A DNA stretch of 64,000 nucleotides, taken from IMG/VR virus record IMGVR_UViG_3300033073_001332, positions 96,001 to 160,000 of that record, one strand, 5' to 3'. A program made the translations under genes and the position numbers. This DNA is from a virus (taxonomy: Duplodnaviria; Caudoviricetes). The notes beneath the pieces were generated by a model. It saw only the letters and a list, made by a program, of their open reading frames with translations. It was not told the DNA's origin and searched no databases. This document shows positions 1 through 64,000 of this stretch, in pieces (within the stretch, counting starts at the first letter, position 1; every line of letters begins with the position of its first letter).

Positions 1-436
1 ACGCTCTTGTGGTATAAACTTCACTAAAATCATAACCACCTCCGTCTACTGAAAAAATTAAGGATTGATTAAAATTCGATGTATAGTAACCTGAAGCTGC
101 GTGAGAAAAATGGTGCTTCATTAATTCAAACTCGGCGTTTGGGAAAAAACTTTTTATTAGATTTTTATCTTGGTTATTTAACTCTAAATATAAAACTAAT
201 TTTATATCGGTGTTTTGAAGATTGTTTTTTACATGTGTTAAAAAGTCTATTCGTTCGTTTTGATTGGACCCCATTAAATCCCATTTATCAAATCGGGACG
301 AAAACATCGCATATCTTTTTTTGACAAATCTTTCGTATTCATAAACTCGTAAGGTATTGTTTTTATCGATAAAAGTTAATGATGCATCGTGTGAACCATA
401 AATTGATATCACTTCATTTGGAATGTAGTCTTGCAT
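1..436 (-). CDS. NodU/CmcH-family carbamoyltransferase, N-terminal part (runs off window start; not in ORF track)
   Basis: Manual minus-strand translation from ATG at 436: MQDYIPNEVISIYGSHDASLTFID...VYEYERF...HHFSHAASGYYTSNF..SLIFSVDGGG. The HD-A, ExERF, HHxxHAAS and DGxG motifs fit the Kae1-like domain of carbamoyltransferases. Confidence 0.85.
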   Translation of the reverse strand, partial: MQDYIPNEVISIYGSHDASLTFIDKNNTLRVYEYERFVKKRYAMFSSRFDKWDLMGSNQNERIDFLTHVKNNLQNTDIKLVLYLELNNQDKNLIKSFFPNAEFELMKHHFSHAASGYYTSNFNQSLIFSVDGGGYDFSEVYTTRA

Positions 437-492
437 TTAATATTATTTTTAATAAAAATAGATTAATAGAATTAAAAATGAAGATTAAGGTG

Positions 493-1263
493 TTATAATA
501 TAACCCAATTTTCACAATACACGTCCTTTGTATCCATACCTTGTTTAGCAGGACCAAACCAATTTTTAGGTGATACTACAATTTTGTTTTCATTCGTATT
601 TAACCAAGAACCCCACCAAGAAAAAGATGAGTTTGCAATTATATTGTTTTCACACAAAGACATTAAATATAAATCTTCATAATCTTCATTATTTTCACAA
701 TAAACAACTTTATCTAAAAAGTTAAAATTTTCTTTACACCACCCAATGTCGTCAGAAAATATAAAAAATGTTTTATCGTCACCAATTATACCAATGGATT
801 TTTTATAGTAATCGATATCTTGGACAGGGTGGTGTTCTGACAAATTAAGATAGTCACCTCTTCTGATATGTATTGAACAACTATTATTTAATTTATCGCT
901 ATATTTTTTTTTAAGTTCATTAATCACTTCATCACATAAAAACAATTCTAAAATTTTTTCTCTGTTGTGATTAAAATATTTTTCAGATTGAAAATACCCA
1001 TGAATGTATGTTGGTAACATAAAATCAGGTATTGGAGAAAAGTGAAAATGAGGTTCGTAATAAACTTGTGTAGTGTTAAAGTTTGAGTCAAATGTGATAT
1101 TCTTTAAAATATTATTTGTGTAATTCGTTATTGGTTTGTGAACCACTTGAATGTTATTTGGGTTAATTACGAATTTTTCACCCAAATCAATAGATTTAGA
1201 ATACCCAGCAGCAATTTGAAATAAGTAATTACCAAGACCCCCCATCAAAAAAGAAGAGACCAT
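493..1263 (-). CDS. GT11 alpha-1,2-fucosyltransferase-like glycosyltransferase
   Basis: GGLGNxLFQ, GYFQSEKYF, HIRRGDY, FSDDIxWC and NSSFSWW motifs. Confidence 0.92.
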   Translation of the reverse strand: MVSSFLMGGLGNYLFQIAAGYSKSIDLGEKFVINPNNIQVVHKPITNYTNNILKNITFDSNFNTTQVYYEPHFHFSPIPDFMLPTYIHGYFQSEKYFNHNREKILELFLCDEVINELKKKYSDKLNNSCSIHIRRGDYLNLSEHHPVQDIDYYKKSIGIIGDDKTFFIFSDDIGWCKENFNFLDKVVYCENNEDYEDLYLMSLCENNIIANSSFSWWGSWLNTNENKIVVSPKNWFGPAKQGMDTKDVYCENWVIL

Positions 1264-1265
1264 AC

Positions 1266-2078
1266 CTATAACGTTTTTATAAAATTATAGACATGTTCGT
1301 CTGGTAACAAAAAGTTCTTACACTTTTCAAAATTCTCTTTAATTGACTCTAATTTGGACTCATATAATGATTCATTACAACTATCTAAAATAGATTCTAA
1401 CTCCTCCATATTGTTAAAAATTAACATACCGTCTACATTAAAGAAATCACCGATAGAAGGACAACCCCAATAGATTGGAATTGTACCTGTGGCAAAACAA
1501 TCGATAAGTTTTTCAGTAAACCAATAATCCCTTTTACAATTTTCAATAACAACGGAAAATTTATAATCTTTTAACCCTTCTATTTTAAATTCAACAGGAG
1601 TATAACCTCTACCGAATACATCCATTTTACTTCCAAACTTTTGAATTACTTCATGTCTTAATTTGTGTCCATCAGTAAATGTTTTATTGGATGATATTAT
1701 TGAAATGTTTTTGTTTTTGTTGTAGATTTTTTGTTCTTCTTTAGGAATCCAACAACAACCAAATGGTATAAATTGTGTTGGGTAAAAAATATCTAATAAG
1801 GTCTTTTCGTGTGTTAAAATATAATCAAACTTCATTAAATTGTTTTTCACATATTCATAGTGTTGAGGTGCAACACACATAGGTTCAATTAACCAAGCAA
1901 TTTTATTTTTACTTGGTGGTATATTTGATGATAAAAAATTGTCGGTGATGACGACATTGTCTTCTTTATTTAATGGACCTCTATCCCAACTAAAATTTTC
2001 AGATACTTGAAAATCTGAACAATATCCTAATATCGAGTGTGAAAATGTATTATCTATTATTTTTATACGTTCTTTCAT
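1266..2078 (-). CDS. GT10 (alpha-1,3-fucosyltransferase-like) glycosyltransferase
   Basis: YKFSVVIEN...YWFTEKLIDCF..GTIPIYWG motif. Confidence 0.85.
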   Translation of the reverse strand: MKERIKIIDNTFSHSILGYCSDFQVSENFSWDRGPLNKEDNVVITDNFLSSNIPPSKNKIAWLIEPMCVAPQHYEYVKNNLMKFDYILTHEKTLLDIFYPTQFIPFGCCWIPKEEQKIYNKNKNISIISSNKTFTDGHKLRHEVIQKFGSKMDVFGRGYTPVEFKIEGLKDYKFSVVIENCKRDYWFTEKLIDCFATGTIPIYWGCPSIGDFFNVDGMLIFNNMEELESILDSCNESLYESKLESIKENFEKCKNFLLPDEHVYNFIKTL

Positions 2079-2800
2079 CTAACCAATTTTTCGTATGGTT
2101 TATATCCTCTTATGATTTGATTCATTTTTTGAACCTCAGGAAAATTAACTTTGTGTTCGTTTAACGGGTTACTTTCATTATATATGTAGTTTACGTCGTA
2201 CATAAATTTATAGTGTTCTGGTCCACACATTTCAACCATAGGAAACATAAATGCTAAATCACATGCAATTTTCCAATAGTTATTGTTTGAGTCTTTTAAA
2301 TCCTCTTGTTTTATACTTCTCCATAAAAATGATTTCCAAGTTCTTAAGTGTGATAATGTAAATGGTTTTTGTCTTATATCCTCAAACGTGGTATGTGGTT
2401 GTGAAAAACCTGGTCTACCATCATGGTACTTAAAGCTTCCATTTGCTAACCAAACATCACCTGAATTATATGTGTCAACGACTCTTTGAAAAACTTTTGA
2501 ATCGGGTAACCAATCATCCCCATCAACTTCAATACAGATATCTTCATCAGAAATATCATAATCGCCACGAATAACTTGGTCATAATTTCCTGCTTGGTAC
2601 ATTTTTGTTTTATTTTCGATTAACACAAAACGATTATCGTTTTTGATAAATTCTTTAATTTTTTCTACCGTATTGTCTGTTGAAATGTCATCAGTTATAA
2701 AACATCTGAAATCTTTGTATGTCTGTGACATTATTGTCGATAATGAACGCTCAATAAATTTTTCACAATTGTAAGATGTGGTTAAAACAATTACTCCCAT
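2075..2800 (-). CDS. GT2 (GT-A fold) glycosyltransferase
   Basis: TTSYN.EKFI, DDISTDNT, and DGDDW (DxD) motifs. Confidence 0.88.
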   Translation of the reverse strand: MGVIVLTTSYNCEKFIERSLSTIMSQTYKDFRCFITDDISTDNTVEKIKEFIKNDNRFVLIENKTKMYQAGNYDQVIRGDYDISDEDICIEVDGDDWLPDSKVFQRVVDTYNSGDVWLANGSFKYHDGRPGFSQPHTTFEDIRQKPFTLSHLRTWKSFLWRSIKQEDLKDSNNNYWKIACDLAFMFPMVEMCGPEHYKFMYDVNYIYNESNPLNEHKVNFPEVQKMNQIIRGYKPYEKLVR

Positions 2801-2803
2801 TTT

Positions 2804-4441
2804 TTAATTTAAAATTTTAATATATTCCTCTTTTATTTTTTTTGCTACCTCATCAGAGTTAAACTTATTTACATCAGAAGGAACTTCGTGTTTATTTTTA
2901 TCTATTATATTACCATAGTTATCGACATTGTAAATCCATCCTGGTTTACCACATAACCACCCTTCTATTGTTGTTCTACCTAAAAGAATTCCTGCGGTCT
3001 CACTACAATTCTTTACATATTCCTCAACTTTATTGGTTGCTCCAAAATGTTTAACATGTGGATTGTCTAATAACTCAGGCAAGTAATTTGATTTGTTTTC
3101 ACCAACTAACCAAAGTTCTTTACCTATTGATTTTGAGTACTCAACTAAATCTCTAATAGTTTTTTCTCGTAAGTAATCAATTGTCCCAACAAATAACACA
3201 TACGGATATATCTTCGTATTTTGAGTATTAAATCTTTTAGTGTCTATTGGATTATAAATAACTTCAGTGTCGGACGAATTAATATTGAAGTTATCAATTA
3301 TATGTTTTTGTATTTCTGGTCTAATACAAATATATTTTTTTATTGATTCATGAATGAACGGATTTTCTAATTCAATTACCTCAGAGTGTATCGTTGATAT
3401 CTTTGGGGTGTTTGGATACATCTCGGTTATTTGCTTTGAAATTGGGTTGTGTTGGACATGCATTATGTCAAAGTTAACGTCTGACATTTTATACATCATA
3501 TTTGGTTGACTTGTAACTACACCTTGAGGGGTGTTGAATCCCCATTTACCATCGCCCATTTTATAACCTGGTGGATTAGAGAAGGGTAATACTTTAATTC
3601 CTTGTTGAGTTGCTAACTTTGACAACGGACCTTCAATATCTGAAAGTACGGTAACATCACAATTTAATTTTTTCAAACCTTTAGCTAACTCATAAACATA
3701 CATTTCTGAACCAGTAAATGTTTTAAAAAATAAACAAGACAATAATACTTTGATTGGTGAATCTAATGTTAGGTTTCTTTTTATTTTAATAGGTAAAATG
3801 TCCTTATGTTTTTCTGCGAATACAATTCTATTTTTTTCCCATTCTTCATTTGTTGCTCCGATTGATTTATGTGTTACTCTTACATCATAAATCACCCCAA
3901 CTTTTACATCCTCAATAAAGTTTCTAAATGAAAAATCAACATCATAAAAGTGAAACCCTTTTATTTCTTCATTGAATGTTTGCCTAATGTTATTTTTATT
4001 AATAACAATAAAAAGACCATCAACTAAAACAACATCATCTATTTGATTTCCCAAACTCGATGAGTATTTTGATTCCCATTTTTTACCATCATGTTCGTGA
4101 TTAACAATACCTTTCATTTTTGAAAAATCTTCCCACCACTTTGCAGAAGAAGGTAGTTGTGTTGAACCTGCTAAACCTAAAATTCCATAATTTGGGTTAC
4201 GTTTAAAATGTTTTAAAATTTTACTACCCCAATTTTTACTATCAAAGTAGATGTCATCATGACATAAAACAACAATATCATTTGTTGCTTGTTCTAAAAT
4301 CATGTTGTACGCTTCAGGTAATGAATATTTACCATCATTTTCTATTCCAATAATTTGGGGGTTTGATACCCCACAAGTCTTTTTTAATAGTTCTTTAAAA
4401 CTATCATCAACCTTTCTCGATGAAAATCCTATTGTTATCAT
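2804..4441 (-). CDS. Two-domain glycosyltransferase: N-terminal GT2-like (GT-A) fused to C-terminal GT4-like (GT-B)
   Basis: N half has AYN..L, CHDD, VDGLF and FHFYDVD. C half has TGSEMYVYELA, IYNPID..RF, LFVG and GRTTIEG.LCG. Confidence 0.8.
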   Translation of the reverse strand: MITIGFSSRKVDDSFKELLKKTCGVSNPQIIGIENDGKYSLPEAYNMILEQATNDIVVLCHDDIYFDSKNWGSKILKHFKRNPNYGILGLAGSTQLPSSAKWWEDFSKMKGIVNHEHDGKKWESKYSSSLGNQIDDVVLVDGLFIVINKNNIRQTFNEEIKGFHFYDVDFSFRNFIEDVKVGVIYDVRVTHKSIGATNEEWEKNRIVFAEKHKDILPIKIKRNLTLDSPIKVLLSCLFFKTFTGSEMYVYELAKGLKKLNCDVTVLSDIEGPLSKLATQQGIKVLPFSNPPGYKMGDGKWGFNTPQGVVTSQPNMMYKMSDVNFDIMHVQHNPISKQITEMYPNTPKISTIHSEVIELENPFIHESIKKYICIRPEIQKHIIDNFNINSSDTEVIYNPIDTKRFNTQNTKIYPYVLFVGTIDYLREKTIRDLVEYSKSIGKELWLVGENKSNYLPELLDNPHVKHFGATNKVEEYVKNCSETAGILLGRTTIEGWLCGKPGWIYNVDNYGNIIDKNKHEVPSDVNKFNSDEVAKKIKEEYIKILN

Positions 4442-5055
4442 AGACCGGTACTTCCGAAACCTTTATCGTTTCTATCTTTTTCTTTTATTTCTTTAACTTG
4501 TACTAAGTTTACTAATTTACCATTCACAACAGGACATAAAACCGCTTGACCGACCTTTTGACCTTTTTCTATTTTTACTTTTTGGTTTGTTGTGTTAAAG
4601 ATAATGACTTTGATTTCTCCTTGATATCCACTATCAACCGTACCTGGTGAATTTAAAACCATTAGACCCTGATTTAACGCTAAACCACTTTTTGACCTTA
4701 CTTGTATTTCATATCCCTCAGGGATATCAAATCTCAATCCTGTTGGTACTAATGCCCTATCAAATGGATGTAACCAAACATCTTCATTTGCTCTTAAATC
4801 AAAACCTGAGTCTGATTCATATGCGTATGATGGATTTTTATTTTCACTATCATTAACGTAATTTAAATTTACCTTAATAAATTCCGATGACATTTCATCA
4901 TTTAAATCCTCAAAATGTTTATTTAAATCTTCCATATTAATACCCAAAGATTTAAACATCTCTTCAGGACTATTCATATCAATATTTCCTAACTTAGATT
5001 GTAAATCTTTTAACATTTTGAATTGCTCTTTCGCTTCTCTAAATCCTTTAAACAT
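4438..5055 (-). CDS. dut: Trimeric dUTPase with an N-terminal extension of about 60 aa
   Basis: SGFDL, RSKSGL, GTVDSGYQGEI, GQAV and RNDKGFGSTG (motifs I-V). Confidence 0.95.
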   Translation of the reverse strand: MFKGFREAKEQFKMLKDLQSKLGNIDMNSPEEMFKSLGINMEDLNKHFEDLNDEMSSEFIKVNLNYVNDSENKNPSYAYESDSGFDLRANEDVWLHPFDRALVPTGLRFDIPEGYEIQVRSKSGLALNQGLMVLNSPGTVDSGYQGEIKVIIFNTTNQKVKIEKGQKVGQAVLCPVVNGKLVNLVQVKEIKEKDRNDKGFGSTGL

Positions 5056-5056
5056 A

Positions 5057-5785
5057 TTACTTTAATGATTTTAATTTTAAAATTGCGTTTATTAAAACAT
5101 CAACGTCTTTTTCACAATACTCAACAATTTCAGATAACCTGTTTTGTGTCCAATAAGCATCATGAACCATAGAACCATTTATTGGACCATCTTTTGGTGT
5201 GGGAATATCCAAACAAGTACACATTAAATCTAAAGACCCGATAGCGGTATATGCACCATATTGCCATATTTCTTTAGTGTCAATTGCTTTAACCTCCCAA
5301 GGCTTAGTATCGTAAGAAGGTAACATTTTAGATGGTCTTATTCCGTTGATAATCATACGTTTTGCCAACATAGGGATATCAAAGTTTTTTAGATTATGAC
5401 CACATAAGTAGAAATCTAATTTACTACATCTATCTAAAAGTGTTCTTACCCCCATCAATAAGTCATATTCATTATCTCCTGAAAAACTTTGTTTTTTTAC
5501 TTCACCATTTTCCATAACAAATGCAACAGAAACACAAACAATTTTTGCAAACTCAGGAACTAATGCTGTTCGTCTAGAATAAACATCATTCATTTTTTGC
5601 ATTTCTTCCTCAAGACCATTTGTTTCCACATTGTCTTCAGGAAATCTTTTTAAGAACCAATCGAAATATTTAACGAATTGTTCTGCAATTTTTGGGTTAG
5701 ATTCTTGACAAGTTGACCAATCTTTACAAAGACCAACGGTTTCAATATCTAAAAATAAAATTTTGTTAATAGGTACGTTTATCAT
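5057..5785 (-). CDS. Stand-alone PolB-type DEDD 3'-5' exonuclease
   Basis: LFLDIET (ExoI), GHNLKNFDIP (ExoII), YCEKDV (ExoIII). Confidence 0.88.
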   Translation of the reverse strand: MINVPINKILFLDIETVGLCKDWSTCQESNPKIAEQFVKYFDWFLKRFPEDNVETNGLEEEMQKMNDVYSRRTALVPEFAKIVCVSVAFVMENGEVKKQSFSGDNEYDLLMGVRTLLDRCSKLDFYLCGHNLKNFDIPMLAKRMIINGIRPSKMLPSYDTKPWEVKAIDTKEIWQYGAYTAIGSLDLMCTCLDIPTPKDGPINGSMVHDAYWTQNRLSEIVEYCEKDVDVLINAILKLKSLK

Positions 5786-6996
5786 TTTACTAAGGATTTA
5801 TATAATTCAGCTCTATCTTTTGTTACTTTATTTAAATCGTATGTGTCTTTAACGGTTTCATACAATCTTTGTCCTAAATCATATGCAAAATTAGGGTTAT
5901 CTATAAGTTTTTTCATGTACTTCGCCCAATCACTATGACTTCTTGCTTCATCAACAAGTAATGCGTTACCATCTGTAAACTCACCATTTTTAAGTGCGTG
6001 TTTTAAATCAATGGTATATGGTCCGACATTTGATGCGATAATTGCTTTTTTGTAAAAACCAGCTTCAATAACTTTAAGTTGTGATTTAACTCTGTTAAAT
6101 ACGTGATTTTTAATTGGAGCTAAAGATACATCAAACCATTTATAGTTGTTAGCATAACTTGTTACTGGTTTTGTCCAAACACGATTATAGAATGGTAATT
6201 CGTTGGATTTATATTCTTCTTCTGAGAACTTCATCAAATATTCTTTGTGTGATGGGTCGACTAATTTATAGTTGTCTGTAAAAATTTCTTCATATCGAGC
6301 CCAAACCGTTTCTTCAGGTTTAATCGGTCTTTGTTTTTGTTCCCCTGTTTGTTGGTTGATTTCTGTTACGGTTCCTCTAATATCAAACCCACACAAATAC
6401 ATACTAAATTTATCTTTCATAGGTGTCAATTTGTTCATTGTCCCATCAAGTAATTTTAAATCATGTAAATGCGATGAACCACCTAACCACCCAAATCTTA
6501 ATTTATCTGAAGGTTCAGACTTTGCATTAAACTGAGATTCTTTAGGGTTTATGGCATTAGGTAATACATAAACGTTTTTATTAAATTTTGAAATTTCTTT
6601 AGCAAAAATAGAAGTTGTTGTTGTAACGTGACCTGCAACTTTTAGATTGTTAATTATTTTTTTATGAAGTTCTGTTTGTACTACCATTTGGTGGACAGGG
6701 TGTTCCTTAGTTGGTAACCAATAGTCATCTAAATCCATAATAGTCACAATACCTAAACTATTTAGTTTTTGGATTAGGTTTACTGAATTTTCATAATCAT
6801 GACCTACGGTTCTATGGAAATGAACAATATCATATTGCTTCCAATAATTTAAATCATTCACTCTTGGCTCGTAATCTATATCAACATGGAATTCATCTGA
6901 ATGGTTATTTTGTAACATAACGTGGGGGTCAACACTCCTAAATTTCCCTACACCCGTTTTGTCTGATGGTAATACTAATACTTTTATTAAACTCAT
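5782..6996 (-). CDS. GT-B (GT4-like) glycosyltransferase
   Basis: DLDDYW, VLPNAI, GWLGGSSH..DL, DVSLAP...FN..KS.LKVIEAG and IASNVGPY. Confidence 0.85.
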   Translation of the reverse strand: MSLIKVLVLPSDKTGVGKFRSVDPHVMLQNNHSDEFHVDIDYEPRVNDLNYWKQYDIVHFHRTVGHDYENSVNLIQKLNSLGIVTIMDLDDYWLPTKEHPVHQMVVQTELHKKIINNLKVAGHVTTTTSIFAKEISKFNKNVYVLPNAINPKESQFNAKSEPSDKLRFGWLGGSSHLHDLKLLDGTMNKLTPMKDKFSMYLCGFDIRGTVTEINQQTGEQKQRPIKPEETVWARYEEIFTDNYKLVDPSHKEYLMKFSEEEYKSNELPFYNRVWTKPVTSYANNYKWFDVSLAPIKNHVFNRVKSQLKVIEAGFYKKAIIASNVGPYTIDLKHALKNGEFTDGNALLVDEARSHSDWAKYMKKLIDNPNFAYDLGQRLYETVKDTYDLNKVTKDRAELYKSLVK

Positions 6997-7029
6997 ATTT
7001 TCAATTTTTACAATAAAAGTAGTTGATTA

Positions 7030-7063
7030 AAAACAAAAAATCCACCCCTTTTGAGGGTGGATT
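7030..7063 (-). terminator. Rho-independent terminator for the minus-strand late operon (7084-9594)
   Basis: AATCCACCC/GGGTGGATT stem followed on the minus strand by a T-rich tract. Confidence 0.8.
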
Positions 7064-7083
7064 AACTATTGAGTTTTATTTAT

Positions 7084-7701
7084 TTATTGTAGTTTTTTAA
7101 TCTTATTTACTTTACCTACAAATAAGTGATTACCCACTTTAAATTGTATTGTATCATTAGAGTTACTTGTAGATTCTACTAACATACCAGCTTCTTTCAA
7201 TTCTTCTCTTACGACATCTCTTACTGTGTCTCTAACCACATCACGTATCATAGATTTCATTTCATTTATATTGAAATTAGACGGAGATGATTGTTGTTGG
7301 TTAGTTGTTGGAATCTTAACTGATTGTGGTTGTTGAGCCGATGTGCTTTTATTCATATTCATTAATCTTTGGGCTCCTTCAATAATATCATCACTAATTG
7401 CTGCACCACCACCCATAGAACTTGGTTGAACTATTGGTTGTTCAATCATTAGTCTTTTAATCTCATCGGGTAGTTTTGAATTTTTAATTCTACTTTCATC
7501 TAATGGTTGTGTTGGGTCAAAATTTGATTTTTGTTGTGAAACTTCACCCATAAATTCTTGTGGGATATTGTAAGAAGCGTTTGGTGTTTCAAAATTTTCT
7601 ACAATAGGTGTTGATGGTGTTGCGGTTCCTCTTTGTATACCAGAATGAACATCCATTATTTTTTTTGATATTGCTAATTTTTGCATTAAATCGTTTGACA
7701 T
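7084..7701 (-). CDS. Hypothetical protein with Q/S/P-rich linker
   Basis: 205 aa ORF in a tightly packed operon; no family recognised. Confidence 0.7.
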   Translation of the reverse strand: MSNDLMQKLAISKKIMDVHSGIQRGTATPSTPIVENFETPNASYNIPQEFMGEVSQQKSNFDPTQPLDESRIKNSKLPDEIKRLMIEQPIVQPSSMGGGAAISDDIIEGAQRLMNMNKSTSAQQPQSVKIPTTNQQQSSPSNFNINEMKSMIRDVVRDTVRDVVREELKEAGMLVESTSNSNDTIQFKVGNHLFVGKVNKIKKLQ

Positions 7702-7702
7702 A

Positions 7703-8104
7703 TTATGCTAAGTTTTCAGTATTATCGTCAAATTTTGCATTTACAATAACCCTAACCATAGACTTGTCACCGTTAGGATTATATAAAGGTCTGACTTCAG
7801 TAAACTTATCTCCTTGTAATTGATAAGTCAATATTTTATCTATTCTAAAAAGTCTCCATCCAGGAATTGGATTACCATCGACTTTGTTTGAGTGAGATGC
7901 TCCTCCTCTTTCCCAAGCCCTCAATACCATGTTTCCTTTTTTACTAACCCCTAAGCAAACCGGCTCGATATCACGATATCCTTTACCATATTCGTCACCA
8001 TCATAATTAATTGTAATCACATTTTTTTGTTTGATGCTTTTTTGAACATCATCAATCGATGCGACTTCGGTAATAAGTTTACTTAAAGTTTTAATTAACT
8101 TCAT
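7703..8104 (-). CDS. Stand-alone WYL-domain protein
   Basis: ITINY...YRDIEP..LG....LRAW.....WRLFRIDKI fits the WYL pattern; no HTH. Confidence 0.8.
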   Translation of the reverse strand: MKLIKTLSKLITEVASIDDVQKSIKQKNVITINYDGDEYGKGYRDIEPVCLGVSKKGNMVLRAWERGGASHSNKVDGNPIPGWRLFRIDKILTYQLQGDKFTEVRPLYNPNGDKSMVRVIVNAKFDDNTENLA

Positions 8105-8394
8105 GATACGGTGTAGTAAGGATTGTTTTGTGAAAATTTATTTATTTTTAAATCATCTTTTCTTTCTGTGATATCTGTGGATGTTCCTGCTTTCTGATTG
8201 TATACATCTAAATCACCACCAGTACCTCTACCAATTTTATCACCATCAGCAATTGCATCAGGGTGCACTGATGAATATTGGTCAGCGGGATTAAAATCAT
8301 TTCTTGGAAATAACTTTTTTCTTTGTTCTTCTGCGATTCTGGATAATTCGTTGTTTGGTTGTGAAAAATCCATTTTATCTGATTGAACTGCCAT
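8101..8394 (-). CDS. Hypothetical protein resembling the N-terminal repeat unit of the 31177 baseplate protein
   Basis: 97 aa ORF overlapping both neighbours; contains ELSRIAEEQRKKLFPRNDFNP. Confidence 0.65.
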   Translation of the reverse strand: MAVQSDKMDFSQPNNELSRIAEEQRKKLFPRNDFNPADQYSSVHPDAIADGDKIGRGTGGDLDVYNQKAGTSTDITERKDDLKINKFSQNNPYYTVS

Positions 8395-8858
8395 TATAAT
8401 AATTTTTTATATAGTTTATTCATTTCATCAATTTCTTCATTAACTCTTGGGTCAATATCTGAATTTGTTTTTGTGTGTGAATCTAATGGATTCTTTATTA
8501 GTTGGTCTTTTTGATGGTTATCAATAAATTGATTTTGCATCCCTGCATTCATTTTAACCGTTTTACCGTTTTTATCATTTTCTCTCCAAACCCTTAATAC
8601 CTCATCACACCAATTTCTCATTCTGTCACCACCATTTAATATAAATGGAGCGTCTTCTTTTTTTCCTGAATAGTTGTCAAACCAACTTTTTATTCTTTTA
8701 ATTTGTTGATACGTTGCTTTCTTTGATTGTCTTAGTTGTTGGTTCCTGTTATAACCCTCAATGTTTTGATTACCTTGAACCGAACCAAAACAATCATTAA
8801 GATGTTTAACTAAACTATCTGGAATAATTGCAATCCTATCGTATAAATTTTTATTCAT
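8394..8858 (-). CDS. Hypothetical protein
   Basis: 154 aa ORF coupled to its neighbours. Confidence 0.7.
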   Translation of the reverse strand: MNKNLYDRIAIIPDSLVKHLNDCFGSVQGNQNIEGYNRNQQLRQSKKATYQQIKRIKSWFDNYSGKKEDAPFILNGGDRMRNWCDEVLRVWRENDKNGKTVKMNAGMQNQFIDNHQKDQLIKNPLDSHTKTNSDIDPRVNEEIDEMNKLYKKLL

Positions 8859-9594
8859 CCTTTAACATATCTATTAATTCTTTCACAGAAACACCATGCT
8901 CCTTAGCCATTTTTTTCAATGACCTAATGTTTCTAATTAAAAGAGGATTAATTAAATCTTTTAATTGTTTTTTTTCAGTATTATCTTCATCTTTTTCTTT
9001 ATTTAATAATACTTCCTCACCTATCTCTTTTTCTTTTAAAATAGGTCTACCTATAAAACCTTTTTTATTTTTGTATCGTGATTTCTTATCTCTTTCAGGA
9101 CTTTTACCAAATTCGTCATCAACTCTCTCTTCCGCCTTCTCATCATCCATACCCAATTCATCTTTGAAATATTTTAGAGTTTCTTTAGCGTCCATGTCTT
9201 TTGTGTCTTTCCACCCAAATGCTTTGGTCATGTTTTCTTCTTTTACATGACCTTCACCGTAATAACCATACCATCCTCTTAACAATGGGTCTCTTGGGTT
9301 TCTTGCTGCTTGTACTATTTGGTCTGTTGTGTTAGTACCAATACCTGCACTTGCGGGTGATAAGATAGGAATATCGGATGATAACCATGTTCCATCGTCA
9401 TCAACAAGCTCAGTCACTTCCTGTTCCTTAGGTTTTTCATCAGAAGATTTTATTTTTTTTAAAAATATTTCGTGGGACTTACAAGGCATGTATTTTCTGT
9501 CACCATTTTCATTATGGTAGTGTGAACCAGTACAACCAAGAGTTTTTGCAACTCTCTCAGCCCTTTCTTCTGTTGAGTATTTGTAGGTTTTCAT
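8851..9594 (-). CDS. Hypothetical protein with N-terminal DUF3721-like Cys/His motif
   Basis: AERVAKTLGCTGSH...YMPCKSH resembles the A...GCxGxH...WMPC pattern; preceded by the TATTTATA motif. Confidence 0.65.
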   Translation of the reverse strand: MKTYKYSTEERAERVAKTLGCTGSHYHNENGDRKYMPCKSHEIFLKKIKSSDEKPKEQEVTELVDDDGTWLSSDIPILSPASAGIGTNTTDQIVQAARNPRDPLLRGWYGYYGEGHVKEENMTKAFGWKDTKDMDAKETLKYFKDELGMDDEKAEERVDDEFGKSPERDKKSRYKNKKGFIGRPILKEKEIGEEVLLNKEKDEDNTEKKQLKDLINPLLIRNIRSLKKMAKEHGVSVKELIDMLKDE

Positions 9595-9607
9595 CTGAGC
9601 TTTTACC

Positions 9608-9635
9608 TATAAATACTCCAAACAAAGTATTTATC
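9608..9635. promoter_or_regulatory. Back-to-back TATTTAT(A/C) putative late promoters for divergent genes
   Basis: Inverted pair ATAAATACT (9609-9617) and AGTATTTAT (9626-9634) between divergent ORFs. Confidence 0.65.
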
Positions 9636-9645
9636 ATAAAAAAGA

Positions 9646-11796
9646 ATGCCCACTCAGAATTTAAATACATATTATTATCCGAAGTATAAAACTTTTTTGA
9701 ATTCAAGGCAATATTTTGACCTTACATTGGCTGCGGATGAAAGAGATTACGATGAAGAAGTTGTTTTCTCTAATGACATAATCGCTGCGAACGATGGGAA
9801 TAGATTACCTATTAGTTTAGATTTGAATAATACTAACTCTTGTCCTCAGTTGTCAATGTCTTTTGACGTGTTTTATAGTGGTGCAACATTGGTATCTAAA
9901 AATTATTATAATCCTGATAATTTAGACTTAAATTGTTTATCCTCGTTTACAGGAACATGTGATATTGGTTTGACTGCAACCGATAACGGTTTATTTACAG
10001 GAATGACCGGTGAAACATTATACTATACTATGGGTATAAGAGATGACTATAAGTTTCATCCACATTACTATGATAGAAGAATGAAACTTCACATGGTTAC
10101 AGGTTATACCACACCACCTAATACCGTATTTTCAGGTAGACCAAAAACATCCATTTATAATATAGTTTCTAAAAATGAACCAACAATTGGGTATTACCAA
10201 GAATTGTACGGAGGTTTTTATCAAGGGTTTTATAAATTGTTTGGTTATGATTATGAAGTTTTCCCTGAAAGACTAAATAAAGGGTGGACTATGGAAACCG
10301 TAATCAAACCTAGAATTTTAGACCAATACAACATCAATACAAATACTGAAGAATATTTAAACACAAGATATCCTGAAAACGAGGGAACATTTTTTTATTT
10401 TGGAACAAGAGCTGAAAACAAATACTACCATTATGCTGATGGGAACCCCGCTAGTGATAGTGGATATACAAGGGTTACTTCAGGATTAACATCTTTAAGT
10501 AGTTGTACATGTAATGAAAGTGGATATACAAATGCTAATTGTGTAAAACTTTACCCAACAAGTGCAACAACCGCATATCACAACATCGGTTGTAAATGTG
10601 GAGGTTGTTCATCAAGAGTACCTGTTCCACCATTAGACCCTAAGTTTGATGTATTATCAAATGCGTTATCAATCAGATTTAGTGGTTGTGCTGCAGACCC
10701 AAGAATTTGTGTTAAGTCAATAATCATTACAGGTGATTGTGTGACCACAGGTTCTTGTTCTACTACAGGTTTGACGTGGCAAACAGGTTATACTATATCT
10801 GAAGTTTGTAGCCCACCGATATATGAGATATGTGATTATATATGTTCGGCGATTACCGAAGACAGATGGGTTATGGTTACTGCGGTTTTTGAAAGGTATA
10901 CAACCATAGAAGAGTGTGACCTGTTTAATTTAGGTGGGTTGGGTGATATTAGAGAAGTTACATATCAATCTAATCTTAATGGAACTTCTTATAATTTAAT
11001 AATGCCACCTGAAACACATTCAGGAGGAACTAAAGAAGATAAAGTTTATCGAGTTGTTTTTGATAGAAGATGGTTTGATGATGAGTGGTACAGATTAGGC
11101 CGATTGAAAATCTACATCAATGGTTATTACTTTATGGTTATTGAAAACTTCGAGGAAATTATACCAAGAGAATTAAATTGTGAAAAGGAAAAACAATTAG
11201 GAGTTCCTTTTAACATATCATGGGGTGGAGGTTCACAAGGACTTCACGACCATTTGATTTTCAAAGAGTGCTCGAGTTGGACTTGGTCTGTTGGTAATAT
11301 TGATACGAATTTAGTATATACCGCTTGTAGTGGAAATGTAATAACACTAAGCGGTTTGACAGGTCAATCCGGAACAATATATACCAAATATAATACAACA
11401 CCTTATTTTACATCTGCATCGACAGCAACCACATTAACATATACTGGAAATTACGTACCATTAGAGGGGTCATACATTCAAGACCCTGAATTATTTCCTG
11501 ATGAAATTTTATCAGCAACAACATATAGTGGATTAACAACCCAAATTTTAATGGAACAAAATTTTGGGGGTTCGTTTATGGGTGGATTATCTCAGTTTAG
11601 GATGTATACAGAGGCATTTAATAGTTCACAAGTACAACACAACTTTAGAATACTAAAAGATAGATTTAATTTATTTGACTATTGGTGTCCTAATTGTTTA
11701 ACACCATCAATTAATGCTGGTTTTGAAAATCCAATTTTATTCGGTGAAAACACATTCTTCCAAGTTGGTGAGAACGAATACGTTATGTTTACATAA
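9646..11796 (+). CDS. Virion structural protein, probable ConA/LamG-like fold, Cys-rich
   Basis: WTMETVIKP, WVMVTAVF, LKIYING and FMGGLSQFRMY...QVQHNF resemble LamG strands; late motif upstream. Confidence 0.55.
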   Translation: MPTQNLNTYYYPKYKTFLNSRQYFDLTLAADERDYDEEVVFSNDIIAANDGNRLPISLDLNNTNSCPQLSMSFDVFYSGATLVSKNYYNPDNLDLNCLSSFTGTCDIGLTATDNGLFTGMTGETLYYTMGIRDDYKFHPHYYDRRMKLHMVTGYTTPPNTVFSGRPKTSIYNIVSKNEPTIGYYQELYGGFYQGFYKLFGYDYEVFPERLNKGWTMETVIKPRILDQYNINTNTEEYLNTRYPENEGTFFYFGTRAENKYYHYADGNPASDSGYTRVTSGLTSLSSCTCNESGYTNANCVKLYPTSATTAYHNIGCKCGGCSSRVPVPPLDPKFDVLSNALSIRFSGCAADPRICVKSIIITGDCVTTGSCSTTGLTWQTGYTISEVCSPPIYEICDYICSAITEDRWVMVTAVFERYTTIEECDLFNLGGLGDIREVTYQSNLNGTSYNLIMPPETHSGGTKEDKVYRVVFDRRWFDDEWYRLGRLKIYINGYYFMVIENFEEIIPRELNCEKEKQLGVPFNISWGGGSQGLHDHLIFKECSSWTWSVGNIDTNLVYTACSGNVITLSGLTGQSGTIYTKYNTTPYFTSASTATTLTYTGNYVPLEGSYIQDPELFPDEILSATTYSGLTTQILMEQNFGGSFMGGLSQFRMYTEAFNSSQVQHNFRILKDRFNLFDYWCPNCLTPSINAGFENPILFGENTFFQVGENEYVMFT

Positions 11797-11836
11797 ACAA
11801 TACAACAATGATTAATATATTTATAAAATAAAAATT

Positions 11837-13906
11837 ATGGCACTTACAGGTAAAACTATATCAGAATTAAATTATTTATCGGCAGCAACAAGCAATACTC
11901 TGTTTCCTGTTGAATTATCGGGTTTAACTTATTATGTCCCGTATTCTGGTATGACCGGAATTGTAGGTGGGAATACACCAATATCTATCACATATGATGA
12001 ATTATATTCACTATACACTGGAGGAACTTTAAGTGCCGGTAGACTTTATTTAATTACAGATTTTCAAACCTGTTACGACCAACCAAATTATGATAGTCAA
12101 GGAACACCTATTACTACTGGAAATTTTAAATCAGGTAATACAGAACAAATTGTTGTTTTAGCAACGGCAAGTAATAAATTATCACCACAAGCTTATTCAT
12201 TGGATTATCCTGATGATATATTAAAATATGACATAACTTTCAGATTTACTGAGGTAACTAATACCCGAGCAAAAGGAAGGATAACAGAACGTATTGATAG
12301 ATTTAATAATAGAACAGACTATGATTTTAGAGCAGTTCAATTTATTAGATATGTTGGGTATTTCTCTGAAAGATTTTATGATGGTAAAATTACCTTAACA
12401 TCAAGTAATGGTCTTGTCACAGGTACAACAACGTTGTTTTTAAGTAATTTCTCTAACGGCGATATTTTTGGTGTTTACTACCCTTATGGAGCAACTTTAT
12501 CTTGCTTCAAATATTACGAAATTACATCAATAGTTAGTGATACTGAAATGTATGTCACAGGTAGGACTTTAACAGATATAAGTAATACCTATTTCTCAAG
12601 AGGTTTAACATTACCTAATTATAGTAGTCCTTTTCAAAACAACGTTACGGGAGGTACAAACGATGATTTTGCAGAATATTATACATTTGATGAAAATAGC
12701 TACGGAACTTATATCGGAAATAATAGTGATTATTACGTCTTTATACTTTCAAATAATGTATTCAAAGCTGGAAATTATTACAATAATATTTTTGGGGAAA
12801 ACTCAATTTGTAACACTTTAGATGATGATATGGATTCAAACACATTCGGACCTTTTTCATCATTTAATATTTTAACTAATGATTTTGACAGGAATACGGT
12901 AGGTCCTTTCTTTGAAAGTAATATTATCGATTGTGATATGGAAGGTAATATTATAGGTGAAAGATTTTCATTTAATATGATTGGTGATGCAGACGGACCC
13001 GACTTTGATTACAATAGAATTGGTTTTGGTTATAGATATAATTTTTTAACCTTGAATAATAATTCGTTTAGTAATAATGATATTGGGTATAATTTTTCAA
13101 GTAATATTATTGATAGTGGTTTTAGAAATAATGTTGTAGTTGGGGACTTTACTCTGAACGTAATTGTTTATAATGATTTTAATGATAATTTTATAGGTAA
13201 TAATTTCTACAATAATAATATCCCTGTTGGATTCTCAAATAACAATATAGGGGGTCAATTTTATGACAACAATATTTGGAGTGTTTTTAATGACAATACT
13301 TTAGGTGAAAATGTTTTTACAAATAACTTTGGTAATCCAAATAGTATAGGAACATACCAATTCAATGGTAATAAAATCGGAGGAGACTTTGGGAATAATT
13401 ATTTTTCAGGTAATACTCAATTCAATACTATTGGTTTTTCATGTACGACTAATCATGTGGACAATAATTTTTCATATAATCAAATAGGTTATGGTTTTTA
13501 TAATAATACGATAGCTAATGATTTTGGCTTTGGTGGCGGTAACTACAGAGGAAATATTATTGGTAACGGATTTGTGTCTAATGTGATAGGGGAATATTGT
13601 TATGATAATACATTTGGTGACGAATGTGCTTCTAATAATCTTGGGAACTATTTCACAAACAATAAGATTTCACACTCTTTTAACAATGTAACTACAGTTG
13701 ACTTAGACACTTCAGGTTATTTTCAAAATAATAATTTTACCTACGGATTTTTCAATGTGAATTTAACGTTAACAGGAGGAACAGGTGGAAACCCAATATT
13801 TTACACACAAATAACTACTAATGTTGTAAAAGACTCGGTGGATAATACGGGTTACGTTACCTTCTTGAGTGGTGGTACAATAGTTGCCAGAACAATAATT
13901 GTTTAA
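11837..13906 (+). CDS. Tail fibre/spike-like protein with Asn-rich beta-helix repeats
   Basis: Many roughly 11-aa NxIGxxFxxN repeats in the C-terminal half; TATTTATA at 11818. Confidence 0.65.
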   Translation: MALTGKTISELNYLSAATSNTLFPVELSGLTYYVPYSGMTGIVGGNTPISITYDELYSLYTGGTLSAGRLYLITDFQTCYDQPNYDSQGTPITTGNFKSGNTEQIVVLATASNKLSPQAYSLDYPDDILKYDITFRFTEVTNTRAKGRITERIDRFNNRTDYDFRAVQFIRYVGYFSERFYDGKITLTSSNGLVTGTTTLFLSNFSNGDIFGVYYPYGATLSCFKYYEITSIVSDTEMYVTGRTLTDISNTYFSRGLTLPNYSSPFQNNVTGGTNDDFAEYYTFDENSYGTYIGNNSDYYVFILSNNVFKAGNYYNNIFGENSICNTLDDDMDSNTFGPFSSFNILTNDFDRNTVGPFFESNIIDCDMEGNIIGERFSFNMIGDADGPDFDYNRIGFGYRYNFLTLNNNSFSNNDIGYNFSSNIIDSGFRNNVVVGDFTLNVIVYNDFNDNFIGNNFYNNNIPVGFSNNNIGGQFYDNNIWSVFNDNTLGENVFTNNFGNPNSIGTYQFNGNKIGGDFGNNYFSGNTQFNTIGFSCTTNHVDNNFSYNQIGYGFYNNTIANDFGFGGGNYRGNIIGNGFVSNVIGEYCYDNTFGDECASNNLGNYFTNNKISHSFNNVTTVDLDTSGYFQNNNFTYGFFNVNLTLTGGTGGNPIFYTQITTNVVKDSVDNTGYVTFLSGGTIVARTIIV

Positions 13907-13919
13907 AACTTTTTAAATT

Positions 13920-14273
13920 TTGGAATTTTTTATTAAACAAAACACAACTTTACCAATCATCAAAATGGATGTCGTTTTTGATGGAAGAACCGATGCTGGT
14001 GAAAATTTTTATTCAGTTTTAGATAATGCCACTTTGAGGTTTTCTATGGTAAATGAAAGTAACGGAATACCAAAGGTAAGTATGAAGCAAGCATATATTG
14101 TTGCAAAAGATAAAAGAAATCCCGATGCGCCATGGGAATACTACATTTACTATAAATGGGGTTCAAAAGATACAAATACAAAAGGAAGATTTTTAGGACA
14201 ATTTTTAGTTATATTAGAGTCGGGAGAACTGATTTCACCAATTAGAGAAAATCTTTATATCAATATTATTTGA
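13920..14273 (+). CDS. Small structural protein, BppU N-terminal-like (TTG start)
   Basis: FFIKQNTTLP...YKW...DT...GRFLGQF...P....YINI pattern. Confidence 0.5.
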   Translation: MEFFIKQNTTLPIIKMDVVFDGRTDAGENFYSVLDNATLRFSMVNESNGIPKVSMKQAYIVAKDKRNPDAPWEYYIYYKWGSKDTNTKGRFLGQFLVILESGELISPIRENLYINII

Positions 14274-14300
14274 CATGGGTAAATTTTACCTATATATTTA
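14269..14300 (+). promoter_or_regulatory. Host-type promoter of the DNA polymerase gene with a palindrome in the spacer
   Basis: TTTG(ACA), 20 nt, then TATATTTA (near the Bacteroidota TAnnTTTG consensus; also reads as TTGACA-17-TATATT). Palindrome GGTAAA-T-TTTACC at 14278-14290. Confidence 0.6.
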
Positions 14301-14360
14301 AGACGAAGGTAAATGTCGAACCTATTCGACAGCAAATACACCAAACTTAAATATAAAATT

Positions 14361-17186
14361 ATGGTTCCACAAGAAGAAATTGAACGCTTTTTATTAGGCG
14401 AAGACGACGAAAAATATATCGTTTCACTCGAATACGATTACAAATCCTCAAAAATTTATAAAGTAATACAAGACCCTATTAAGGGTAAGTTGTTACGTCC
14501 TGACACATTTATCCCATTTGCTTGGGTTGGTGACTTAAAGGGTAAAAACTTTTATAAAAACGATAAACACGCACAAAAACGTGCGATGAGTGAGAACGGT
14601 ATTATCATAGAAAAATTAGATACTCACGGAGACGAACGTTTAGAGAACGGATTAAAATACATCGTTAAAACAACAAAATCATATTCAAACCTTGTAAACT
14701 TCTTTAAGGGTGGAGGTTTAGACCCGTGGGGTAGAGATAATACGGATAGTATCCAAATCCTATCACCGGTAGAACAATACTTAATTCAAAAAAACAAACG
14801 ACTATTCAAAGGGTTTGAGGAATACGATGAAATCCACAGGTTCGTATTCGATATCGAGACCACAGGTCTTGACCCCAAAACAAGTAAGATATTCTTGATA
14901 GGGATGAAAGACAATCGTGGCTTCTTAAAATTATTATCAGCACAAAATGAAGATGAAGAACGTCAAATGATTGTTGACTTCTTTAAGACTATTGATGAAT
15001 TGAAACCATCTTTAGTTGGTGGTTACAACTCAGCATTCTTTGACTTCCCATTCATTTTGAAACGTGCTGAGATTTTGAAATTGAACATCAAAAAAATATG
15101 TAAGACATTACATCCTGATTATACTTTGAAACAAAAAGATGGTATCCTAAAGTTAGCAAACGAAATGGAACCATATGTACAAACACAAATGTGGGGATAT
15201 AACATTGTAGATATCGCACATGCTGTTCGTAGAGCTCAAGCAATCAACTCAGATATTAAGAGTTGGTCTTTGAAGTACATCACCAAATTTATTGAAGCCG
15301 AAAAAGCGAGTCGTGTTTATGTAGAAGGGGATAAGATTGGTAAAATATATTTTGAAAATGAGGATTACTTTTTGAATCCTGAAAGTGGTGGATTTAAGAA
15401 GGTAGGTATGCCAGGTACTGAAAATCTATTGGAAAGATTTCCTGGTAAGTTTTTAGAAGTAAAAGGTTCAAACATTATTGAACGATACTTGGACGATGAC
15501 CTTTATGAAACGATGGTAGTTGACGAGCAGTTCAATCAAGCAAACTTCTTATTGTCAAAGCTTGTACCAACAACATACGAAAGACTTTCAACGATGGGAA
15601 CTGCAACATTATGGAAAATGATTATGTCCGCATGGTCTTATAAACATAATTTAGCAATCCCAAGAAAGTTAGAGAAACGAAAGTTTACAGGTGGTCTTTC
15701 TCGTTTAGTACAGGTAGGTTATTCTAAAAACGTATTGAAACTTGACTACTCTTCACTATATCCTTCTATTCAGTTGGTTCATGATGTGTTCCCCGCTTGT
15801 GATGTAACGGGAGCAATGAAAAGTATGTTAAAGTACTTCCGAGACACTCGTATCAAGTACAAGAATTTGGCAAGTGAATATAAAACAATTGACCCGAAAC
15901 TTGCAATTTCATATGACAGAAAGCAGTTACCAATCAAAATCTTTATTAACGCATTCTTTGGTTCGTTATCTGCACCACAAGTATTTCCGTGGGGTGATAT
16001 TGATATGGGTGAACAAATTACTTGTACAGGTAGACAATACCTTCGTCAGATGATTATGTTCTTTATGAAAAGAGGTTATGTTCCATTAGTAATGGACACC
16101 GATGGTGTGAACTTTGAAACCCCACAAGATAGAATTGACTACAAGTATATTGGTAAGGGTCTTAACGGGTTAGTAAAAGAAGGAAAAGAATATGTTGGAG
16201 CAGAGGCTGATGTTGCTGAGTATAATGACCTATTCTTACGTGGAGAAATGGGTCTCGATATTGATGGGGTATGGCCTTCAACCATTAACGTGGCTCGTAA
16301 AAACTACGCACTTCTAACAGACAAAGGAAAAGTTAAACTTACAGGTAATACCATTAAATCTAAAAAACTTCAAACATATGTTGCAGAATTTTTGGATACT
16401 GGTCTACGAATGTTATTAGACGGTAAGGGTGGTGAGTTTTTAGATTTCTACTACGAATATGTAGAAAAACTTTACTATAGGCAAATTCCTTTGGCTAAAA
16501 TCGCAAACAAAGCCCGTGTTAAACAATCTATTGATGATTACAAAGTTCACATTACTAAAACAACAAAGGCTGGTAATATGATGTCCCGTCAAGCACACAT
16601 GGAACTTTTAATTAAAGAAGGTAAAAATCCTGGTCTTGGTGATACTATTTTTTACGTAAACAATGGAGAAAAGAAATCACATGGTGATGTACAAAAAAAG
16701 AAAGATGAACTTGTTTTGAATTGTTATCTGATTGATGAGAGGGATATTGAAATGAATCCTGATTTATTAGGTGAATATAATGTCCCAAGATATTTGGCAG
16801 CTTTCAATAAAAGAATTGAACCTCTATTGGTTGTCTACAAACCTGAAATCAGAGAAGACATTCTAATTGAAGACCCTAAGGATAGACCAATATTTACAAA
16901 ATCACAAACTGAATTGGTTCGTGGTTATCCTATGAAAGAAGCACATCAAGATACTTTAGATGAGGTACTTTCATTATCTGATATGGAGTTAACATTTTGG
17001 CAGAGTGTTGGAATTGACCCATACTACATGTATTTAGAAAATACTTTAGATTTAGTGGATATGGATTGGGTTGGAAAAAATAGACATATGATGGATGAGT
17101 ATGTAAAACAAAACAAGAAAGTAGACCAAGACGAATATTATGAATTTGATGCTGATGGAGATTTGATGGCTCTTAGTTTCGACTAA
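14361..17186 (+). CDS. polB: Family B DNA polymerase (start probably 14361 rather than 14313)
   Basis: FDIET, GYNSAFFD, LDYSSLYPS, KIFINAFFG, DTDG and KNYA motifs; ATG 14361 has an A-rich leader. Confidence 0.95.
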   Translation: MVPQEEIERFLLGEDDEKYIVSLEYDYKSSKIYKVIQDPIKGKLLRPDTFIPFAWVGDLKGKNFYKNDKHAQKRAMSENGIIIEKLDTHGDERLENGLKYIVKTTKSYSNLVNFFKGGGLDPWGRDNTDSIQILSPVEQYLIQKNKRLFKGFEEYDEIHRFVFDIETTGLDPKTSKIFLIGMKDNRGFLKLLSAQNEDEERQMIVDFFKTIDELKPSLVGGYNSAFFDFPFILKRAEILKLNIKKICKTLHPDYTLKQKDGILKLANEMEPYVQTQMWGYNIVDIAHAVRRAQAINSDIKSWSLKYITKFIEAEKASRVYVEGDKIGKIYFENEDYFLNPESGGFKKVGMPGTENLLERFPGKFLEVKGSNIIERYLDDDLYETMVVDEQFNQANFLLSKLVPTTYERLSTMGTATLWKMIMSAWSYKHNLAIPRKLEKRKFTGGLSRLVQVGYSKNVLKLDYSSLYPSIQLVHDVFPACDVTGAMKSMLKYFRDTRIKYKNLASEYKTIDPKLAISYDRKQLPIKIFINAFFGSLSAPQVFPWGDIDMGEQITCTGRQYLRQMIMFFMKRGYVPLVMDTDGVNFETPQDRIDYKYIGKGLNGLVKEGKEYVGAEADVAEYNDLFLRGEMGLDIDGVWPSTINVARKNYALLTDKGKVKLTGNTIKSKKLQTYVAEFLDTGLRMLLDGKGGEFLDFYYEYVEKLYYRQIPLAKIANKARVKQSIDDYKVHITKTTKAGNMMSRQAHMELLIKEGKNPGLGDTIFYVNNGEKKSHGDVQKKKDELVLNCYLIDERDIEMNPDLLGEYNVPRYLAAFNKRIEPLLVVYKPEIREDILIEDPKDRPIFTKSQTELVRGYPMKEAHQDTLDEVLSLSDMELTFWQSVGIDPYYMYLENTLDLVDMDWVGKNRHMMDEYVKQNKKVDQDEYYEFDADGDLMALSFD

Positions 17187-17515
17187 GAGTTTTTCAAACC
17201 ATCTGATGAAAGAATATACCAGTAATCCCCAATTTTACGATATTCAACACAAGCACCCTTATCAAGTTCTATTATATCAAATTCTTCATCAATTAAAGAG
17301 TCTGCGGTAACATCAACTCTTGTTAAAGCCTTTATAACTACATGGTCAGTTGTTTTGGAATCTAAAAATAATTCACATAAGTCGATTCCTTTTATTACAA
17401 TTGCAGATTCACCATTAGTTGTATACTTAGGGTTTGTCACAACAGCAACATCGGACGTCACGATTTCATGACCATTAATAATTCTTTTTGATGGAATAGA
17501 CCTAAAAATTGACAT
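17183..17515 (-). CDS. Hypothetical beta-rich protein, possibly structural
   Basis: 110 aa ORF downstream of the neck gene. Confidence 0.6.
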   Translation of the reverse strand: MSIFRSIPSKRIINGHEIVTSDVAVVTNPKYTTNGESAIVIKGIDLCELFLDSKTTDHVVIKALTRVDVTADSLIDEEFDIIELDKGACVEYRKIGDYWYILSSDGLKNS

Positions 17516-17522
17516 AACAAAA

Positions 17523-18644
17523 TTATATAACGGTATATGGACTTGTAAATGCTCGGAATTTTAAAAGTTTGTTTAAGTTTTCCGCCTGTAATGCTTTTTG
17601 TTCCATCATTTTTTCAGGACGAAGTCTTTCAAGTCTTGCTTTTAATTCTTCCCATAACATTGTTTTTTCATCTTTGGCTTCAGTGGCTAATGATGAATAA
17701 TCCATAGTTAATTCTGAATCAGGAGTTTTTAAATTACCACTAAATTTACCTCTAACTCTCGCTAATGTTTCTTTACAATATGCTGTAAACCATCTTCTAA
17801 CCCAAATTTGTGCAGGAGCATTAAGTTTGTCCCATCTCAATCTATCTAATGGAATATCTGAAGGTAATCTAACCACGTCAGGGTTTTTAGAAAGACAATC
17901 TTCTCTATCGTATGTATCATAGTACCAATACCAAACTCTATATTGATTTCTTTGGATGTTACCAAAGTCAAACTTACCACCGGGTACATTCATAAGGTGA
18001 ACTGCTTTTTTACCTTCAGGTAATGCCGTTACTCTATAAGTTAAGTCTCCTGTAATAATTCTTCTTTTCATTTGAATGTCAGCCATTCTCAAAAGAATAT
18101 CAAATGCTGGGGTAATAAAATAATTACCTGTCGTTCCCATCTGAGAAAAACCTGCTCCACCACCTAAACCAATACCACCGAATCCACCGAATCCACCCAT
18201 GAATGGGTCAAAGTATGCCGCATCTAACTCGGGTCTCGCAAACCATAAAAGTTCGTTTAATTCTCTACCCGCAGGTATTTCATATATTTGTTGACCTGGT
18301 ACTAAATCAATATAATCTTTTTTCAAAACCCAATCACCACCTGCTTGTAAACCAACAATTTTAGAATATGCGTAAGTATATTGGGTTTCCCAATCCATAC
18401 TTCTTGTTGATAATGCTCTTGTAATTGATTGCTCATCTAAGTTAAGACCATAGATTGAAGTCCATTGAGATTCAATTAACCAGTCTTGAACGTGTTGTTC
18501 ATAATCTTCAATAGATAACTCTAAAAGAGAATCCATCATTTCATCCTCTAATTCTACTGAACGTAAAGGTGCCCCCAAAAGATTACGTATTCTTTTGTAA
18601 AGTTTACTTCTATCTGGCTCGTTGATTATAATTGGTGTTGACAT
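17523..18644 (-). CDS. Neck / head-tail adaptor protein (T4 gp13-like)
   Basis: RIRNLLGAPLRSVELEDEM N-terminus and C-terminal WVRRWF.A..KE.LARVRGKF; late motif at 18656-18663. Confidence 0.75.
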   Translation of the reverse strand: MSTPIIINEPDRSKLYKRIRNLLGAPLRSVELEDEMMDSLLELSIEDYEQHVQDWLIESQWTSIYGLNLDEQSITRALSTRSMDWETQYTYAYSKIVGLQAGGDWVLKKDYIDLVPGQQIYEIPAGRELNELLWFARPELDAAYFDPFMGGFGGFGGIGLGGGAGFSQMGTTGNYFITPAFDILLRMADIQMKRRIITGDLTYRVTALPEGKKAVHLMNVPGGKFDFGNIQRNQYRVWYWYYDTYDREDCLSKNPDVVRLPSDIPLDRLRWDKLNAPAQIWVRRWFTAYCKETLARVRGKFSGNLKTPDSELTMDYSSLATEAKDEKTMLWEELKARLERLRPEKMMEQKALQAENLNKLLKFRAFTSPYTVI

Positions 18645-18679
18645 AGATTTTTTTATATAAATATCTAGTCAAAATAATT

Positions 18680-19768
18680 CTACACAGACTTCTTTTTAAT
18701 TTGAGTGGTATATTGGTCGTTCACAAATCCCCAATTCACTACTTTCCAAAAGTTAGAGATATATTCGTCTCTTTTATTTTTATATTTTAAATAATAAGCG
18801 TGTTCCCATAAATCCAAACCTAAAAGTGGATATCCACCATCTTTTTCGGTATTCATCAGTGGGTTATCTTGGTTTGATGTAGTCATAACCTTCAACCTAT
18901 TATTCTTGGTTAAAACTAACCAAACCCAACCTGAACCAAATTTTGATTTCGCTTCAGAACTAAATAATTCTTTAAATTTTTCAAAAGAACCAAAGTCTTT
19001 TTTAATTTTAGAAAGAATTGGGTCAGAAACTTCTTGTTTTTTTGGTGACAACATTTTCCAAAATAATGCGTGATTAAATGCTCCCCCACCATTATTTTTA
19101 ACAACTTTGTTAAATTTTGATATTTTTTCTATGATTTCTTCTAAGTCTAAATCCTTTCCTTTGATTTTTTCTAATTCAACATTTAATTTCTCAACATAAC
19201 CCTTGTAATGTTTGTTATAGTGAGTGTTCATTGTTTCACTATCAATAAATTTCTCCAATGAATTATATTCGTATGGTAACTTATCGATACTGACTTTTTT
19301 TATTTCAGTTATTAAATGATTATTATTAGATGATTTGATTTCTAACAAACTTTCTAAATTTTCAATTCTTTCTGAAAATAGTTTGTATATTGATTTTTCT
19401 AAATTTTTGTGAGACTTCTCAAATTTTTTCATTTCTTGGGATGCCGTTGCGCTAGCATCGTCTTCATTCTTACCTCCAATATCTTTTCCTTTTTTTCTTT
19501 TTAAAACGGTTCTTTGATATTCGTGAGACCACTCATGTGCTAATGTTCTTAATACATCTCGGTTCATTCTGTCTTTTGCCAATATCTTAAGACGATGTTT
19601 ATCTGTTCTAACTCCCGTCGTCATATTTTTGGTTTTCTTTTTAAGGAACAAAATTTCAACATCATCCTTTAGGGGATAATGTCTTTTTAATTGTGAAATA
19701 AAATTGTCGATTAATTCTTTTTCTTTTTTACTTGGTTCTAAATCAACGTATTCAACATTTACCTTCAT
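18680..19768 (-). CDS. sod: Fe/Mn superoxide dismutase fused to an N-terminal HExxH zincin-like domain
   Basis: SOD motifs HYNKH, NGGGAFNHALFW, FGSGWVWL, NQDNP and DLWEHAYY. N-terminal part has LRTLAHEWSHEYQ...EDDA. Confidence 0.9.
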   Translation of the reverse strand: MKVNVEYVDLEPSKKEKELIDNFISQLKRHYPLKDDVEILFLKKKTKNMTTGVRTDKHRLKILAKDRMNRDVLRTLAHEWSHEYQRTVLKRKKGKDIGGKNEDDASATASQEMKKFEKSHKNLEKSIYKLFSERIENLESLLEIKSSNNNHLITEIKKVSIDKLPYEYNSLEKFIDSETMNTHYNKHYKGYVEKLNVELEKIKGKDLDLEEIIEKISKFNKVVKNNGGGAFNHALFWKMLSPKKQEVSDPILSKIKKDFGSFEKFKELFSSEAKSKFGSGWVWLVLTKNNRLKVMTTSNQDNPLMNTEKDGGYPLLGLDLWEHAYYLKYKNKRDEYISNFWKVVNWGFVNDQYTTQIKKKSV

Positions 19769-19780
19769 GATATATAAATA

Positions 19781-21544
19781 TCAACGACGCTTAGAAATCA
19801 TATTTAACATTTCTTCAATTACCGTTGCTTCATCAAATATATCATCACCCATAACCGTTGAAATGATTTTCTTTTTTCTATTTAATATGTCGTATATGGC
19901 ACCTTCAATTGTGTTTTCAAATAGTGGGTAATAAACAGATGTTGAGTTTTTCTGACCAATTCTATGAGACCTGTCTTCTGCTTGTGAGTGTTCTGCCGGT
20001 ACAAATGATAAGTCGTTCATAATCACGGCCTCCGCTGAGGTTAGAGTAATACCTACACCTGCAGCTTTTAAGTTACCAACAAATACTTTTATCTTATCGT
20101 TTGTTTGGAATTCATCTACAGCATTTTGTCTGTGAAACTTAGTACAACTACCATCTAAATAAACCGCTTGTTTTCCAAAATGGTTATATATTTCGTTTAA
20201 TGTGTCCGTAAAGTTTGTGAATATGATTACCTTTTTACCTTGTTCAATAATATTTTCAGCCAGTTCGATTGTGTTTTTAATTTTTTCCTGTGCAATAACT
20301 TTTCTAACTTTCATCAATTTAGAAAACTGAATTGTTAAAGATGCTGACTCTTCGGGATTTTCATCGTACCAATCAAAGTATTCACCCATCAAATCTTCAT
20401 AATCTTTAGATTTCAATCTTAAATAAACAGGTGTAATGATTTTTTCAGGTAAATCTAAAACGTCTTCCTTCAACCTTCTAAGAATATGAGTTGATGTCCG
20501 TTCTCTTAATTCATCGAGGTTTGATGCTCCCGTGACATTCCAAACTTTTCTTTTACCAACACTAAATTGAAACCCATTACAATATCTTTTAGCGTAAGCC
20601 ATCCAATTCATAGCAACAGGACTATCAACAAGATTTAATAAGTTGTAATAATTCATAGGTCTTGAAGTCATTGGGGTTCCTGATAACAACCATACCCTTG
20701 TTGATTTTTGTGCAATGTCGTTTGCAATTTTTGTTCTTTGTGCTTGTGGGTTTGAAATCATGTGTGCTTCATCCATGATTACCAAATCAAATTCTGTTTT
20801 TAATATTTCTGATTCTTCTTTCTTTTTTGGGTCATGAAAATTTTTCAAGATATCATAATTGATGATAACAAAATCGTGTTCGGTTGAAAATTTCTTTCCT
20901 TCCGCAATAAAAACAGACCTATCAGAATAATTTGCAATTTCACGTTCCCAATTTATCTTTAAAGATGCAGGACATACTATTAATATTTTTTTAGCTCCCG
21001 TTTCTAACGCAGCAACGATTGTGGAAGTTGTTTTACCAAGACCCATATCGTCAGCTAAAATAAACTTTTTATTCTTAACCAGTTTTTCAATCGCTTCTTT
21101 CTGATGTGTCATTGGTGGTCTGTGAGAATATTTTTCATATTCTATTTGGACATTCTTTACTTCGTTGTCTTTAATAAGTGCCGATTTAGGCATCCAAAAC
21201 TCATGTATTGTTTCACCACTGAATATTTTACCCCAAATATGATAGGACTTATCTTTCTCAACCAACAACTTCTCAACGTATATTTCTGTTGGTTCTTTTG
21301 TATACATCTTATCTTCCATAAGTTTTTTACCAAAATATGAATCTAATTTGACCCATTTTTTTGCAACTTTTGGATTTGTGTTTTGATAATTTATAATATA
21401 TTCAGCCTGACTTCTTGTTGGTGTGAAAGTCTTACTATTTTCCTTTTTATGTTTTAAATTTAGGATATAGTTATTTGACCCTTCATAATTTTCTAAAATT
21501 GTGAGGGCTTTTGATTCAGGAGTCTTCGGTACAAAATCTTCCAT
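19781..21544 (-). CDS. SNF2/SWI2-family ATPase (HARP/SMARCAL1-like)
   Basis: ADDMGLGKT, DEAH, LSGTP and QAEDRSHRIGQ. Confidence 0.92.
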   Translation of the reverse strand: MEDFVPKTPESKALTILENYEGSNNYILNLKHKKENSKTFTPTRSQAEYIINYQNTNPKVAKKWVKLDSYFGKKLMEDKMYTKEPTEIYVEKLLVEKDKSYHIWGKIFSGETIHEFWMPKSALIKDNEVKNVQIEYEKYSHRPPMTHQKEAIEKLVKNKKFILADDMGLGKTTSTIVAALETGAKKILIVCPASLKINWEREIANYSDRSVFIAEGKKFSTEHDFVIINYDILKNFHDPKKKEESEILKTEFDLVIMDEAHMISNPQAQRTKIANDIAQKSTRVWLLSGTPMTSRPMNYYNLLNLVDSPVAMNWMAYAKRYCNGFQFSVGKRKVWNVTGASNLDELRERTSTHILRRLKEDVLDLPEKIITPVYLRLKSKDYEDLMGEYFDWYDENPEESASLTIQFSKLMKVRKVIAQEKIKNTIELAENIIEQGKKVIIFTNFTDTLNEIYNHFGKQAVYLDGSCTKFHRQNAVDEFQTNDKIKVFVGNLKAAGVGITLTSAEAVIMNDLSFVPAEHSQAEDRSHRIGQKNSTSVYYPLFENTIEGAIYDILNRKKKIISTVMGDDIFDEATVIEEMLNMISKRR

Positions 21545-21599
21545 AATATATTAAAATATAGTAAACATCTATAAAAAATCAATCAAAGTATTTATAGGT

Positions 21600-22115
21600 A
21601 TGGCAGACAATAGAGTTCCGATAACAAGACTAAACAAATTTTTCTCAGAAGAGGATTTCAATTTAGAAATTTCTATGGGTGACGAATGGTTAGGTGGTGA
21701 TATGAATTTCACACTTGTTTTATATCGTATTGATAGACAAAGAACACTTAGTGATGATGTGTATGGTGAAACATTAGAAGACGGAATCCAATTTTTACCA
21801 CCTGTCGAGTTTAAGGGATATGTTCAAATTGAGGCACCTTCTAATGTTGATTACGGTGGTTCACGTCTTTCACAATCAGAACCTGGTAACTTGAAAGTTG
21901 GGGTTTATCAAAAACAACTTGAGGAGTTGGGTATTGATATTAACTATGGTGACTACATTGGATATTACGAAAATGAAACAAGAGTTAGATATTATAGTGT
22001 GGTTGACGATGGTCGTGTATTAAGTGATAATAGACACACTTACGGTGGATATAAACCATTCTATCGTTCGATTGTTGCTGCACCTGCTACGGATAACGAA
22101 TTTAGAGGATTATAA
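21600..22115 (+). CDS. Head-closure / neck protein (gp14-like position)
   Basis: DDVYGE motif, beta-rich, located before the tail terminator and sheath. Confidence 0.5.
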   Translation: MADNRVPITRLNKFFSEEDFNLEISMGDEWLGGDMNFTLVLYRIDRQRTLSDDVYGETLEDGIQFLPPVEFKGYVQIEAPSNVDYGGSRLSQSEPGNLKVGVYQKQLEELGIDINYGDYIGYYENETRVRYYSVVDDGRVLSDNRHTYGGYKPFYRSIVAAPATDNEFRGL

Positions 22116-22117
22116 AA

Positions 22118-23158
22118 ATGGCATTACCAAAAAAAATAAAAAAACATTTACCTTTAATACCTGAGAAGGTTGGTCGTGAAAGAAGACAACAAATGTTGGA
22201 TGATATTACAGACCACGGCACTTTTCTACCTAAAGGTGTTTTACATGCGGATTTAGATTTGGGGATGTTGGATTTTGTAAAAGAAAGATTAAAATTAGTC
22301 GTAACTGAAAAATTAGTCCCTACCGTCGATAAAATTATTACAAATCAAAACTGGTCACAATTTACTGAGACGTGGGATTTCCAAGATTTAGATAAGAACA
22401 TTTCTCTACCTTTTATTGCTACGGTTAGAACACCTGAAGTTAAATACGGAACGTTTCAAGGAGGAGCTGCGAATATACCTAATAGAAGACAATTTTTTTA
22501 TTACACGGTACCAACATGGGACGGGCAAAGAAAAGGTGCGGACGTATATAAAATACCGCAACCAATCCCTGTAGATATTACTTATAATGTAAAACTATTT
22601 TGTAATCGAATGCGAGAACTTAATGAGTTCAACAAAATAGTGATGCAAACTTTCACATCAAAACAAGCATACACACAAATCAAAGGTCATTACATTCCAA
22701 TTACAATGGACGGAGTTGCTGATGAATCGGCAAAGGAGATTGGTAAAAGAAAATATTACATTGCAAGTTATACATTCATTATGAAGGGACTTCTTATTGA
22801 TGAAGCTGAATTTCAAATATCCCCCGCAATTACAAGACAAGTAACTTTATTTGAAACCGAAGATAAAGTTAAAACTAAAAAGGTAGATATAAAACCACCG
22901 AGACCAAATAACTTTGATTTGGATTTATTATTCATCACAGGTAACACCCAACTTACCGAAGTTTTTAGATACGCGGTTGATTTGAAGACAACTGAAATAT
23001 CAAACGTAAGTTCGTATGATGTTTATATAAATTCTAATTTTGTTGGTAGTAACTTAACAACAATACAAATTAATGATGGTGATACTTTTTTAATTAGTGT
23101 TACAAAAATCGATAACACTAAGGAGTCTATTATTAAAACGGTCGCGTATTTGGTTTAG
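22118..23158 (+). CDS. Tail completion/terminator protein (T4 gp15-like)
   Basis: PIPVDITYNVKLF..RMRELN motif; adjacent to the sheath gene. Confidence 0.6.
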   Translation: MALPKKIKKHLPLIPEKVGRERRQQMLDDITDHGTFLPKGVLHADLDLGMLDFVKERLKLVVTEKLVPTVDKIITNQNWSQFTETWDFQDLDKNISLPFIATVRTPEVKYGTFQGGAANIPNRRQFFYYTVPTWDGQRKGADVYKIPQPIPVDITYNVKLFCNRMRELNEFNKIVMQTFTSKQAYTQIKGHYIPITMDGVADESAKEIGKRKYYIASYTFIMKGLLIDEAEFQISPAITRQVTLFETEDKVKTKKVDIKPPRPNNFDLDLLFITGNTQLTEVFRYAVDLKTTEISNVSSYDVYINSNFVGSNLTTIQINDGDTFLISVTKIDNTKESIIKTVAYLV

Positions 23159-23320
23159 TTATTCGCCGTATATATCCTTAACTTCTTTGCAGTTTTCTGT
23201 AATAATTTTCTCTAAATATTTATACATCTTTAACCCATGTTTATCACAATAGTTCTTCAATAACATGTGAACTTCGGGTTTTATTTTAAGATTTTTTATT
23301 TTTTTTTGGTCTGTTTTCAT
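23159..23320 (-). CDS. Small ribbon-helix-helix-like DNA-binding protein (53 aa, not in ORF track)
   Basis: MKTDQKKIKNLKIKPEVHMLLKNYCDKHGLKMYKYLEKIITENCKEVKDIYGE; own TATTTATC motif on the minus strand at 23358-23365. Confidence 0.65.
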   Translation of the reverse strand: MKTDQKKIKNLKIKPEVHMLLKNYCDKHGLKMYKYLEKIITENCKEVKDIYGE

Positions 23321-23442
23321 AAAGGTAGAAAAAAGGCAGAATTTATTCTTACTCCTTGATAAATATTATCCTAAGGGAAAGTTTTTTGTAATCTGACGAT
23401 GTATTTATATAGAAAAATAAATTCTAAAACTATATTATTAAA

Positions 23443-26400
23443 ATGGCATCATCTAATAAAGTTTTTGTTTCACCAGGTGTATACACATCTGAAAGAGACT
23501 TAACGTTTGTAGCACAAAGTGTAGGTGTAACTACTTTAGGAGTTGTTGGTGAAACTTTACAAGGACCAGCATTTGAACCTATTTTCATCACTAACTTTGA
23601 CGAATTCCAAACGTATTTCGGTGGAACAAGTCCTGAAAAATTCGTTAACACCCAAATTCCAAAATATGAGTTAGGTTATATTGCAAAATCATACCTATCA
23701 CAATCCAATCAATTATTTGTAACAAGAGTACTTGGACTTTCAGGTTATGATGCGGGTCCATCTTGGTCAATTGTAACTATTGGTAATGTTAACCCCGCTA
23801 CAATTGCTGCGACAGGTACTACGGGTCCTGTAGCTGTTACATTTACAGGTACAACTGGAGGAACGGTAACATTAACTTCTGTACCATCATCAATCAACGT
23901 AGGGGGTAATTTTTATAACCCTTACACTGAATTCAATGGTGGAACTTCATCAATTGCATCTGATTTACAAAGTTATTTATCAACACAAATTAATTTATTT
24001 GCAACATCTTCATCTGCATCAGGAGCAACATCTATATTGTGGGGAACTTCAAGTGCATCAACACTGACTAGTGTTACTGGTGTTACTTCCCTTAACACTA
24101 TTACAGGTTCTACTGAAATGTTTGGTGTGAATAATGTGAATTTAGCGTACGCTAATTTATCAGCAGCAACAAACGACGCATGGTACTATGGATTATTTAA
24201 CTACTATCAAGGTACTAATGATGTGAATACTTACTACGGTCAAAGTTTAGGGGCATCCCTTTCAGGTATTTCAACAACACCTACAAGTGGTGTTTACTCA
24301 GGAACGGTTGCATTCTTTACTACCGCTTATTCAGGAGCACCTTATTCAACATACGATGATATGGTAGTTGCTACTTTAAGGTCTCGTGGTATATCAAACT
24401 ATAGTTCATCACAATCAGGACCATCATATGAAGTAACAGGATTAACTGATGTTTCAATGATTTGTACTGGTGGATATTCAGCGGTTACTAAAAACCCATA
24501 TTCGACATTCCAAATCTCAGGTGTTACATATGACGGAAATCCGTTCACGTTTGAAACTTCTATGTTGAATACAAACAAAAATTATGTTAGAAACGTATTT
24601 GGAGCATCTAACTTTGGTAAAGATAGAACTGAAGTTCCATTATTTGTTGAGGAAACGTATTCAGCACTTTTACAAACAGGATACAGAGCAGGTCAAATTA
24701 GAGGTTTATATTGTGATTTAGTTGCTCTTGATAAAGCACGTTCATTGAATACAGATAGTATTGGTTTCTACTTAGAACAATACCAAACACCAGAAACACC
24801 ATTTGTGGTTTCAGAACTTAGAGGTAATAAAGTATTCAAACTATTTAAGTTTGTTTTAATCTCAGACGGAAACGCGGCTAACACATACGTTAAACTTTCA
24901 ATTGGTAATATTTCATTCAATACTGGTACATTTGATGTATTTGTAAGAGACTTCTTTGATAATGACCAAAATGTTAAAGTATTAGAAAGTTTTACAAATT
25001 GTTCATTAGACCCATCACAAAACAATTATATCGCAAACAAAATTGGTACATCGAATGGTGAATACCAAGTTAAATCAAAATTTGTGATGTTAGAAATGAG
25101 TGATGAGGCACCGATAGACGCATTACCATGTGGTTTTGAAGGATACATTATGAGAGAATATGCAAATGCTACTCCTCCGTTTGTCCCTTACAAAACAAAA
25201 TATTACACAGCTGGTGAAACAATTTATAACCCACCATTCGGTTCAACAAGTGGAGGTGATAATCCTGTAATATCAAGTGGTGAAAATCCAAGAAGAGCTT
25301 ACTTAGGTATATCTAACATTACAGGATATGACTATGACTTCTTCCAATATAAAGGAAAACAATTACCAACAAACTTAGCAACAGATACAACAGGACCAGC
25401 ATGGGGTTACCTTACTAAAGGTTTCCACATGGATAGTGGAGCTACTGTAGTTACTATCACAAACGCATACGCAACTTCAGGACAATCCGCATTTGAAGTA
25501 GGAGTTGGAGCATTTAATTCAGAACCGACAGATACTTCAAATCCTTACTATAAATTAAACACTCGTAAATTTACGGTATTAGCTTACGGAGGTTTTGATG
25601 GTTGGGATATCTACAGAGAGTATAGAACAAATAGTGATTCATATGCTTTAGGTCAAACAGGTTTCAAATACGGAGCAGCAAGTTCACCAACATACCCAAC
25701 AGCAACAGGATGGGGAGCATTCAAAGCAATCTCAGGTCCTAACCAAGAAAGTTGGGCAAATACTGACTACTACGCTTACAAATGGGGTCAATCAACATTT
25801 GCAAATCCTGAATCAACAAATATTAACGTATTTGCAACACCAGGAATTGATTATGTAAACAACTCAAACTTAGTTGAGGATGCGATTGATATGATTGAAA
25901 CAGATAGAGCTGACTCAATTTACATTACAACTACACCTGACTTTAACATGTTCTTACCTTCATACCAAGACATTAGTGAAGGTTTGATTTACCCACAAGA
26001 GGCAGTTGACAACTTAGAAGGAACAGGAATTGATTCTAACTACACGGCAACTTACTACCCGTGGGTATTGACAAGAGATACGGTTAATAACACTCAAATC
26101 TACATTCCTGCAACTTCAGAGGTTGTAAGAAACTTAGCATTAACTGATAACATCGCGTTTCCTTGGTTCGCTTCAGCGGGTTACACAAGAGGTCTTGTAA
26201 ATGCAATTAGAGCAAGACGTAAGTTGACTCAAGATGATAGAGACACTCTATACAAAGGAAGAATCAACCCAATCGCTACTTTCTCTGATGTGGGTACGGT
26301 AATTTGGGGTAACAAAACAATGCAAATTAGAGAATCTGCGCTTGACAGAATTAATGTAAGAAGGTTGTTGTTACAAGCTCGTAAATTGATTTCAGCAGTA

Positions 26401-26655
26401 GCGGTTAGATTATTGTTTGAACAAAACGACAACAAAGTAAGACAAGACTTCTTAGATTCAGTTAACCCAATCTTAGACCAAATTAGAAGAGACAGAGGTT
26501 TGATTGACTTTAGAGTTCAAGTTTCTAACACACCTGAAGATTTAGATTCAAATACATTGACAGGTAAAATCTTCTTAAAACCAACAAGAGCGTTAGAATA
26601 CATTGATATCGAATTTGTTATCACACCAACAGGAGCGTCATTTGACAACATCTAA
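23443..26655 (+). CDS. Contractile tail sheath protein with large insertions
   Basis: SPGVYTSERD N-terminus; PWFASAGYTRG, INPI, WGNKT and RINVRRLL...FEQN C-terminus. Confidence 0.95.
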   Translation: MASSNKVFVSPGVYTSERDLTFVAQSVGVTTLGVVGETLQGPAFEPIFITNFDEFQTYFGGTSPEKFVNTQIPKYELGYIAKSYLSQSNQLFVTRVLGLSGYDAGPSWSIVTIGNVNPATIAATGTTGPVAVTFTGTTGGTVTLTSVPSSINVGGNFYNPYTEFNGGTSSIASDLQSYLSTQINLFATSSSASGATSILWGTSSASTLTSVTGVTSLNTITGSTEMFGVNNVNLAYANLSAATNDAWYYGLFNYYQGTNDVNTYYGQSLGASLSGISTTPTSGVYSGTVAFFTTAYSGAPYSTYDDMVVATLRSRGISNYSSSQSGPSYEVTGLTDVSMICTGGYSAVTKNPYSTFQISGVTYDGNPFTFETSMLNTNKNYVRNVFGASNFGKDRTEVPLFVEETYSALLQTGYRAGQIRGLYCDLVALDKARSLNTDSIGFYLEQYQTPETPFVVSELRGNKVFKLFKFVLISDGNAANTYVKLSIGNISFNTGTFDVFVRDFFDNDQNVKVLESFTNCSLDPSQNNYIANKIGTSNGEYQVKSKFVMLEMSDEAPIDALPCGFEGYIMREYANATPPFVPYKTKYYTAGETIYNPPFGSTSGGDNPVISSGENPRRAYLGISNITGYDYDFFQYKGKQLPTNLATDTTGPAWGYLTKGFHMDSGATVVTITNAYATSGQSAFEVGVGAFNSEPTDTSNPYYKLNTRKFTVLAYGGFDGWDIYREYRTNSDSYALGQTGFKYGAASSPTYPTATGWGAFKAISGPNQESWANTDYYAYKWGQSTFANPESTNINVFATPGIDYVNNSNLVEDAIDMIETDRADSIYITTTPDFNMFLPSYQDISEGLIYPQEAVDNLEGTGIDSNYTATYYPWVLTRDTVNNTQIYIPATSEVVRNLALTDNIAFPWFASAGYTRGLVNAIRARRKLTQDDRDTLYKGRINPIATFSDVGTVIWGNKTMQIRESALDRINVRRLLLQARKLISAVAVRLLFEQNDNKVRQDFLDSVNPILDQIRRDRGLIDFRVQVSNTPEDLDSNTLTGKIFLKPTRALEYIDIEFVITPTGASFDNI

Positions 26656-26668
26656 AAAATAAAATGAG

Positions 26669-26690
26669 TGGGGGGTAGAAATATCCCCCA
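26669..26690 (+). terminator. GNRA-capped hairpin after the sheath gene (terminator or mRNA stabiliser)
   Basis: TGGGGGGTA-GAAA-TATCCCCCA with a weak U tract. Confidence 0.55.
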
Positions 26691-26713
26691 TAAATTATTT
26701 AAATAAAAAAACT

Positions 26714-26851
26714 ATGAAAATAGAGAAAAAATTAATCAAAGAATCTTTAGGTTATAAAACCGAAGGAAAAAAAATGTTTGCAACAAAAAAACAAAATATT
26801 GTTATTACTGAAGCACAATTAGAAAAATTATTAGAGAAACTAAAAAAATAA
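26714..26851 (+). CDS. Small basic protein (45 aa, not in ORF track)
   Basis: MKIEKKLIKESLGYKTEGKKMFATKKQNIVITEAQLEKLLEKLKK; stop overlaps the next start (TAATG). Confidence 0.65.
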   Translation: MKIEKKLIKESLGYKTEGKKMFATKKQNIVITEAQLEKLLEKLKK

Positions 26852-27723
26852 TGGATATTAGTAAACACATTAAAGAATTTGTTAAATCTCGTAGATTGAA
26901 TGAGGGTTTTACTGAAGAGGGTAACCCTGATACAAAATACTACGCGTTTGATTGGGACGACAACATTATGTTTATGCCAACCTCTATAATTGTACTTAGT
27001 GAAAACGATGAAGAAGTTCCGATGTCTACTGAAGATTTTGCTGAACACAGACACCAAATAGGTAAAGAACCATTCCCATATAAAGGAACAACGGTTGTGG
27101 ATTTTGCACCTGATGCGTTTAGAAATTTTGGAGTTAAGGGTGATAAGAGATTTGTGTTAGATACAATGATGGCACCTTTGGGTCCTTCTTGGAATGACTT
27201 TGTAGAGTGTATAAATGGGGGTTCAATCTTCTCAATCATCACAGCTAGAGGTCACGACCCAAAAACATTAAAAGAGGCTGTATACAACCTTATAATGGCT
27301 AATAAGAATGGTATTAATAGTAGAACATTAGCTGAAAACTTATACAGATACAGACATATTGGAAATGAAGTTGGTGATAGTAAAAAAGTTAAAGCGTTAA
27401 CACCAAAAGAACTTCGTGAATATTTGGACTTATGTCGTTTTTATCCCGTGACTTTTGGGGAAGGTTCTGCAACCAACCCTGAAGAAGGTAAAATCAAAGC
27501 GATGAAGGAATTTATCTCTTATTGTAAGGAAATGGCAAAAGAGGTCGGGGAAAAAGCGTATTTCAAAAACGACGTCGAAAATAATGAGATACTACCAATG
27601 ATTGGTTTTTCAGATGACGACCAGAGAAATATAGAAAAGATGAAAGACTTTTTAGATACACATGATACTGAAAAACTAGTAAAAACTTATTTAACTAAAG
27701 GAGGAGAAAAGAAAGAATACTAG
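26851..27723 (+). CDS. HAD-superfamily phosphohydrolase
   Basis: AFDWDDNI (motif I), IITARG (II), a conserved K, and GFSDDD..N (IV). Confidence 0.7.
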   Translation: MDISKHIKEFVKSRRLNEGFTEEGNPDTKYYAFDWDDNIMFMPTSIIVLSENDEEVPMSTEDFAEHRHQIGKEPFPYKGTTVVDFAPDAFRNFGVKGDKRFVLDTMMAPLGPSWNDFVECINGGSIFSIITARGHDPKTLKEAVYNLIMANKNGINSRTLAENLYRYRHIGNEVGDSKKVKALTPKELREYLDLCRFYPVTFGEGSATNPEEGKIKAMKEFISYCKEMAKEVGEKAYFKNDVENNEILPMIGFSDDDQRNIEKMKDFLDTHDTEKLVKTYLTKGGEKKEY

Positions 27724-27833
27724 AAAGTTATTTATAATGCAACGATAATTTTTAAAAAATACAAAGTAAATAGAAAAAAATTTAGTTGACGATATTTATA
27801 ATAAAAATAAAAGAAACAAAAAAATAGATAGAC

Positions 27834-28322
27834 ATGGCTGATTTGTTAATGAAAATGCCCTTTCAATATGAACCTAAAAGAAAAAATAGGTTTATTATTA
27901 CATTCCCATCTTCTTTGGGGATTAATTCTTGGTATGTAGAAAGTGCTTCAAGACCAAAAATTGAGATTAAAGAAACACCAATTCCATTTTTGAATACTGA
28001 AACTTATGTTGCTGGTCAATTTAAATGGGGTTCAATTGATGTTACTTTCCGTGACCCAATCGGACCTTCTGCTTCTCAAGCTTTAATGGAGTGGGTACGT
28101 TTACACGCTGAGTCTGTAACAGGTCGTATGGGTTATGCTGCTGGTTATAAAAAAGATATTGACCTTGAAATGTTGGACCCAACAGGTGTAGCTGTTGAAA
28201 AATGGATTCTACAAGGTACATTCTTAACAAGTGTTGATTTTGATTCTTTAGGTTATAGTGAAGATGGTTTAGTTACGGTTAAAGCAACTTTAAGACCTGA
28301 CAGATGTATCTTAGTTTACTAA
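27834..28322 (+). CDS. Tail tube protein (T4 gp19-like)
   Basis: EPKRKNRF, W..I.VTFRD, GYKKDI.LEMLDPTG..VEKW.L.G; follows the sheath. Confidence 0.9.
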   Translation: MADLLMKMPFQYEPKRKNRFIITFPSSLGINSWYVESASRPKIEIKETPIPFLNTETYVAGQFKWGSIDVTFRDPIGPSASQALMEWVRLHAESVTGRMGYAAGYKKDIDLEMLDPTGVAVEKWILQGTFLTSVDFDSLGYSEDGLVTVKATLRPDRCILVY

Positions 28323-28344
28323 AAACAAAATAAAAATATTATTC

Positions 28345-28373
28345 AATCCCATCTATTTTAGGTGGGATTTTTT
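28345..28373 (+). terminator. Rho-independent terminator
   Basis: AATCCCATCTA-TTT-TAGGTGGGATT plus T tract. Confidence 0.8.
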
Positions 28374-28416
28374 ATTTACATAAACTAAAGTCAAGTTATT
28401 TTTAAAGAAAAAAATT

Positions 28417-29175
28417 ATGGACAAAAGCGCTCAATACGGTCAAATGGATTTTAATCTTCCACATGATATGGTATCATTACCATCTAAAGGTATTTTTTAC
28501 AAACCAAAAAAAGAAAGTTTAAAAGTTGGGTATCTCACTGCGACTGATGAAAATATTTTGATGTCAAACATCATATCACAAGAAGGATTCGTTCAAACGT
28601 TATTAAGACAAAAAGTTTATGAACCTGGCTTTGACGTTTTACAATTATTGAATTGTGATGTGGAAGCTATTTTAATTTATTTAAGAAATACTTCTTTTGG
28701 TGATTTATATGAATTTAAAGTTAATGACCCCAAAACTAATATCAAGTTTGATGTATCAATAAAATTAGACAGAATAAGCGTTAAAGATGCAGAACAAACC
28801 CCTGATGAGAGTGGACTATTTAACTTTAGATTGCCTAAGTCTGGTAATAATGTAAAACTAAGATTATTAAATTTAGGTGATACAATTTATTTAGAAAAAT
28901 TACAAGACAAATACCCACAAGGTATGGTTGCACCGATTATCACTAGTCGTTTAGAAAGAGCAATTGTTAGTATTGATGGAAATGAAGACAGAGAATTTAT
29001 TTCAAAATTCATTACTCAAATGCCGATTATAGACTCCAAAGAAATAAGAAGATTCCTTAAAACATGTGAACCACAATTAGACTTAAACAGAAAAGTAAAA
29101 GCCCCGTCAGGAGAAGAAGTGACTATAGATTTCACTTTTGGGGTTGAATTTTTTCGTCCTTTCTTCTCAATATAA
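28417..29175 (+). CDS. Tail assembly chaperone / baseplate hub assembly protein (gp26-like)
   Basis: V.LPSKG.FY, LTATDENIL, and C-terminal GVEFF; lies between tube and tape measure. Confidence 0.7.
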   Translation: MDKSAQYGQMDFNLPHDMVSLPSKGIFYKPKKESLKVGYLTATDENILMSNIISQEGFVQTLLRQKVYEPGFDVLQLLNCDVEAILIYLRNTSFGDLYEFKVNDPKTNIKFDVSIKLDRISVKDAEQTPDESGLFNFRLPKSGNNVKLRLLNLGDTIYLEKLQDKYPQGMVAPIITSRLERAIVSIDGNEDREFISKFITQMPIIDSKEIRRFLKTCEPQLDLNRKVKAPSGEEVTIDFTFGVEFFRPFFSI

Positions 29176-29308
29176 AAAAAATTTAATGGATGAAATGTAT
29201 TACTTGGTTAAGTATGCCAATTTTTCTTACGAGGATTTATTAAAAATGCCAACTTTTGAAAGAAAGTATTTTGTCGAGAAGTTGATTGAAGAGTCAACTA
29301 AAAAATAA
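29150..29308 (+). CDS. Second chaperone segment (gp51-like or 'T' part); own ATG at 29186 or reached by +1 frameshift
   Basis: +1 frame open from 29129: FFVLSSQYKKNLMDEMYYLVKYANFSYEDLLKMPTFERKYFVEKLIEESTKK, with an MP..ER motif. Confidence 0.7.
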   Translation, partial: FFVLSSQYKKNLMDEMYYLVKYANFSYEDLLKMPTFERKYFVEKLIEESTKK

Positions 29309-29336
29309 TTTTTTATCTATTTATAATTAAAAAGCT

Positions 29337-31139
29337 ATGTTTTTTGAAGTAGATGGTAATACAGATGCATCAGTCTCTAAATTTGAAAATCTTTCAAAAC
29401 AAATTGATACTTTACAAAGTAAATTAAAAAGTTTTGTAATTGGTACTGATATGGAGGCGGTTTATGAAAACGTCTCAAAACAATTTGTTTCAATGAACGA
29501 TAATGCCACCAAACTTGTTAGAAGTATGGGTGGTGTATTTTTGTCAACAAAAGATTCTGCTACATATGCGAATGCATTCAGAAGCAGATTAATGGAGGCT
29601 GTTGAGGTTAATAAAGAGTTAGGAGCAACCTTCAAAGATGCTAATGAAACGGTTCAATCATTATCCGCCGCGATGGGCAGAATGGTAAACCCAAGTGCTG
29701 CGGTGGTTTCAGATATGATAGTAATGGCAAAATCAACGGGACTATCAAACGCTGAAATTGGAGGTATGGTTGCCAACATTTCTAAGTTTAAAGGTACACA
29801 AGCAGATGCCTTAGATATGATGAGTGACATTGCAATGGAAGCAAGAAAAACGGGTATTAATACTGCTGCTTACATGAAGTCAGTTAATGAAAATATTAAA
29901 AAAGCATCAGGATTTGGTTTTAAAAGTGGTATTGAAGGTGTAAAAAACATGGCAAAACAAGCGGCGATGCTTAGAACCAATATTGAAAGTATCGGAGCAA
30001 AAGGTCTACAAGCTAAGATTTTAGACCCTGAAGGTGCTATTGAAGCTGCGGCACAATTTCAAATGTTAGGAGGAGCGGTAGGGAAATTAGCAGACCCATT
30101 CCAACTATTGAATATGGCTCAAACAGACATGGAAGGTTTACAAAATGAATTAGTCAAGTCAACTTCATCCGCATTTAAATTTAATCAAGAATCTGGTAGA
30201 TTTGAGGCTTCAACTCAAGATTTATATAGATTAAGACAACAAGCGGAAATTACAGGTGCAAACTTCGATGAGATGTTAGAAGCAGGAAAAGAGGCAGCTA
30301 AGTTAGATTTTTTGAAAAATGCTGTTGATTTATCTGGATTAAATGAGGAACAAAAAGGTTTAATCACAAGTTTGTCCGAAATTGGTACAGACGGAAAAAT
30401 AATGTTTGATTTACCAGGTTACGATGAGCAAGGTAAAAATCTTCAAGAATTGATGAAAGACGCTAAATTCAAAGCCGAATTAGATAAATATCAAATGAAG
30501 GAAGGTTTATCTGAAAAACAAATTGCTATTGATTCGATGACTATCGAAGAAGACCAATTAGCCGCTTTATTGGAAATACAACAGGCGGTTGTTTTAGGTT
30601 TAGATTCCTCATCTCAAGAAAAGTTTAGAGAAAATTTAATGACGGCAAATAAAAACGCCGCAGCTCAAGGAACATCATTGGCTAATGAACTTAAAAAAAT
30701 GTCAGGTGAATATGCGGGTTTAAGAGCTGGTGTTGATGCTAAATTTCCCGAAAAAAAGGTTGAAATTGCTGAAGATACAAAAAACGAAGCGGAAAATGCA
30801 ATTACAGCTTTAAAAGAAAAACTTGGAATTGAGGATGGTCTTTTTCCTGCAAACGGCTCCGCCCCAACAATTTTAAAAAGAGGTGCAATTTACAAAGGAA
30901 TTGCAACTGATGATGTTGCTGTTGGTGAAGGGTTAGGTAAAGCACTTAATACTATTTCAAGTGGAGGTGGAAATGTAGGTGGAAAAATAGATATCAATAT
31001 TAATTTAAATGGCTCAATTGCGGGAGACCCGGGTCAAATTACAAAAATGTTTAATTCACCACAAGTTCAAAAACAAATAATGGATACTGTATTGTACAAG
31101 TTGAATGATTATAAAAAACAACAAGGGGTTCTCGCCTAA
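29337..31139 (+). CDS. Tape measure protein
   Basis: Ala/Met/Gly-rich helical protein directly after the chaperone genes. Confidence 0.7.
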   Translation: MFFEVDGNTDASVSKFENLSKQIDTLQSKLKSFVIGTDMEAVYENVSKQFVSMNDNATKLVRSMGGVFLSTKDSATYANAFRSRLMEAVEVNKELGATFKDANETVQSLSAAMGRMVNPSAAVVSDMIVMAKSTGLSNAEIGGMVANISKFKGTQADALDMMSDIAMEARKTGINTAAYMKSVNENIKKASGFGFKSGIEGVKNMAKQAAMLRTNIESIGAKGLQAKILDPEGAIEAAAQFQMLGGAVGKLADPFQLLNMAQTDMEGLQNELVKSTSSAFKFNQESGRFEASTQDLYRLRQQAEITGANFDEMLEAGKEAAKLDFLKNAVDLSGLNEEQKGLITSLSEIGTDGKIMFDLPGYDEQGKNLQELMKDAKFKAELDKYQMKEGLSEKQIAIDSMTIEEDQLAALLEIQQAVVLGLDSSSQEKFRENLMTANKNAAAQGTSLANELKKMSGEYAGLRAGVDAKFPEKKVEIAEDTKNEAENAITALKEKLGIEDGLFPANGSAPTILKRGAIYKGIATDDVAVGEGLGKALNTISSGGGNVGGKIDININLNGSIAGDPGQITKMFNSPQVQKQIMDTVLYKLNDYKKQQGVLA

Positions 31140-31176
31140 AAAATCTAAAACAATCTATTTATCATAAAAAGACTAA

Positions 31177-34100
31177 ATGGAGAGTCCACTATCATTTAAT
31201 TCAAGTGAAAATTTTAGAAAAAAACTTTTGGTGCGTAATTTACCACCATACAAAGTGGATAATGCGTTTTCTAATAATAGTAAACCCGGGTCATCAGAAT
31301 TTACCGTTAATGACCTAACACCGATTGATTCACCAAGTGTGGAACAAATTGGAAATCAACAAGAAAAAGTTTTATTACCAATAAATCAATATGGACCACA
31401 AAACAATCAAGGTGATTTTGGTAACATGGTTCCAATTAATGATAATCTTAATTATAAACCAAATGAAGGTGTTTATGGATATCCTGATAGTATCGGTAGT
31501 GATTTAGAGGTAATAGGTAACAATACAGAAAAACAACTGATTATAAAAAATGTTTATAGACCTGAAAATGGTGTTTCAGATTTTGGTTCAACCGCGTGGT
31601 ATATAAATAACGATAAAGTAATCAATACTGTAGGTGAAGGTGAATACTCAATTCAAGATACGGTTGGTAGTAATTTAGAAACAACTGCCAATTTAGATAG
31701 ACCCGCATTAATTACTAATAACCAATACGGACCTGAAACTCAAACTAATGTTGAAGTTCCAATTAATAACAATTACCAATCTAACCCTAATGAAGGGGAG
31801 TATGGTTTTCCTGATACATTCGGAAGTCAATTAGAAACCGTAGGTGATAATGATAGACCTGTATTGTTTGCTATTAATCAATATGGACCTGACAACATTC
31901 CAACAAATGAGGTACAAATCAATCAAAATCTTCAAACTAATTCAAACGAAGGTGAATATGGTTTCTCTGATACCGTTGGTAGTGAATTACAAATAATTGG
32001 TGAAGACGAAAGAAAACCAAACTTCTTACAAAATCCGTGGGGACCTGAACAAGGTCAAAGTGTATTTGAAGTTGACCCGTATAGAAAATTAAAAAATTTA
32101 GTAATACCACAAGGAAATTATTTAGATGAAAGTGATACTTTTGGTAGTGAGTTAGAGTTAGTTGGAGGAGTAAAAGAAACTGAATCGTATATTGGAAATA
32201 CATATGCGACAGGTACAGGTGAATATGACCCAACAGTATTTAAATACCTTCAAACTAAAGGTTTACAACGACCTTATGCTAATTCAGATAACACATTTAT
32301 ATTTTTACCATCTACATATACACCATATAGTATATTGTTAAGTGATAACCCAAGTGGTTCAGATGGGTCTTTGTCACAAGATTCTAGTTTAGCTGGTATT
32401 GGTGCTAAACAATTAAATAAAGAATTCAAACATAGAGTTGCGTTAGAGTTAGTACAACAAACTTTGGGTCAAATAAATTTATTTAATTCAAATGTTAATC
32501 CTGTAACTGGTGAGATTTCGGCAAAACCAAATACTGACCCATTCAATGCAATTGGATTGTTAACAGGTAATGTACCAATTATAGCTAGAAAATTTAATAT
32601 TACGACACCTGATTTTTTATTTGGTCAAGGAATTAACTTTGCCGCTAAATTAGCAGGACTTTATTCCCCTTATTCTTATATACCGGGTGAGTATTTTGAT
32701 TATCCTGACCCAATAGGTAATGGTCCTTATGAAAATCCATTATCATTAATTGGTGGTGCGATTGGTTCTTTATTTAGTGCATTACAACCTGCAAATCAAT
32801 CATCATCGGAGTTATTAGTAGAATATACGTCAGTACCTACAAGAAAATTACTATATGACCAATTAAAATATAACTTATATAGACCAAACTATAAAATTGG
32901 AAATAATCTTTTAGCCCCTCCAGGTTCTTTTTATATTGGTGAAAGAAAAAGTCATTTAACAGAATTAGTTTCACCAACACCTGAATTACCTTATGGAAGA
33001 GACGGTAAAACATCATCTATGGGTCCTGTTTTATCATACTCAAATATGGGTAAACTTTATGAAACGGACCAATTAAATGATACACAATTCGGTATAAATA
33101 GTAGAAACTTTTATAGTGCGGGAGCAACTAAAGATGGTGTAAAATGGATTGGTGGTAATGTTTTTGGAAGTTTCACATGGATAGGTAGTAAGAGCCCTGA
33201 CCAACCAAACTTCCCATCTGCCGGTAAATTACAAGGTAGAGGAGGTGAACAATTTGAAGATAATAGTGAGTTTACTTTTGGAAACCTTGTTGGGTATGAT
33301 AGCACCAAATCAACAAATACTGATTTTACACCTGGTTCATTATTAGATGTAACTCAAAAATTAATAGATGCGGGACAAAGAAGTTCTGTACCACTTGAAC
33401 ACGTTGGTAATGCTATAAACCAAGTATCTAAAGTTTTTAATGATGGATACCAAGAAATTACTAAAGGTTCGAGAGTAGTAAGATACACGACTAAAAATTC
33501 AGTAGGTGGTGGAGACATTAAGGGATTGGAATATTGTAGGATTTTTACTAAAGACAGACCATACTACACTTATGATGAATTACAAAAAACTGATGGTAAC
33601 ATTAGAAAGTTTACAAATTCAGTTTTAGATAATACTTGGAACGTAAACATTGCACCTGTTGATGGTTATAGTATAAAAGATGGTCGCGTAAAAAAATACA
33701 TGTTCTCTTTAGAAAACTTAGCTTGGAGAACGTCAAACAAAAAAGGGTATACTTATGATGATTTACCTGCGTGTGAAAGAGGACCAAACGGAGGTAGAAT
33801 TATGTGGTTTCCACCGTATGGTTTAAGTTTTGATGAAAGTATTAGTACAGGATGGCAAGATAATACGTTTTTAGGTAGAACCGAACCTATTTACACTTAT
33901 ACTAACACAACTAGAAAAGGTAACATATCTTTCAAGATTATTGTTGACCACCCTTCAATTTTAAATTTAATTGTAGATAGAGAGTTGGCCAACGTAGGTA
34001 ACAACGGAGAAATTACTCAAATAATAGATTCGTTTTTTGCGGGATGTACAAAATATGATTTGTGGGATTTAACAACAAAATTCCCGATGTTCACCCCTAA

Positions 34101-37100
34101 TGATGTATTTGAAACTCAAATATTAACAACAGAAGATATTGTTACCGTTGTTGAAGAACATAATTATAGTGTTATTGAAGAGGAAGTTGATATAGATAAT
34201 CAATATATTCCACCAACTCAAACACCACCATGTTTAGTTTACCACTATGATATTGGAGCTAACACCGATTTAAATTATACGTCTTGTACAGGTAACCAAG
34301 TTGTTTTAACATTATCAGCGGGAAGTCAAGGAGATATTTGTGTACAAAGAGGTACTACACCTCAAATTGTTACACCTGACCCAAGTAATAGTGTCACACC
34401 AACAGGTGATGCTTGTGAGAGTTCAACACCTGGACCTACACCATCGCCTTCACCGACACCGACACCGACACCACCACCAACGGAACCACCATTAAATACG
34501 ACTTTTCCTGAAATTGGATTCTATTTTGATAATAACTTCCCTGATGGAACAAATAATAATAATACAACCGTAACTCAAAATTTTGAACATTGGTATGAAT
34601 TATATGTGGGTTCTGAAAATGAATATGTTAATACGGGTAAAAGTGGTAAATATTCTGCGGCTCTTAATAAAATTTTAATTTATGGTGACCCTACGTATAA
34701 AGATTATACAAACTACGTTTTAAATGATTTACCAAATGATGCAAAAATTAAGTATTTAGATAGTTTTGTTGAAACTAGAAAAGAAAAAATATCAGAGTTT
34801 TTCTCGTACATAAAAAAGGAGTTTGGTGAGGCTAAAAAATTCATTGAAAAAATTGCACCTTTATTGGATGCGGGTGACACGATAACTTTTGATTTGATTG
34901 CAAGTGCATCGGCAGTTAATAATAATGCGTACAATGTTAATCTTTCTAAAAGAAGGTCAGATACGGTAAAGAAATGGATTTACGCACAAGTCTCCCCAAA
35001 TGGGACCACAATGCAAAAATATGCACAACAAGGTAAACTAAAAATAAATGAATCAACCGTTGGTGAAGACACAAGTCTCGCGGATGAACCATATAAATTT
35101 ATTAAGTGTAATAAAGACTTTGTTGATAAGTTGAAAGACGGAACGGTCTCTGTTAACGCAATGGCGTGTAGAAGAACAAAAATTTCAAATGTTCAGAGAA
35201 TTAAAAACGTATCTACAAATGAAAATTCTTCAAATAACGATGCGGGTGCGGCTGTAACAAATAATGGTGATTCTTCACAAACAGGACAAGAATTAACAGG
35301 ACAAGATTTTATAACAACAGGACCTGCGGGACAAGATTCTACGGGCACCGCTACAACTCAACCAAACGCATCTACATCTTCATTTGTGTCACAACAACCA
35401 GATTCCCAACCTTATACTAATAGTATTAACACAAGACCTCAGGATGTTCAAACTCAAACATTAGAAAAAAGAAGAGATTTAACAAAAAGATTAGCAAGAA
35501 AGTTGTTAACGGAATGTAATTATTTTGAATATATTAAACAAAATGAACCTATGGTTTATGATGGTATTAAGTCTAAAATAAAATATTTTCAACCAGCATT
35601 CCACTCTATTACACCTGAAGGTTTGAATTCTAGATTGGTTTTCTTACAACAATGTATGAGACCGGGAGATACTATCCCAACTATATCAGAGTCAAGTCAA
35701 GGTCAAGTAAAACTTTTATATAACGACGTCTCAAATAGTGCATTTGGAGCACCACCTATTTGTGTTTTAAGAATTGGTGATTTTTTCCATACTAAAATTG
35801 CAATAGACCAAATTACTTTAAAATATGATGAAGTACCGTTTGATTTAAACCCTGAAGGTATCGGTGTTCAACCTATGATTGCGGATGTTTCAATTTCGTT
35901 CTCATTTATCGGAGCACACGGATTAGCCGGACCTGTTGCTAAATTACAAAACGCATTGAGTTTCAATTATTATGGTAACACTGAAATGTATGATGAAAGA
36001 GCGGAAGCGACAGAACAATTAGATTTAAGTCAATACGATGCTCAAATCATATCACAAATTAAAGACGATTTAAATGTTGTGGATACTTCAGCTCCTGTAC
36101 CTGTTGTAAATAATGGTGGTAGTACTATTGGTATAACAAAAACAAACACGGTTGATTTAAATACCTCAGCAACTACAGGTACTATCGCTTATAAAGAAAT
36201 CATGGCTAAGTTAGTTGATGCAACAAAATCATACGCTGAAAAAACAACATCAACATTAGAAAAAATTAACCAAGATTATTTAATTGGAGGACTTCAAATA
36301 TTCACAAAGGATAGAATTTATACTGATGGGTTCTTCAATAGTTTAGGTGGTAATTTATCAAACACTGCTAATATTTTTGGTTATGCTAGTACAATACAAG
36401 ATAAATTAAACGATATTGCATCTAAAGCAAAGGAAGATATTGATAACGATTTATGTCCTCTGTTGGCTAATTTATATAATGAGAATTTAATAGATATTCA
36501 AATAAGAAAAGTTAAAAAACAACTTAAAACTGAGATTGACAATAGAAGAGATTTAATGACAAACGCATTACAAAACTTTTCAAATGAAATATCTACCAAC
36601 GAAATAGAGTTAATTAGTTTAATTGACAAAATTAATTTTATTTCTAATGGGCATGATGGATTTATTAAGAAAACTTTTTCTACCGTAGTTTATAATTTAT
36701 CGGGAACAACAAAAGTTACACCACCAACATTACCTGGAGTTATCGATACGTTACAGGAACTAGTCTTAGATTCATATTTAGTAAAAGATGACATGAATAC
36801 ATTTTATGGGAAACTTTCAGAATATTCTTTGATACCAACAGGTGACGATGTCTACAGTAGTAATAACACTCAAAACACATACTTACCAAGTAACAATCCG
36901 TGGGATAACAGATTTTTCATATTATTTGGTAAACCAATTATAGATAACCCAGATAAATTTATAGACGACTTAATTAATAAGGCTATTCCTAATGCGAACC
37001 AAGAAGATAAAAATAATTGGTTTTTATTCTTACTTACAAATGTAAAACAAACACCTAACGGATTACAAAATGTTTATTTAGCATCTATGGTTACGGTTAA

Positions 37101-37302
37101 TGGTAAAATTGAAAAATTCAGAACCGAATACTTTAATTCTATATTTACTAATTATTTACCTTATAATAAGGATAAAGAAAGATTGATGTGGTATCAATCA
37201 CAAGTACCTGCTAATTCTACCGATAGTAGAGATTTGTCAGACATATACAAATCAGTTAACAGCGGAGGTGATTACTTTAACTTAAAAAAGAAATTTAAAT
37301 AA
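31177..37302 (+). CDS. Giant baseplate/tube-initiator-like protein with N-terminal repeats and an OmpA-like domain
   Basis: GRTEPIYTY..T.R and PPICVLRIGDF...PM.ADVSISF motifs of tube-initiator type; inserted YFDN...N.NLSKRR...CRR OmpA-like region. Confidence 0.6.
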   Translation: MESPLSFNSSENFRKKLLVRNLPPYKVDNAFSNNSKPGSSEFTVNDLTPIDSPSVEQIGNQQEKVLLPINQYGPQNNQGDFGNMVPINDNLNYKPNEGVYGYPDSIGSDLEVIGNNTEKQLIIKNVYRPENGVSDFGSTAWYINNDKVINTVGEGEYSIQDTVGSNLETTANLDRPALITNNQYGPETQTNVEVPINNNYQSNPNEGEYGFPDTFGSQLETVGDNDRPVLFAINQYGPDNIPTNEVQINQNLQTNSNEGEYGFSDTVGSELQIIGEDERKPNFLQNPWGPEQGQSVFEVDPYRKLKNLVIPQGNYLDESDTFGSELELVGGVKETESYIGNTYATGTGEYDPTVFKYLQTKGLQRPYANSDNTFIFLPSTYTPYSILLSDNPSGSDGSLSQDSSLAGIGAKQLNKEFKHRVALELVQQTLGQINLFNSNVNPVTGEISAKPNTDPFNAIGLLTGNVPIIARKFNITTPDFLFGQGINFAAKLAGLYSPYSYIPGEYFDYPDPIGNGPYENPLSLIGGAIGSLFSALQPANQSSSELLVEYTSVPTRKLLYDQLKYNLYRPNYKIGNNLLAPPGSFYIGERKSHLTELVSPTPELPYGRDGKTSSMGPVLSYSNMGKLYETDQLNDTQFGINSRNFYSAGATKDGVKWIGGNVFGSFTWIGSKSPDQPNFPSAGKLQGRGGEQFEDNSEFTFGNLVGYDSTKSTNTDFTPGSLLDVTQKLIDAGQRSSVPLEHVGNAINQVSKVFNDGYQEITKGSRVVRYTTKNSVGGGDIKGLEYCRIFTKDRPYYTYDELQKTDGNIRKFTNSVLDNTWNVNIAPVDGYSIKDGRVKKYMFSLENLAWRTSNKKGYTYDDLPACERGPNGGRIMWFPPYGLSFDESISTGWQDNTFLGRTEPIYTYTNTTRKGNISFKIIVDHPSILNLIVDRELANVGNNGEITQIIDSFFAGCTKYDLWDLTTKFPMFTPNDVFETQILTTEDIVTVVEEHNYSVIEEEVDIDNQYIPPTQTPPCLVYHYDIGANTDLNYTSCTGNQVVLTLSAGSQGDICVQRGTTPQIVTPDPSNSVTPTGDACESSTPGPTPSPSPTPTPTPPPTEPPLNTTFPEIGFYFDNNFPDGTNNNNTTVTQNFEHWYELYVGSENEYVNTGKSGKYSAALNKILIYGDPTYKDYTNYVLNDLPNDAKIKYLDSFVETRKEKISEFFSYIKKEFGEAKKFIEKIAPLLDAGDTITFDLIASASAVNNNAYNVNLSKRRSDTVKKWIYAQVSPNGTTMQKYAQQGKLKINESTVGEDTSLADEPYKFIKCNKDFVDKLKDGTVSVNAMACRRTKISNVQRIKNVSTNENSSNNDAGAAVTNNGDSSQTGQELTGQDFITTGPAGQDSTGTATTQPNASTSSFVSQQPDSQPYTNSINTRPQDVQTQTLEKRRDLTKRLARKLLTECNYFEYIKQNEPMVYDGIKSKIKYFQPAFHSITPEGLNSRLVFLQQCMRPGDTIPTISESSQGQVKLLYNDVSNSAFGAPPICVLRIGDFFHTKIAIDQITLKYDEVPFDLNPEGIGVQPMIADVSISFSFIGAHGLAGPVAKLQNALSFNYYGNTEMYDERAEATEQLDLSQYDAQIISQIKDDLNVVDTSAPVPVVNNGGSTIGITKTNTVDLNTSATTGTIAYKEIMAKLVDATKSYAEKTTSTLEKINQDYLIGGLQIFTKDRIYTDGFFNSLGGNLSNTANIFGYASTIQDKLNDIASKAKEDIDNDLCPLLANLYNENLIDIQIRKVKKQLKTEIDNRRDLMTNALQNFSNEISTNEIELISLIDKINFISNGHDGFIKKTFSTVVYNLSGTTKVTPPTLPGVIDTLQELVLDSYLVKDDMNTFYGKLSEYSLIPTGDDVYSSNNTQNTYLPSNNPWDNRFFILFGKPIIDNPDKFIDDLINKAIPNANQEDKNNWFLFLLTNVKQTPNGLQNVYLASMVTVNGKIEKFRTEYFNSIFTNYLPYNKDKERLMWYQSQVPANSTDSRDLSDIYKSVNSGGDYFNLKKKFK
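31330..32230 (+). repeat. About six degenerate 52-57-aa tandem coding repeats
   Basis: EGEYG(F)xDTxGSxLExxG...NQYGP units; GS codons near 31495, 31666, 31822, 31978 and 32143. Confidence 0.8.
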
Positions 37303-37619
37303 TGGATTACTACAATAGATATAAAGATTTTTTGATAAATGGTAAACAAACCGTTGTACCATTCCTTACTATACCCTCAAGGGTAACCGACCAACAATAT
37401 CTTTATAGAACAGGTAAAAGTCGTTTAGATAAAATTAGTTTTGAAAAATACGGAACACCTTATTTTGGTTGGTTAATATTAGCAGCTAACCCTATGTATG
37501 GTGGATTAGAACAAAATATTCCAGACGGGACGATTTTAATAATACCGTTCCCATTAACTGCAGCACTTCAAGACTACAAATCTTCTTTAGATACTCATAT
37601 ATTCTATTATGGCCGTTAG
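37302..37619 (+). CDS. LysM-like baseplate protein (gp53 / tail X-like)
   Basis: RLDKISFEKYGTPYFGWLILAANP...G..L.IP. Confidence 0.8.
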   Translation: MDYYNRYKDFLINGKQTVVPFLTIPSRVTDQQYLYRTGKSRLDKISFEKYGTPYFGWLILAANPMYGGLEQNIPDGTILIIPFPLTAALQDYKSSLDTHIFYYGR

Positions 37620-40600
37620 ACAAAAACAAAATAAAAAAATTTATATTGAGACAGATTACGATAATATCGTTGTTGTAAACCCAAATGAAGTATACACTCC
37701 TGACGGTAATAAAGAAGAACGCTTAGTTGACCATGAAGATTTGGTGTATTATGCAAATTTAGAAACTTTTATAATCCCAAGAACCAAATTAGCGGTAGGT
37801 GAAAATTTTGACTCACCTGTTGTGAACACAACTATTGCAACCATGTTTGCTGGTGATGATGCATTAAAAGTTAACTTTTTAAAACCAAAAGGCAAAACAG
37901 AATTTGACACAAGTTGGTCTAATCAATTAACGGGTGAAGGTTCAAGACAAGGTATGGCATCAAACCAAACAACTGAAAGGGTTGTTAGTTTTGAAGGAAG
38001 ACAATCTTTTAGAAGGGGAGTTAAAAATAATGAAGACACCCAACTTTTAGGAATGAAATCTATAAAAGTGAACGTAAAAGGAACAGGTGTCCCTGAAGTC
38101 AATATTGAACTTGTTGACATTCAAGGTAGGTCGTTATTTGAGCAAGGTGAAAATTCATTATATTCTGCGTTTTTTAATTTTCCATACCCTTTATTTTATC
38201 TTACTCTTAAAGGTTATTATGGTAAGGCGGTTAGATATCGACTATCATTAATGTCTTTTAATGCGTCATTTGATGCGGATACTGGAAATTACAACATATC
38301 CTTAAAATTGATTGGTAAATTTACCGCTCTTTTATTTGATACTCCACTTTCATATGCTATTACGGCACCTAAAATGTATAACACACAAATTACGGTAACC
38401 GAACCTAATGGTAATAAAAGTTATTTTAACACATATAAAGGAAGACAAAAACTTAAAGAAGTCTATGACACGTATAAAAGAAAAGGATTACTACCTTCTG
38501 ACTTCCCCGTGTTATCTATTGAAGATTTTATTTACAGAGTTGAAAATTATAAAACAGGACTAAAAAATGATTTAACAAAACAAGAAGATTTTACAAAATT
38601 AAATGATTTGCAAGATTTTGCAGATAACTTAAATAAGTTAAAAACTGAGGTTTTTGAATATGCAATCAACCAATACTTGGATAGAAATAGTTACTATGTG
38701 GTAGGACAAGAAATTTATTATCCATTTAAAAAAGACATCACCTTCCAATCAAGAGAAGATTTTAAAACTAAAATTAAAGATAGAATACAAAAATACGTTT
38801 CGTATTTGAAAGAAAACGCATCTTTTGGTGAAGGTAAAGATGCTGAGTATCAAATTAACATCACAATAAAAAATGAAAAGGATGTTATAAGAAAATTAGA
38901 TTTTACAACTTGGTCAGATAATCAAGAAAATGTTAGAAACACCTATCAATCTAGATATAATAGACCATTAGCGTCTGACGACACACAAGGGTATGAAAAA
39001 TTTATAATCGATGAAAGAGCCACAGCTATTTTAGATACTAAGGTTTTAAATGAGAAGTTAGAGTGGGTTGAAGATACTCCCGATTATTTTGTTTTTGGTG
39101 ATAAAATTATTTCAGATGGAACCTATATTAAAAATTCATACTTAGATAAATTAGACACTATGTTTAGTAGTTTAGAAGCTAAACAAAAAATTATAGAAGA
39201 TAGGTTAACTAAGTTTTATGCACAACAACAATTAAAACAACCAACTAAAGGTGGAGGAGGTCTCGGATTTTCTCCAACTATTAGAAACATTTTTGCTATT
39301 ATTATGGCAGGTGCTGACGCGTTCTATAGATTGATGGAAGATAATCACCAAGAGGCTTGGAACGTTAGAACAGAAAAAGATAGATTACTTGCGGTAATAC
39401 CTGCAGAAAAAAACTTTTCAGTTGATGCGATAAAAAGTATTCAAAAATCTAGTGGTGAACTTAATGACGATAACGTAGTTTATCCATGGCCATTATATTT
39501 TACATTAGAAAAACAACAGAATGGTTCTGATTTGTATACTATACAATATCCTGGTGATGCTAAATTTATAAGACAAACTAAAGCATACGATTATAGAATT
39601 TGGCCTGAGGTTGGATTCACAGAAGCGTTTATCAAAGCATCTTTAGAAAAGGAAAAACCTGAATCAAATTATTCTTATGATAATCCTACAGACGTAACTA
39701 AATATGTTTCTTGTAATGCGTTAGAGTTCCCATTTAAAACCGCACCATATCAAGATTTAAATGCAATTAAAATATTCTATGAAATATTTGAAAGAACATA
39801 TTTGAGTTCTCACTATGGTAATTTACCTACACAACCAACAACTAAGAATCAAGTAGATAAATTTTATGGTGATATTGAAAGTTTAAACTTAAGTTTGATT
39901 GCTCCTGAAGATATTACACTTAATCAAAATCTTCGCAACTTTAAGTTTGATATGCAAAAACTTATTGACTACATGAAAAAAATATCAAATGATGGTCAAG
40001 GACAAAGTTGGCAAACATACATTAGGGATATTTTTACTACGGAGTATATTCAAAATTTATTAAAAAACATTAATGAAATATATTCAATCAATACATTAGA
40101 AAACAACTCTACTCAAGTATCTGCGGATTTACCTTTGATTACTAATATGAGGGAGTTTTTAAATGATACATCTACTTCTGCAAAAAATACTTTAGATACT
40201 TATCCATTTACTGATGTGGATTGGTTGAAGAAAAATATGTCAAACGGAGATAACATTGGCGCTTATGAAGATTTTAATAACACAACTAAAAGTTATGTTT
40301 ATTTAGAAAACAAAAAAACAATCGCAAGAACAGACTCTAAAGACAACAATACAAATTTAAAACTTTTTACAAGTAAAACGGTTTTTGAAAATGGAACTCA
40401 AGTGAGTTTTACTAATTCAAATAATCCTGATTTGTTGATAAACTCTTCAGGTACGTTGAAAGATTATTTCACAAATAGAAAAGAAAAAGATTTATACCTT
40501 ACAGAATCTTATGTTGACTACGGTTCAGATTATAGTGGTAATGTTAAAACATCATTTCAAACAACATCACTACTTAATACGCCTTATTTTATTAATGCGT

Positions 40601-43600
40601 TAACGACCGGTGTAAAAAACAGAAAAATTAATAAACCAAATCCATATACGGCATTAGGTTATTTGTTTTTAAATTCATTACCTCTCATCACAACGAAGGA
40701 AAAAATTAAAAATTTTAATGGGACCGTTGCGACCGATTTAGATTATTTAGCCGCGACCTTTAATAAGTTCTCCGCAATACATCAGGTCCCATATGCTTGG
40801 GTTTTAAAATATGGTTCAATTTGGCATAGATATAAAAACTATGTGAATAACAAAGTTGATATATTAGATGATGTTTGGAAAGATTTTGATTATAAAAATG
40901 CTTACGACCCTATAAGTGGTAATTCATATACACCATATACAATTTTAAATTATAGCGGTAACCCTCAACAAATCACATTACAAGGATTTAATTTTATTGG
41001 TACGTTCCCTAACATATCGGGAATAATGAATATTTTCAATACTGGATTTTACCCACAAGTTGTTAATTCAGTGGAATACTACCTTAATGGTAAAGATTTA
41101 TTCACAGGTTATACTGCCACTGATTTTTCAGATGTATATAAAAATAAAGGATTTAGAATAGGATTTACAAATAAGTCAGCATCTAATTTCCCTGACGTAG
41201 ATACACAAAGTGGATTTACAACTTCATTGATAAAAACAAATGCGTATGTCTATAGAGTTGATACCAGTACCCAAGCACCTGGTAAAAAAATAATAGCATA
41301 TCCATCTATGGGTGGAGTTCCTTTTGACCAAGCAATATACGAATGTCTTGATGAGAATAACAACATGACTAAAAATCTAGTTGACAACAATGCAATGTTT
41401 AATGGTACGGTTAGAACCTTATGGGGTGTATCTAATTTTGGTTACTTTGACACGACCCTAATTAAAAAACCAAAACCAACAGAATACATTAAAGTAATAA
41501 AGACAAACACAGACACTCAAAATGATTTTGATTTAACTAATAACCAATCAAGTTATTCGTCTATAGAGGAAATCTTTAATTTGTTCGATGTAGATTTGTT
41601 AGATAAAATGGAGGCTAAGTTTTTAACTTTCTGTAATCCAAACCCATCTGCAAATGATTTATTATTAAATGATGAGAATATAAAAACGACTTACACTAGT
41701 ACAGGTGGATTAACAAATGCTAATTTGAAATTATTGAAAAATCAAATTGGAAGTATATTCACTTTTAATACTTGGGGATTTGACGGAACCAACGAAGAAA
41801 ATGATAGTAATTCAATTATCGATGACCAAAAAAATTCAGTCTATACTTCCCTAAATGAATTTTTAAATTTTGACTGCGTTATTAAAATAGGTAACCCAAC
41901 ACAATTTGATAGAAAACTTTTTGATTCATTTAGTAATCTAACATTACTACAAACGGTAGATAAATTAGAATTTGATAGGTATAAATCCGGTCAACTACCT
42001 GGTGACACTTCACCGGTAACGTTAACAGAAAGTTTAAGTAATAATTCAGAAGCGTGGAAAGCGTTAAGAAAATATGTAGGGTTTTCATCTATTAGTGGAA
42101 TTGATTATCAAAATCAAGTTGATAGTGCATTTCCATCAGTAAGTGGGATTACAAACACATCTACACAATCCGTTGAGTTACAATTAATAGGAACGTTTTC
42201 ATCACCATTTCCCGTAAATTCAGGAACAACTGAAATCATCAATGTTCAAAAAACAGATGGAACGTACCAAGTCTTCAAAATAATCGGAGAAGCGAACCCA
42301 CAAGATATAGTAAATAAAGTTCAAACAATAAGTTTTTACCAACCATTTTCTAACATCGAAGATAGTACAAACATGGTCCCATCTTCTACGGTAAATAACT
42401 TTACAACGAACTATCAATATATTTCGACAATTCAAGATGTATCACCTGGTGAATATCAGATGGTTGTGACATACTTACCAAATTTGTTACAGATAACACC
42501 AATTAAATTAATTGCTTCTGTATCAACATATCCTGGTAATCAAACTACAACACCTTTTATTACCACACCTTTACAAATACCACAACCATTCCCAAATTCA
42601 GATAAATCATATGTGTCTGATTTCTTTTTTGATAATGATATAAGTTTCACAAAAGAAAACGTGGAAATTCTTTATCCTTTGATAAGACTCTATGTTGAAC
42701 AAAAAAGACAAGACAACGATTTTAACAAAACTAAATTTACTACATATATCAATGATTTCTTACTTGATAGATATAATCTTCAAGATAACATGGTCACTGA
42801 GATGTTTAGTAACTTAAATAAGATTTTAAAAAATATTGAAGTAGATATAGGTCTTCCTAAAACCGCTATGAATGGAGATGCAACAAAACTTTCAACATAC
42901 AACACATTAAAAGGTTTTAACGATAAATGGATTGCTGGTTCTGATTTAAAAACAAATACATTGTTTGAGGACTTTTTATTTATGGACAGGGCGAATAGCG
43001 ATTTAGGTGATAGTTTTATTTTGGATGTGGATAAAGTAGTTAGTAGACTTTCAATTGATACTAATCAAAACCAAAGTTTAATGTCCTTAATTAGTTCTAT
43101 TTTGGAGGATAATTATTTCATTTTCATGGCTATGCCGGCTTATATTAATTTTTACGGTATACAACAAGCGTTAAAAGATGGACAACCATTAAAAGATAGT
43201 GAGATAGGTAATAGTTTGTTTGGAACATATTTAGAAGTCGATTACACAAAATCAAGTCCTAAATTTTTATGTTTATATATTGGTAACCCTTCTGAATATC
43301 CAAAACCAAAAGAAAATACATTTAATAGATTTGGTGATGATAGTTTTGATTTAAGAGTACCTGACAATCCTTTAAGGGTATCAAACACTAATACAAATTA
43401 CTCTTTGAGTAATCGAGTTGTTGGTTTCGCGGTTGATTTTGGAATAAGAAATCAAAACATATTTAAAAGTTTAAGTTTAGATATGTCTGAAATGAAAAAC
43501 ACTTCAGAATCATTCCAAGTTTATGCTGATATGGGTAGTTCAGTTGCGGGTGATAAAGTTGGACAACAATCGCAATCACTTTATAGTATTTACAAGTCAA

Positions 43601-44562
43601 GGTCATATGCTTGCGGTGTATCATCTATGGGTAACGCAATGATACAACCAACTATGTATTTTATTTTAAGACACGTCCCAATGTTCTACGGACCTTATTG
43701 GATTACGGAAGTTAATCACAACGTTTCAGAAAGAGGGTTTGACACAGATTTCAAAGGGACAAGAATACCTAAGTACGCTTTACCAAAAATTGATAACTTA
43801 TTAGCGTCAGTTAATAAAGATGTATTAAGTAAAATCAAAGAGATTGCCTCTAAAGATAGAAAACCAAAATCACAAGAAAGAATTGATGAAGAAAAATTAT
43901 TAAGTACAAACCCTACTTTAACCACATTAGTTGGCTCTGATACTAAGTGTCAAGACAATATACCTAATGAATACAAATCAATTCCTTTTGAAGATTTAAT
44001 TCAGACAACGTTTACTACAGGTGATATATATCCTCGCATAAAACAAGCAACAACCGATACAAAAATGAGAGCGTTAATATGGGGTATAGCTCAAATAATG
44101 AGTGGAACGTCACAAAATAACGGAGTATATAATTGTATTAATAATAACCCTTTTGAAATTAACACAAACACAATACATAAAGGAAATCTTAATTCCTACA
44201 TAAAAAAACAATCATGTGTTCAAATATCAAATAATTCTGTAAGATTAGTCAAGTTTGACGATTTATCTGAGTCAATTAATTTCATGGTATCATTTATGAA
44301 TCAAGTAATAAACAATGTGGAACCACTTAAAGCATTAAATACAGACACCAACGAAGATAGAAGTTATGGTAAATCACTTTTCCAATTGGCGTACACTACT
44401 TGGTTAACACCATTAGCGTTTAGTAATGAACTTGATGCTGCAGGAATTAAACAAGCAACACTAAATGAATTTTCTGGTTCAAATGGTAGTGAAAAAGTTT
44501 ACAACATATTTGTTGAAGTTTTTACTCGAGCTTATGAGTATTTTAAACAAAACCCGAACTAG
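37609..44562 (+). CDS. Giant baseplate hub protein (gp27/gpD-like termini with large insertions)
   Basis: N-terminal P.V.IELVD..G and FF.FPYP.F.LTLKGYYG; C-terminal MGNAMIQP.MYF....G.YWITEV.H. Confidence 0.6.
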   Translation: MAVRQKQNKKIYIETDYDNIVVVNPNEVYTPDGNKEERLVDHEDLVYYANLETFIIPRTKLAVGENFDSPVVNTTIATMFAGDDALKVNFLKPKGKTEFDTSWSNQLTGEGSRQGMASNQTTERVVSFEGRQSFRRGVKNNEDTQLLGMKSIKVNVKGTGVPEVNIELVDIQGRSLFEQGENSLYSAFFNFPYPLFYLTLKGYYGKAVRYRLSLMSFNASFDADTGNYNISLKLIGKFTALLFDTPLSYAITAPKMYNTQITVTEPNGNKSYFNTYKGRQKLKEVYDTYKRKGLLPSDFPVLSIEDFIYRVENYKTGLKNDLTKQEDFTKLNDLQDFADNLNKLKTEVFEYAINQYLDRNSYYVVGQEIYYPFKKDITFQSREDFKTKIKDRIQKYVSYLKENASFGEGKDAEYQINITIKNEKDVIRKLDFTTWSDNQENVRNTYQSRYNRPLASDDTQGYEKFIIDERATAILDTKVLNEKLEWVEDTPDYFVFGDKIISDGTYIKNSYLDKLDTMFSSLEAKQKIIEDRLTKFYAQQQLKQPTKGGGGLGFSPTIRNIFAIIMAGADAFYRLMEDNHQEAWNVRTEKDRLLAVIPAEKNFSVDAIKSIQKSSGELNDDNVVYPWPLYFTLEKQQNGSDLYTIQYPGDAKFIRQTKAYDYRIWPEVGFTEAFIKASLEKEKPESNYSYDNPTDVTKYVSCNALEFPFKTAPYQDLNAIKIFYEIFERTYLSSHYGNLPTQPTTKNQVDKFYGDIESLNLSLIAPEDITLNQNLRNFKFDMQKLIDYMKKISNDGQGQSWQTYIRDIFTTEYIQNLLKNINEIYSINTLENNSTQVSADLPLITNMREFLNDTSTSAKNTLDTYPFTDVDWLKKNMSNGDNIGAYEDFNNTTKSYVYLENKKTIARTDSKDNNTNLKLFTSKTVFENGTQVSFTNSNNPDLLINSSGTLKDYFTNRKEKDLYLTESYVDYGSDYSGNVKTSFQTTSLLNTPYFINALTTGVKNRKINKPNPYTALGYLFLNSLPLITTKEKIKNFNGTVATDLDYLAATFNKFSAIHQVPYAWVLKYGSIWHRYKNYVNNKVDILDDVWKDFDYKNAYDPISGNSYTPYTILNYSGNPQQITLQGFNFIGTFPNISGIMNIFNTGFYPQVVNSVEYYLNGKDLFTGYTATDFSDVYKNKGFRIGFTNKSASNFPDVDTQSGFTTSLIKTNAYVYRVDTSTQAPGKKIIAYPSMGGVPFDQAIYECLDENNNMTKNLVDNNAMFNGTVRTLWGVSNFGYFDTTLIKKPKPTEYIKVIKTNTDTQNDFDLTNNQSSYSSIEEIFNLFDVDLLDKMEAKFLTFCNPNPSANDLLLNDENIKTTYTSTGGLTNANLKLLKNQIGSIFTFNTWGFDGTNEENDSNSIIDDQKNSVYTSLNEFLNFDCVIKIGNPTQFDRKLFDSFSNLTLLQTVDKLEFDRYKSGQLPGDTSPVTLTESLSNNSEAWKALRKYVGFSSISGIDYQNQVDSAFPSVSGITNTSTQSVELQLIGTFSSPFPVNSGTTEIINVQKTDGTYQVFKIIGEANPQDIVNKVQTISFYQPFSNIEDSTNMVPSSTVNNFTTNYQYISTIQDVSPGEYQMVVTYLPNLLQITPIKLIASVSTYPGNQTTTPFITTPLQIPQPFPNSDKSYVSDFFFDNDISFTKENVEILYPLIRLYVEQKRQDNDFNKTKFTTYINDFLLDRYNLQDNMVTEMFSNLNKILKNIEVDIGLPKTAMNGDATKLSTYNTLKGFNDKWIAGSDLKTNTLFEDFLFMDRANSDLGDSFILDVDKVVSRLSIDTNQNQSLMSLISSILEDNYFIFMAMPAYINFYGIQQALKDGQPLKDSEIGNSLFGTYLEVDYTKSSPKFLCLYIGNPSEYPKPKENTFNRFGDDSFDLRVPDNPLRVSNTNTNYSLSNRVVGFAVDFGIRNQNIFKSLSLDMSEMKNTSESFQVYADMGSSVAGDKVGQQSQSLYSIYKSRSYACGVSSMGNAMIQPTMYFILRHVPMFYGPYWITEVNHNVSERGFDTDFKGTRIPKYALPKIDNLLASVNKDVLSKIKEIASKDRKPKSQERIDEEKLLSTNPTLTTLVGSDTKCQDNIPNEYKSIPFEDLIQTTFTTGDIYPRIKQATTDTKMRALIWGIAQIMSGTSQNNGVYNCINNNPFEINTNTIHKGNLNSYIKKQSCVQISNNSVRLVKFDDLSESINFMVSFMNQVINNVEPLKALNTDTNEDRSYGKSLFQLAYTTWLTPLAFSNELDAAGIKQATLNEFSGSNGSEKVYNIFVEVFTRAYEYFKQNPN

Positions 44563-44587
44563 GATATATTTATATAATAAAAATATT

Positions 44588-44815
44588 ATGAATAATATGA
44601 AAGCACTATTAGATGATTATTTAAAAAAAGATACAAGAGTTACTCAAAAAGATGCCGGTAACGGATATCAAGAAGTTTGTGACTTAGATACAGGTGATTG
44701 TTATACTATCAGAATGAAAGATGGTTTAATTGAAAGAGTGGATAATACCATGAAAACAAATAGAACATTAAAAGTTGAAACACCACAAGGAGTTAAGACA
44801 TTATTAAACGGTTAA
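44588..44815 (+). CDS. Hypothetical protein (start 44588, not 44465)
   Basis: ATG 13 nt after TATTTATA (44567-44574); the longer call overlaps the previous gene. Confidence 0.65.
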   Translation: MNNMKALLDDYLKKDTRVTQKDAGNGYQEVCDLDTGDCYTIRMKDGLIERVDNTMKTNRTLKVETPQGVKTLLNG

Positions 44816-44825
44816 AAAATAACTA

Positions 44826-45506
44826 ATGAGCATAGAAAGAAAAATCTTAGAAGAATTAAAACGTTTTAATCAAATTAATTCTTACATCCTTAATGAGCAA
44901 CCGGAACCACCTGTTGGTGATTTACCACCGGCAACTGATGACGCGGCGGCACCAGCACCTGATGCTGCGACGACACCTGATGCAGCACCTACGGACACAG
45001 ATGCTCCTGATGCCGCGGCACCTGCACCTGAAGCAGGAGGTGAAACAATACCTGAACCTGTGGATATTGAAAATGACCCAGATGTAGAAGAAGTTGGTGC
45101 TGAAGAAAAAACTGAAGGTGATGAAGAATCTGAAGAAATTGATATTACAGACCTTGTAACTTCACAACAAGAAATTCAAGCAAAACAAGATGAGTTTATG
45201 GATGGTATGTTTTCTAAATTAGATGATTTAGCATCAAAATTAGAAAATATGGACCAAATCATGAATAAGATAAATGATTTAGAAAGTAAGTTCGAAAAAT
45301 ACAGAGCTAAAACACCTGAAGAAAAGTTAGAACTTAGAAGTTTAGATTCATACCCATATAACCAAAAACTTACAGACTTTTTTGATGACAAAAAAGATGA
45401 AATGGAAGAAACAGGAAAAAATGAATATGTCTTAACTTCAGACGAAGTTGAAAATTTTTCACCTAATGAAGTGAAAAAAACATTTAATATTTACGACAAC
45501 GAATAG
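44826..45506 (+). CDS. Acidic protein with P/A/D linker and coiled coil, possibly prohead core or internal protein
   Basis: ILEELKRF..I..Y.LNEQ N-terminus, acidic low-complexity region and heptad segment. Confidence 0.5.
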   Translation: MSIERKILEELKRFNQINSYILNEQPEPPVGDLPPATDDAAAPAPDAATTPDAAPTDTDAPDAAAPAPEAGGETIPEPVDIENDPDVEEVGAEEKTEGDEESEEIDITDLVTSQQEIQAKQDEFMDGMFSKLDDLASKLENMDQIMNKINDLESKFEKYRAKTPEEKLELRSLDSYPYNQKLTDFFDDKKDEMEETGKNEYVLTSDEVENFSPNEVKKTFNIYDNE

Positions 45507-45547
45507 TAAAAAAATTCAAAATATACAATAGTATTTATACTAAAAAT

Positions 45548-45570
45548 AAGGGGAGTCATCCCCTTTTTTT
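45548..45570 (+). terminator. Rho-independent terminator
   Basis: AAGGGGA-GTCA-TCCCCTT plus T tract. Confidence 0.8.
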
Positions 45571-45571
45571 A

Positions 45572-45602
45572 TTTGACAAACTTGAATATTCACTTATATT
45601 TG
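45572..45602 (+). promoter_or_regulatory. Bacteroidota-type housekeeping promoter for the replication operon
   Basis: TTTG (45572-75), 19 nt, TATATTTG (45595-602) matches -33/-7 TAnnTTTG; palindrome TGAATATTCA in the spacer. Confidence 0.7.
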
Positions 45603-45637
45603 TTATAGATAAAAGAGTAATAATTAAAAATTTATTT

Positions 45638-46492
45638 ATGGCAAATTCAGTATTAGATTCAGTACTTGCACAGTACGAAAAAAACGCGACCACCTCAAGT
45701 TCGCAAAGACAAAACATCTCACAAGAAGACAGATTGAAAAAGTATTTTTCAGCAATTCTTCAAAAGAATGAAAAATCCGCATCACGTAGAGTTCGTATCT
45801 TACCTACAAAAGATGGTTCATCACCATTTGTTGAAGTGTGGTATCATGAAATCCAAGTAAACGGACAATGGGTAAAGTTGTATGACCCTGACAAAAATGA
45901 CAACGAACGTTCACCATTGACTGAAGTTTATAATGAACTTATCTCAACGGGTAAAAAAGAAGATAAAGATTTAGCATCTCAATATCGTTCACGTTTATTT
46001 TACATTGTAAAAGTAATTGACCGTGACAACGAACAAGATGGTGTTAAGTTTTGGAGATTCAAACACAACTACAAACAGGAAGGTGTATTAGATAAAATCT
46101 TACCTATTTGGAAAGCTAAAGGTGATGTTACAGATGCTGAAAAAGGTCGTGATTTAATCATTGAACTTACAAAGGCAAAAACACCACAAGGAAAAGAGTA
46201 TACGGTTATTCAAACAATTATGTACGATGACCCACAACCACTTCACGAAGACAAAGAAATCATGGAAGGATGGTTACAAGATGAACTTACATGGAATGAT
46301 GTTTATTCAAAAAAACCTGTAGAATATTTAGAGGCAGTTGCAGTTGGAGAAACACCGATGTGGTCATCTGAACTTAAAAAGTATGTTTACGGTGAAGAGG
46401 CTGAAATTTCACTTGGAGGTTCAAAAAAAGAAACACCAGCGCCTGCTGACCCACAAGCGGACGAAGAGCCGGCAGAGGATTTACCATTCTAA
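45638..46492 (+). CDS. Single-stranded DNA-binding protein (gp32-like)
   Basis: RVRILP...PFVE.WYH, D..KGRDL.I, and acidic tail ending EDLPF. Confidence 0.8.
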   Translation: MANSVLDSVLAQYEKNATTSSSQRQNISQEDRLKKYFSAILQKNEKSASRRVRILPTKDGSSPFVEVWYHEIQVNGQWVKLYDPDKNDNERSPLTEVYNELISTGKKEDKDLASQYRSRLFYIVKVIDRDNEQDGVKFWRFKHNYKQEGVLDKILPIWKAKGDVTDAEKGRDLIIELTKAKTPQGKEYTVIQTIMYDDPQPLHEDKEIMEGWLQDELTWNDVYSKKPVEYLEAVAVGETPMWSSELKKYVYGEEAEISLGGSKKETPAPADPQADEEPAEDLPF

Positions 46493-46499
46493 ATTAATT

Positions 46500-46542
46500 A
46501 AGCTTGGACATTTACTTAGACATAGTGTCCAAGCTTTTTTTA
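46500..46542 (+). terminator. Hairpin terminator/attenuator after the SSB gene
   Basis: AAGCTTGGACA-15 nt-TGTCCAAGCTT plus T tract. Confidence 0.7.
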
Positions 46543-46563
46543 TTAACTAATTAAAACAAAAAA

Positions 46564-46785
46564 ATGAAACCAATTATTGCAGAAAAATTGAAAGATGCTT
46601 TAATCAAAAAGTATGAAGCACAAATTGCAGATGCCGAAGCTCGTTTATATGTTTATTTTACAAACTCTGTTGGTATTGGAGAACATCCACAACACACAGA
46701 AGAAATGGACATTTTGGTTGGACAACTTACCGACGCAAAAGATAAGTTAGAAACCATTACAGAATTTAAATTATACGAATTGTAA
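46564..46785 (+). CDS. Small helical hypothetical protein
   Basis: 73 aa with a VGIGEHP motif of a type seen in T4-like phages. Confidence 0.65.
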   Translation: MKPIIAEKLKDALIKKYEAQIADAEARLYVYFTNSVGIGEHPQHTEEMDILVGQLTDAKDKLETITEFKLYEL

Positions 46786-46786
46786 T

Positions 46787-47794
46787 ATGGCTATTAAGAA
46801 AAACGATTTCGGTTCATTAAAGAAAAAATTCTCCACATCGGCGAAGTATAAACCACAAAGATTTTTTGATTTGGGTTCTGACTTCTTGGATGCGGTTGGT
46901 TTACCAGGTCCTGCTATTGGACACCTTAATATGTTGTTAGGACACTCTGACACTGGAAAGACAACTGCTCTTGTTAAAACCGCAGTTGACGCTCAAAAGA
47001 AAGAGATTCTACCCGTGTTCATTATTACTGAACAGAAGTGGAGTTTCGAACACGCAAAGTTGATGGGATTCCAATGTGAAGAAGTTGTGGACGAAGAAAC
47101 AGGTGAACTTGATTGGGACGGGTTCTTTATCTTCAACAACAACTTTGAGTACATCGAACAAATTACAGACTACATCAATAGTTTGTTAGATGCACAAGAA
47201 AAAGGTGAATTAGATTATTCATTATGTTTCTTGTGGGATTCAGTTGGGTCTGTTCCTTGTAAGATGACTTATGAAGGTAAAGGTGGTAAACAACATAACG
47301 CAAGTGTTTTGGCTGACAAAATCGGTATGGGTATCAACCAAAGAATTTCAGGTTCACGTAAATCCGATTCTAAGTTTGAAAATACACTTATCATTGTAAA
47401 TCAGCCTTGGGTTGAATTACCTGATAACCCATTCGGTCAACCTAAAATCAAGGCAAAAGGTGGTGAGGCTATTTGGTTAAACTCATCATTGGTGTTCTTG
47501 TTCGGAAATCAAAAAGGTGCAGGTACAACTAAAATTACCGCAACCAAAGACAAACGAACGGTAAAGTTTGCCACAAGAACAAAAGTATCCGTTATGAAAA
47601 ACCACATCAACGGACTTGGGTTTGAGGATGGTAGAATTATTGTGACACCACATGGGTTCTTACCGGGTAAAGACACAGCAGAGGAGAAGGCTTCCGTAGA
47701 AAAGTATAAAAAAGAATATGCTGAGTATTGGAAGGAAATAATCGGAGTTGATGGTGACTTTGATTTGAAAGCAGAAAAGGAAGAAGTAGAGTAG
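46787..47794 (+). CDS. uvsX: RecA/UvsX-like recombinase
   Basis: Walker A GHSDTGKT, WDSVG, IVNQ and KGG.A. Confidence 0.85.
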   Translation: MAIKKNDFGSLKKKFSTSAKYKPQRFFDLGSDFLDAVGLPGPAIGHLNMLLGHSDTGKTTALVKTAVDAQKKEILPVFIITEQKWSFEHAKLMGFQCEEVVDEETGELDWDGFFIFNNNFEYIEQITDYINSLLDAQEKGELDYSLCFLWDSVGSVPCKMTYEGKGGKQHNASVLADKIGMGINQRISGSRKSDSKFENTLIIVNQPWVELPDNPFGQPKIKAKGGEAIWLNSSLVFLFGNQKGAGTTKITATKDKRTVKFATRTKVSVMKNHINGLGFEDGRIIVTPHGFLPGKDTAEEKASVEKYKKEYAEYWKEIIGVDGDFDLKAEKEEVE

Positions 47795-47815
47795 TAACAA
47801 TTAAAAAACAGAAAA

Positions 47816-48823
47816 GTGACAAAAACCTTATTGGTTGATGGGAACAATTTAATTAAAATTGGTTTTCATGGGGTGAAAGATTACTTTCACAACGGACAAC
47901 ATATCGGTGCTATTTGGCACTTTTTGAATACTTTAAGAAAGTTCTTAGAAGAAAACAACTATAACAAAGTTGTGGTATTTTGGGATAGTGACACAAACTC
48001 ATCACAGAGAAGGTTAATATACCCTAAATACAAATTGAATCGTAAGGGCCTTTCAAACGAGTACAAACAAGAATCATACGATGGACAAAAACAACGTGTC
48101 AAACAATATCTTGAGGAGATGTTTGTAAGACAAGTTGAAGTAGAGCATTCTGAGGCTGATGATTTAATCGCTTACTATTGTAAAATTTCCGAAGATGAGA
48201 ATAAAACTATATTCTCAAGTGATAGAGACCTTACACAGCTTATATCTGAAAAGGTTTCTATCTATTCACCATCCGCAAAAAGATATTATAAGAATGGGGA
48301 TACAATCAAAATGAGTGATTTTGAAGTTCCCCATTATAATGTCAAAACAATCAAAATTCTTACCGGTGATAGTTCGGACAATATCGATGGTATTTTCTAT
48401 TTAGGTGAAAAAACATTGTTTAAGTTTTTTCCCGAGATACTTGAAAAACCTGTCGATTATACCGACATTCTATCTAAGGGGGAAGAACTTCTTAAAGAAA
48501 ATAAAGACAATAAATCATTACAAAATCTTTTGTCAGGAAAAACAAAAGAAGGTATCTTTGGTGACGAGTATTATGAAATCAATAAAAAACTTATTGATTT
48601 GAGTAATCCTTTAATCACACAAGAAGGAATAGATTTAGTTGAGTCATACTACTCAGAATCATTAGACCCAGATGGGAGAGGTTACAAGAACCTTATTCGA
48701 ATGATGATGGAAGATGGTTTATTTAAATACCTACCTAAAGTAGATGATGGTTGGATTTATTTTTTGAAACCATTTTTAAAGTTAACAAGAAAAGAAAAGT
48801 CAAAATTCAAAAACAAAAAGTAA
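47816..48823 (+). CDS. 5'-3' exonuclease / flap endonuclease (T4 RNase H / PolA N-terminal family)
   Basis: LLVDGNN, YKLNR, EADD, SSDRDL.QL and GDSSDNI.G. Confidence 0.92.
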   Translation: MTKTLLVDGNNLIKIGFHGVKDYFHNGQHIGAIWHFLNTLRKFLEENNYNKVVVFWDSDTNSSQRRLIYPKYKLNRKGLSNEYKQESYDGQKQRVKQYLEEMFVRQVEVEHSEADDLIAYYCKISEDENKTIFSSDRDLTQLISEKVSIYSPSAKRYYKNGDTIKMSDFEVPHYNVKTIKILTGDSSDNIDGIFYLGEKTLFKFFPEILEKPVDYTDILSKGEELLKENKDNKSLQNLLSGKTKEGIFGDEYYEINKKLIDLSNPLITQEGIDLVESYYSESLDPDGRGYKNLIRMMMEDGLFKYLPKVDDGWIYFLKPFLKLTRKEKSKFKNKK

Positions 48824-48827
48824 AATT

Positions 48828-49280
48828 ATGAAAGAACAAAACGACGTAACAAAAGTTGAATTTCTTATCACACTAAATGACAATTTCGTGGTTCAGAGAT
48901 TTTTTAACGTTAAAGGGTATAACCCAAGAACCAAAAATAGTGTTGAGTTAATGAACTACATGTTTGGTTTAAGAGATGATTTGAAAACACAACTCCGTAA
49001 CAAATGTGCGGTTTATATGTTGGAAAATAGATTTCAAATCGAAGAGGATGCGAGTGTACTCGACACGTCAAATACAGATGGACCTGAAAGATTTAATATC
49101 ATTTTAAAAATAGGAAATGAGACAATTTGTCACTATGTGATTGACGCTAAATTATACCCACCAAAGGTAAGATATACGCTGGATGTAAGACCATCAATAA
49201 AAAACATATTGAAGAACCTTACTGACATTTTTTCAGCTAAAAATTTATCTTACAACTATATGAATTATTCGTTAGTCTAA
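48828..49280 (+). CDS. Hypothetical protein in the replication operon
   Basis: 150 aa ORF between exonuclease and helicase. Confidence 0.7.
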   Translation: MKEQNDVTKVEFLITLNDNFVVQRFFNVKGYNPRTKNSVELMNYMFGLRDDLKTQLRNKCAVYMLENRFQIEEDASVLDTSNTDGPERFNIILKIGNETICHYVIDAKLYPPKVRYTLDVRPSIKNILKNLTDIFSAKNLSYNYMNYSLV

Positions 49281-49320
49281 TCATATTTATCATATACAAC
49301 AATAAAAAAAATCAAAAAAT

Positions 49321-50709
49321 ATGTCAGATAAAAAAAGTTTTGGATACCTTGGGAACACATTTCAAATTCAATTATTGAATAACATTATATTATATAAAGA
49401 TTTCTCAAATTCCATTCTTGAAGTTATCGACCCACACTATTTTGACAACCAATATTTTAGAATTATTTGTCAAATGATTAAGGAATATTATTCCAAATAC
49501 GAACACACACCAACGTTTGATACTTTAGAACAATTAACAAAATCAGAGGTTTCATCACCAATGGCACAAAAAAGTATTTTGGACACTTTAGACCAAGTAA
49601 AAAACGTGTCAGATGAAGGTTCAATCTTTGTTCAAGAAAAATCACTAAAGTTCTGTAAACAACAGGAGTTACAAAAAGTAATGACTAAAGCTCAATCAAT
49701 TATCGATAAAGGTGATTTTGAAAGTTATGACCACCTTGAAGAAATGGTAAGAGGAGCATTACAAGTTGGTGAAGTGGATAAAGGAACCACAGATGTGTTT
49801 TTTAATTTGGATGAGGTATTGGATGACGACTATAGACACCCAATTCCAATTGGAATTCCTGGTATTGACAATCTTCTTCGTGGAGGTTTGGCAAAAGGAG
49901 AAATTGGTGTTATCTTAGCACCAACAGGTGTAGGTAAGTCTACCTTTACTACAAAAATCGCTAACCACGCATTTAACTTAGGGTATAATGTTTTACAAGT
50001 ATTTTTTGAGGACAACCCAAAAATTATACAAAGAAAACACATCACACTTTGGACAGGAATGCACCCTGACGATTTAACTGAAAACAGAGATGATGTAGTA
50101 GAAAAAGTTAGACACATTCAGTCAACTATGAAAAATAAGTTGATATTGAAAAAACTACCATCTGATACCGTGACAATGAACCAAATAAAAAACCAAATCA
50201 GAAAAATGATAGCCGAAGGAACAAAAATCGACGTTATCATTTTAGACTACATCGATTGTGTGGTTCCTGATAAAATGTTAGGTGATGAGTGGAAAAGTGA
50301 AGGTTCAGTAATGAGAGCATTTGAAGCCATGTGTCATGAGTTAGATATTGCTGGTTGGACTGCAACTCAAGGGAATAGAAACTCTATTTCATCTGAGGTG
50401 GTTACAACTGACCAAATGGGTGGGTCAATTAAAAAAGCACAAGTGGGTCACGTAATTATTACGGTTGCTAAAAGTTTACAACAAAAAGAAATGAATTTAG
50501 CAACTATAGCAATTACTAAATCAAGAATTGGAAAAGATGGGATTGTCTTTGAAAACTGCAAGTTTGATAATGCAATGTTAGATATTGACACAGAACAAAG
50601 TGTTACGTTCTTAGGATTAGAAGAACAAAAAGAAGAAAAAAATAGAAATAGAGTTCGAGAGCTTTTAGAAAAGAAAAAGCAAAAAGAACAACAATCACAA
50701 AATAATTAA
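49321..50709 (+). CDS. DnaB/gp41-like replicative helicase
   Basis: [23 protein letters not shown] and KSR.G. Confidence 0.92.
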
Positions 50710-50722
50710 TTTAAATTTTATT

Positions 50723-51670
50723 ATGGAAAAAATATTAACAGAAAATCCTGGTCGGTTCGTCATCTTCCCAATTGAACACAATGATATTTGGGAATTTTAC
50801 AAACAACACCAAGCTGCATTTTGGACGGCAGAAGAAATTGACTTAACCAATGACATCAGAGATTGGGAATCGCTTACCGAAAATGAACAATATTTTGTTA
50901 AAAATGTTTTATCATTTTTTGCGGCGTCTGATGGTATTGTGAATGAGAATCTAGCAGAAAACTTCTATAGAGAAGTTCAGTATCCTGAAGCTAAATTCTT
51001 TTACGGAATGCAATTAGCGATGGAAAACATTCACTCACTTATGTATTCATTGTTGATAGATACATACATTAGTAATCCGAAAGAAAAAGACGAATGTTTC
51101 AATGCGATTGATAGGTTACCTGCGGTACAAAAGAAAGCTAAGTGGGCATTAGAATGGATTGAAAACGCATCATTCGCAGAAAGATTAGTTGCATTTGCTG
51201 CGGTTGAAGGTATATTCTTTTCAGGTTCATTCTGTTCAATTTTTTGGTTAAAGTCACGTGGAATAATGCAAGGGTTGTGTAATGCAAACTCACTTATCTT
51301 TAAAGATGAAAATCTACATTGTGATTTTGCAATTCACTTATTGAATAATCACGTAGAAAAAAGACCATCAGAAAAAAGAATAAAAGAAATTATTTTGTCA
51401 GCATTAGAAATTGAAAAGGAGTTCATTACAGAATCTTTACCTGTTTCCTTAATTGGGATGAACTCTAATTTAATGAAACAATATTTAGAGTTTGTTGTTG
51501 ATGGATTACTTGTAAAACTTGGATGTTCTAAAGAATTTAATGTTGAACAACCTTTCAAATTTATGGAACAAATCGCAGTTGAAACTAAAGGAAATTTCTT
51601 TGAATCAAGAACGGTTGAATACCAAAAGGCAAAGTTAAACGAAACCATAACATTCACAGACGATTTTTAA
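50723..51670 (+). CDS. nrdB: Class Ia ribonucleotide reductase beta subunit
   Basis: [35 protein letters not shown] and DE.LH. Confidence 0.97.
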
Positions 51671-51680
51671 ATTATAAACT

Positions 51681-54110
51681 ATGTCATTAAAAATTAATAA
51701 AAGAGGTGGGGAGACAGCATCATTTAACCCACAAAAAATTTACAATAGAGTAAAAAGAGCAGCTAAAAGTCTTAGCGTAAACTCCGATGAAATATTCATT
51801 AAAGTTATCACATCGGTACCAACTGAAGGTGAGATTACCACAAAAGAGTTAGATAAGTTAATTTATGAAATTGCCGCATCATATACCGGCAGTCATCACG
51901 ATTATTCAAGATTGGCGTCTTCAGTTGCGATTTCTTCATATCATAAAGAGACAAATGATAGTTTTTCACAAACAATGATGATGTTGTATGAAGACGGAGT
52001 CATTAATGAAAAATTAATTGAAACTATTAAAGAGTACGGTGAAGACACTATCGATGCAGTAATCAATCACGATAATGATTACAATTTTGATTATTTTGCT
52101 TGGCGTTCACTACAAGAAATGTACTTGTTAAAAAGACCAAACGGTCAAGTAGTTGAAAGACCACAACATATGTATATGAGAGTTGCGTTGTGGGTAACCG
52201 ATTCTTTTGAAGCTGCCGCTGAGTACTATAAATCATTATCCAGTCAACTTATATCAAAGGCAACTCCAATAATGATTAATGCAGGTACTAAAGTTCCTCA
52301 ATTAGCGTCTTGTGTTTTACATTATAATAATTCTGATTCGAGAGAAGGATTACTTGGAACACTTAATGATATATCGACTTTCTCATCTGACGCTGCTGGT
52401 ATAGGACTATCTATGTCTAATATTCGTAGTAAAGAAAGTAGAATTTCATCTTCAGGTGGTTATGCTGGTGGTTTGTTAAAATACTTAAAAATTGTTAACG
52501 AATCCTTACGTTATTTTAACCAACAAGGGAGAAGACCAGGAAGTGCTGCAATTTATATTGAACCATGGCATAAAGATATTTTTGATTTATTAGATATTAA
52601 AAAGAATACGGGGGCTGAAGAACTTAGAGCACGTGATTTGTTTACTGCGATATGGATACCAGACAATTTCATGAGAGCGGTTAAAAACAACTCAAGTTGG
52701 TATTTGTTCTGTCCTAATGATATTGTTAAAGCAGGTCTTAAACCATTACAAGAATGTTATGGTGAAGAGTATGAAGAAATGTACAATAGAGCCGTTCAAA
52801 TGGGATTAGGTAAAAAAGTTTCAGCTCAAACAATTTGGACCAAAATTATCGAATCTCAAGTTGAGACAGGAGTTCCTTATCTATGTTCTAAAGATAGTGC
52901 TAACAAAAAGACAAATCACCAAAATATCGGTGTCATCAAACAATCAAACTTATGTAATGAGATTTACCAATATACTGATGAAGAGACCACAGCGATATGT
53001 ACTTTATCGTCTATGGTTCTTAAAAACTTTGTAGAAAGTGGTAAGTTTAATTTTGAATTACTTTTTACTGAAGTTAGAAAAGTTGTAAGAGCACTTAATA
53101 AAGTTGTAGACATCAATAACTACTCAACGGAAAAAGGTAGAAAAGGTGGATTAGAACAAAGAGCAATTGCTATCGGTACACAAGGTTTAGCCGACGTATT
53201 TTATTTAATGGATTACATTTTTACTTCTGAAGAAGCAAAAAAATTAAATAAAGACATCTTTGAAACTATCTATTACGCAGCGGTATTTGAAAGTAACCAA
53301 TTGTGTAAAGAAGGTAAGTACCAACCATATAAGTTCTTTAAAGACTCACCTATGTCAAAAGGTATTTTCCAATATGATATGTGGGGACTAAATGAAGGAA
53401 ACCTTTCAGGAATGTGGGATTGGGACAAATTAAAAGAAAACGTAAAAGAATATGGTATTTGTAATTCCTTATTTACCGCACAAATGCCTGTGGCATCATC
53501 AGCTAAAATTACAGGTTCATTTGAAATGACAGAACCAGCACACTCAGCATTATTTAATCGTCGTGTTGTTGGTGGTGAAATTATGATTGTAAACAAATAT
53601 CTAATTAATGACTTTGAGAAGATAGGTATTTGGTGTGAAGATTTGAAAAATGAAATTATATTAAATGAAGGTTCCATTCAAAATATAAATTTCAATAACT
53701 ACTTAGATAGTGAAGATAAAAACTATAATAAGAAAGTTAAAAGAATTGAACACCTCATCCCTAAATACAAAACTATTTGGGAAATTTCACAAAAACAATT
53801 AATCGATATGGCGGCAGATAGAGCCCCATTCATCGACCAATCACAATCCATGAATATCTATATGGGTAACCCAACTCTATCAAAGATTACTTCATCCCAC
53901 TTCCACGCATGGGAAAAAGGATTAAAAACTCTTTGTTATTATGTTAGAACTAAAGCGATTTCAACGGGAGCTAAACACTTGGCGTTAGATATCTCTAAGA
54001 AAGAAAAACCTAAAACTAACATTGAGACACCAACCGTAGATTATTCATATATGAATTTACCACCAAAACCCGATAATTCAGATTTCGATTGTTTTGGTTG
54101 TTCTTCTTAA
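51681..54110 (+). CDS. nrdA: Class Ia ribonucleotide reductase alpha subunit with ATP cone
   Basis: INKRGG ATP cone, SNLCNEI, MP.ASS, IDQSQS, YY and C-terminal CFGC. Confidence 0.97.
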   Translation: MSLKINKRGGETASFNPQKIYNRVKRAAKSLSVNSDEIFIKVITSVPTEGEITTKELDKLIYEIAASYTGSHHDYSRLASSVAISSYHKETNDSFSQTMMMLYEDGVINEKLIETIKEYGEDTIDAVINHDNDYNFDYFAWRSLQEMYLLKRPNGQVVERPQHMYMRVALWVTDSFEAAAEYYKSLSSQLISKATPIMINAGTKVPQLASCVLHYNNSDSREGLLGTLNDISTFSSDAAGIGLSMSNIRSKESRISSSGGYAGGLLKYLKIVNESLRYFNQQGRRPGSAAIYIEPWHKDIFDLLDIKKNTGAEELRARDLFTAIWIPDNFMRAVKNNSSWYLFCPNDIVKAGLKPLQECYGEEYEEMYNRAVQMGLGKKVSAQTIWTKIIESQVETGVPYLCSKDSANKKTNHQNIGVIKQSNLCNEIYQYTDEETTAICTLSSMVLKNFVESGKFNFELLFTEVRKVVRALNKVVDINNYSTEKGRKGGLEQRAIAIGTQGLADVFYLMDYIFTSEEAKKLNKDIFETIYYAAVFESNQLCKEGKYQPYKFFKDSPMSKGIFQYDMWGLNEGNLSGMWDWDKLKENVKEYGICNSLFTAQMPVASSAKITGSFEMTEPAHSALFNRRVVGGEIMIVNKYLINDFEKIGIWCEDLKNEIILNEGSIQNINFNNYLDSEDKNYNKKVKRIEHLIPKYKTIWEISQKQLIDMAADRAPFIDQSQSMNIYMGNPTLSKITSSHFHAWEKGLKTLCYYVRTKAISTGAKHLALDISKKEKPKTNIETPTVDYSYMNLPPKPDNSDFDCFGCSS

Positions 54111-54120
54111 TCACGACACT

Positions 54121-54150
54121 AATCCCGACACTATGTCGGGATTTTTTATT
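54121..54150 (+). terminator. Rho-independent terminator after nrdA
   Basis: AATCCCGACA-CTA-TGTCGGGATT plus T tract. Confidence 0.85.
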
Positions 54151-54195
54151 TAATAACTATTTATTGAAAATATCACGATACTATATTTATCTAAT

Positions 54196-54660
54196 ATGGC
54201 AAACGGAATAACATATGGTATACATTTCCCATTTTTACAAAGTGATAAGGGAAATTATTTAAGGTTGACTGAAACGACTGATGAAGAAATCAGAACCGAC
54301 TTGGTACATTTGTTAATGACAAGGAGAGGAACAAGATATTTTTTACCCGATTTTGGAACTAGATTATATGAATATATTTTTGAACCATTAGATGGTGCTA
54401 CGTTTGAAGAAATCAGAAGTGAAATACAAGAACAGGTTGATAAGTATATTCCTAATCTAACTATTAATAGTATTACGGTGGAACCTTATACTGAAAGTGG
54501 TGATGTTGCAGGTCAACTAGACTATGAATTGTTAGGTCAAGCAAGTATATACCGTATACCGGGAGCAAATACCGCTGAATACAGCGCAAAAATAAAAATT
54601 GACTACACAAATGACGCTAGAGCTTTTGGTAGTAGACAATTCGTGATAATCAACATATAA
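54196..54660 (+). CDS. Baseplate wedge protein, gp25-like
   Basis: L.T.RG.R...PDFGTRL..YIFEP. Confidence 0.88.
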   Translation: MANGITYGIHFPFLQSDKGNYLRLTETTDEEIRTDLVHLLMTRRGTRYFLPDFGTRLYEYIFEPLDGATFEEIRSEIQEQVDKYIPNLTINSITVEPYTESGDVAGQLDYELLGQASIYRIPGANTAEYSAKIKIDYTNDARAFGSRQFVIINI

Positions 54661-54661
54661 A

Positions 54662-56500
54662 ATGGCAAACAACAAAATTAACTATACGGACAGGGACTTT
54701 GAGGCGATAAGAACTGGTTTAATAAATTATACTAAACAATATTATCCCGAGTTAATTCAAAACTTCAACGACGCATCCGTGTTTTCAGTTTTGATGGATT
54801 TAAATGCTGCGGTTGCCGATAACTTACATTATCACATAGATAGAAGTATACAAGAAACGGTATTACAATATGCACAACAAAAGTCCTCAATTTATAATAT
54901 TGCAAGGACTTATGGATTAAAAATACCAGGATATAGACCTTCAGTTGCGGTTGTAGATATTTCAATTACGGTTCCACCTTTGGGTGACGCTGAAGATTAT
55001 CGTTACTTAGGAATTTTAAGAGCGGGGTCACAATTTAATGGTGGAGGAACTACTTTTGAAACCGTATACGACATTGACTTCTCAACTCAATATAACCAAG
55101 AAGGTGCTGTGAATAGAACAAAAGTTCCAACTTTTGATGCGAACAACAAGATTATTAATTATGTAATTACAAAAAGAGAAGTTGTAGTTAACGGTACAAC
55201 TAAAGTATTCAAAAGAGTAATTAACGCATCTGACGTTGTCCCATTCTTTAATTTCTTTTTACCTGAAAGAAATGTATTAGGTGTAAATGCGATTATCCAA
55301 CGAGATGGAACTAGTTATCCAAACGTTCCAAATTACGGAGAATTTACAACTGCTGCAGGTAAATGGTATGAAGTTGATGCTTTGGCTGAAGACACCGTTT
55401 TCATTGAAGACCCAACAAAACCTGTTGATAATGCAGGTATAAAAGTTGGTAAGTACATTAAAACGGAAAACAGATTTATTACTGAATACACACCAGAAGG
55501 TTTCTTAAAAATACAATTTGGGGGAGGAACAACAACACCTAATATACAACTAGCAAACTTTGCAAAACAAGGAATAAATTTAGATTTAGCAAATTACCAA
55601 AACAATATTGGATTAGGTTTAACGGTACAACCAAACACAACAATATTTGTTCAATATAGAACTGGTGGTGGTTTGGCGTCTAATGTTGGTGTTGGTGTAA
55701 TTAATCAAGTTGGTACTATTGATTTTGCAGTCAATGGTCCATCTGATTCAATTAACTCTAACGTATTAAATTCATTAGTAGTAAACAACGTTACTGCCGC
55801 TATCGGAGGTGCTAATCCACCATCGACTGAAGAAGTGAGAAACATGGTTGCGTTTAATTTTGCTGCACAAAAAAGAGCGGTTACGGTTAACGATTATAAG
55901 TCGTTGATTGATACGATGCCTGGAAAATTTGGAGCACCTGCAAAAGTGGCAATTACAGAAAATAATAACAAAATCACAATTCAAATCCTTTCTTACGACG
56001 GAAGTGGAAAATTAACTCAAACCGTTTCCAATAACTTAAAAACAAATTTAGCAACATACCTTTCTAAGTTCAGGATGATTAATGACTACATTAGTATTGA
56101 TGTTGCTAAAGTAGTTGACTTGGCTTTCGATATATATGTTGTTATTGAATCTAATGTTAATCAAGGACAAGTTATTACTGAAGTAATTAACCAAGTTTCA
56201 AATTACATGGCTCCTGAAAATAGAGAAATGGGTCAAAATGTTAACGTATCAGACGTAAGGAGATTGATACAAAATACCGCAGGTGTAATAAGTTTAAGTA
56301 AATTACAAGTATTCAATAAAGTTGGAGGTCAATATTCAACATCTGAAACATCACAAAGATATATTGACAAGACAACAAGAGAAATAGAATTAATTGACGA
56401 TAATATATTTGCAGAACCAACGCAAATATATCAAGTAAGGTTTGACAATAAAGACATTAGAGTGTTTGTAAAAAATCTTACATCAGTAGATTTCACATAA
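54662..56500 (+). CDS. Baseplate wedge protein, gp6/J-like
   Basis: YTDRDF..IR, I.FG.G, YRTGGG..SN, GGA and QKRAVT..DY. Confidence 0.85.
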   Translation: MANNKINYTDRDFEAIRTGLINYTKQYYPELIQNFNDASVFSVLMDLNAAVADNLHYHIDRSIQETVLQYAQQKSSIYNIARTYGLKIPGYRPSVAVVDISITVPPLGDAEDYRYLGILRAGSQFNGGGTTFETVYDIDFSTQYNQEGAVNRTKVPTFDANNKIINYVITKREVVVNGTTKVFKRVINASDVVPFFNFFLPERNVLGVNAIIQRDGTSYPNVPNYGEFTTAAGKWYEVDALAEDTVFIEDPTKPVDNAGIKVGKYIKTENRFITEYTPEGFLKIQFGGGTTTPNIQLANFAKQGINLDLANYQNNIGLGLTVQPNTTIFVQYRTGGGLASNVGVGVINQVGTIDFAVNGPSDSINSNVLNSLVVNNVTAAIGGANPPSTEEVRNMVAFNFAAQKRAVTVNDYKSLIDTMPGKFGAPAKVAITENNNKITIQILSYDGSGKLTQTVSNNLKTNLATYLSKFRMINDYISIDVAKVVDLAFDIYVVIESNVNQGQVITEVINQVSNYMAPENREMGQNVNVSDVRRLIQNTAGVISLSKLQVFNKVGGQYSTSETSQRYIDKTTREIELIDDNIFAEPTQIYQVRFDNKDIRVFVKNLTSVDFT

Positions 56501-56574
56501 GATTATTTATTTCCCAATTGTCTTACCTATTTTTTGTAAAATGGGCAAAATAACTATTTATTTTTAAAAGACGA

Positions 56575-59500
56575 ATGACCAAAAGTTATAGGATAAGAAC
56601 ACAACCAGGAACAGACAAAAACATAAGAGTTAATATCAATCAAGATTTTGACTTTTTGGAAATTCTTTCACTAAAATTAAGACAAGAGGATGTTTATACT
56701 CGTTTTTGTGCTGACTATGGTGTTGTTACAGGTAGAGTCGTTGTAAACGGAGGATATGGGGTCCCAAATGCTAATGTATCAATATTTGTTCCTTTAGATA
56801 GTGTTGATGAAAATGACCCCGTCATTTCTACACTTTATCCTTATAGAAATGTAGACCAAAAAAATGAAGATGGTTATAGATATAATCTATTACCGTATAG
56901 ACAAGAATATGCGGGACACACGCCAACAGGAACATTTCCCGATAAAGAAGATATTTTAACAAGAACTGAAGTATTAGAAGTATATGAGAAATACTACAAG
57001 TATACCGTAAAAACAAATGAAAGTGGTGACTTTATGATTATTGGAGCACCTCTTGGTATGCAAACTCTAACTTTAGATTTAGACCTTTCAAACATTGGTT
57101 GTTTTTCATTAAGACCTGCTGATTTGATAAGAGCGGGACTTGCAACACCTGAACAATTTAATGGAGACCAATTTAAATCATCTACAGATTTAAGTTCATT
57201 ACCACAATTGGTTAACATCAGACAAGACATTGAAGTAACATCTTTTTGGGGAGAAAATGAAATTTGTAATATTGGTATCACAAGAGCTGACTTTGACCTT
57301 CGTGATTTTGGAATTGAAATTAAACCTCATGCTGTTTTCATGGGGTCATTATTTTCATCCGCAGATGAAGATTACTTAAAGACAAATTGCAAACCAGGAA
57401 AAGACACAGGTAAATTATGTGATTTAGTTAGTGCTCCTGGTTCTATATTAGCTGTTAGACAAACAATTGATTACGATACTAGTGGTAGACCTATACTTGA
57501 AAGATATAACCTACCTGATGGTGGTAAGGTAATTGACGATGAAGGGACATGGTTAGTTGAAGTCCCTATGAATTTGGATTACGTCACAACCAATGAATTT
57601 GGAGAACAAGTACTATCCAATGACCCTAATGTTGGTATACCTACAAAAGGTAAATACCGTTTTAGAATTCAATATCAAAATGAGTCAGGAATGGAGAACT
57701 CTATTATGAGGGGTGATTATTTAGTTCCTAACGTAAAAGAATGGGGATGGTCATTAAATAATGACGATGAACCAACTGATTTGAATGCTCAACTTTATTC
57801 ATATGCGTTTAGTTTAGACTGGAATGATTATGGTGACGATACCACAACCATCGGTCAACAAATGATACAAGAGGCTATTGATTGTGAAGATAGGTTCTAC
57901 GAATTCAATTACAACAAGGTTTATACTATTTCTAATTTTATTGATAGATGGAAATGGGGGTCAAATAGATTAAAACATTTAGGTATAAAAGATATTACAG
58001 ATAGAACCTGTACCAATACGGTTAATAAATTTCCTGTAAACGATGGAGTTAGAAATTTTGACTTTTTGGTTTTTGTAATGAATTTGTTAATAACAATTTT
58101 GACACCAACATTTGTTAGTTTAATTACAATCTTACATGTATTGGCTCTTCTTTATCCTGTACTACGTGTTGTTATTAATGTTTTATTATGGTTAATTAAC
58201 GGGTTAATTTATAGTATATGTGTTGTGGTGGCTGCATTATCACCTAAACTTAAAAAAGAAGATTGTAAAAAACAAAATATTCAACCACTAAGTAAGGATA
58301 ATCCGTTCAAGAGAATATCACTTCCAATGATGTCATATCCTGATTGTGAAGCATGTCCTTGTGAAGATGTGGCACTTCCTGAAGATACCACAGGGTTTCA
58401 ACAAACTGCTACCGTAGTTATTTCATCTAATAACTTTAGTCCACTATCTAACTTAAACTCAATTGCTTCGTTTAGTTCATACAATAGTATTTTTGCATCT
58501 AACTCGGGTAATGCTGAAAGTTTTAATAATGGAATACGACAAGCATATGCGGGATACCAATTCCAATCACTTGGAAATAATTTTGATAAATTAATAAAAA
58601 CTCCAGTCACACAATGGCCAGGTCAAGGTGGTATAACAAGAACAGGTTATGATGTTCAGTTGGCTCAGTCTATGAACTTAGCAAACGTTAGACAAAGATA
58701 TTTTGATGGAGAAAACCATATTAGAACAACGGTAAGAAACATTAACCCATCTACAAATTTAGTTGACCCGTCAACAACTTTCGATGATAGTGTTTTAATT
58801 TTGTTATGTGACCCAGGAACAATTACTAATTTAACACCGGCTCAACTTTTAAGTTTTACAGATTTAACAACAATTAATGACCCTAACATTTCAGGACTAT
58901 CAACACCTAATCAGTTTAATACCAATAATGTAACAGGTTCAACACCATACAACCCAACGGCTTTAGTTAATAAACAAATTAATTGGATTGGTACAGGTGG
59001 TACGGTTCAAAATGGTGTTTTAAAATTAAGTATAACTGAAAACGGAAAAGAATATAAATTTAAAGCGGGTGTGGAATATTTCCAATACTTGACAGGTGGT
59101 ACAATACAACAATATTCAGGAATAACAAATACGACAGGTGGATTATTAAACAAATATCTATTCCAAAAAACACAAGCATATCAATACGGTGGGGTTGCCA
59201 ATATTGCACCACAAACTGATTACATTTACCCAATTAAATTTTTAGATGGATTCCAAGATTTAGAAATAGTAATCATATCAAGAGGTGTTGACCCATACAC
59301 AGAAAAACAAAATATTAGATATGACCTATCTAGATTGTTTGGTTATTCGTTTGGTTCAGGACCGATAATTGAAGGTAGTTACTATCTTAACGTACCAATC
59401 AAACCAAACACAGGACCAGCAACAAGTTTTTCATTCTATCCCTGGTATACGTCTTATGTTACTCCAGAAACACATAAGGTAAACGATAATACAAATACAT

Positions 59501-61452
59501 CACTATACCACCAACCTTATGGGTTTACCGTAGATAATACAAAATTTAGTTCATTTACTAATAACTCTTTGTATTACTATAACTCAACAGATAAAAGCCA
59601 AGCAATATCATTTAAAGCATTCAATTTTGACGTTAGAAACTTAGCATATTTTACAAATAACACGGGAACTATAGATAATAGTTCAGTAAACAATATATGC
59701 TTCCAATACAATCTAACGGCATCGACCGTAACTAGTCAAGGTAATATTGAAGGTGGTACAATTATAACATCTAATGTTCCTCAATCAGGCACCTTTGACC
59801 CTGTACAAAATACTTCACTGGAGGTAAGAGCAATGTCACCGGCTTATCACTTACAACAATTTACTAATGTCACTATGACAAATAATAATAGATTAGTTTT
59901 TAGGTCCGATAGGTTACCAACATCAACTTCAGTTCAAGTAAGTGGTAATTCTTCATATTCATTACATCTAAATGATAACTTTTCTATTTATTTGGTTGAT
60001 GAAGAAGGTAATGGAGTTGTTGCACCATTTGTATCATTACAGGCAACTGACACTACTAACAACTTAGCGGATTTAACTGGTGATACTGCTAATGGCATTA
60101 CTGATGCTGTTATACGTTCACTACAATGTGAAAATTTAACACTTCTTGAATGTTATAGTGGTAGTGGTACAAGTTTCGGAGTAGATGAACCGTGTGATGC
60201 TAATTTGGATAACAAAAGAGTAATGGGTGGATGTTATTATTTTGTCGATAAACCTTTGATAGTTTCAATACCTAAAGACATAAAATACTTTATAGAATGG
60301 AAAGCAAGGTTTAGAATGATGTTTGCTGCATGTAGGGGCGTATTCTCACAAGTTTTCCAAAATAATTGGGTTAATGGGACTTTATATATGTTCTCTTTTA
60401 AAAAGAAAACCATATTCAACGTTACAGGACAACCAAAAAAATATCAATTCTGTGGTAGTTATGATAGTTCATTTAGACCAGGACAAGGACCTATTTTTTA
60501 TACTGAAGGAACAACTAATTCATTATTTTATAGGTCAACACCATATAATGGAACAAACTTTATCGGACAAATCCCACAAAGTAAAACTCCACTTACTAAC
60601 CTTTCCCCTGTAAGTTTCAAAGGTATTAACACTAGAAACATATTTTTCCCAACAACCATAATGGATTTGGGACCAAGAGACCAATTTACAAAAGAAATAT
60701 GTACTAATCCACAATTTGAAGGTTACATGTTAGAAACAATGAAATCCACATCATATAATGATACATCAGACTTACTTCAATTATTTATCATTTCAAGATT
60801 GATTAATACGAACTTTTTAGGTCAGATGTTAGGGGTTGGTGACGCATCAATTAATCGAATGTTCTCAAGAAGTGAAGACAGAATTGATGGTGATATTGCA
60901 CAATTATTTAGTATTAACTCAGAATATGGTGTTGAAGGTTTCAGTGATGATGTATATGATGATGATACATTATATGTTGCCGGTTCAGGTGATGCGTTGG
61001 TTGGAGTATTCTTCACAGGTAATACCGAAAATAGAATAAAATTAACACCAGGTATAACAACTTTCTCACCAACACTTAGCAACTATTATGGTTATCCTAA
61101 AACTCAAGAAGTTCCATTTTATTTATGGAAATTAGCGTCAACAAATACAATTTTTGGTGATGATAAAAACGATTGGTCAACAGGGTTACAAGGTTCAGGA
61201 TTTTATAAACAAAAATACCAAACCATGAGTTTCTACCAAGCACCTTTCTCCAACTACTTCAATAGTACGAATTATGGTAAGAAGGGTTACATTTATAATA
61301 GTAATAGTAATGGGTATAGTGCTTCATTCCCTCCGGGTCAAAATAATAGTTTCGTAGTTGGTGCCCCATATCATTTCTATTTTGGTTTAGGAAAAGGTAA
61401 GACAGCAATCAACAGATACATAACAAAATATATTTTGAATCAAGATGTCTAA
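56575..61452 (+). CDS. Large baseplate-associated structural protein with an internal hydrophobic segment
   Basis: N-terminal GVVTGRV...G.PNA.VSIF...TNESGDF (carboxypeptidase-regulatory-like); C-terminal HFYFGL; follows the gp6-like gene. Confidence 0.55.
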   Translation: MTKSYRIRTQPGTDKNIRVNINQDFDFLEILSLKLRQEDVYTRFCADYGVVTGRVVVNGGYGVPNANVSIFVPLDSVDENDPVISTLYPYRNVDQKNEDGYRYNLLPYRQEYAGHTPTGTFPDKEDILTRTEVLEVYEKYYKYTVKTNESGDFMIIGAPLGMQTLTLDLDLSNIGCFSLRPADLIRAGLATPEQFNGDQFKSSTDLSSLPQLVNIRQDIEVTSFWGENEICNIGITRADFDLRDFGIEIKPHAVFMGSLFSSADEDYLKTNCKPGKDTGKLCDLVSAPGSILAVRQTIDYDTSGRPILERYNLPDGGKVIDDEGTWLVEVPMNLDYVTTNEFGEQVLSNDPNVGIPTKGKYRFRIQYQNESGMENSIMRGDYLVPNVKEWGWSLNNDDEPTDLNAQLYSYAFSLDWNDYGDDTTTIGQQMIQEAIDCEDRFYEFNYNKVYTISNFIDRWKWGSNRLKHLGIKDITDRTCTNTVNKFPVNDGVRNFDFLVFVMNLLITILTPTFVSLITILHVLALLYPVLRVVINVLLWLINGLIYSICVVVAALSPKLKKEDCKKQNIQPLSKDNPFKRISLPMMSYPDCEACPCEDVALPEDTTGFQQTATVVISSNNFSPLSNLNSIASFSSYNSIFASNSGNAESFNNGIRQAYAGYQFQSLGNNFDKLIKTPVTQWPGQGGITRTGYDVQLAQSMNLANVRQRYFDGENHIRTTVRNINPSTNLVDPSTTFDDSVLILLCDPGTITNLTPAQLLSFTDLTTINDPNISGLSTPNQFNTNNVTGSTPYNPTALVNKQINWIGTGGTVQNGVLKLSITENGKEYKFKAGVEYFQYLTGGTIQQYSGITNTTGGLLNKYLFQKTQAYQYGGVANIAPQTDYIYPIKFLDGFQDLEIVIISRGVDPYTEKQNIRYDLSRLFGYSFGSGPIIEGSYYLNVPIKPNTGPATSFSFYPWYTSYVTPETHKVNDNTNTSLYHQPYGFTVDNTKFSSFTNNSLYYYNSTDKSQAISFKAFNFDVRNLAYFTNNTGTIDNSSVNNICFQYNLTASTVTSQGNIEGGTIITSNVPQSGTFDPVQNTSLEVRAMSPAYHLQQFTNVTMTNNNRLVFRSDRLPTSTSVQVSGNSSYSLHLNDNFSIYLVDEEGNGVVAPFVSLQATDTTNNLADLTGDTANGITDAVIRSLQCENLTLLECYSGSGTSFGVDEPCDANLDNKRVMGGCYYFVDKPLIVSIPKDIKYFIEWKARFRMMFAACRGVFSQVFQNNWVNGTLYMFSFKKKTIFNVTGQPKKYQFCGSYDSSFRPGQGPIFYTEGTTNSLFYRSTPYNGTNFIGQIPQSKTPLTNLSPVSFKGINTRNIFFPTTIMDLGPRDQFTKEICTNPQFEGYMLETMKSTSYNDTSDLLQLFIISRLINTNFLGQMLGVGDASINRMFSRSEDRIDGDIAQLFSINSEYGVEGFSDDVYDDDTLYVAGSGDALVGVFFTGNTENRIKLTPGITTFSPTLSNYYGYPKTQEVPFYLWKLASTNTIFGDDKNDWSTGLQGSGFYKQKYQTMSFYQAPFSNYFNSTNYGKKGYIYNSNSNGYSASFPPGQNNSFVVGAPYHFYFGLGKGKTAINRYITKYILNQDV

Positions 61453-63196
61453 TGAAAATGAAATAAGAATTGTTTTGGGTTCTCAGCAATTTGCTGGTAA
61501 CACGGATAAAGACATTTGGATACAACCACCATTAATTGGTGATAGAAGAACTATGGTTGAAGGTGATAGGTCATTGACACTTAACCTTGCAGACCAATTT
61601 AATACAGAAAGACAAGAAAGTAATACTTTTAGAATTTCAGGTAAAATAACAAACATATTTAATAATACGGTTTCAGGTAAAACAACATATACACCATATA
61701 GAAACATTCTTTATTATACAAATGCGATTGCAAATGCAACACTAAACACACCACCAAACCCTAATGTGCCATGGGAAGGATACCCTCAGTTTGATGAGTT
61801 TACATTTGTTAGATATTCTGCAGTTACGGGACATAGAAATTATATATCAAAAAGTGCTAGTTCATACAATTGGATGTTATATTTAACTTATCCATTCAGT
61901 AGTGATACTACACAACCAATGTCTTACAAAAGTGAGGATTTTAATGTATCCATCAATTTTACATCAGGTGACGGGATTCCTTTTGTTATTAAACCTGGTG
62001 AAATAAACGGTAAGAAGGTTGTATATTTTTATTGTGGTATAAATCATAATTTATCCGTTGGACAATGGATTGAAATAAACATACCATCGTTACCAAATGG
62101 GTTCGGAGGTAAAAAACTATTTGAAGTTTTTAGTTTGGGGGATGGTAACTATAGGTCACAAGATACGGTATTTAGTATTTTTGATTTAAAATTCCCACAA
62201 AATGAAACAACGGTAGGTAAAGTAGGAACATTCAAAAGAATATCTAATATTGTTAATAGTGCTGAGACTAAATCAATATATTATATAAGATTACACAAAG
62301 TAGTTGCAACCCATTCTGATTTTAATATCACCCAAGCTGGTTTTGAAAACATACCATTCAGTACTAAAAGTAAGGTTGAATATTCTGCACTTACACCTAA
62401 TGGAGAACAAAGAGTTTCCGTTAAAGAAGGTTCAAAAACATTTAGTTTTGTTTTGAACAAAGACATTGTGATTGAAGAATATAAAGATAATAACGGAAAA
62501 CCTATCACCGAGTTGTTTTTAACAACAATACAAAGAGGTTATATGGGTTGGTTTAATCCACCTGTGATGAATACATCGGGCAATCTGGTGGGTATTGATG
62601 TTGGTTGGGGGTTTAATTTTCTAAAAAACTCAGTAGACCCCTGGTGGAATCACTCATCATTAAGTAACAAAGATAATATAGTGTTAGGTTCTTACGAACA
62701 ACCACAAGGTAGTGGTCAGTACTTCTATTATAATGATTTTATACCAACAGGAACCACATTAAAAGGTGATTTTTGTGAATACAATTTTGTTGAACAACAA
62801 GAATACGTACTTTCAAAAATGTATCATAAATACTCATTTAATAGTTCATATTTTTCAGACAATTCGGCTTTGAATTTACCAAGTGGATATGTTTATGAAC
62901 CACACCACCCAATCACTATAAGAATTTTTAGTAATTATTTAGAGTACGGTACGAAGTCAAATACAGACAATATACCAACTTATGCGTGGTTTTCAGAATA
63001 TGAACAGAATTTTGTTTGGAGAGATTTATATTCCTATGGATTTATTGATGCTGAAGGTTTAGGGGTTGATTACCCATTCACAAATGGAGCGCACTATCCA
63101 TTTAAAAATGTTTTGTTTTTACAAAAACCAGTTCAAAGAACAAATCAAATTACTACAACCATCATAAACCAACCAACAAACGACGATTGTGAATAA
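61445..63196 (+). CDS. Structural (baseplate region) hypothetical protein
   Basis: 583 aa, coupled to its neighbours, ends WRDLY..G...YPF.NG.HY. Confidence 0.55.
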   Translation: MSNENEIRIVLGSQQFAGNTDKDIWIQPPLIGDRRTMVEGDRSLTLNLADQFNTERQESNTFRISGKITNIFNNTVSGKTTYTPYRNILYYTNAIANATLNTPPNPNVPWEGYPQFDEFTFVRYSAVTGHRNYISKSASSYNWMLYLTYPFSSDTTQPMSYKSEDFNVSINFTSGDGIPFVIKPGEINGKKVVYFYCGINHNLSVGQWIEINIPSLPNGFGGKKLFEVFSLGDGNYRSQDTVFSIFDLKFPQNETTVGKVGTFKRISNIVNSAETKSIYYIRLHKVVATHSDFNITQAGFENIPFSTKSKVEYSALTPNGEQRVSVKEGSKTFSFVLNKDIVIEEYKDNNGKPITELFLTTIQRGYMGWFNPPVMNTSGNLVGIDVGWGFNFLKNSVDPWWNHSSLSNKDNIVLGSYEQPQGSGQYFYYNDFIPTGTTLKGDFCEYNFVEQQEYVLSKMYHKYSFNSSYFSDNSALNLPSGYVYEPHHPITIRIFSNYLEYGTKSNTDNIPTYAWFSEYEQNFVWRDLYSYGFIDAEGLGVDYPFTNGAHYPFKNVLFLQKPVQRTNQITTTIINQPTNDDCE

Positions 63197-64000
63197 TAAC
63201 TATTATAGGGTTACATTAAACCCAAACGATACTGAAATTAATATCCCTATTGAAATAAGTTTCGACATGGAAGGTAGGGAACAAGGAGTTGAACAATTTG
63301 AAACAAATGCGGTTCAAAGTTTAATTAATGGTATTGAAGATTTTGAAATAGGTAGATTTGCACATGCCGCTTGGGACAATGATGTTGATAAAACCGAAAT
63401 AAATTACATCTTTAATTTTTTCAACCCTAATTTACCTACAACTTTTATTACTAACCCACCATCAATTGGAAATTGGTTAGATGATTATGAATATGCAACA
63501 TTCACTAACTCAGAGATTTATTACTTCTCAAATTCATTTAAAGGGTCATTCTTTAAGTTAGACTTTTACGATAGTAAAATACAAGAGAGTCAAAAAATTC
63601 TTTTTAGTGTGATATTACCAACCCAACAAGGATTAAAAGAACCGGGTACTATTGGACCAGCCTTGAACCCTACTACGGTCATGGTTAAAAAACCAAAATA
63701 TGTTTTAGATTATACAGGTGCAGATAAAGAAGGGTTCTTCTTTTATTGGTTAAAAAACCAAACCTACATTAACCAAAGCGTTTTTTACATGTCTTGCAAG
63801 TTTTTCAATGCAAAGAAAGGACAATTTGTAAGAATGATTAATGAACCACAATCAGGTTTTGTCGGTCAAACTAAGTTTAATTTTGATAAAGAAAAATATT
63901 TCTATTACAAAGTTGTGATGGATAACAATAGTTATGAATATAAGGTCTATAGAGAATCTCCATCACAAGTTAGAGTCGGTGTAGGTCAAACAGCTAATAC
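63189..64000 (+). CDS. Structural hypothetical protein, truncated at window end (GTG start; not in ORF track)
   Basis: Manual translation MNNNYYRVTLNPNDTEINIPIEISFDMEGREQ...SFFKLDFYDS...; overlaps the previous stop. Confidence 0.65.
   Translation, partial: MNNNYYRVTLNPNDTEINIPIEISFDMEGREQGVEQFETNAVQSLINGIEDFEIGRFAHAAWDNDVDKTEINYIFNFFNPNLPTTFITNPPSIGNWLDDYEYATFTNSEIYYFSNSFKGSFFKLDFYDSKIQESQKILFSVILPTQQGLKEPGTIGPALNPTTVMVKKPKYVLDYTGADKEGFFFYWLKNQTYINQSVFYMSCKFFNAKKGQFVRMINEPQSGFVGQTKFNFDKEKYFYYKVVMDNNSYEYKVYRESPSQVRVGVGQTAN

Follow-up and report, generated by a model that had tools for sequence, protein, structure and literature searches.

A 64,000-nt window (positions 96,001 to 160,000 of IMG/VR record IMGVR_UViG_3300033073_001332) from a 220-kb uncultured lake phage encodes several tail-type proteins in which the tetrapeptide Ser/Thr-Gly-x-Thr ([ST]GxT) recurs, together with a group of glycosyltransferase (GT) genes. 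Is this tetrapeptide more frequent than composition allows, and could it be the acceptor signal (sequon) through which a phage-encoded system glycosylates the virion, as the original prediction proposed? The features concerned are listed in Table 1.

Table 1. Motif-bearing proteins and glycan-related genes of the window (nt positions of the window; expected motif numbers from shuffled sequences).
Feature	Position	Strand	Evidence
716-aa Cys-rich protein, 12 [ST]GxT	9646..11796	+	12 vs about 1.05, 0/2000 shuffles
689-aa putative fibre, 11 [ST]GxT	11837..13906	+	11 vs 1.34, 0/2000 shuffles
Tail sheath, 1070 aa, 9 [ST]GxT	23443..26655	+	9 vs about 2.09, p 0.0005; Pfam sheath domains at 855-1061
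2317-aa protein, 4 [ST]GxT	37609..44562	+	4 vs about 1.67, p 0.08, not significant
1625-aa tail-module protein, 6 [ST]GxT	56575..61452	+	6 vs about 1.8, p 0.0055
Carbamoyltransferase, N-terminal part	2..436	-	Runs past window start; genome 94856-96436
GT11-type fucosyltransferase-like, variable	493..1263	-	Pfam Glyco_transf_11, E 7.6e-32
GT10-type fucosyltransferase-like, variable	1266..2078	-	Pfam Glyco_transf_10, 28.4 bits
GT2, variable accessory	2075..2800	-	Pfam Glycos_transf_2
GT2 (Glyco_tranf_2_5) + GT4 fusion, 545 aa	2804..4441	-	Pfam
Candidate reader GT (GT1w), 404 aa	5782..6996	-	phrog_7162 glycosyltransferase, E 2.5e-45; weak Glyco_trans_1_4

Motif excess in virion-type proteins

In the phage genome, which is 75% complete, 166 copies of [ST]GxT were counted against 55.8 in shuffled sequences (z 14.9), leaving out a 3196-aa collagen-like ORF. 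Seventeen proteins of tail, sheath or fibre type accounted for the whole excess (143 vs 32.3 expected) and the remaining 190 proteins were at chance (23 vs 23.9), which confirms the enrichment in virion proteins noticed earlier. The major capsid protein had two motifs and was not enriched. Our recount reproduced exactly the copy numbers given earlier for five named proteins (12, 11, 9, 6 and 4), and with 2000 shuffles for each protein four of the five were enriched, the 2317-aa protein being the exception. The suspected S-A-x-T variants also proved genuine (78 vs 31.6 expected, 2.5x). As had been noticed before, copies in replication enzymes were isolated; PolB had one, and the copy at 46787 was a Walker A (TGKT). 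The background once estimated at one copy per 700-1000 aa suited Ser/Thr-rich (ST-rich) proteins, but it was too high for enzymes, where the expectation was about one per 2000-3000 aa.

Composition, low-complexity segments, SprB or collagen repeat domains, a DNA word or manual counting could have produced these numbers artificially. In fact, ST/G-rich segments do raise the expected count and a few copies fall in the consensus of the SprB repeat, where GGT precedes PY. However, the excess withstood both global shuffles and shuffling inside 30-aa blocks (expectation 61.3, z 12.9). BLAST-detectable paralogous segments contained only 9 of the 143 copies, which ruled out paralogy or repeat domains as the cause, and a collagen-triplet origin was rejected since that repeat, G-[TS]-[SN], is almost motif-free. 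Codon use at the motif equalled background, with both Ser codon families in use, and the 166 in-frame copies compared with 2-32 in other frames; a word acting at the DNA level was excluded by these two analyses. Furthermore, when every three-residue gapped word was scanned without bias, the same motif emerged, with SG.T and TG.T ranked at the top, Pro/Thr linker words aside. An artefact is therefore extremely improbable. No mutual homology was detectable by BLAST among the carrier proteins, so shared ancestry was not the source of the excess, in agreement with the earlier view that unrelated carriers, and not one structural repeat, were involved. The excess acts at the protein level and is limited to outward-facing virion-type proteins: both in this phage and in hundreds of related ones, Ser/Thr-Gly/Ala-x-Thr occurs 3-10x over chance in fibre, sheath and outer tail proteins.

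Specificity profile of the motif

Rearranged control patterns reached only 1.1-2.0x. Genome-wide, [ST]G.[^T] stood at 1.07x and [^ST]G.T at 0.98x, which indicates that all three fixed positions of [ST]GxT are coupled. Position 1 preferred Ser (4.1x) and Thr (3.0x), with other residues at 1.0x or less; position 2 took Gly (3.4x) or Ala (3.2x) over Asn (0.8x) and Asp (0.5x); and position 4 favoured Thr (3.4x), then Cys (2.5x) and Ser (1.5x). Pro was nearly excluded at x (0.1x), as were Lys/Arg at +2 (0.1x), and Val/Leu/Ile were about 2x enriched at -1. The shape of this profile was recovered from this genome alone and the outgroups were flat. Judged from the profile, the refined motif is aliphatic-[S/T]-[G/A]-x-T, with x neither Pro nor charged; the flanks were examined for a longer motif and none was present.

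A structural Gly turn of a shared fold (type I'/II' beta-turn or G1 bulge) was considered and rejected. Ala was about as good as Gly and Asn/Asp were unenriched, Gly was lost in motif-free homologues, local contexts were varied and the carriers had no detectable homology. Established sequons did not account for the pattern either. Genome-wide, N-x-(S/T), the signal for N-glycosylation of the PglB or NGT type, was not enriched (631 vs 656.2, 0.96x) and neither was D-(S/T)-(A/I/L/V/M/T) (208 vs 193.8, 1.07x), which bears out the statement that the motif differs from the Bacteroidota sequon.

Conservation and turnover in the carrier proteins

All 28 distinct homologues of the 716-aa protein (42-90% identity) retained 8-18 motifs. 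Its sites 121, 152, 374 and 380 were kept in 24-27 of the 28, with Ser/Thr swaps and x free, and conservation was higher for Thr of the motif than for Thr elsewhere (0.78 vs 0.54, p 0.004). This putatively LamG-like protein had no Pfam or PHROG match, and its AF2 model, from a 23-sequence alignment, reached a pLDDT of 40. The 689-aa protein matched no Pfam or PHROG family and had no orthologue in the related genomes G003 and G004; among relatives its slot was variable and often held unrelated motif-rich ORFs, for example one with 28 motifs in 1340 aa. In the sheath, eight of the nine motifs lay at residues 124-359. Residues 720-1069 aligned with T4 gp18 301-653, which places the motifs in the expanded N-terminal region, and no motif occurred in the T4 and Mel-JY01 sheaths. 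The 1625-aa protein found no match in a family search, and its orthologues carried 10 motifs in G003 and 7 in G004.

A further carrier was a conserved 735-aa tail/baseplate protein. A tblastn search with it and the 716-aa protein against GenBank phages gave no match. Its 100 full-length representatives at 50% clustering were about 6x enriched overall with a bimodal distribution, and at least five separately supported clades had no motif at all, one of them sister to the protein of this phage. At the 14 sites of this phage, the motif-free forms had K/N/D/E-type residues and did not keep the Gly. The contigs of these motif-free homologues, all of 14 kb or less, did not depart from expectation (7 vs 6.5), and a search of IMG/VR for near relatives of P0019, P0013 and P0135 found none. 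The three key positions of the motif were gained and lost jointly, with co-occurrence at 1.9x the product of the marginals vs 1.07-1.47 for controls (p 3e-5 and 0.02). The repeated switches between motif-rich and motif-free forms of one tail protein are a ready comparative experiment. Both the sharp specificity profile and the recurrent gains and losses speak for a recognition signal, as originally proposed, and on these sequence patterns a reader of the motif is likely.

In the AF2 model of the 735-aa protein (pLDDT 91.5), 12 of the 14 motif Gly were in loops, two in helices and none in strands, and the motifs were predicted in varied local contexts, beside the ends of strands and where helices begin. 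Foldseek against the PDB gave no match at E <= 0.001, VIA-align returned only tail and baseplate-like matches with middling Z, and phmmer against PDB sequences found none. The A1 profile had a single marginal match in the PDB.

A reading that needs no enzyme should be weighed here. The motif could be a self-contained, uncharged, hydroxyl-rich loop or capping element (e.g. an ST-turn or helix N-cap), favoured by some lineages on exposed loops on physical grounds, for instance solubility, stability or little non-specific sticking in fresh water, with the glycan genes serving another purpose. The predicted position of motifs in loops adjoining strand ends and at helix starts would suit it, and so would the charged residues that replace the motif in motif-free homologues, as if there were two alternative surface chemistries. 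However, Asn and Asp, the usual substitutes for Gly in left-handed turns, were unenriched where Ala equalled Gly, and homologues of the same fold lost the Gly entirely while local conformations were not uniform. It is also hard to see how bulk physico-chemistry would keep Pro out of x, make three positions come and go jointly and raise one residue order 3-10x above local shuffles.

Distribution of the motif habit among related phages

The motif habit is clade-specific. Genome-wide observed/expected ratios were 2.95 in this phage, 2.69 in G003 and 2.05 in G004, compared with 1.36 in T4, 1.34 in Mel-JY01, 1.42 in LR756508 and 1.71 in the Flavobacterium phage immuto. In ST-rich proteins the contrast was wider (3.84, 3.26 and 2.46 vs 1.2-1.6 in the outgroups). 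Over 80 related contigs, ST-rich ORFs contained 2348 motifs vs 772.5 expected (3.0x), whereas ST-poor ORFs contained 79 vs 59.3 (1.33x), equal to the generic baseline. That baseline, a 1.3-1.5x excess in all phages tested, and the lack of clear motif avoidance in non-virion proteins speak for an explanation without an enzyme. The same is true of G006, which has all four conserved GTs and yet a weak overall habit (1.46x), its 735-aa orthologue carrying 9 motifs vs 1.04 expected; immuto reached its 1.7x without the conserved GTs. Against it, the ST-rich proteins of T4, Mel-JY01 and LR756508 have no such habit. Taking both sides together, we regard the enzyme-free reading as unlikely.

Glycan genes and candidate readers

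The genes at 0.5-7 kb were indeed GTs, namely a GT11, a GT10, a GT2, a GT2+GT4 fusion and a GT-B-like PHROG glycosyltransferase. They had been proposed, five GTs and a carbamoyltransferase together, as the O-glycosylation machinery, and only part of this stood. The full 526-aa carbamoyltransferase has Carbam_trans_N and Carbam_trans_C domains, and its family (PF16861; NodU/CmcH type) was absent from the four large relatives G001-G004. Of these, G003 and G004, the two analysed across the whole genome, have the motif habit, and the carbamoyltransferase is thus not needed for it. The GT10 and the GT2 at 2075-2800 were absent from G003 and G004. The GT10 and GT11 were found in some relatives only and this GT2 was missing or replaced in many close relatives; all three are exchanged or lost among close relatives whose 716-aa orthologues hold 8-13 motifs. 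None of these four genes tracks the motif, which leaves no more than two of the six as possible readers: the GT at 5782-6996 and the N-terminal half of the fusion at 2804-4441, both of which are conserved.

The GT at 5782-6996 was found at 60-94% identity in every relative with enough upstream flank and also in G003, G006, G011 and G013; it was absent from T4, Mel-JY01, LR756508 and immuto. All sufficiently complete motif-bearing genomes tested carry it and all four outgroups are without it, which is essentially one phylogenetic contrast and confounded by phylogeny. Every relative with flank had the fusion, and in G003, G004 and G006 conservation was confined to about 220 residues at the N-terminus. 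Two further conserved GTs, a GT2 and GT1-like pair, lie outside the window at genome 79647-81525. The GT at 5782-6996 is flanked by a dUTPase/dCTP-deaminase-like gene and an exonuclease gene, and these neighbours could instead suggest DNA modification. No gene of the thymidylate-synthase/dCMP-hydroxymethylase family was found in the 75% complete genome, and a reading as hmC-type DNA glucosylation appears weakened. The glycan locus could also be machinery for host-surface remodelling.

Further glycan genes include Gmd, DegT, an epimerase, NeuB, a CMP-transferase and more GT2 and GT1-like genes, and a Maf-like protein (MptE-like domain, PF01973) is encoded at genome 92326-93054. The Maf-like, NeuB and CMP-transferase genes and a 1527-aa multi-enzyme protein were absent from the motif-bearing G003, G004 and G006, and a reader of the Maf type (flagellin nonulosonic-acid transferases) was therefore dismissed; Mel-JY01 has a 50% homologue of the multi-enzyme protein yet no motif habit. 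Among the scanned genes of the ~25-kb glycan locus, no family match to a flippase, polymerase or oligosaccharyltransferase was found, which fits stepwise cytoplasmic glycosylation. None of the candidate GTs belongs to a known protein-glycosylating family.

A modifying enzyme of another kind, a host factor, a decoration protein or an assembly chaperone common to the carriers might do the reading instead of a GT. The sequence evidence is silent on the kind of reader, and the order T>C>S at position 4 would suit any enzyme attacking a nucleophile. However, no kinase, acyltransferase or other protein-modifying enzyme conserved with the motif was seen in the regions scanned, while a large conserved core of sugar-nucleotide and GT genes was present in every sufficiently complete motif-bearing genome. 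A chaperone or partner binding at least ten unrelated proteins at 5-20 sites each would also be unusual. We consider a reader of this kind improbable.

A possible virion glycosylation system

The reading that we prefer, tentatively and at somewhat less than an even chance, is that the motif is a lineage-specific tag on tail, sheath, baseplate and fibre proteins that face outward, and that it is most likely read by a phage-encoded O-glycosylating GT. We infer here the existence of the reader, its GT nature, which GT it may be and which residue would be modified. The tag would be placed on variable surface loops of these proteins, and a cytoplasmic phage GT would read it on virion proteins made late, ahead of assembly or in its course. 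A hydroxyl, probably that of the position-4 Thr, would then be O-glycosylated. The best candidates for the reader would be the GT at 5782-6996, the N-terminal GT2 domain of 2804-4441 and the GT2/GT1-like pair. The conserved genes for a GDP-mannose 4,6-dehydratase, an aminotransferase and an epimerase could supply the sugars, and the variable GT10, GT11, GT2, NeuB/CMP-transferase/Maf-like and carbamoyltransferase genes may elaborate a strain-specific glycan. In its fullest form, which we hold with a little more reserve, a very large clade of uncultured freshwater Bacteroidota jumbo phages would use its own cytoplasmic O-GT and the sequon aliphatic-[S/T]-[G/A]-x-T to glycan-coat tail, sheath, baseplate and fibres, conserved core enzymes adding the initial sugars and a rapidly changing set of accessory enzymes giving each strain its own coat.

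Should the motif prove to be a sequon, tailed phages of Gram-negative hosts would have their first defined acceptor motif for virion glycosylation. The motif would make sugar-coated proteins and loops predictable from sequence in hundreds of uncultured phages, account for the ~25 kb of glycan genes that these phages carry and provide glyco-engineering with a portable pair of tag and enzyme. A sequon would also raise the question of the role of a phage glycan coat, such as shielding from proteases or grazers, less sticking or receptor binding. Even without modification, the pattern would be an unexplained, strongly selected surface code.

Comparison with known systems

Virus-encoded GTs and sugar-nucleotide enzymes were present here, as in virion glycosylation of the chlorovirus and mycobacteriophage types. 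In PBCV-1, the virus's own sugar-nucleotide enzymes and GTs glycosylate virion proteins on Asn, a modification shown chemically, and Vp54 carries the virus-specific sequons NTGT, NTET and NTAT, unlike the cellular one (PMC9614988). Both viruses have a GDP-mannose dehydratase pathway and many GTs, and in both the four-residue pattern ends in x-T. However, in our phage, known from sequence alone, Asn at position 1 was unenriched (1.0x), an O-linkage would be expected, the predicted targets are tail proteins and not the capsid, and the host is bacterial. In the mycobacteriophages Che8 and Rita, phage GTs attach glycans to virion proteins as a shield and the major capsid proteins are targeted, according to the account of that work in a later paper (Freeman et al., 2023, cited in PMC11256854). 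Our phage likewise is a tailed phage encoding its own GTs; here the capsid protein was unenriched and the motif was scattered over loops of at least ten tail proteins. Tail-tube subunits of those mycobacteriophages are reportedly modified as well, at sites in C-terminal stretches.

The motif resembles the N-x-S/T sequon in being a short tag on surface loops with one free position excluding Pro and with lineage turnover, though its residues are different; over 62 orthologues, 57 columns of the alignment had a motif in at least one sequence. The TibC/Aah heptosyltransferases and Maf (PF01973) are cytoplasmic and glycosylate many Ser/Thr of surface proteins; a Maf-like domain protein occurs here too, but it does not track the motif. 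The O-glycosylation of Bacteroidota shares with our proposal the probable host phylum and the Ser/Thr O-linkage that we suggest. Its sequon is read in the periplasm, through which phage virion proteins are not known to pass. As a host-habit test, a scan of genome contigs with the SprB-repeat protein found nothing. Bacteroidota is the probable host phylum on account of the SprB repeats and of a related 248-kb phage contig that was binned in a Flavobacteriaceae MAG.

Enrichment of the motif and its origin

The original prediction held that the tetrapeptide [ST]GxT is enriched in virion proteins as a candidate glycosylation signal, and its hand counts for five proteins (12, 11, 9, 6 and 4) were identical to those obtained by script. 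Compared with 2000 composition-preserving shuffles of each protein, the enrichment was borne out for the 716-aa protein (12 vs. 1.05) and the 689-aa protein (11 vs. 1.34), each reached by 0 of 2000 shuffles, for the sheath (9 vs. 2.09, p = 0.0005) and for the 1625-aa protein (6 vs. 1.79, p = 0.0055), but was non-significant for the 2317-aa protein (4 vs. 1.67, p = 0.08). In the whole genome, leaving out the 3196-aa collagen-like ORF, 166 copies were found vs. 55.8 in shuffles (z = 14.9), and shuffling in 30-residue blocks gave an expectation of 61.3 (z = 12.9). Rearranged control patterns reached 1.1-2.0x. Genome-wide, [ST]G with non-T at +2 was at 1.07x and G.T without a preceding S/T at 0.98x, indicating that the three fixed positions are coupled. 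The spread was bimodal: 17 proteins held 143 copies vs. 32.3 expected, while the remaining 190 held 23 vs. 23.9. When every gapped word of three residues was scanned without bias, only Pro/Thr linker words outranked SG.T and TG.T, and SA.T followed closely.

Several trivial causes were rejected. A DNA-word origin did not hold, as codons at the motif equalled background with both Ser codon families used, and the degenerate DNA pattern occurred 166 times in the coding frame vs. 2-32 in the other five frames. As to paralogy, only 9 of the 143 copies lay in BLAST-detectable paralogous segments, namely SprB repeats; the motif flanks carried 0.1-0.3 bits, with an aliphatic residue at -1 as the sole preference. 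The collagen repeat, G-[TS]-[SN], almost never forms the motif; it is proline-free and never has Thr at its third position. The globular N-terminal 120 residues of this 3196-aa fibre (L006) contain ~7 [ST]GxT.

Specificity profile and distribution

A profile was pooled from 493 ST-rich clade proteins, which are mutually related, and its ratios are descriptive. Only S (4.1x) and T (3.0x) were accepted at position 1; position 2 took G (3.4x) and A (3.2x), with N at 0.8x and D at 0.5x; Pro was excluded from x (0.1x), and position 4 followed the order T (3.4x), C (2.5x), S (1.5x). V, L and I were favoured at -1 and charge was disfavoured around the motif (K/R at +2, 0.1x). The shape recurred in this genome by itself (G 3.0x, A 2.5x), and the pooled outgroups were flat. 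The enrichment of Ala to the level of Gly, without enrichment of Asn or Asp, argues for a small side chain at position 2 and not for a left-handed turn of the backbone. The order T>C>S is a weak hint that position 4 may be the nucleophile that gets modified; Cys occurs there 13 times (1.8x) in this genome by itself.

By genome comparison, the motif habit is clade-specific. The IMG/VR relatives G003 (272 kb) and G004 (308 kb) had whole-genome ratios of 2.69x and 2.05x, the latter the weakest among the three full genomes. T4, Microcystis phage Mel-JY01 and a 200-kb part of LR756508 gave 1.34-1.42x with 0 individually significant proteins, and Flavobacterium phage immuto was intermediate (1.71x). 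Proteins with at least 16% Ser+Thr reached 3.84, 3.26 and 2.46 in this genome, G003 and G004, vs. 1.2-1.6 in the outgroups; the excess is not general to ST-rich phage proteins. All 28 of 28 distinct 716-aa homologues (42-90% identity; 50 IMG/VR loci) keep 8-18 copies, and unrelated ORFs in the variable slot adjoining this gene are likewise motif-loaded (e.g. 28 in 1340 aa). On 80 contigs related around the 735-aa tail-module protein, its orthologues held 401 copies vs. 47.5 and other ST-rich ORFs 2348 vs. 772.5, with ST-poor ORFs at the generic baseline (79 vs. 59.3). The distant relative L261 (IMGVR_UViG_3300033069_001734; 52.8% GC, 24% identity in the 735-aa family) had 10 vs. 2.8, small numbers that indicate a habit not tied to low-GC genomes.

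The window spans positions 96001-160000 of one 219,553-bp contig (~32% GC). Its tail sheath is of T4 type and its major capsid protein of Gp23 type, which makes the phage an uncultured T4-like jumbo myovirus. A Bacteroidota host is indicated by tail-module proteins with SprB repeats, PKD, LamG_3 and collagen-like segments, and by a relative whose contig was placed in a Flavobacteriaceae MAG. This relative (G006:C1, CBFHJJ010000001.1, 248,233 bp; L229, L236-L248) is a jumbo phage in which 95 of the 208 proteins of our phage have a match; it was either mis-binned or is a host hint. A 362-aa protein of the window contains a complete Fe/Mn superoxide dismutase (Sod_Fe_N + Sod_Fe_C, residues 161-351) preceded by a 160-aa N-terminal extension.

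Evolution and structural placement of the sites

In the 716-aa family, several sites are each shared by 24-27 of the 28 sequences; position 1 switches between S and T, and x is free. Thr was better conserved within motifs than outside them (0.78 vs. 0.54, p = 0.004). Among 62 orthologues of the 735-aa protein (median 11 motifs), 57 alignment columns had the motif in at least one sequence, forming a patchwork of gain and loss in which G and A alternate. The three key residues occurred together at polymorphic sites 1.9x above the marginals' prediction; controls, imperfectly matched in residue frequency, gave 1.07 for columns from different sites and 1.18-1.47 for neighbouring non-motif triples (p = 3e-5, 0.02). 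A profile search of 1.84 billion representatives yielded 712 family members, of which 100 full-length ones were ~6x enriched and bimodal. In a FastTree tree the motif-free proteins fell into five or more clades with separate support, among them a clade (P0014/P0017/P0019) that is sister to this phage's own protein. Motif-free homologues had lower Thr and more charged residues, carried K/N/D/E-type residues at this phage's 14 sites without keeping Gly, and lay on short contigs with motif counts at chance (7 vs. 6.5). These clades indicate that the fold works without the motif and that whole lineages switch.

The model of the 716-aa protein was too poor for use (pLDDT 40). That of the 735-aa protein, from a 124-sequence alignment (pLDDT 91.5, pTM 0.89), had tail and baseplate chains as best structural neighbours (HFTV1 tail, Z 9.5; phi812 baseplate, Z 7.0; KP1 baseplate, Z 6.7) and an inserted beta-barrel resembling the T5 Dit barrel and EF-Tu domain 2. 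In this model the motif Gly sits in loops at 12/14 sites, in short helices at 2/14 and in strands at 0/14, the contexts vary (strand end, strand start, helix N-terminus, long loop), and motif columns are less conserved than others in the family alignment (0.32 vs. 0.43). Sheath residues 720-1069 align with T4 gp18 301-653, which places 8 of its 9 motifs (124-359) in its enlarged N-terminal region; the T4 gp18 counterpart of that region forms the outer domains. The sequence patterns favour a tag read by some trans-acting factor.

Candidate enzymes

Coordinates of the features discussed
Feature	Coordinates	Strand
GT11	window 493-1263	
GT10	window 1266-2078	
GT2	window 2075-2800	
GT2+GT4 fusion	window 2804-4441	
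dUTPase/dCTP-deaminase-like, non-GT	window 4438-5055	
Exonuclease, non-GT	window 5057-5785	
GT-B-like PHROG glycosyltransferase	window 5782-6996	
WYL-domain protein	window 7703-8104	-
DUF3721 protein	window 8851-9594	-
362-aa superoxide dismutase	window 18680-19768	-
Carbamoyltransferase (runs off window start)	genome 94856-96436	
GT2 + GT1-like pair	genome 79647-81525	
3196-aa collagen-like fibre	genome 28662-38252	
735-aa protein	genome 178041-180248	

A phage glycosyltransferase is, tentatively, the best candidate for the reader. Five glycosyltransferases and a carbamoyltransferase had been proposed; the glycosyltransferases are indeed encoded and two of the six enzymes, the GT-B-like one and the N-terminal half of the GT2+GT4 fusion, are conserved, but the other four do not track the motif. 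The carbamoyltransferase family is absent from G001-G004, and GT10, GT11 and the GT2 of the window occur in some close relatives, with other small ORFs in their place elsewhere and the motif unchanged. The same minus-strand block continues upstream of the window with GT2, GT1-like, Gmd, DegT and epimerase genes, and further holds NeuB, SIS, SDR, aminotransferase, CMP-transferase, Maf-like (PF01973) and STELLO-like genes; flippase, polymerase and oligosaccharyltransferase families had 0 matches among its scanned genes (all but three small ORFs). G003, G004 and G006 lack the NeuB, CMP-transferase and Maf-like genes as well as a 1527-aa multi-enzyme protein.

Wherever flank or genome permits the test, the GT-B-like enzyme (60-94% identity), the fusion's N-terminal half, the GT2 + GT1-like pair and Gmd are conserved. 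The GT-B-like enzyme also occurs in G006 and in G011 and G013, which are distant but carry the motif, and was not found in T4, Mel-JY01, LR756508 or immuto. This pattern fits a conserved core with a variable periphery, but phylogenetically it is a single contrast. All four conserved glycosyltransferases are present in G006, yet its overall habit is weak (1.46x; 735-aa orthologue, 9 vs. 1.04). A purely structural or physico-chemical motif is less probable than a glycosyltransferase-read tag, and a reader of another kind less probable still. The nearest known systems are chlorovirus Vp54 glycosylation, with virus-specific NTxT sequons (PMC9614988), and, judging from its citation in PMC11256854, mycobacteriophage virion glycosylation (Freeman et al., 2023). 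Our literature search found no paper that describes this motif.

Upstream of the 716-aa orthologue of G004 (L051), the GT-B-like enzyme is represented only by a 175-aa fragment, with small ORFs behind it, and may be split or interrupted. Its homologues (45-65% identity) also lie on MAG contigs (L227, L228, L230-L233) assigned to Aquiluna, Coxiellaceae, Bacilli, horse faeces and an archaeon, which are probably binned phage sequences; the family therefore extends well beyond lake Bacteroidota phages. Between the glycosyltransferase block and the 716-aa gene lie the WYL-domain and DUF3721 genes, syntenic in all relatives.

Pro/Thr linker words (PTPTPT) were the most over-represented three-residue patterns proteome-wide (P.P.P 44 vs. 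5.1; PTP 51 vs. 8.3), for example at the C-terminus of the 716-aa protein and at residues ~181-200 of L005:6042-8249. In other systems, linkers of this kind are classic sites of O-glycosylation, and here they could be a second acceptor type.
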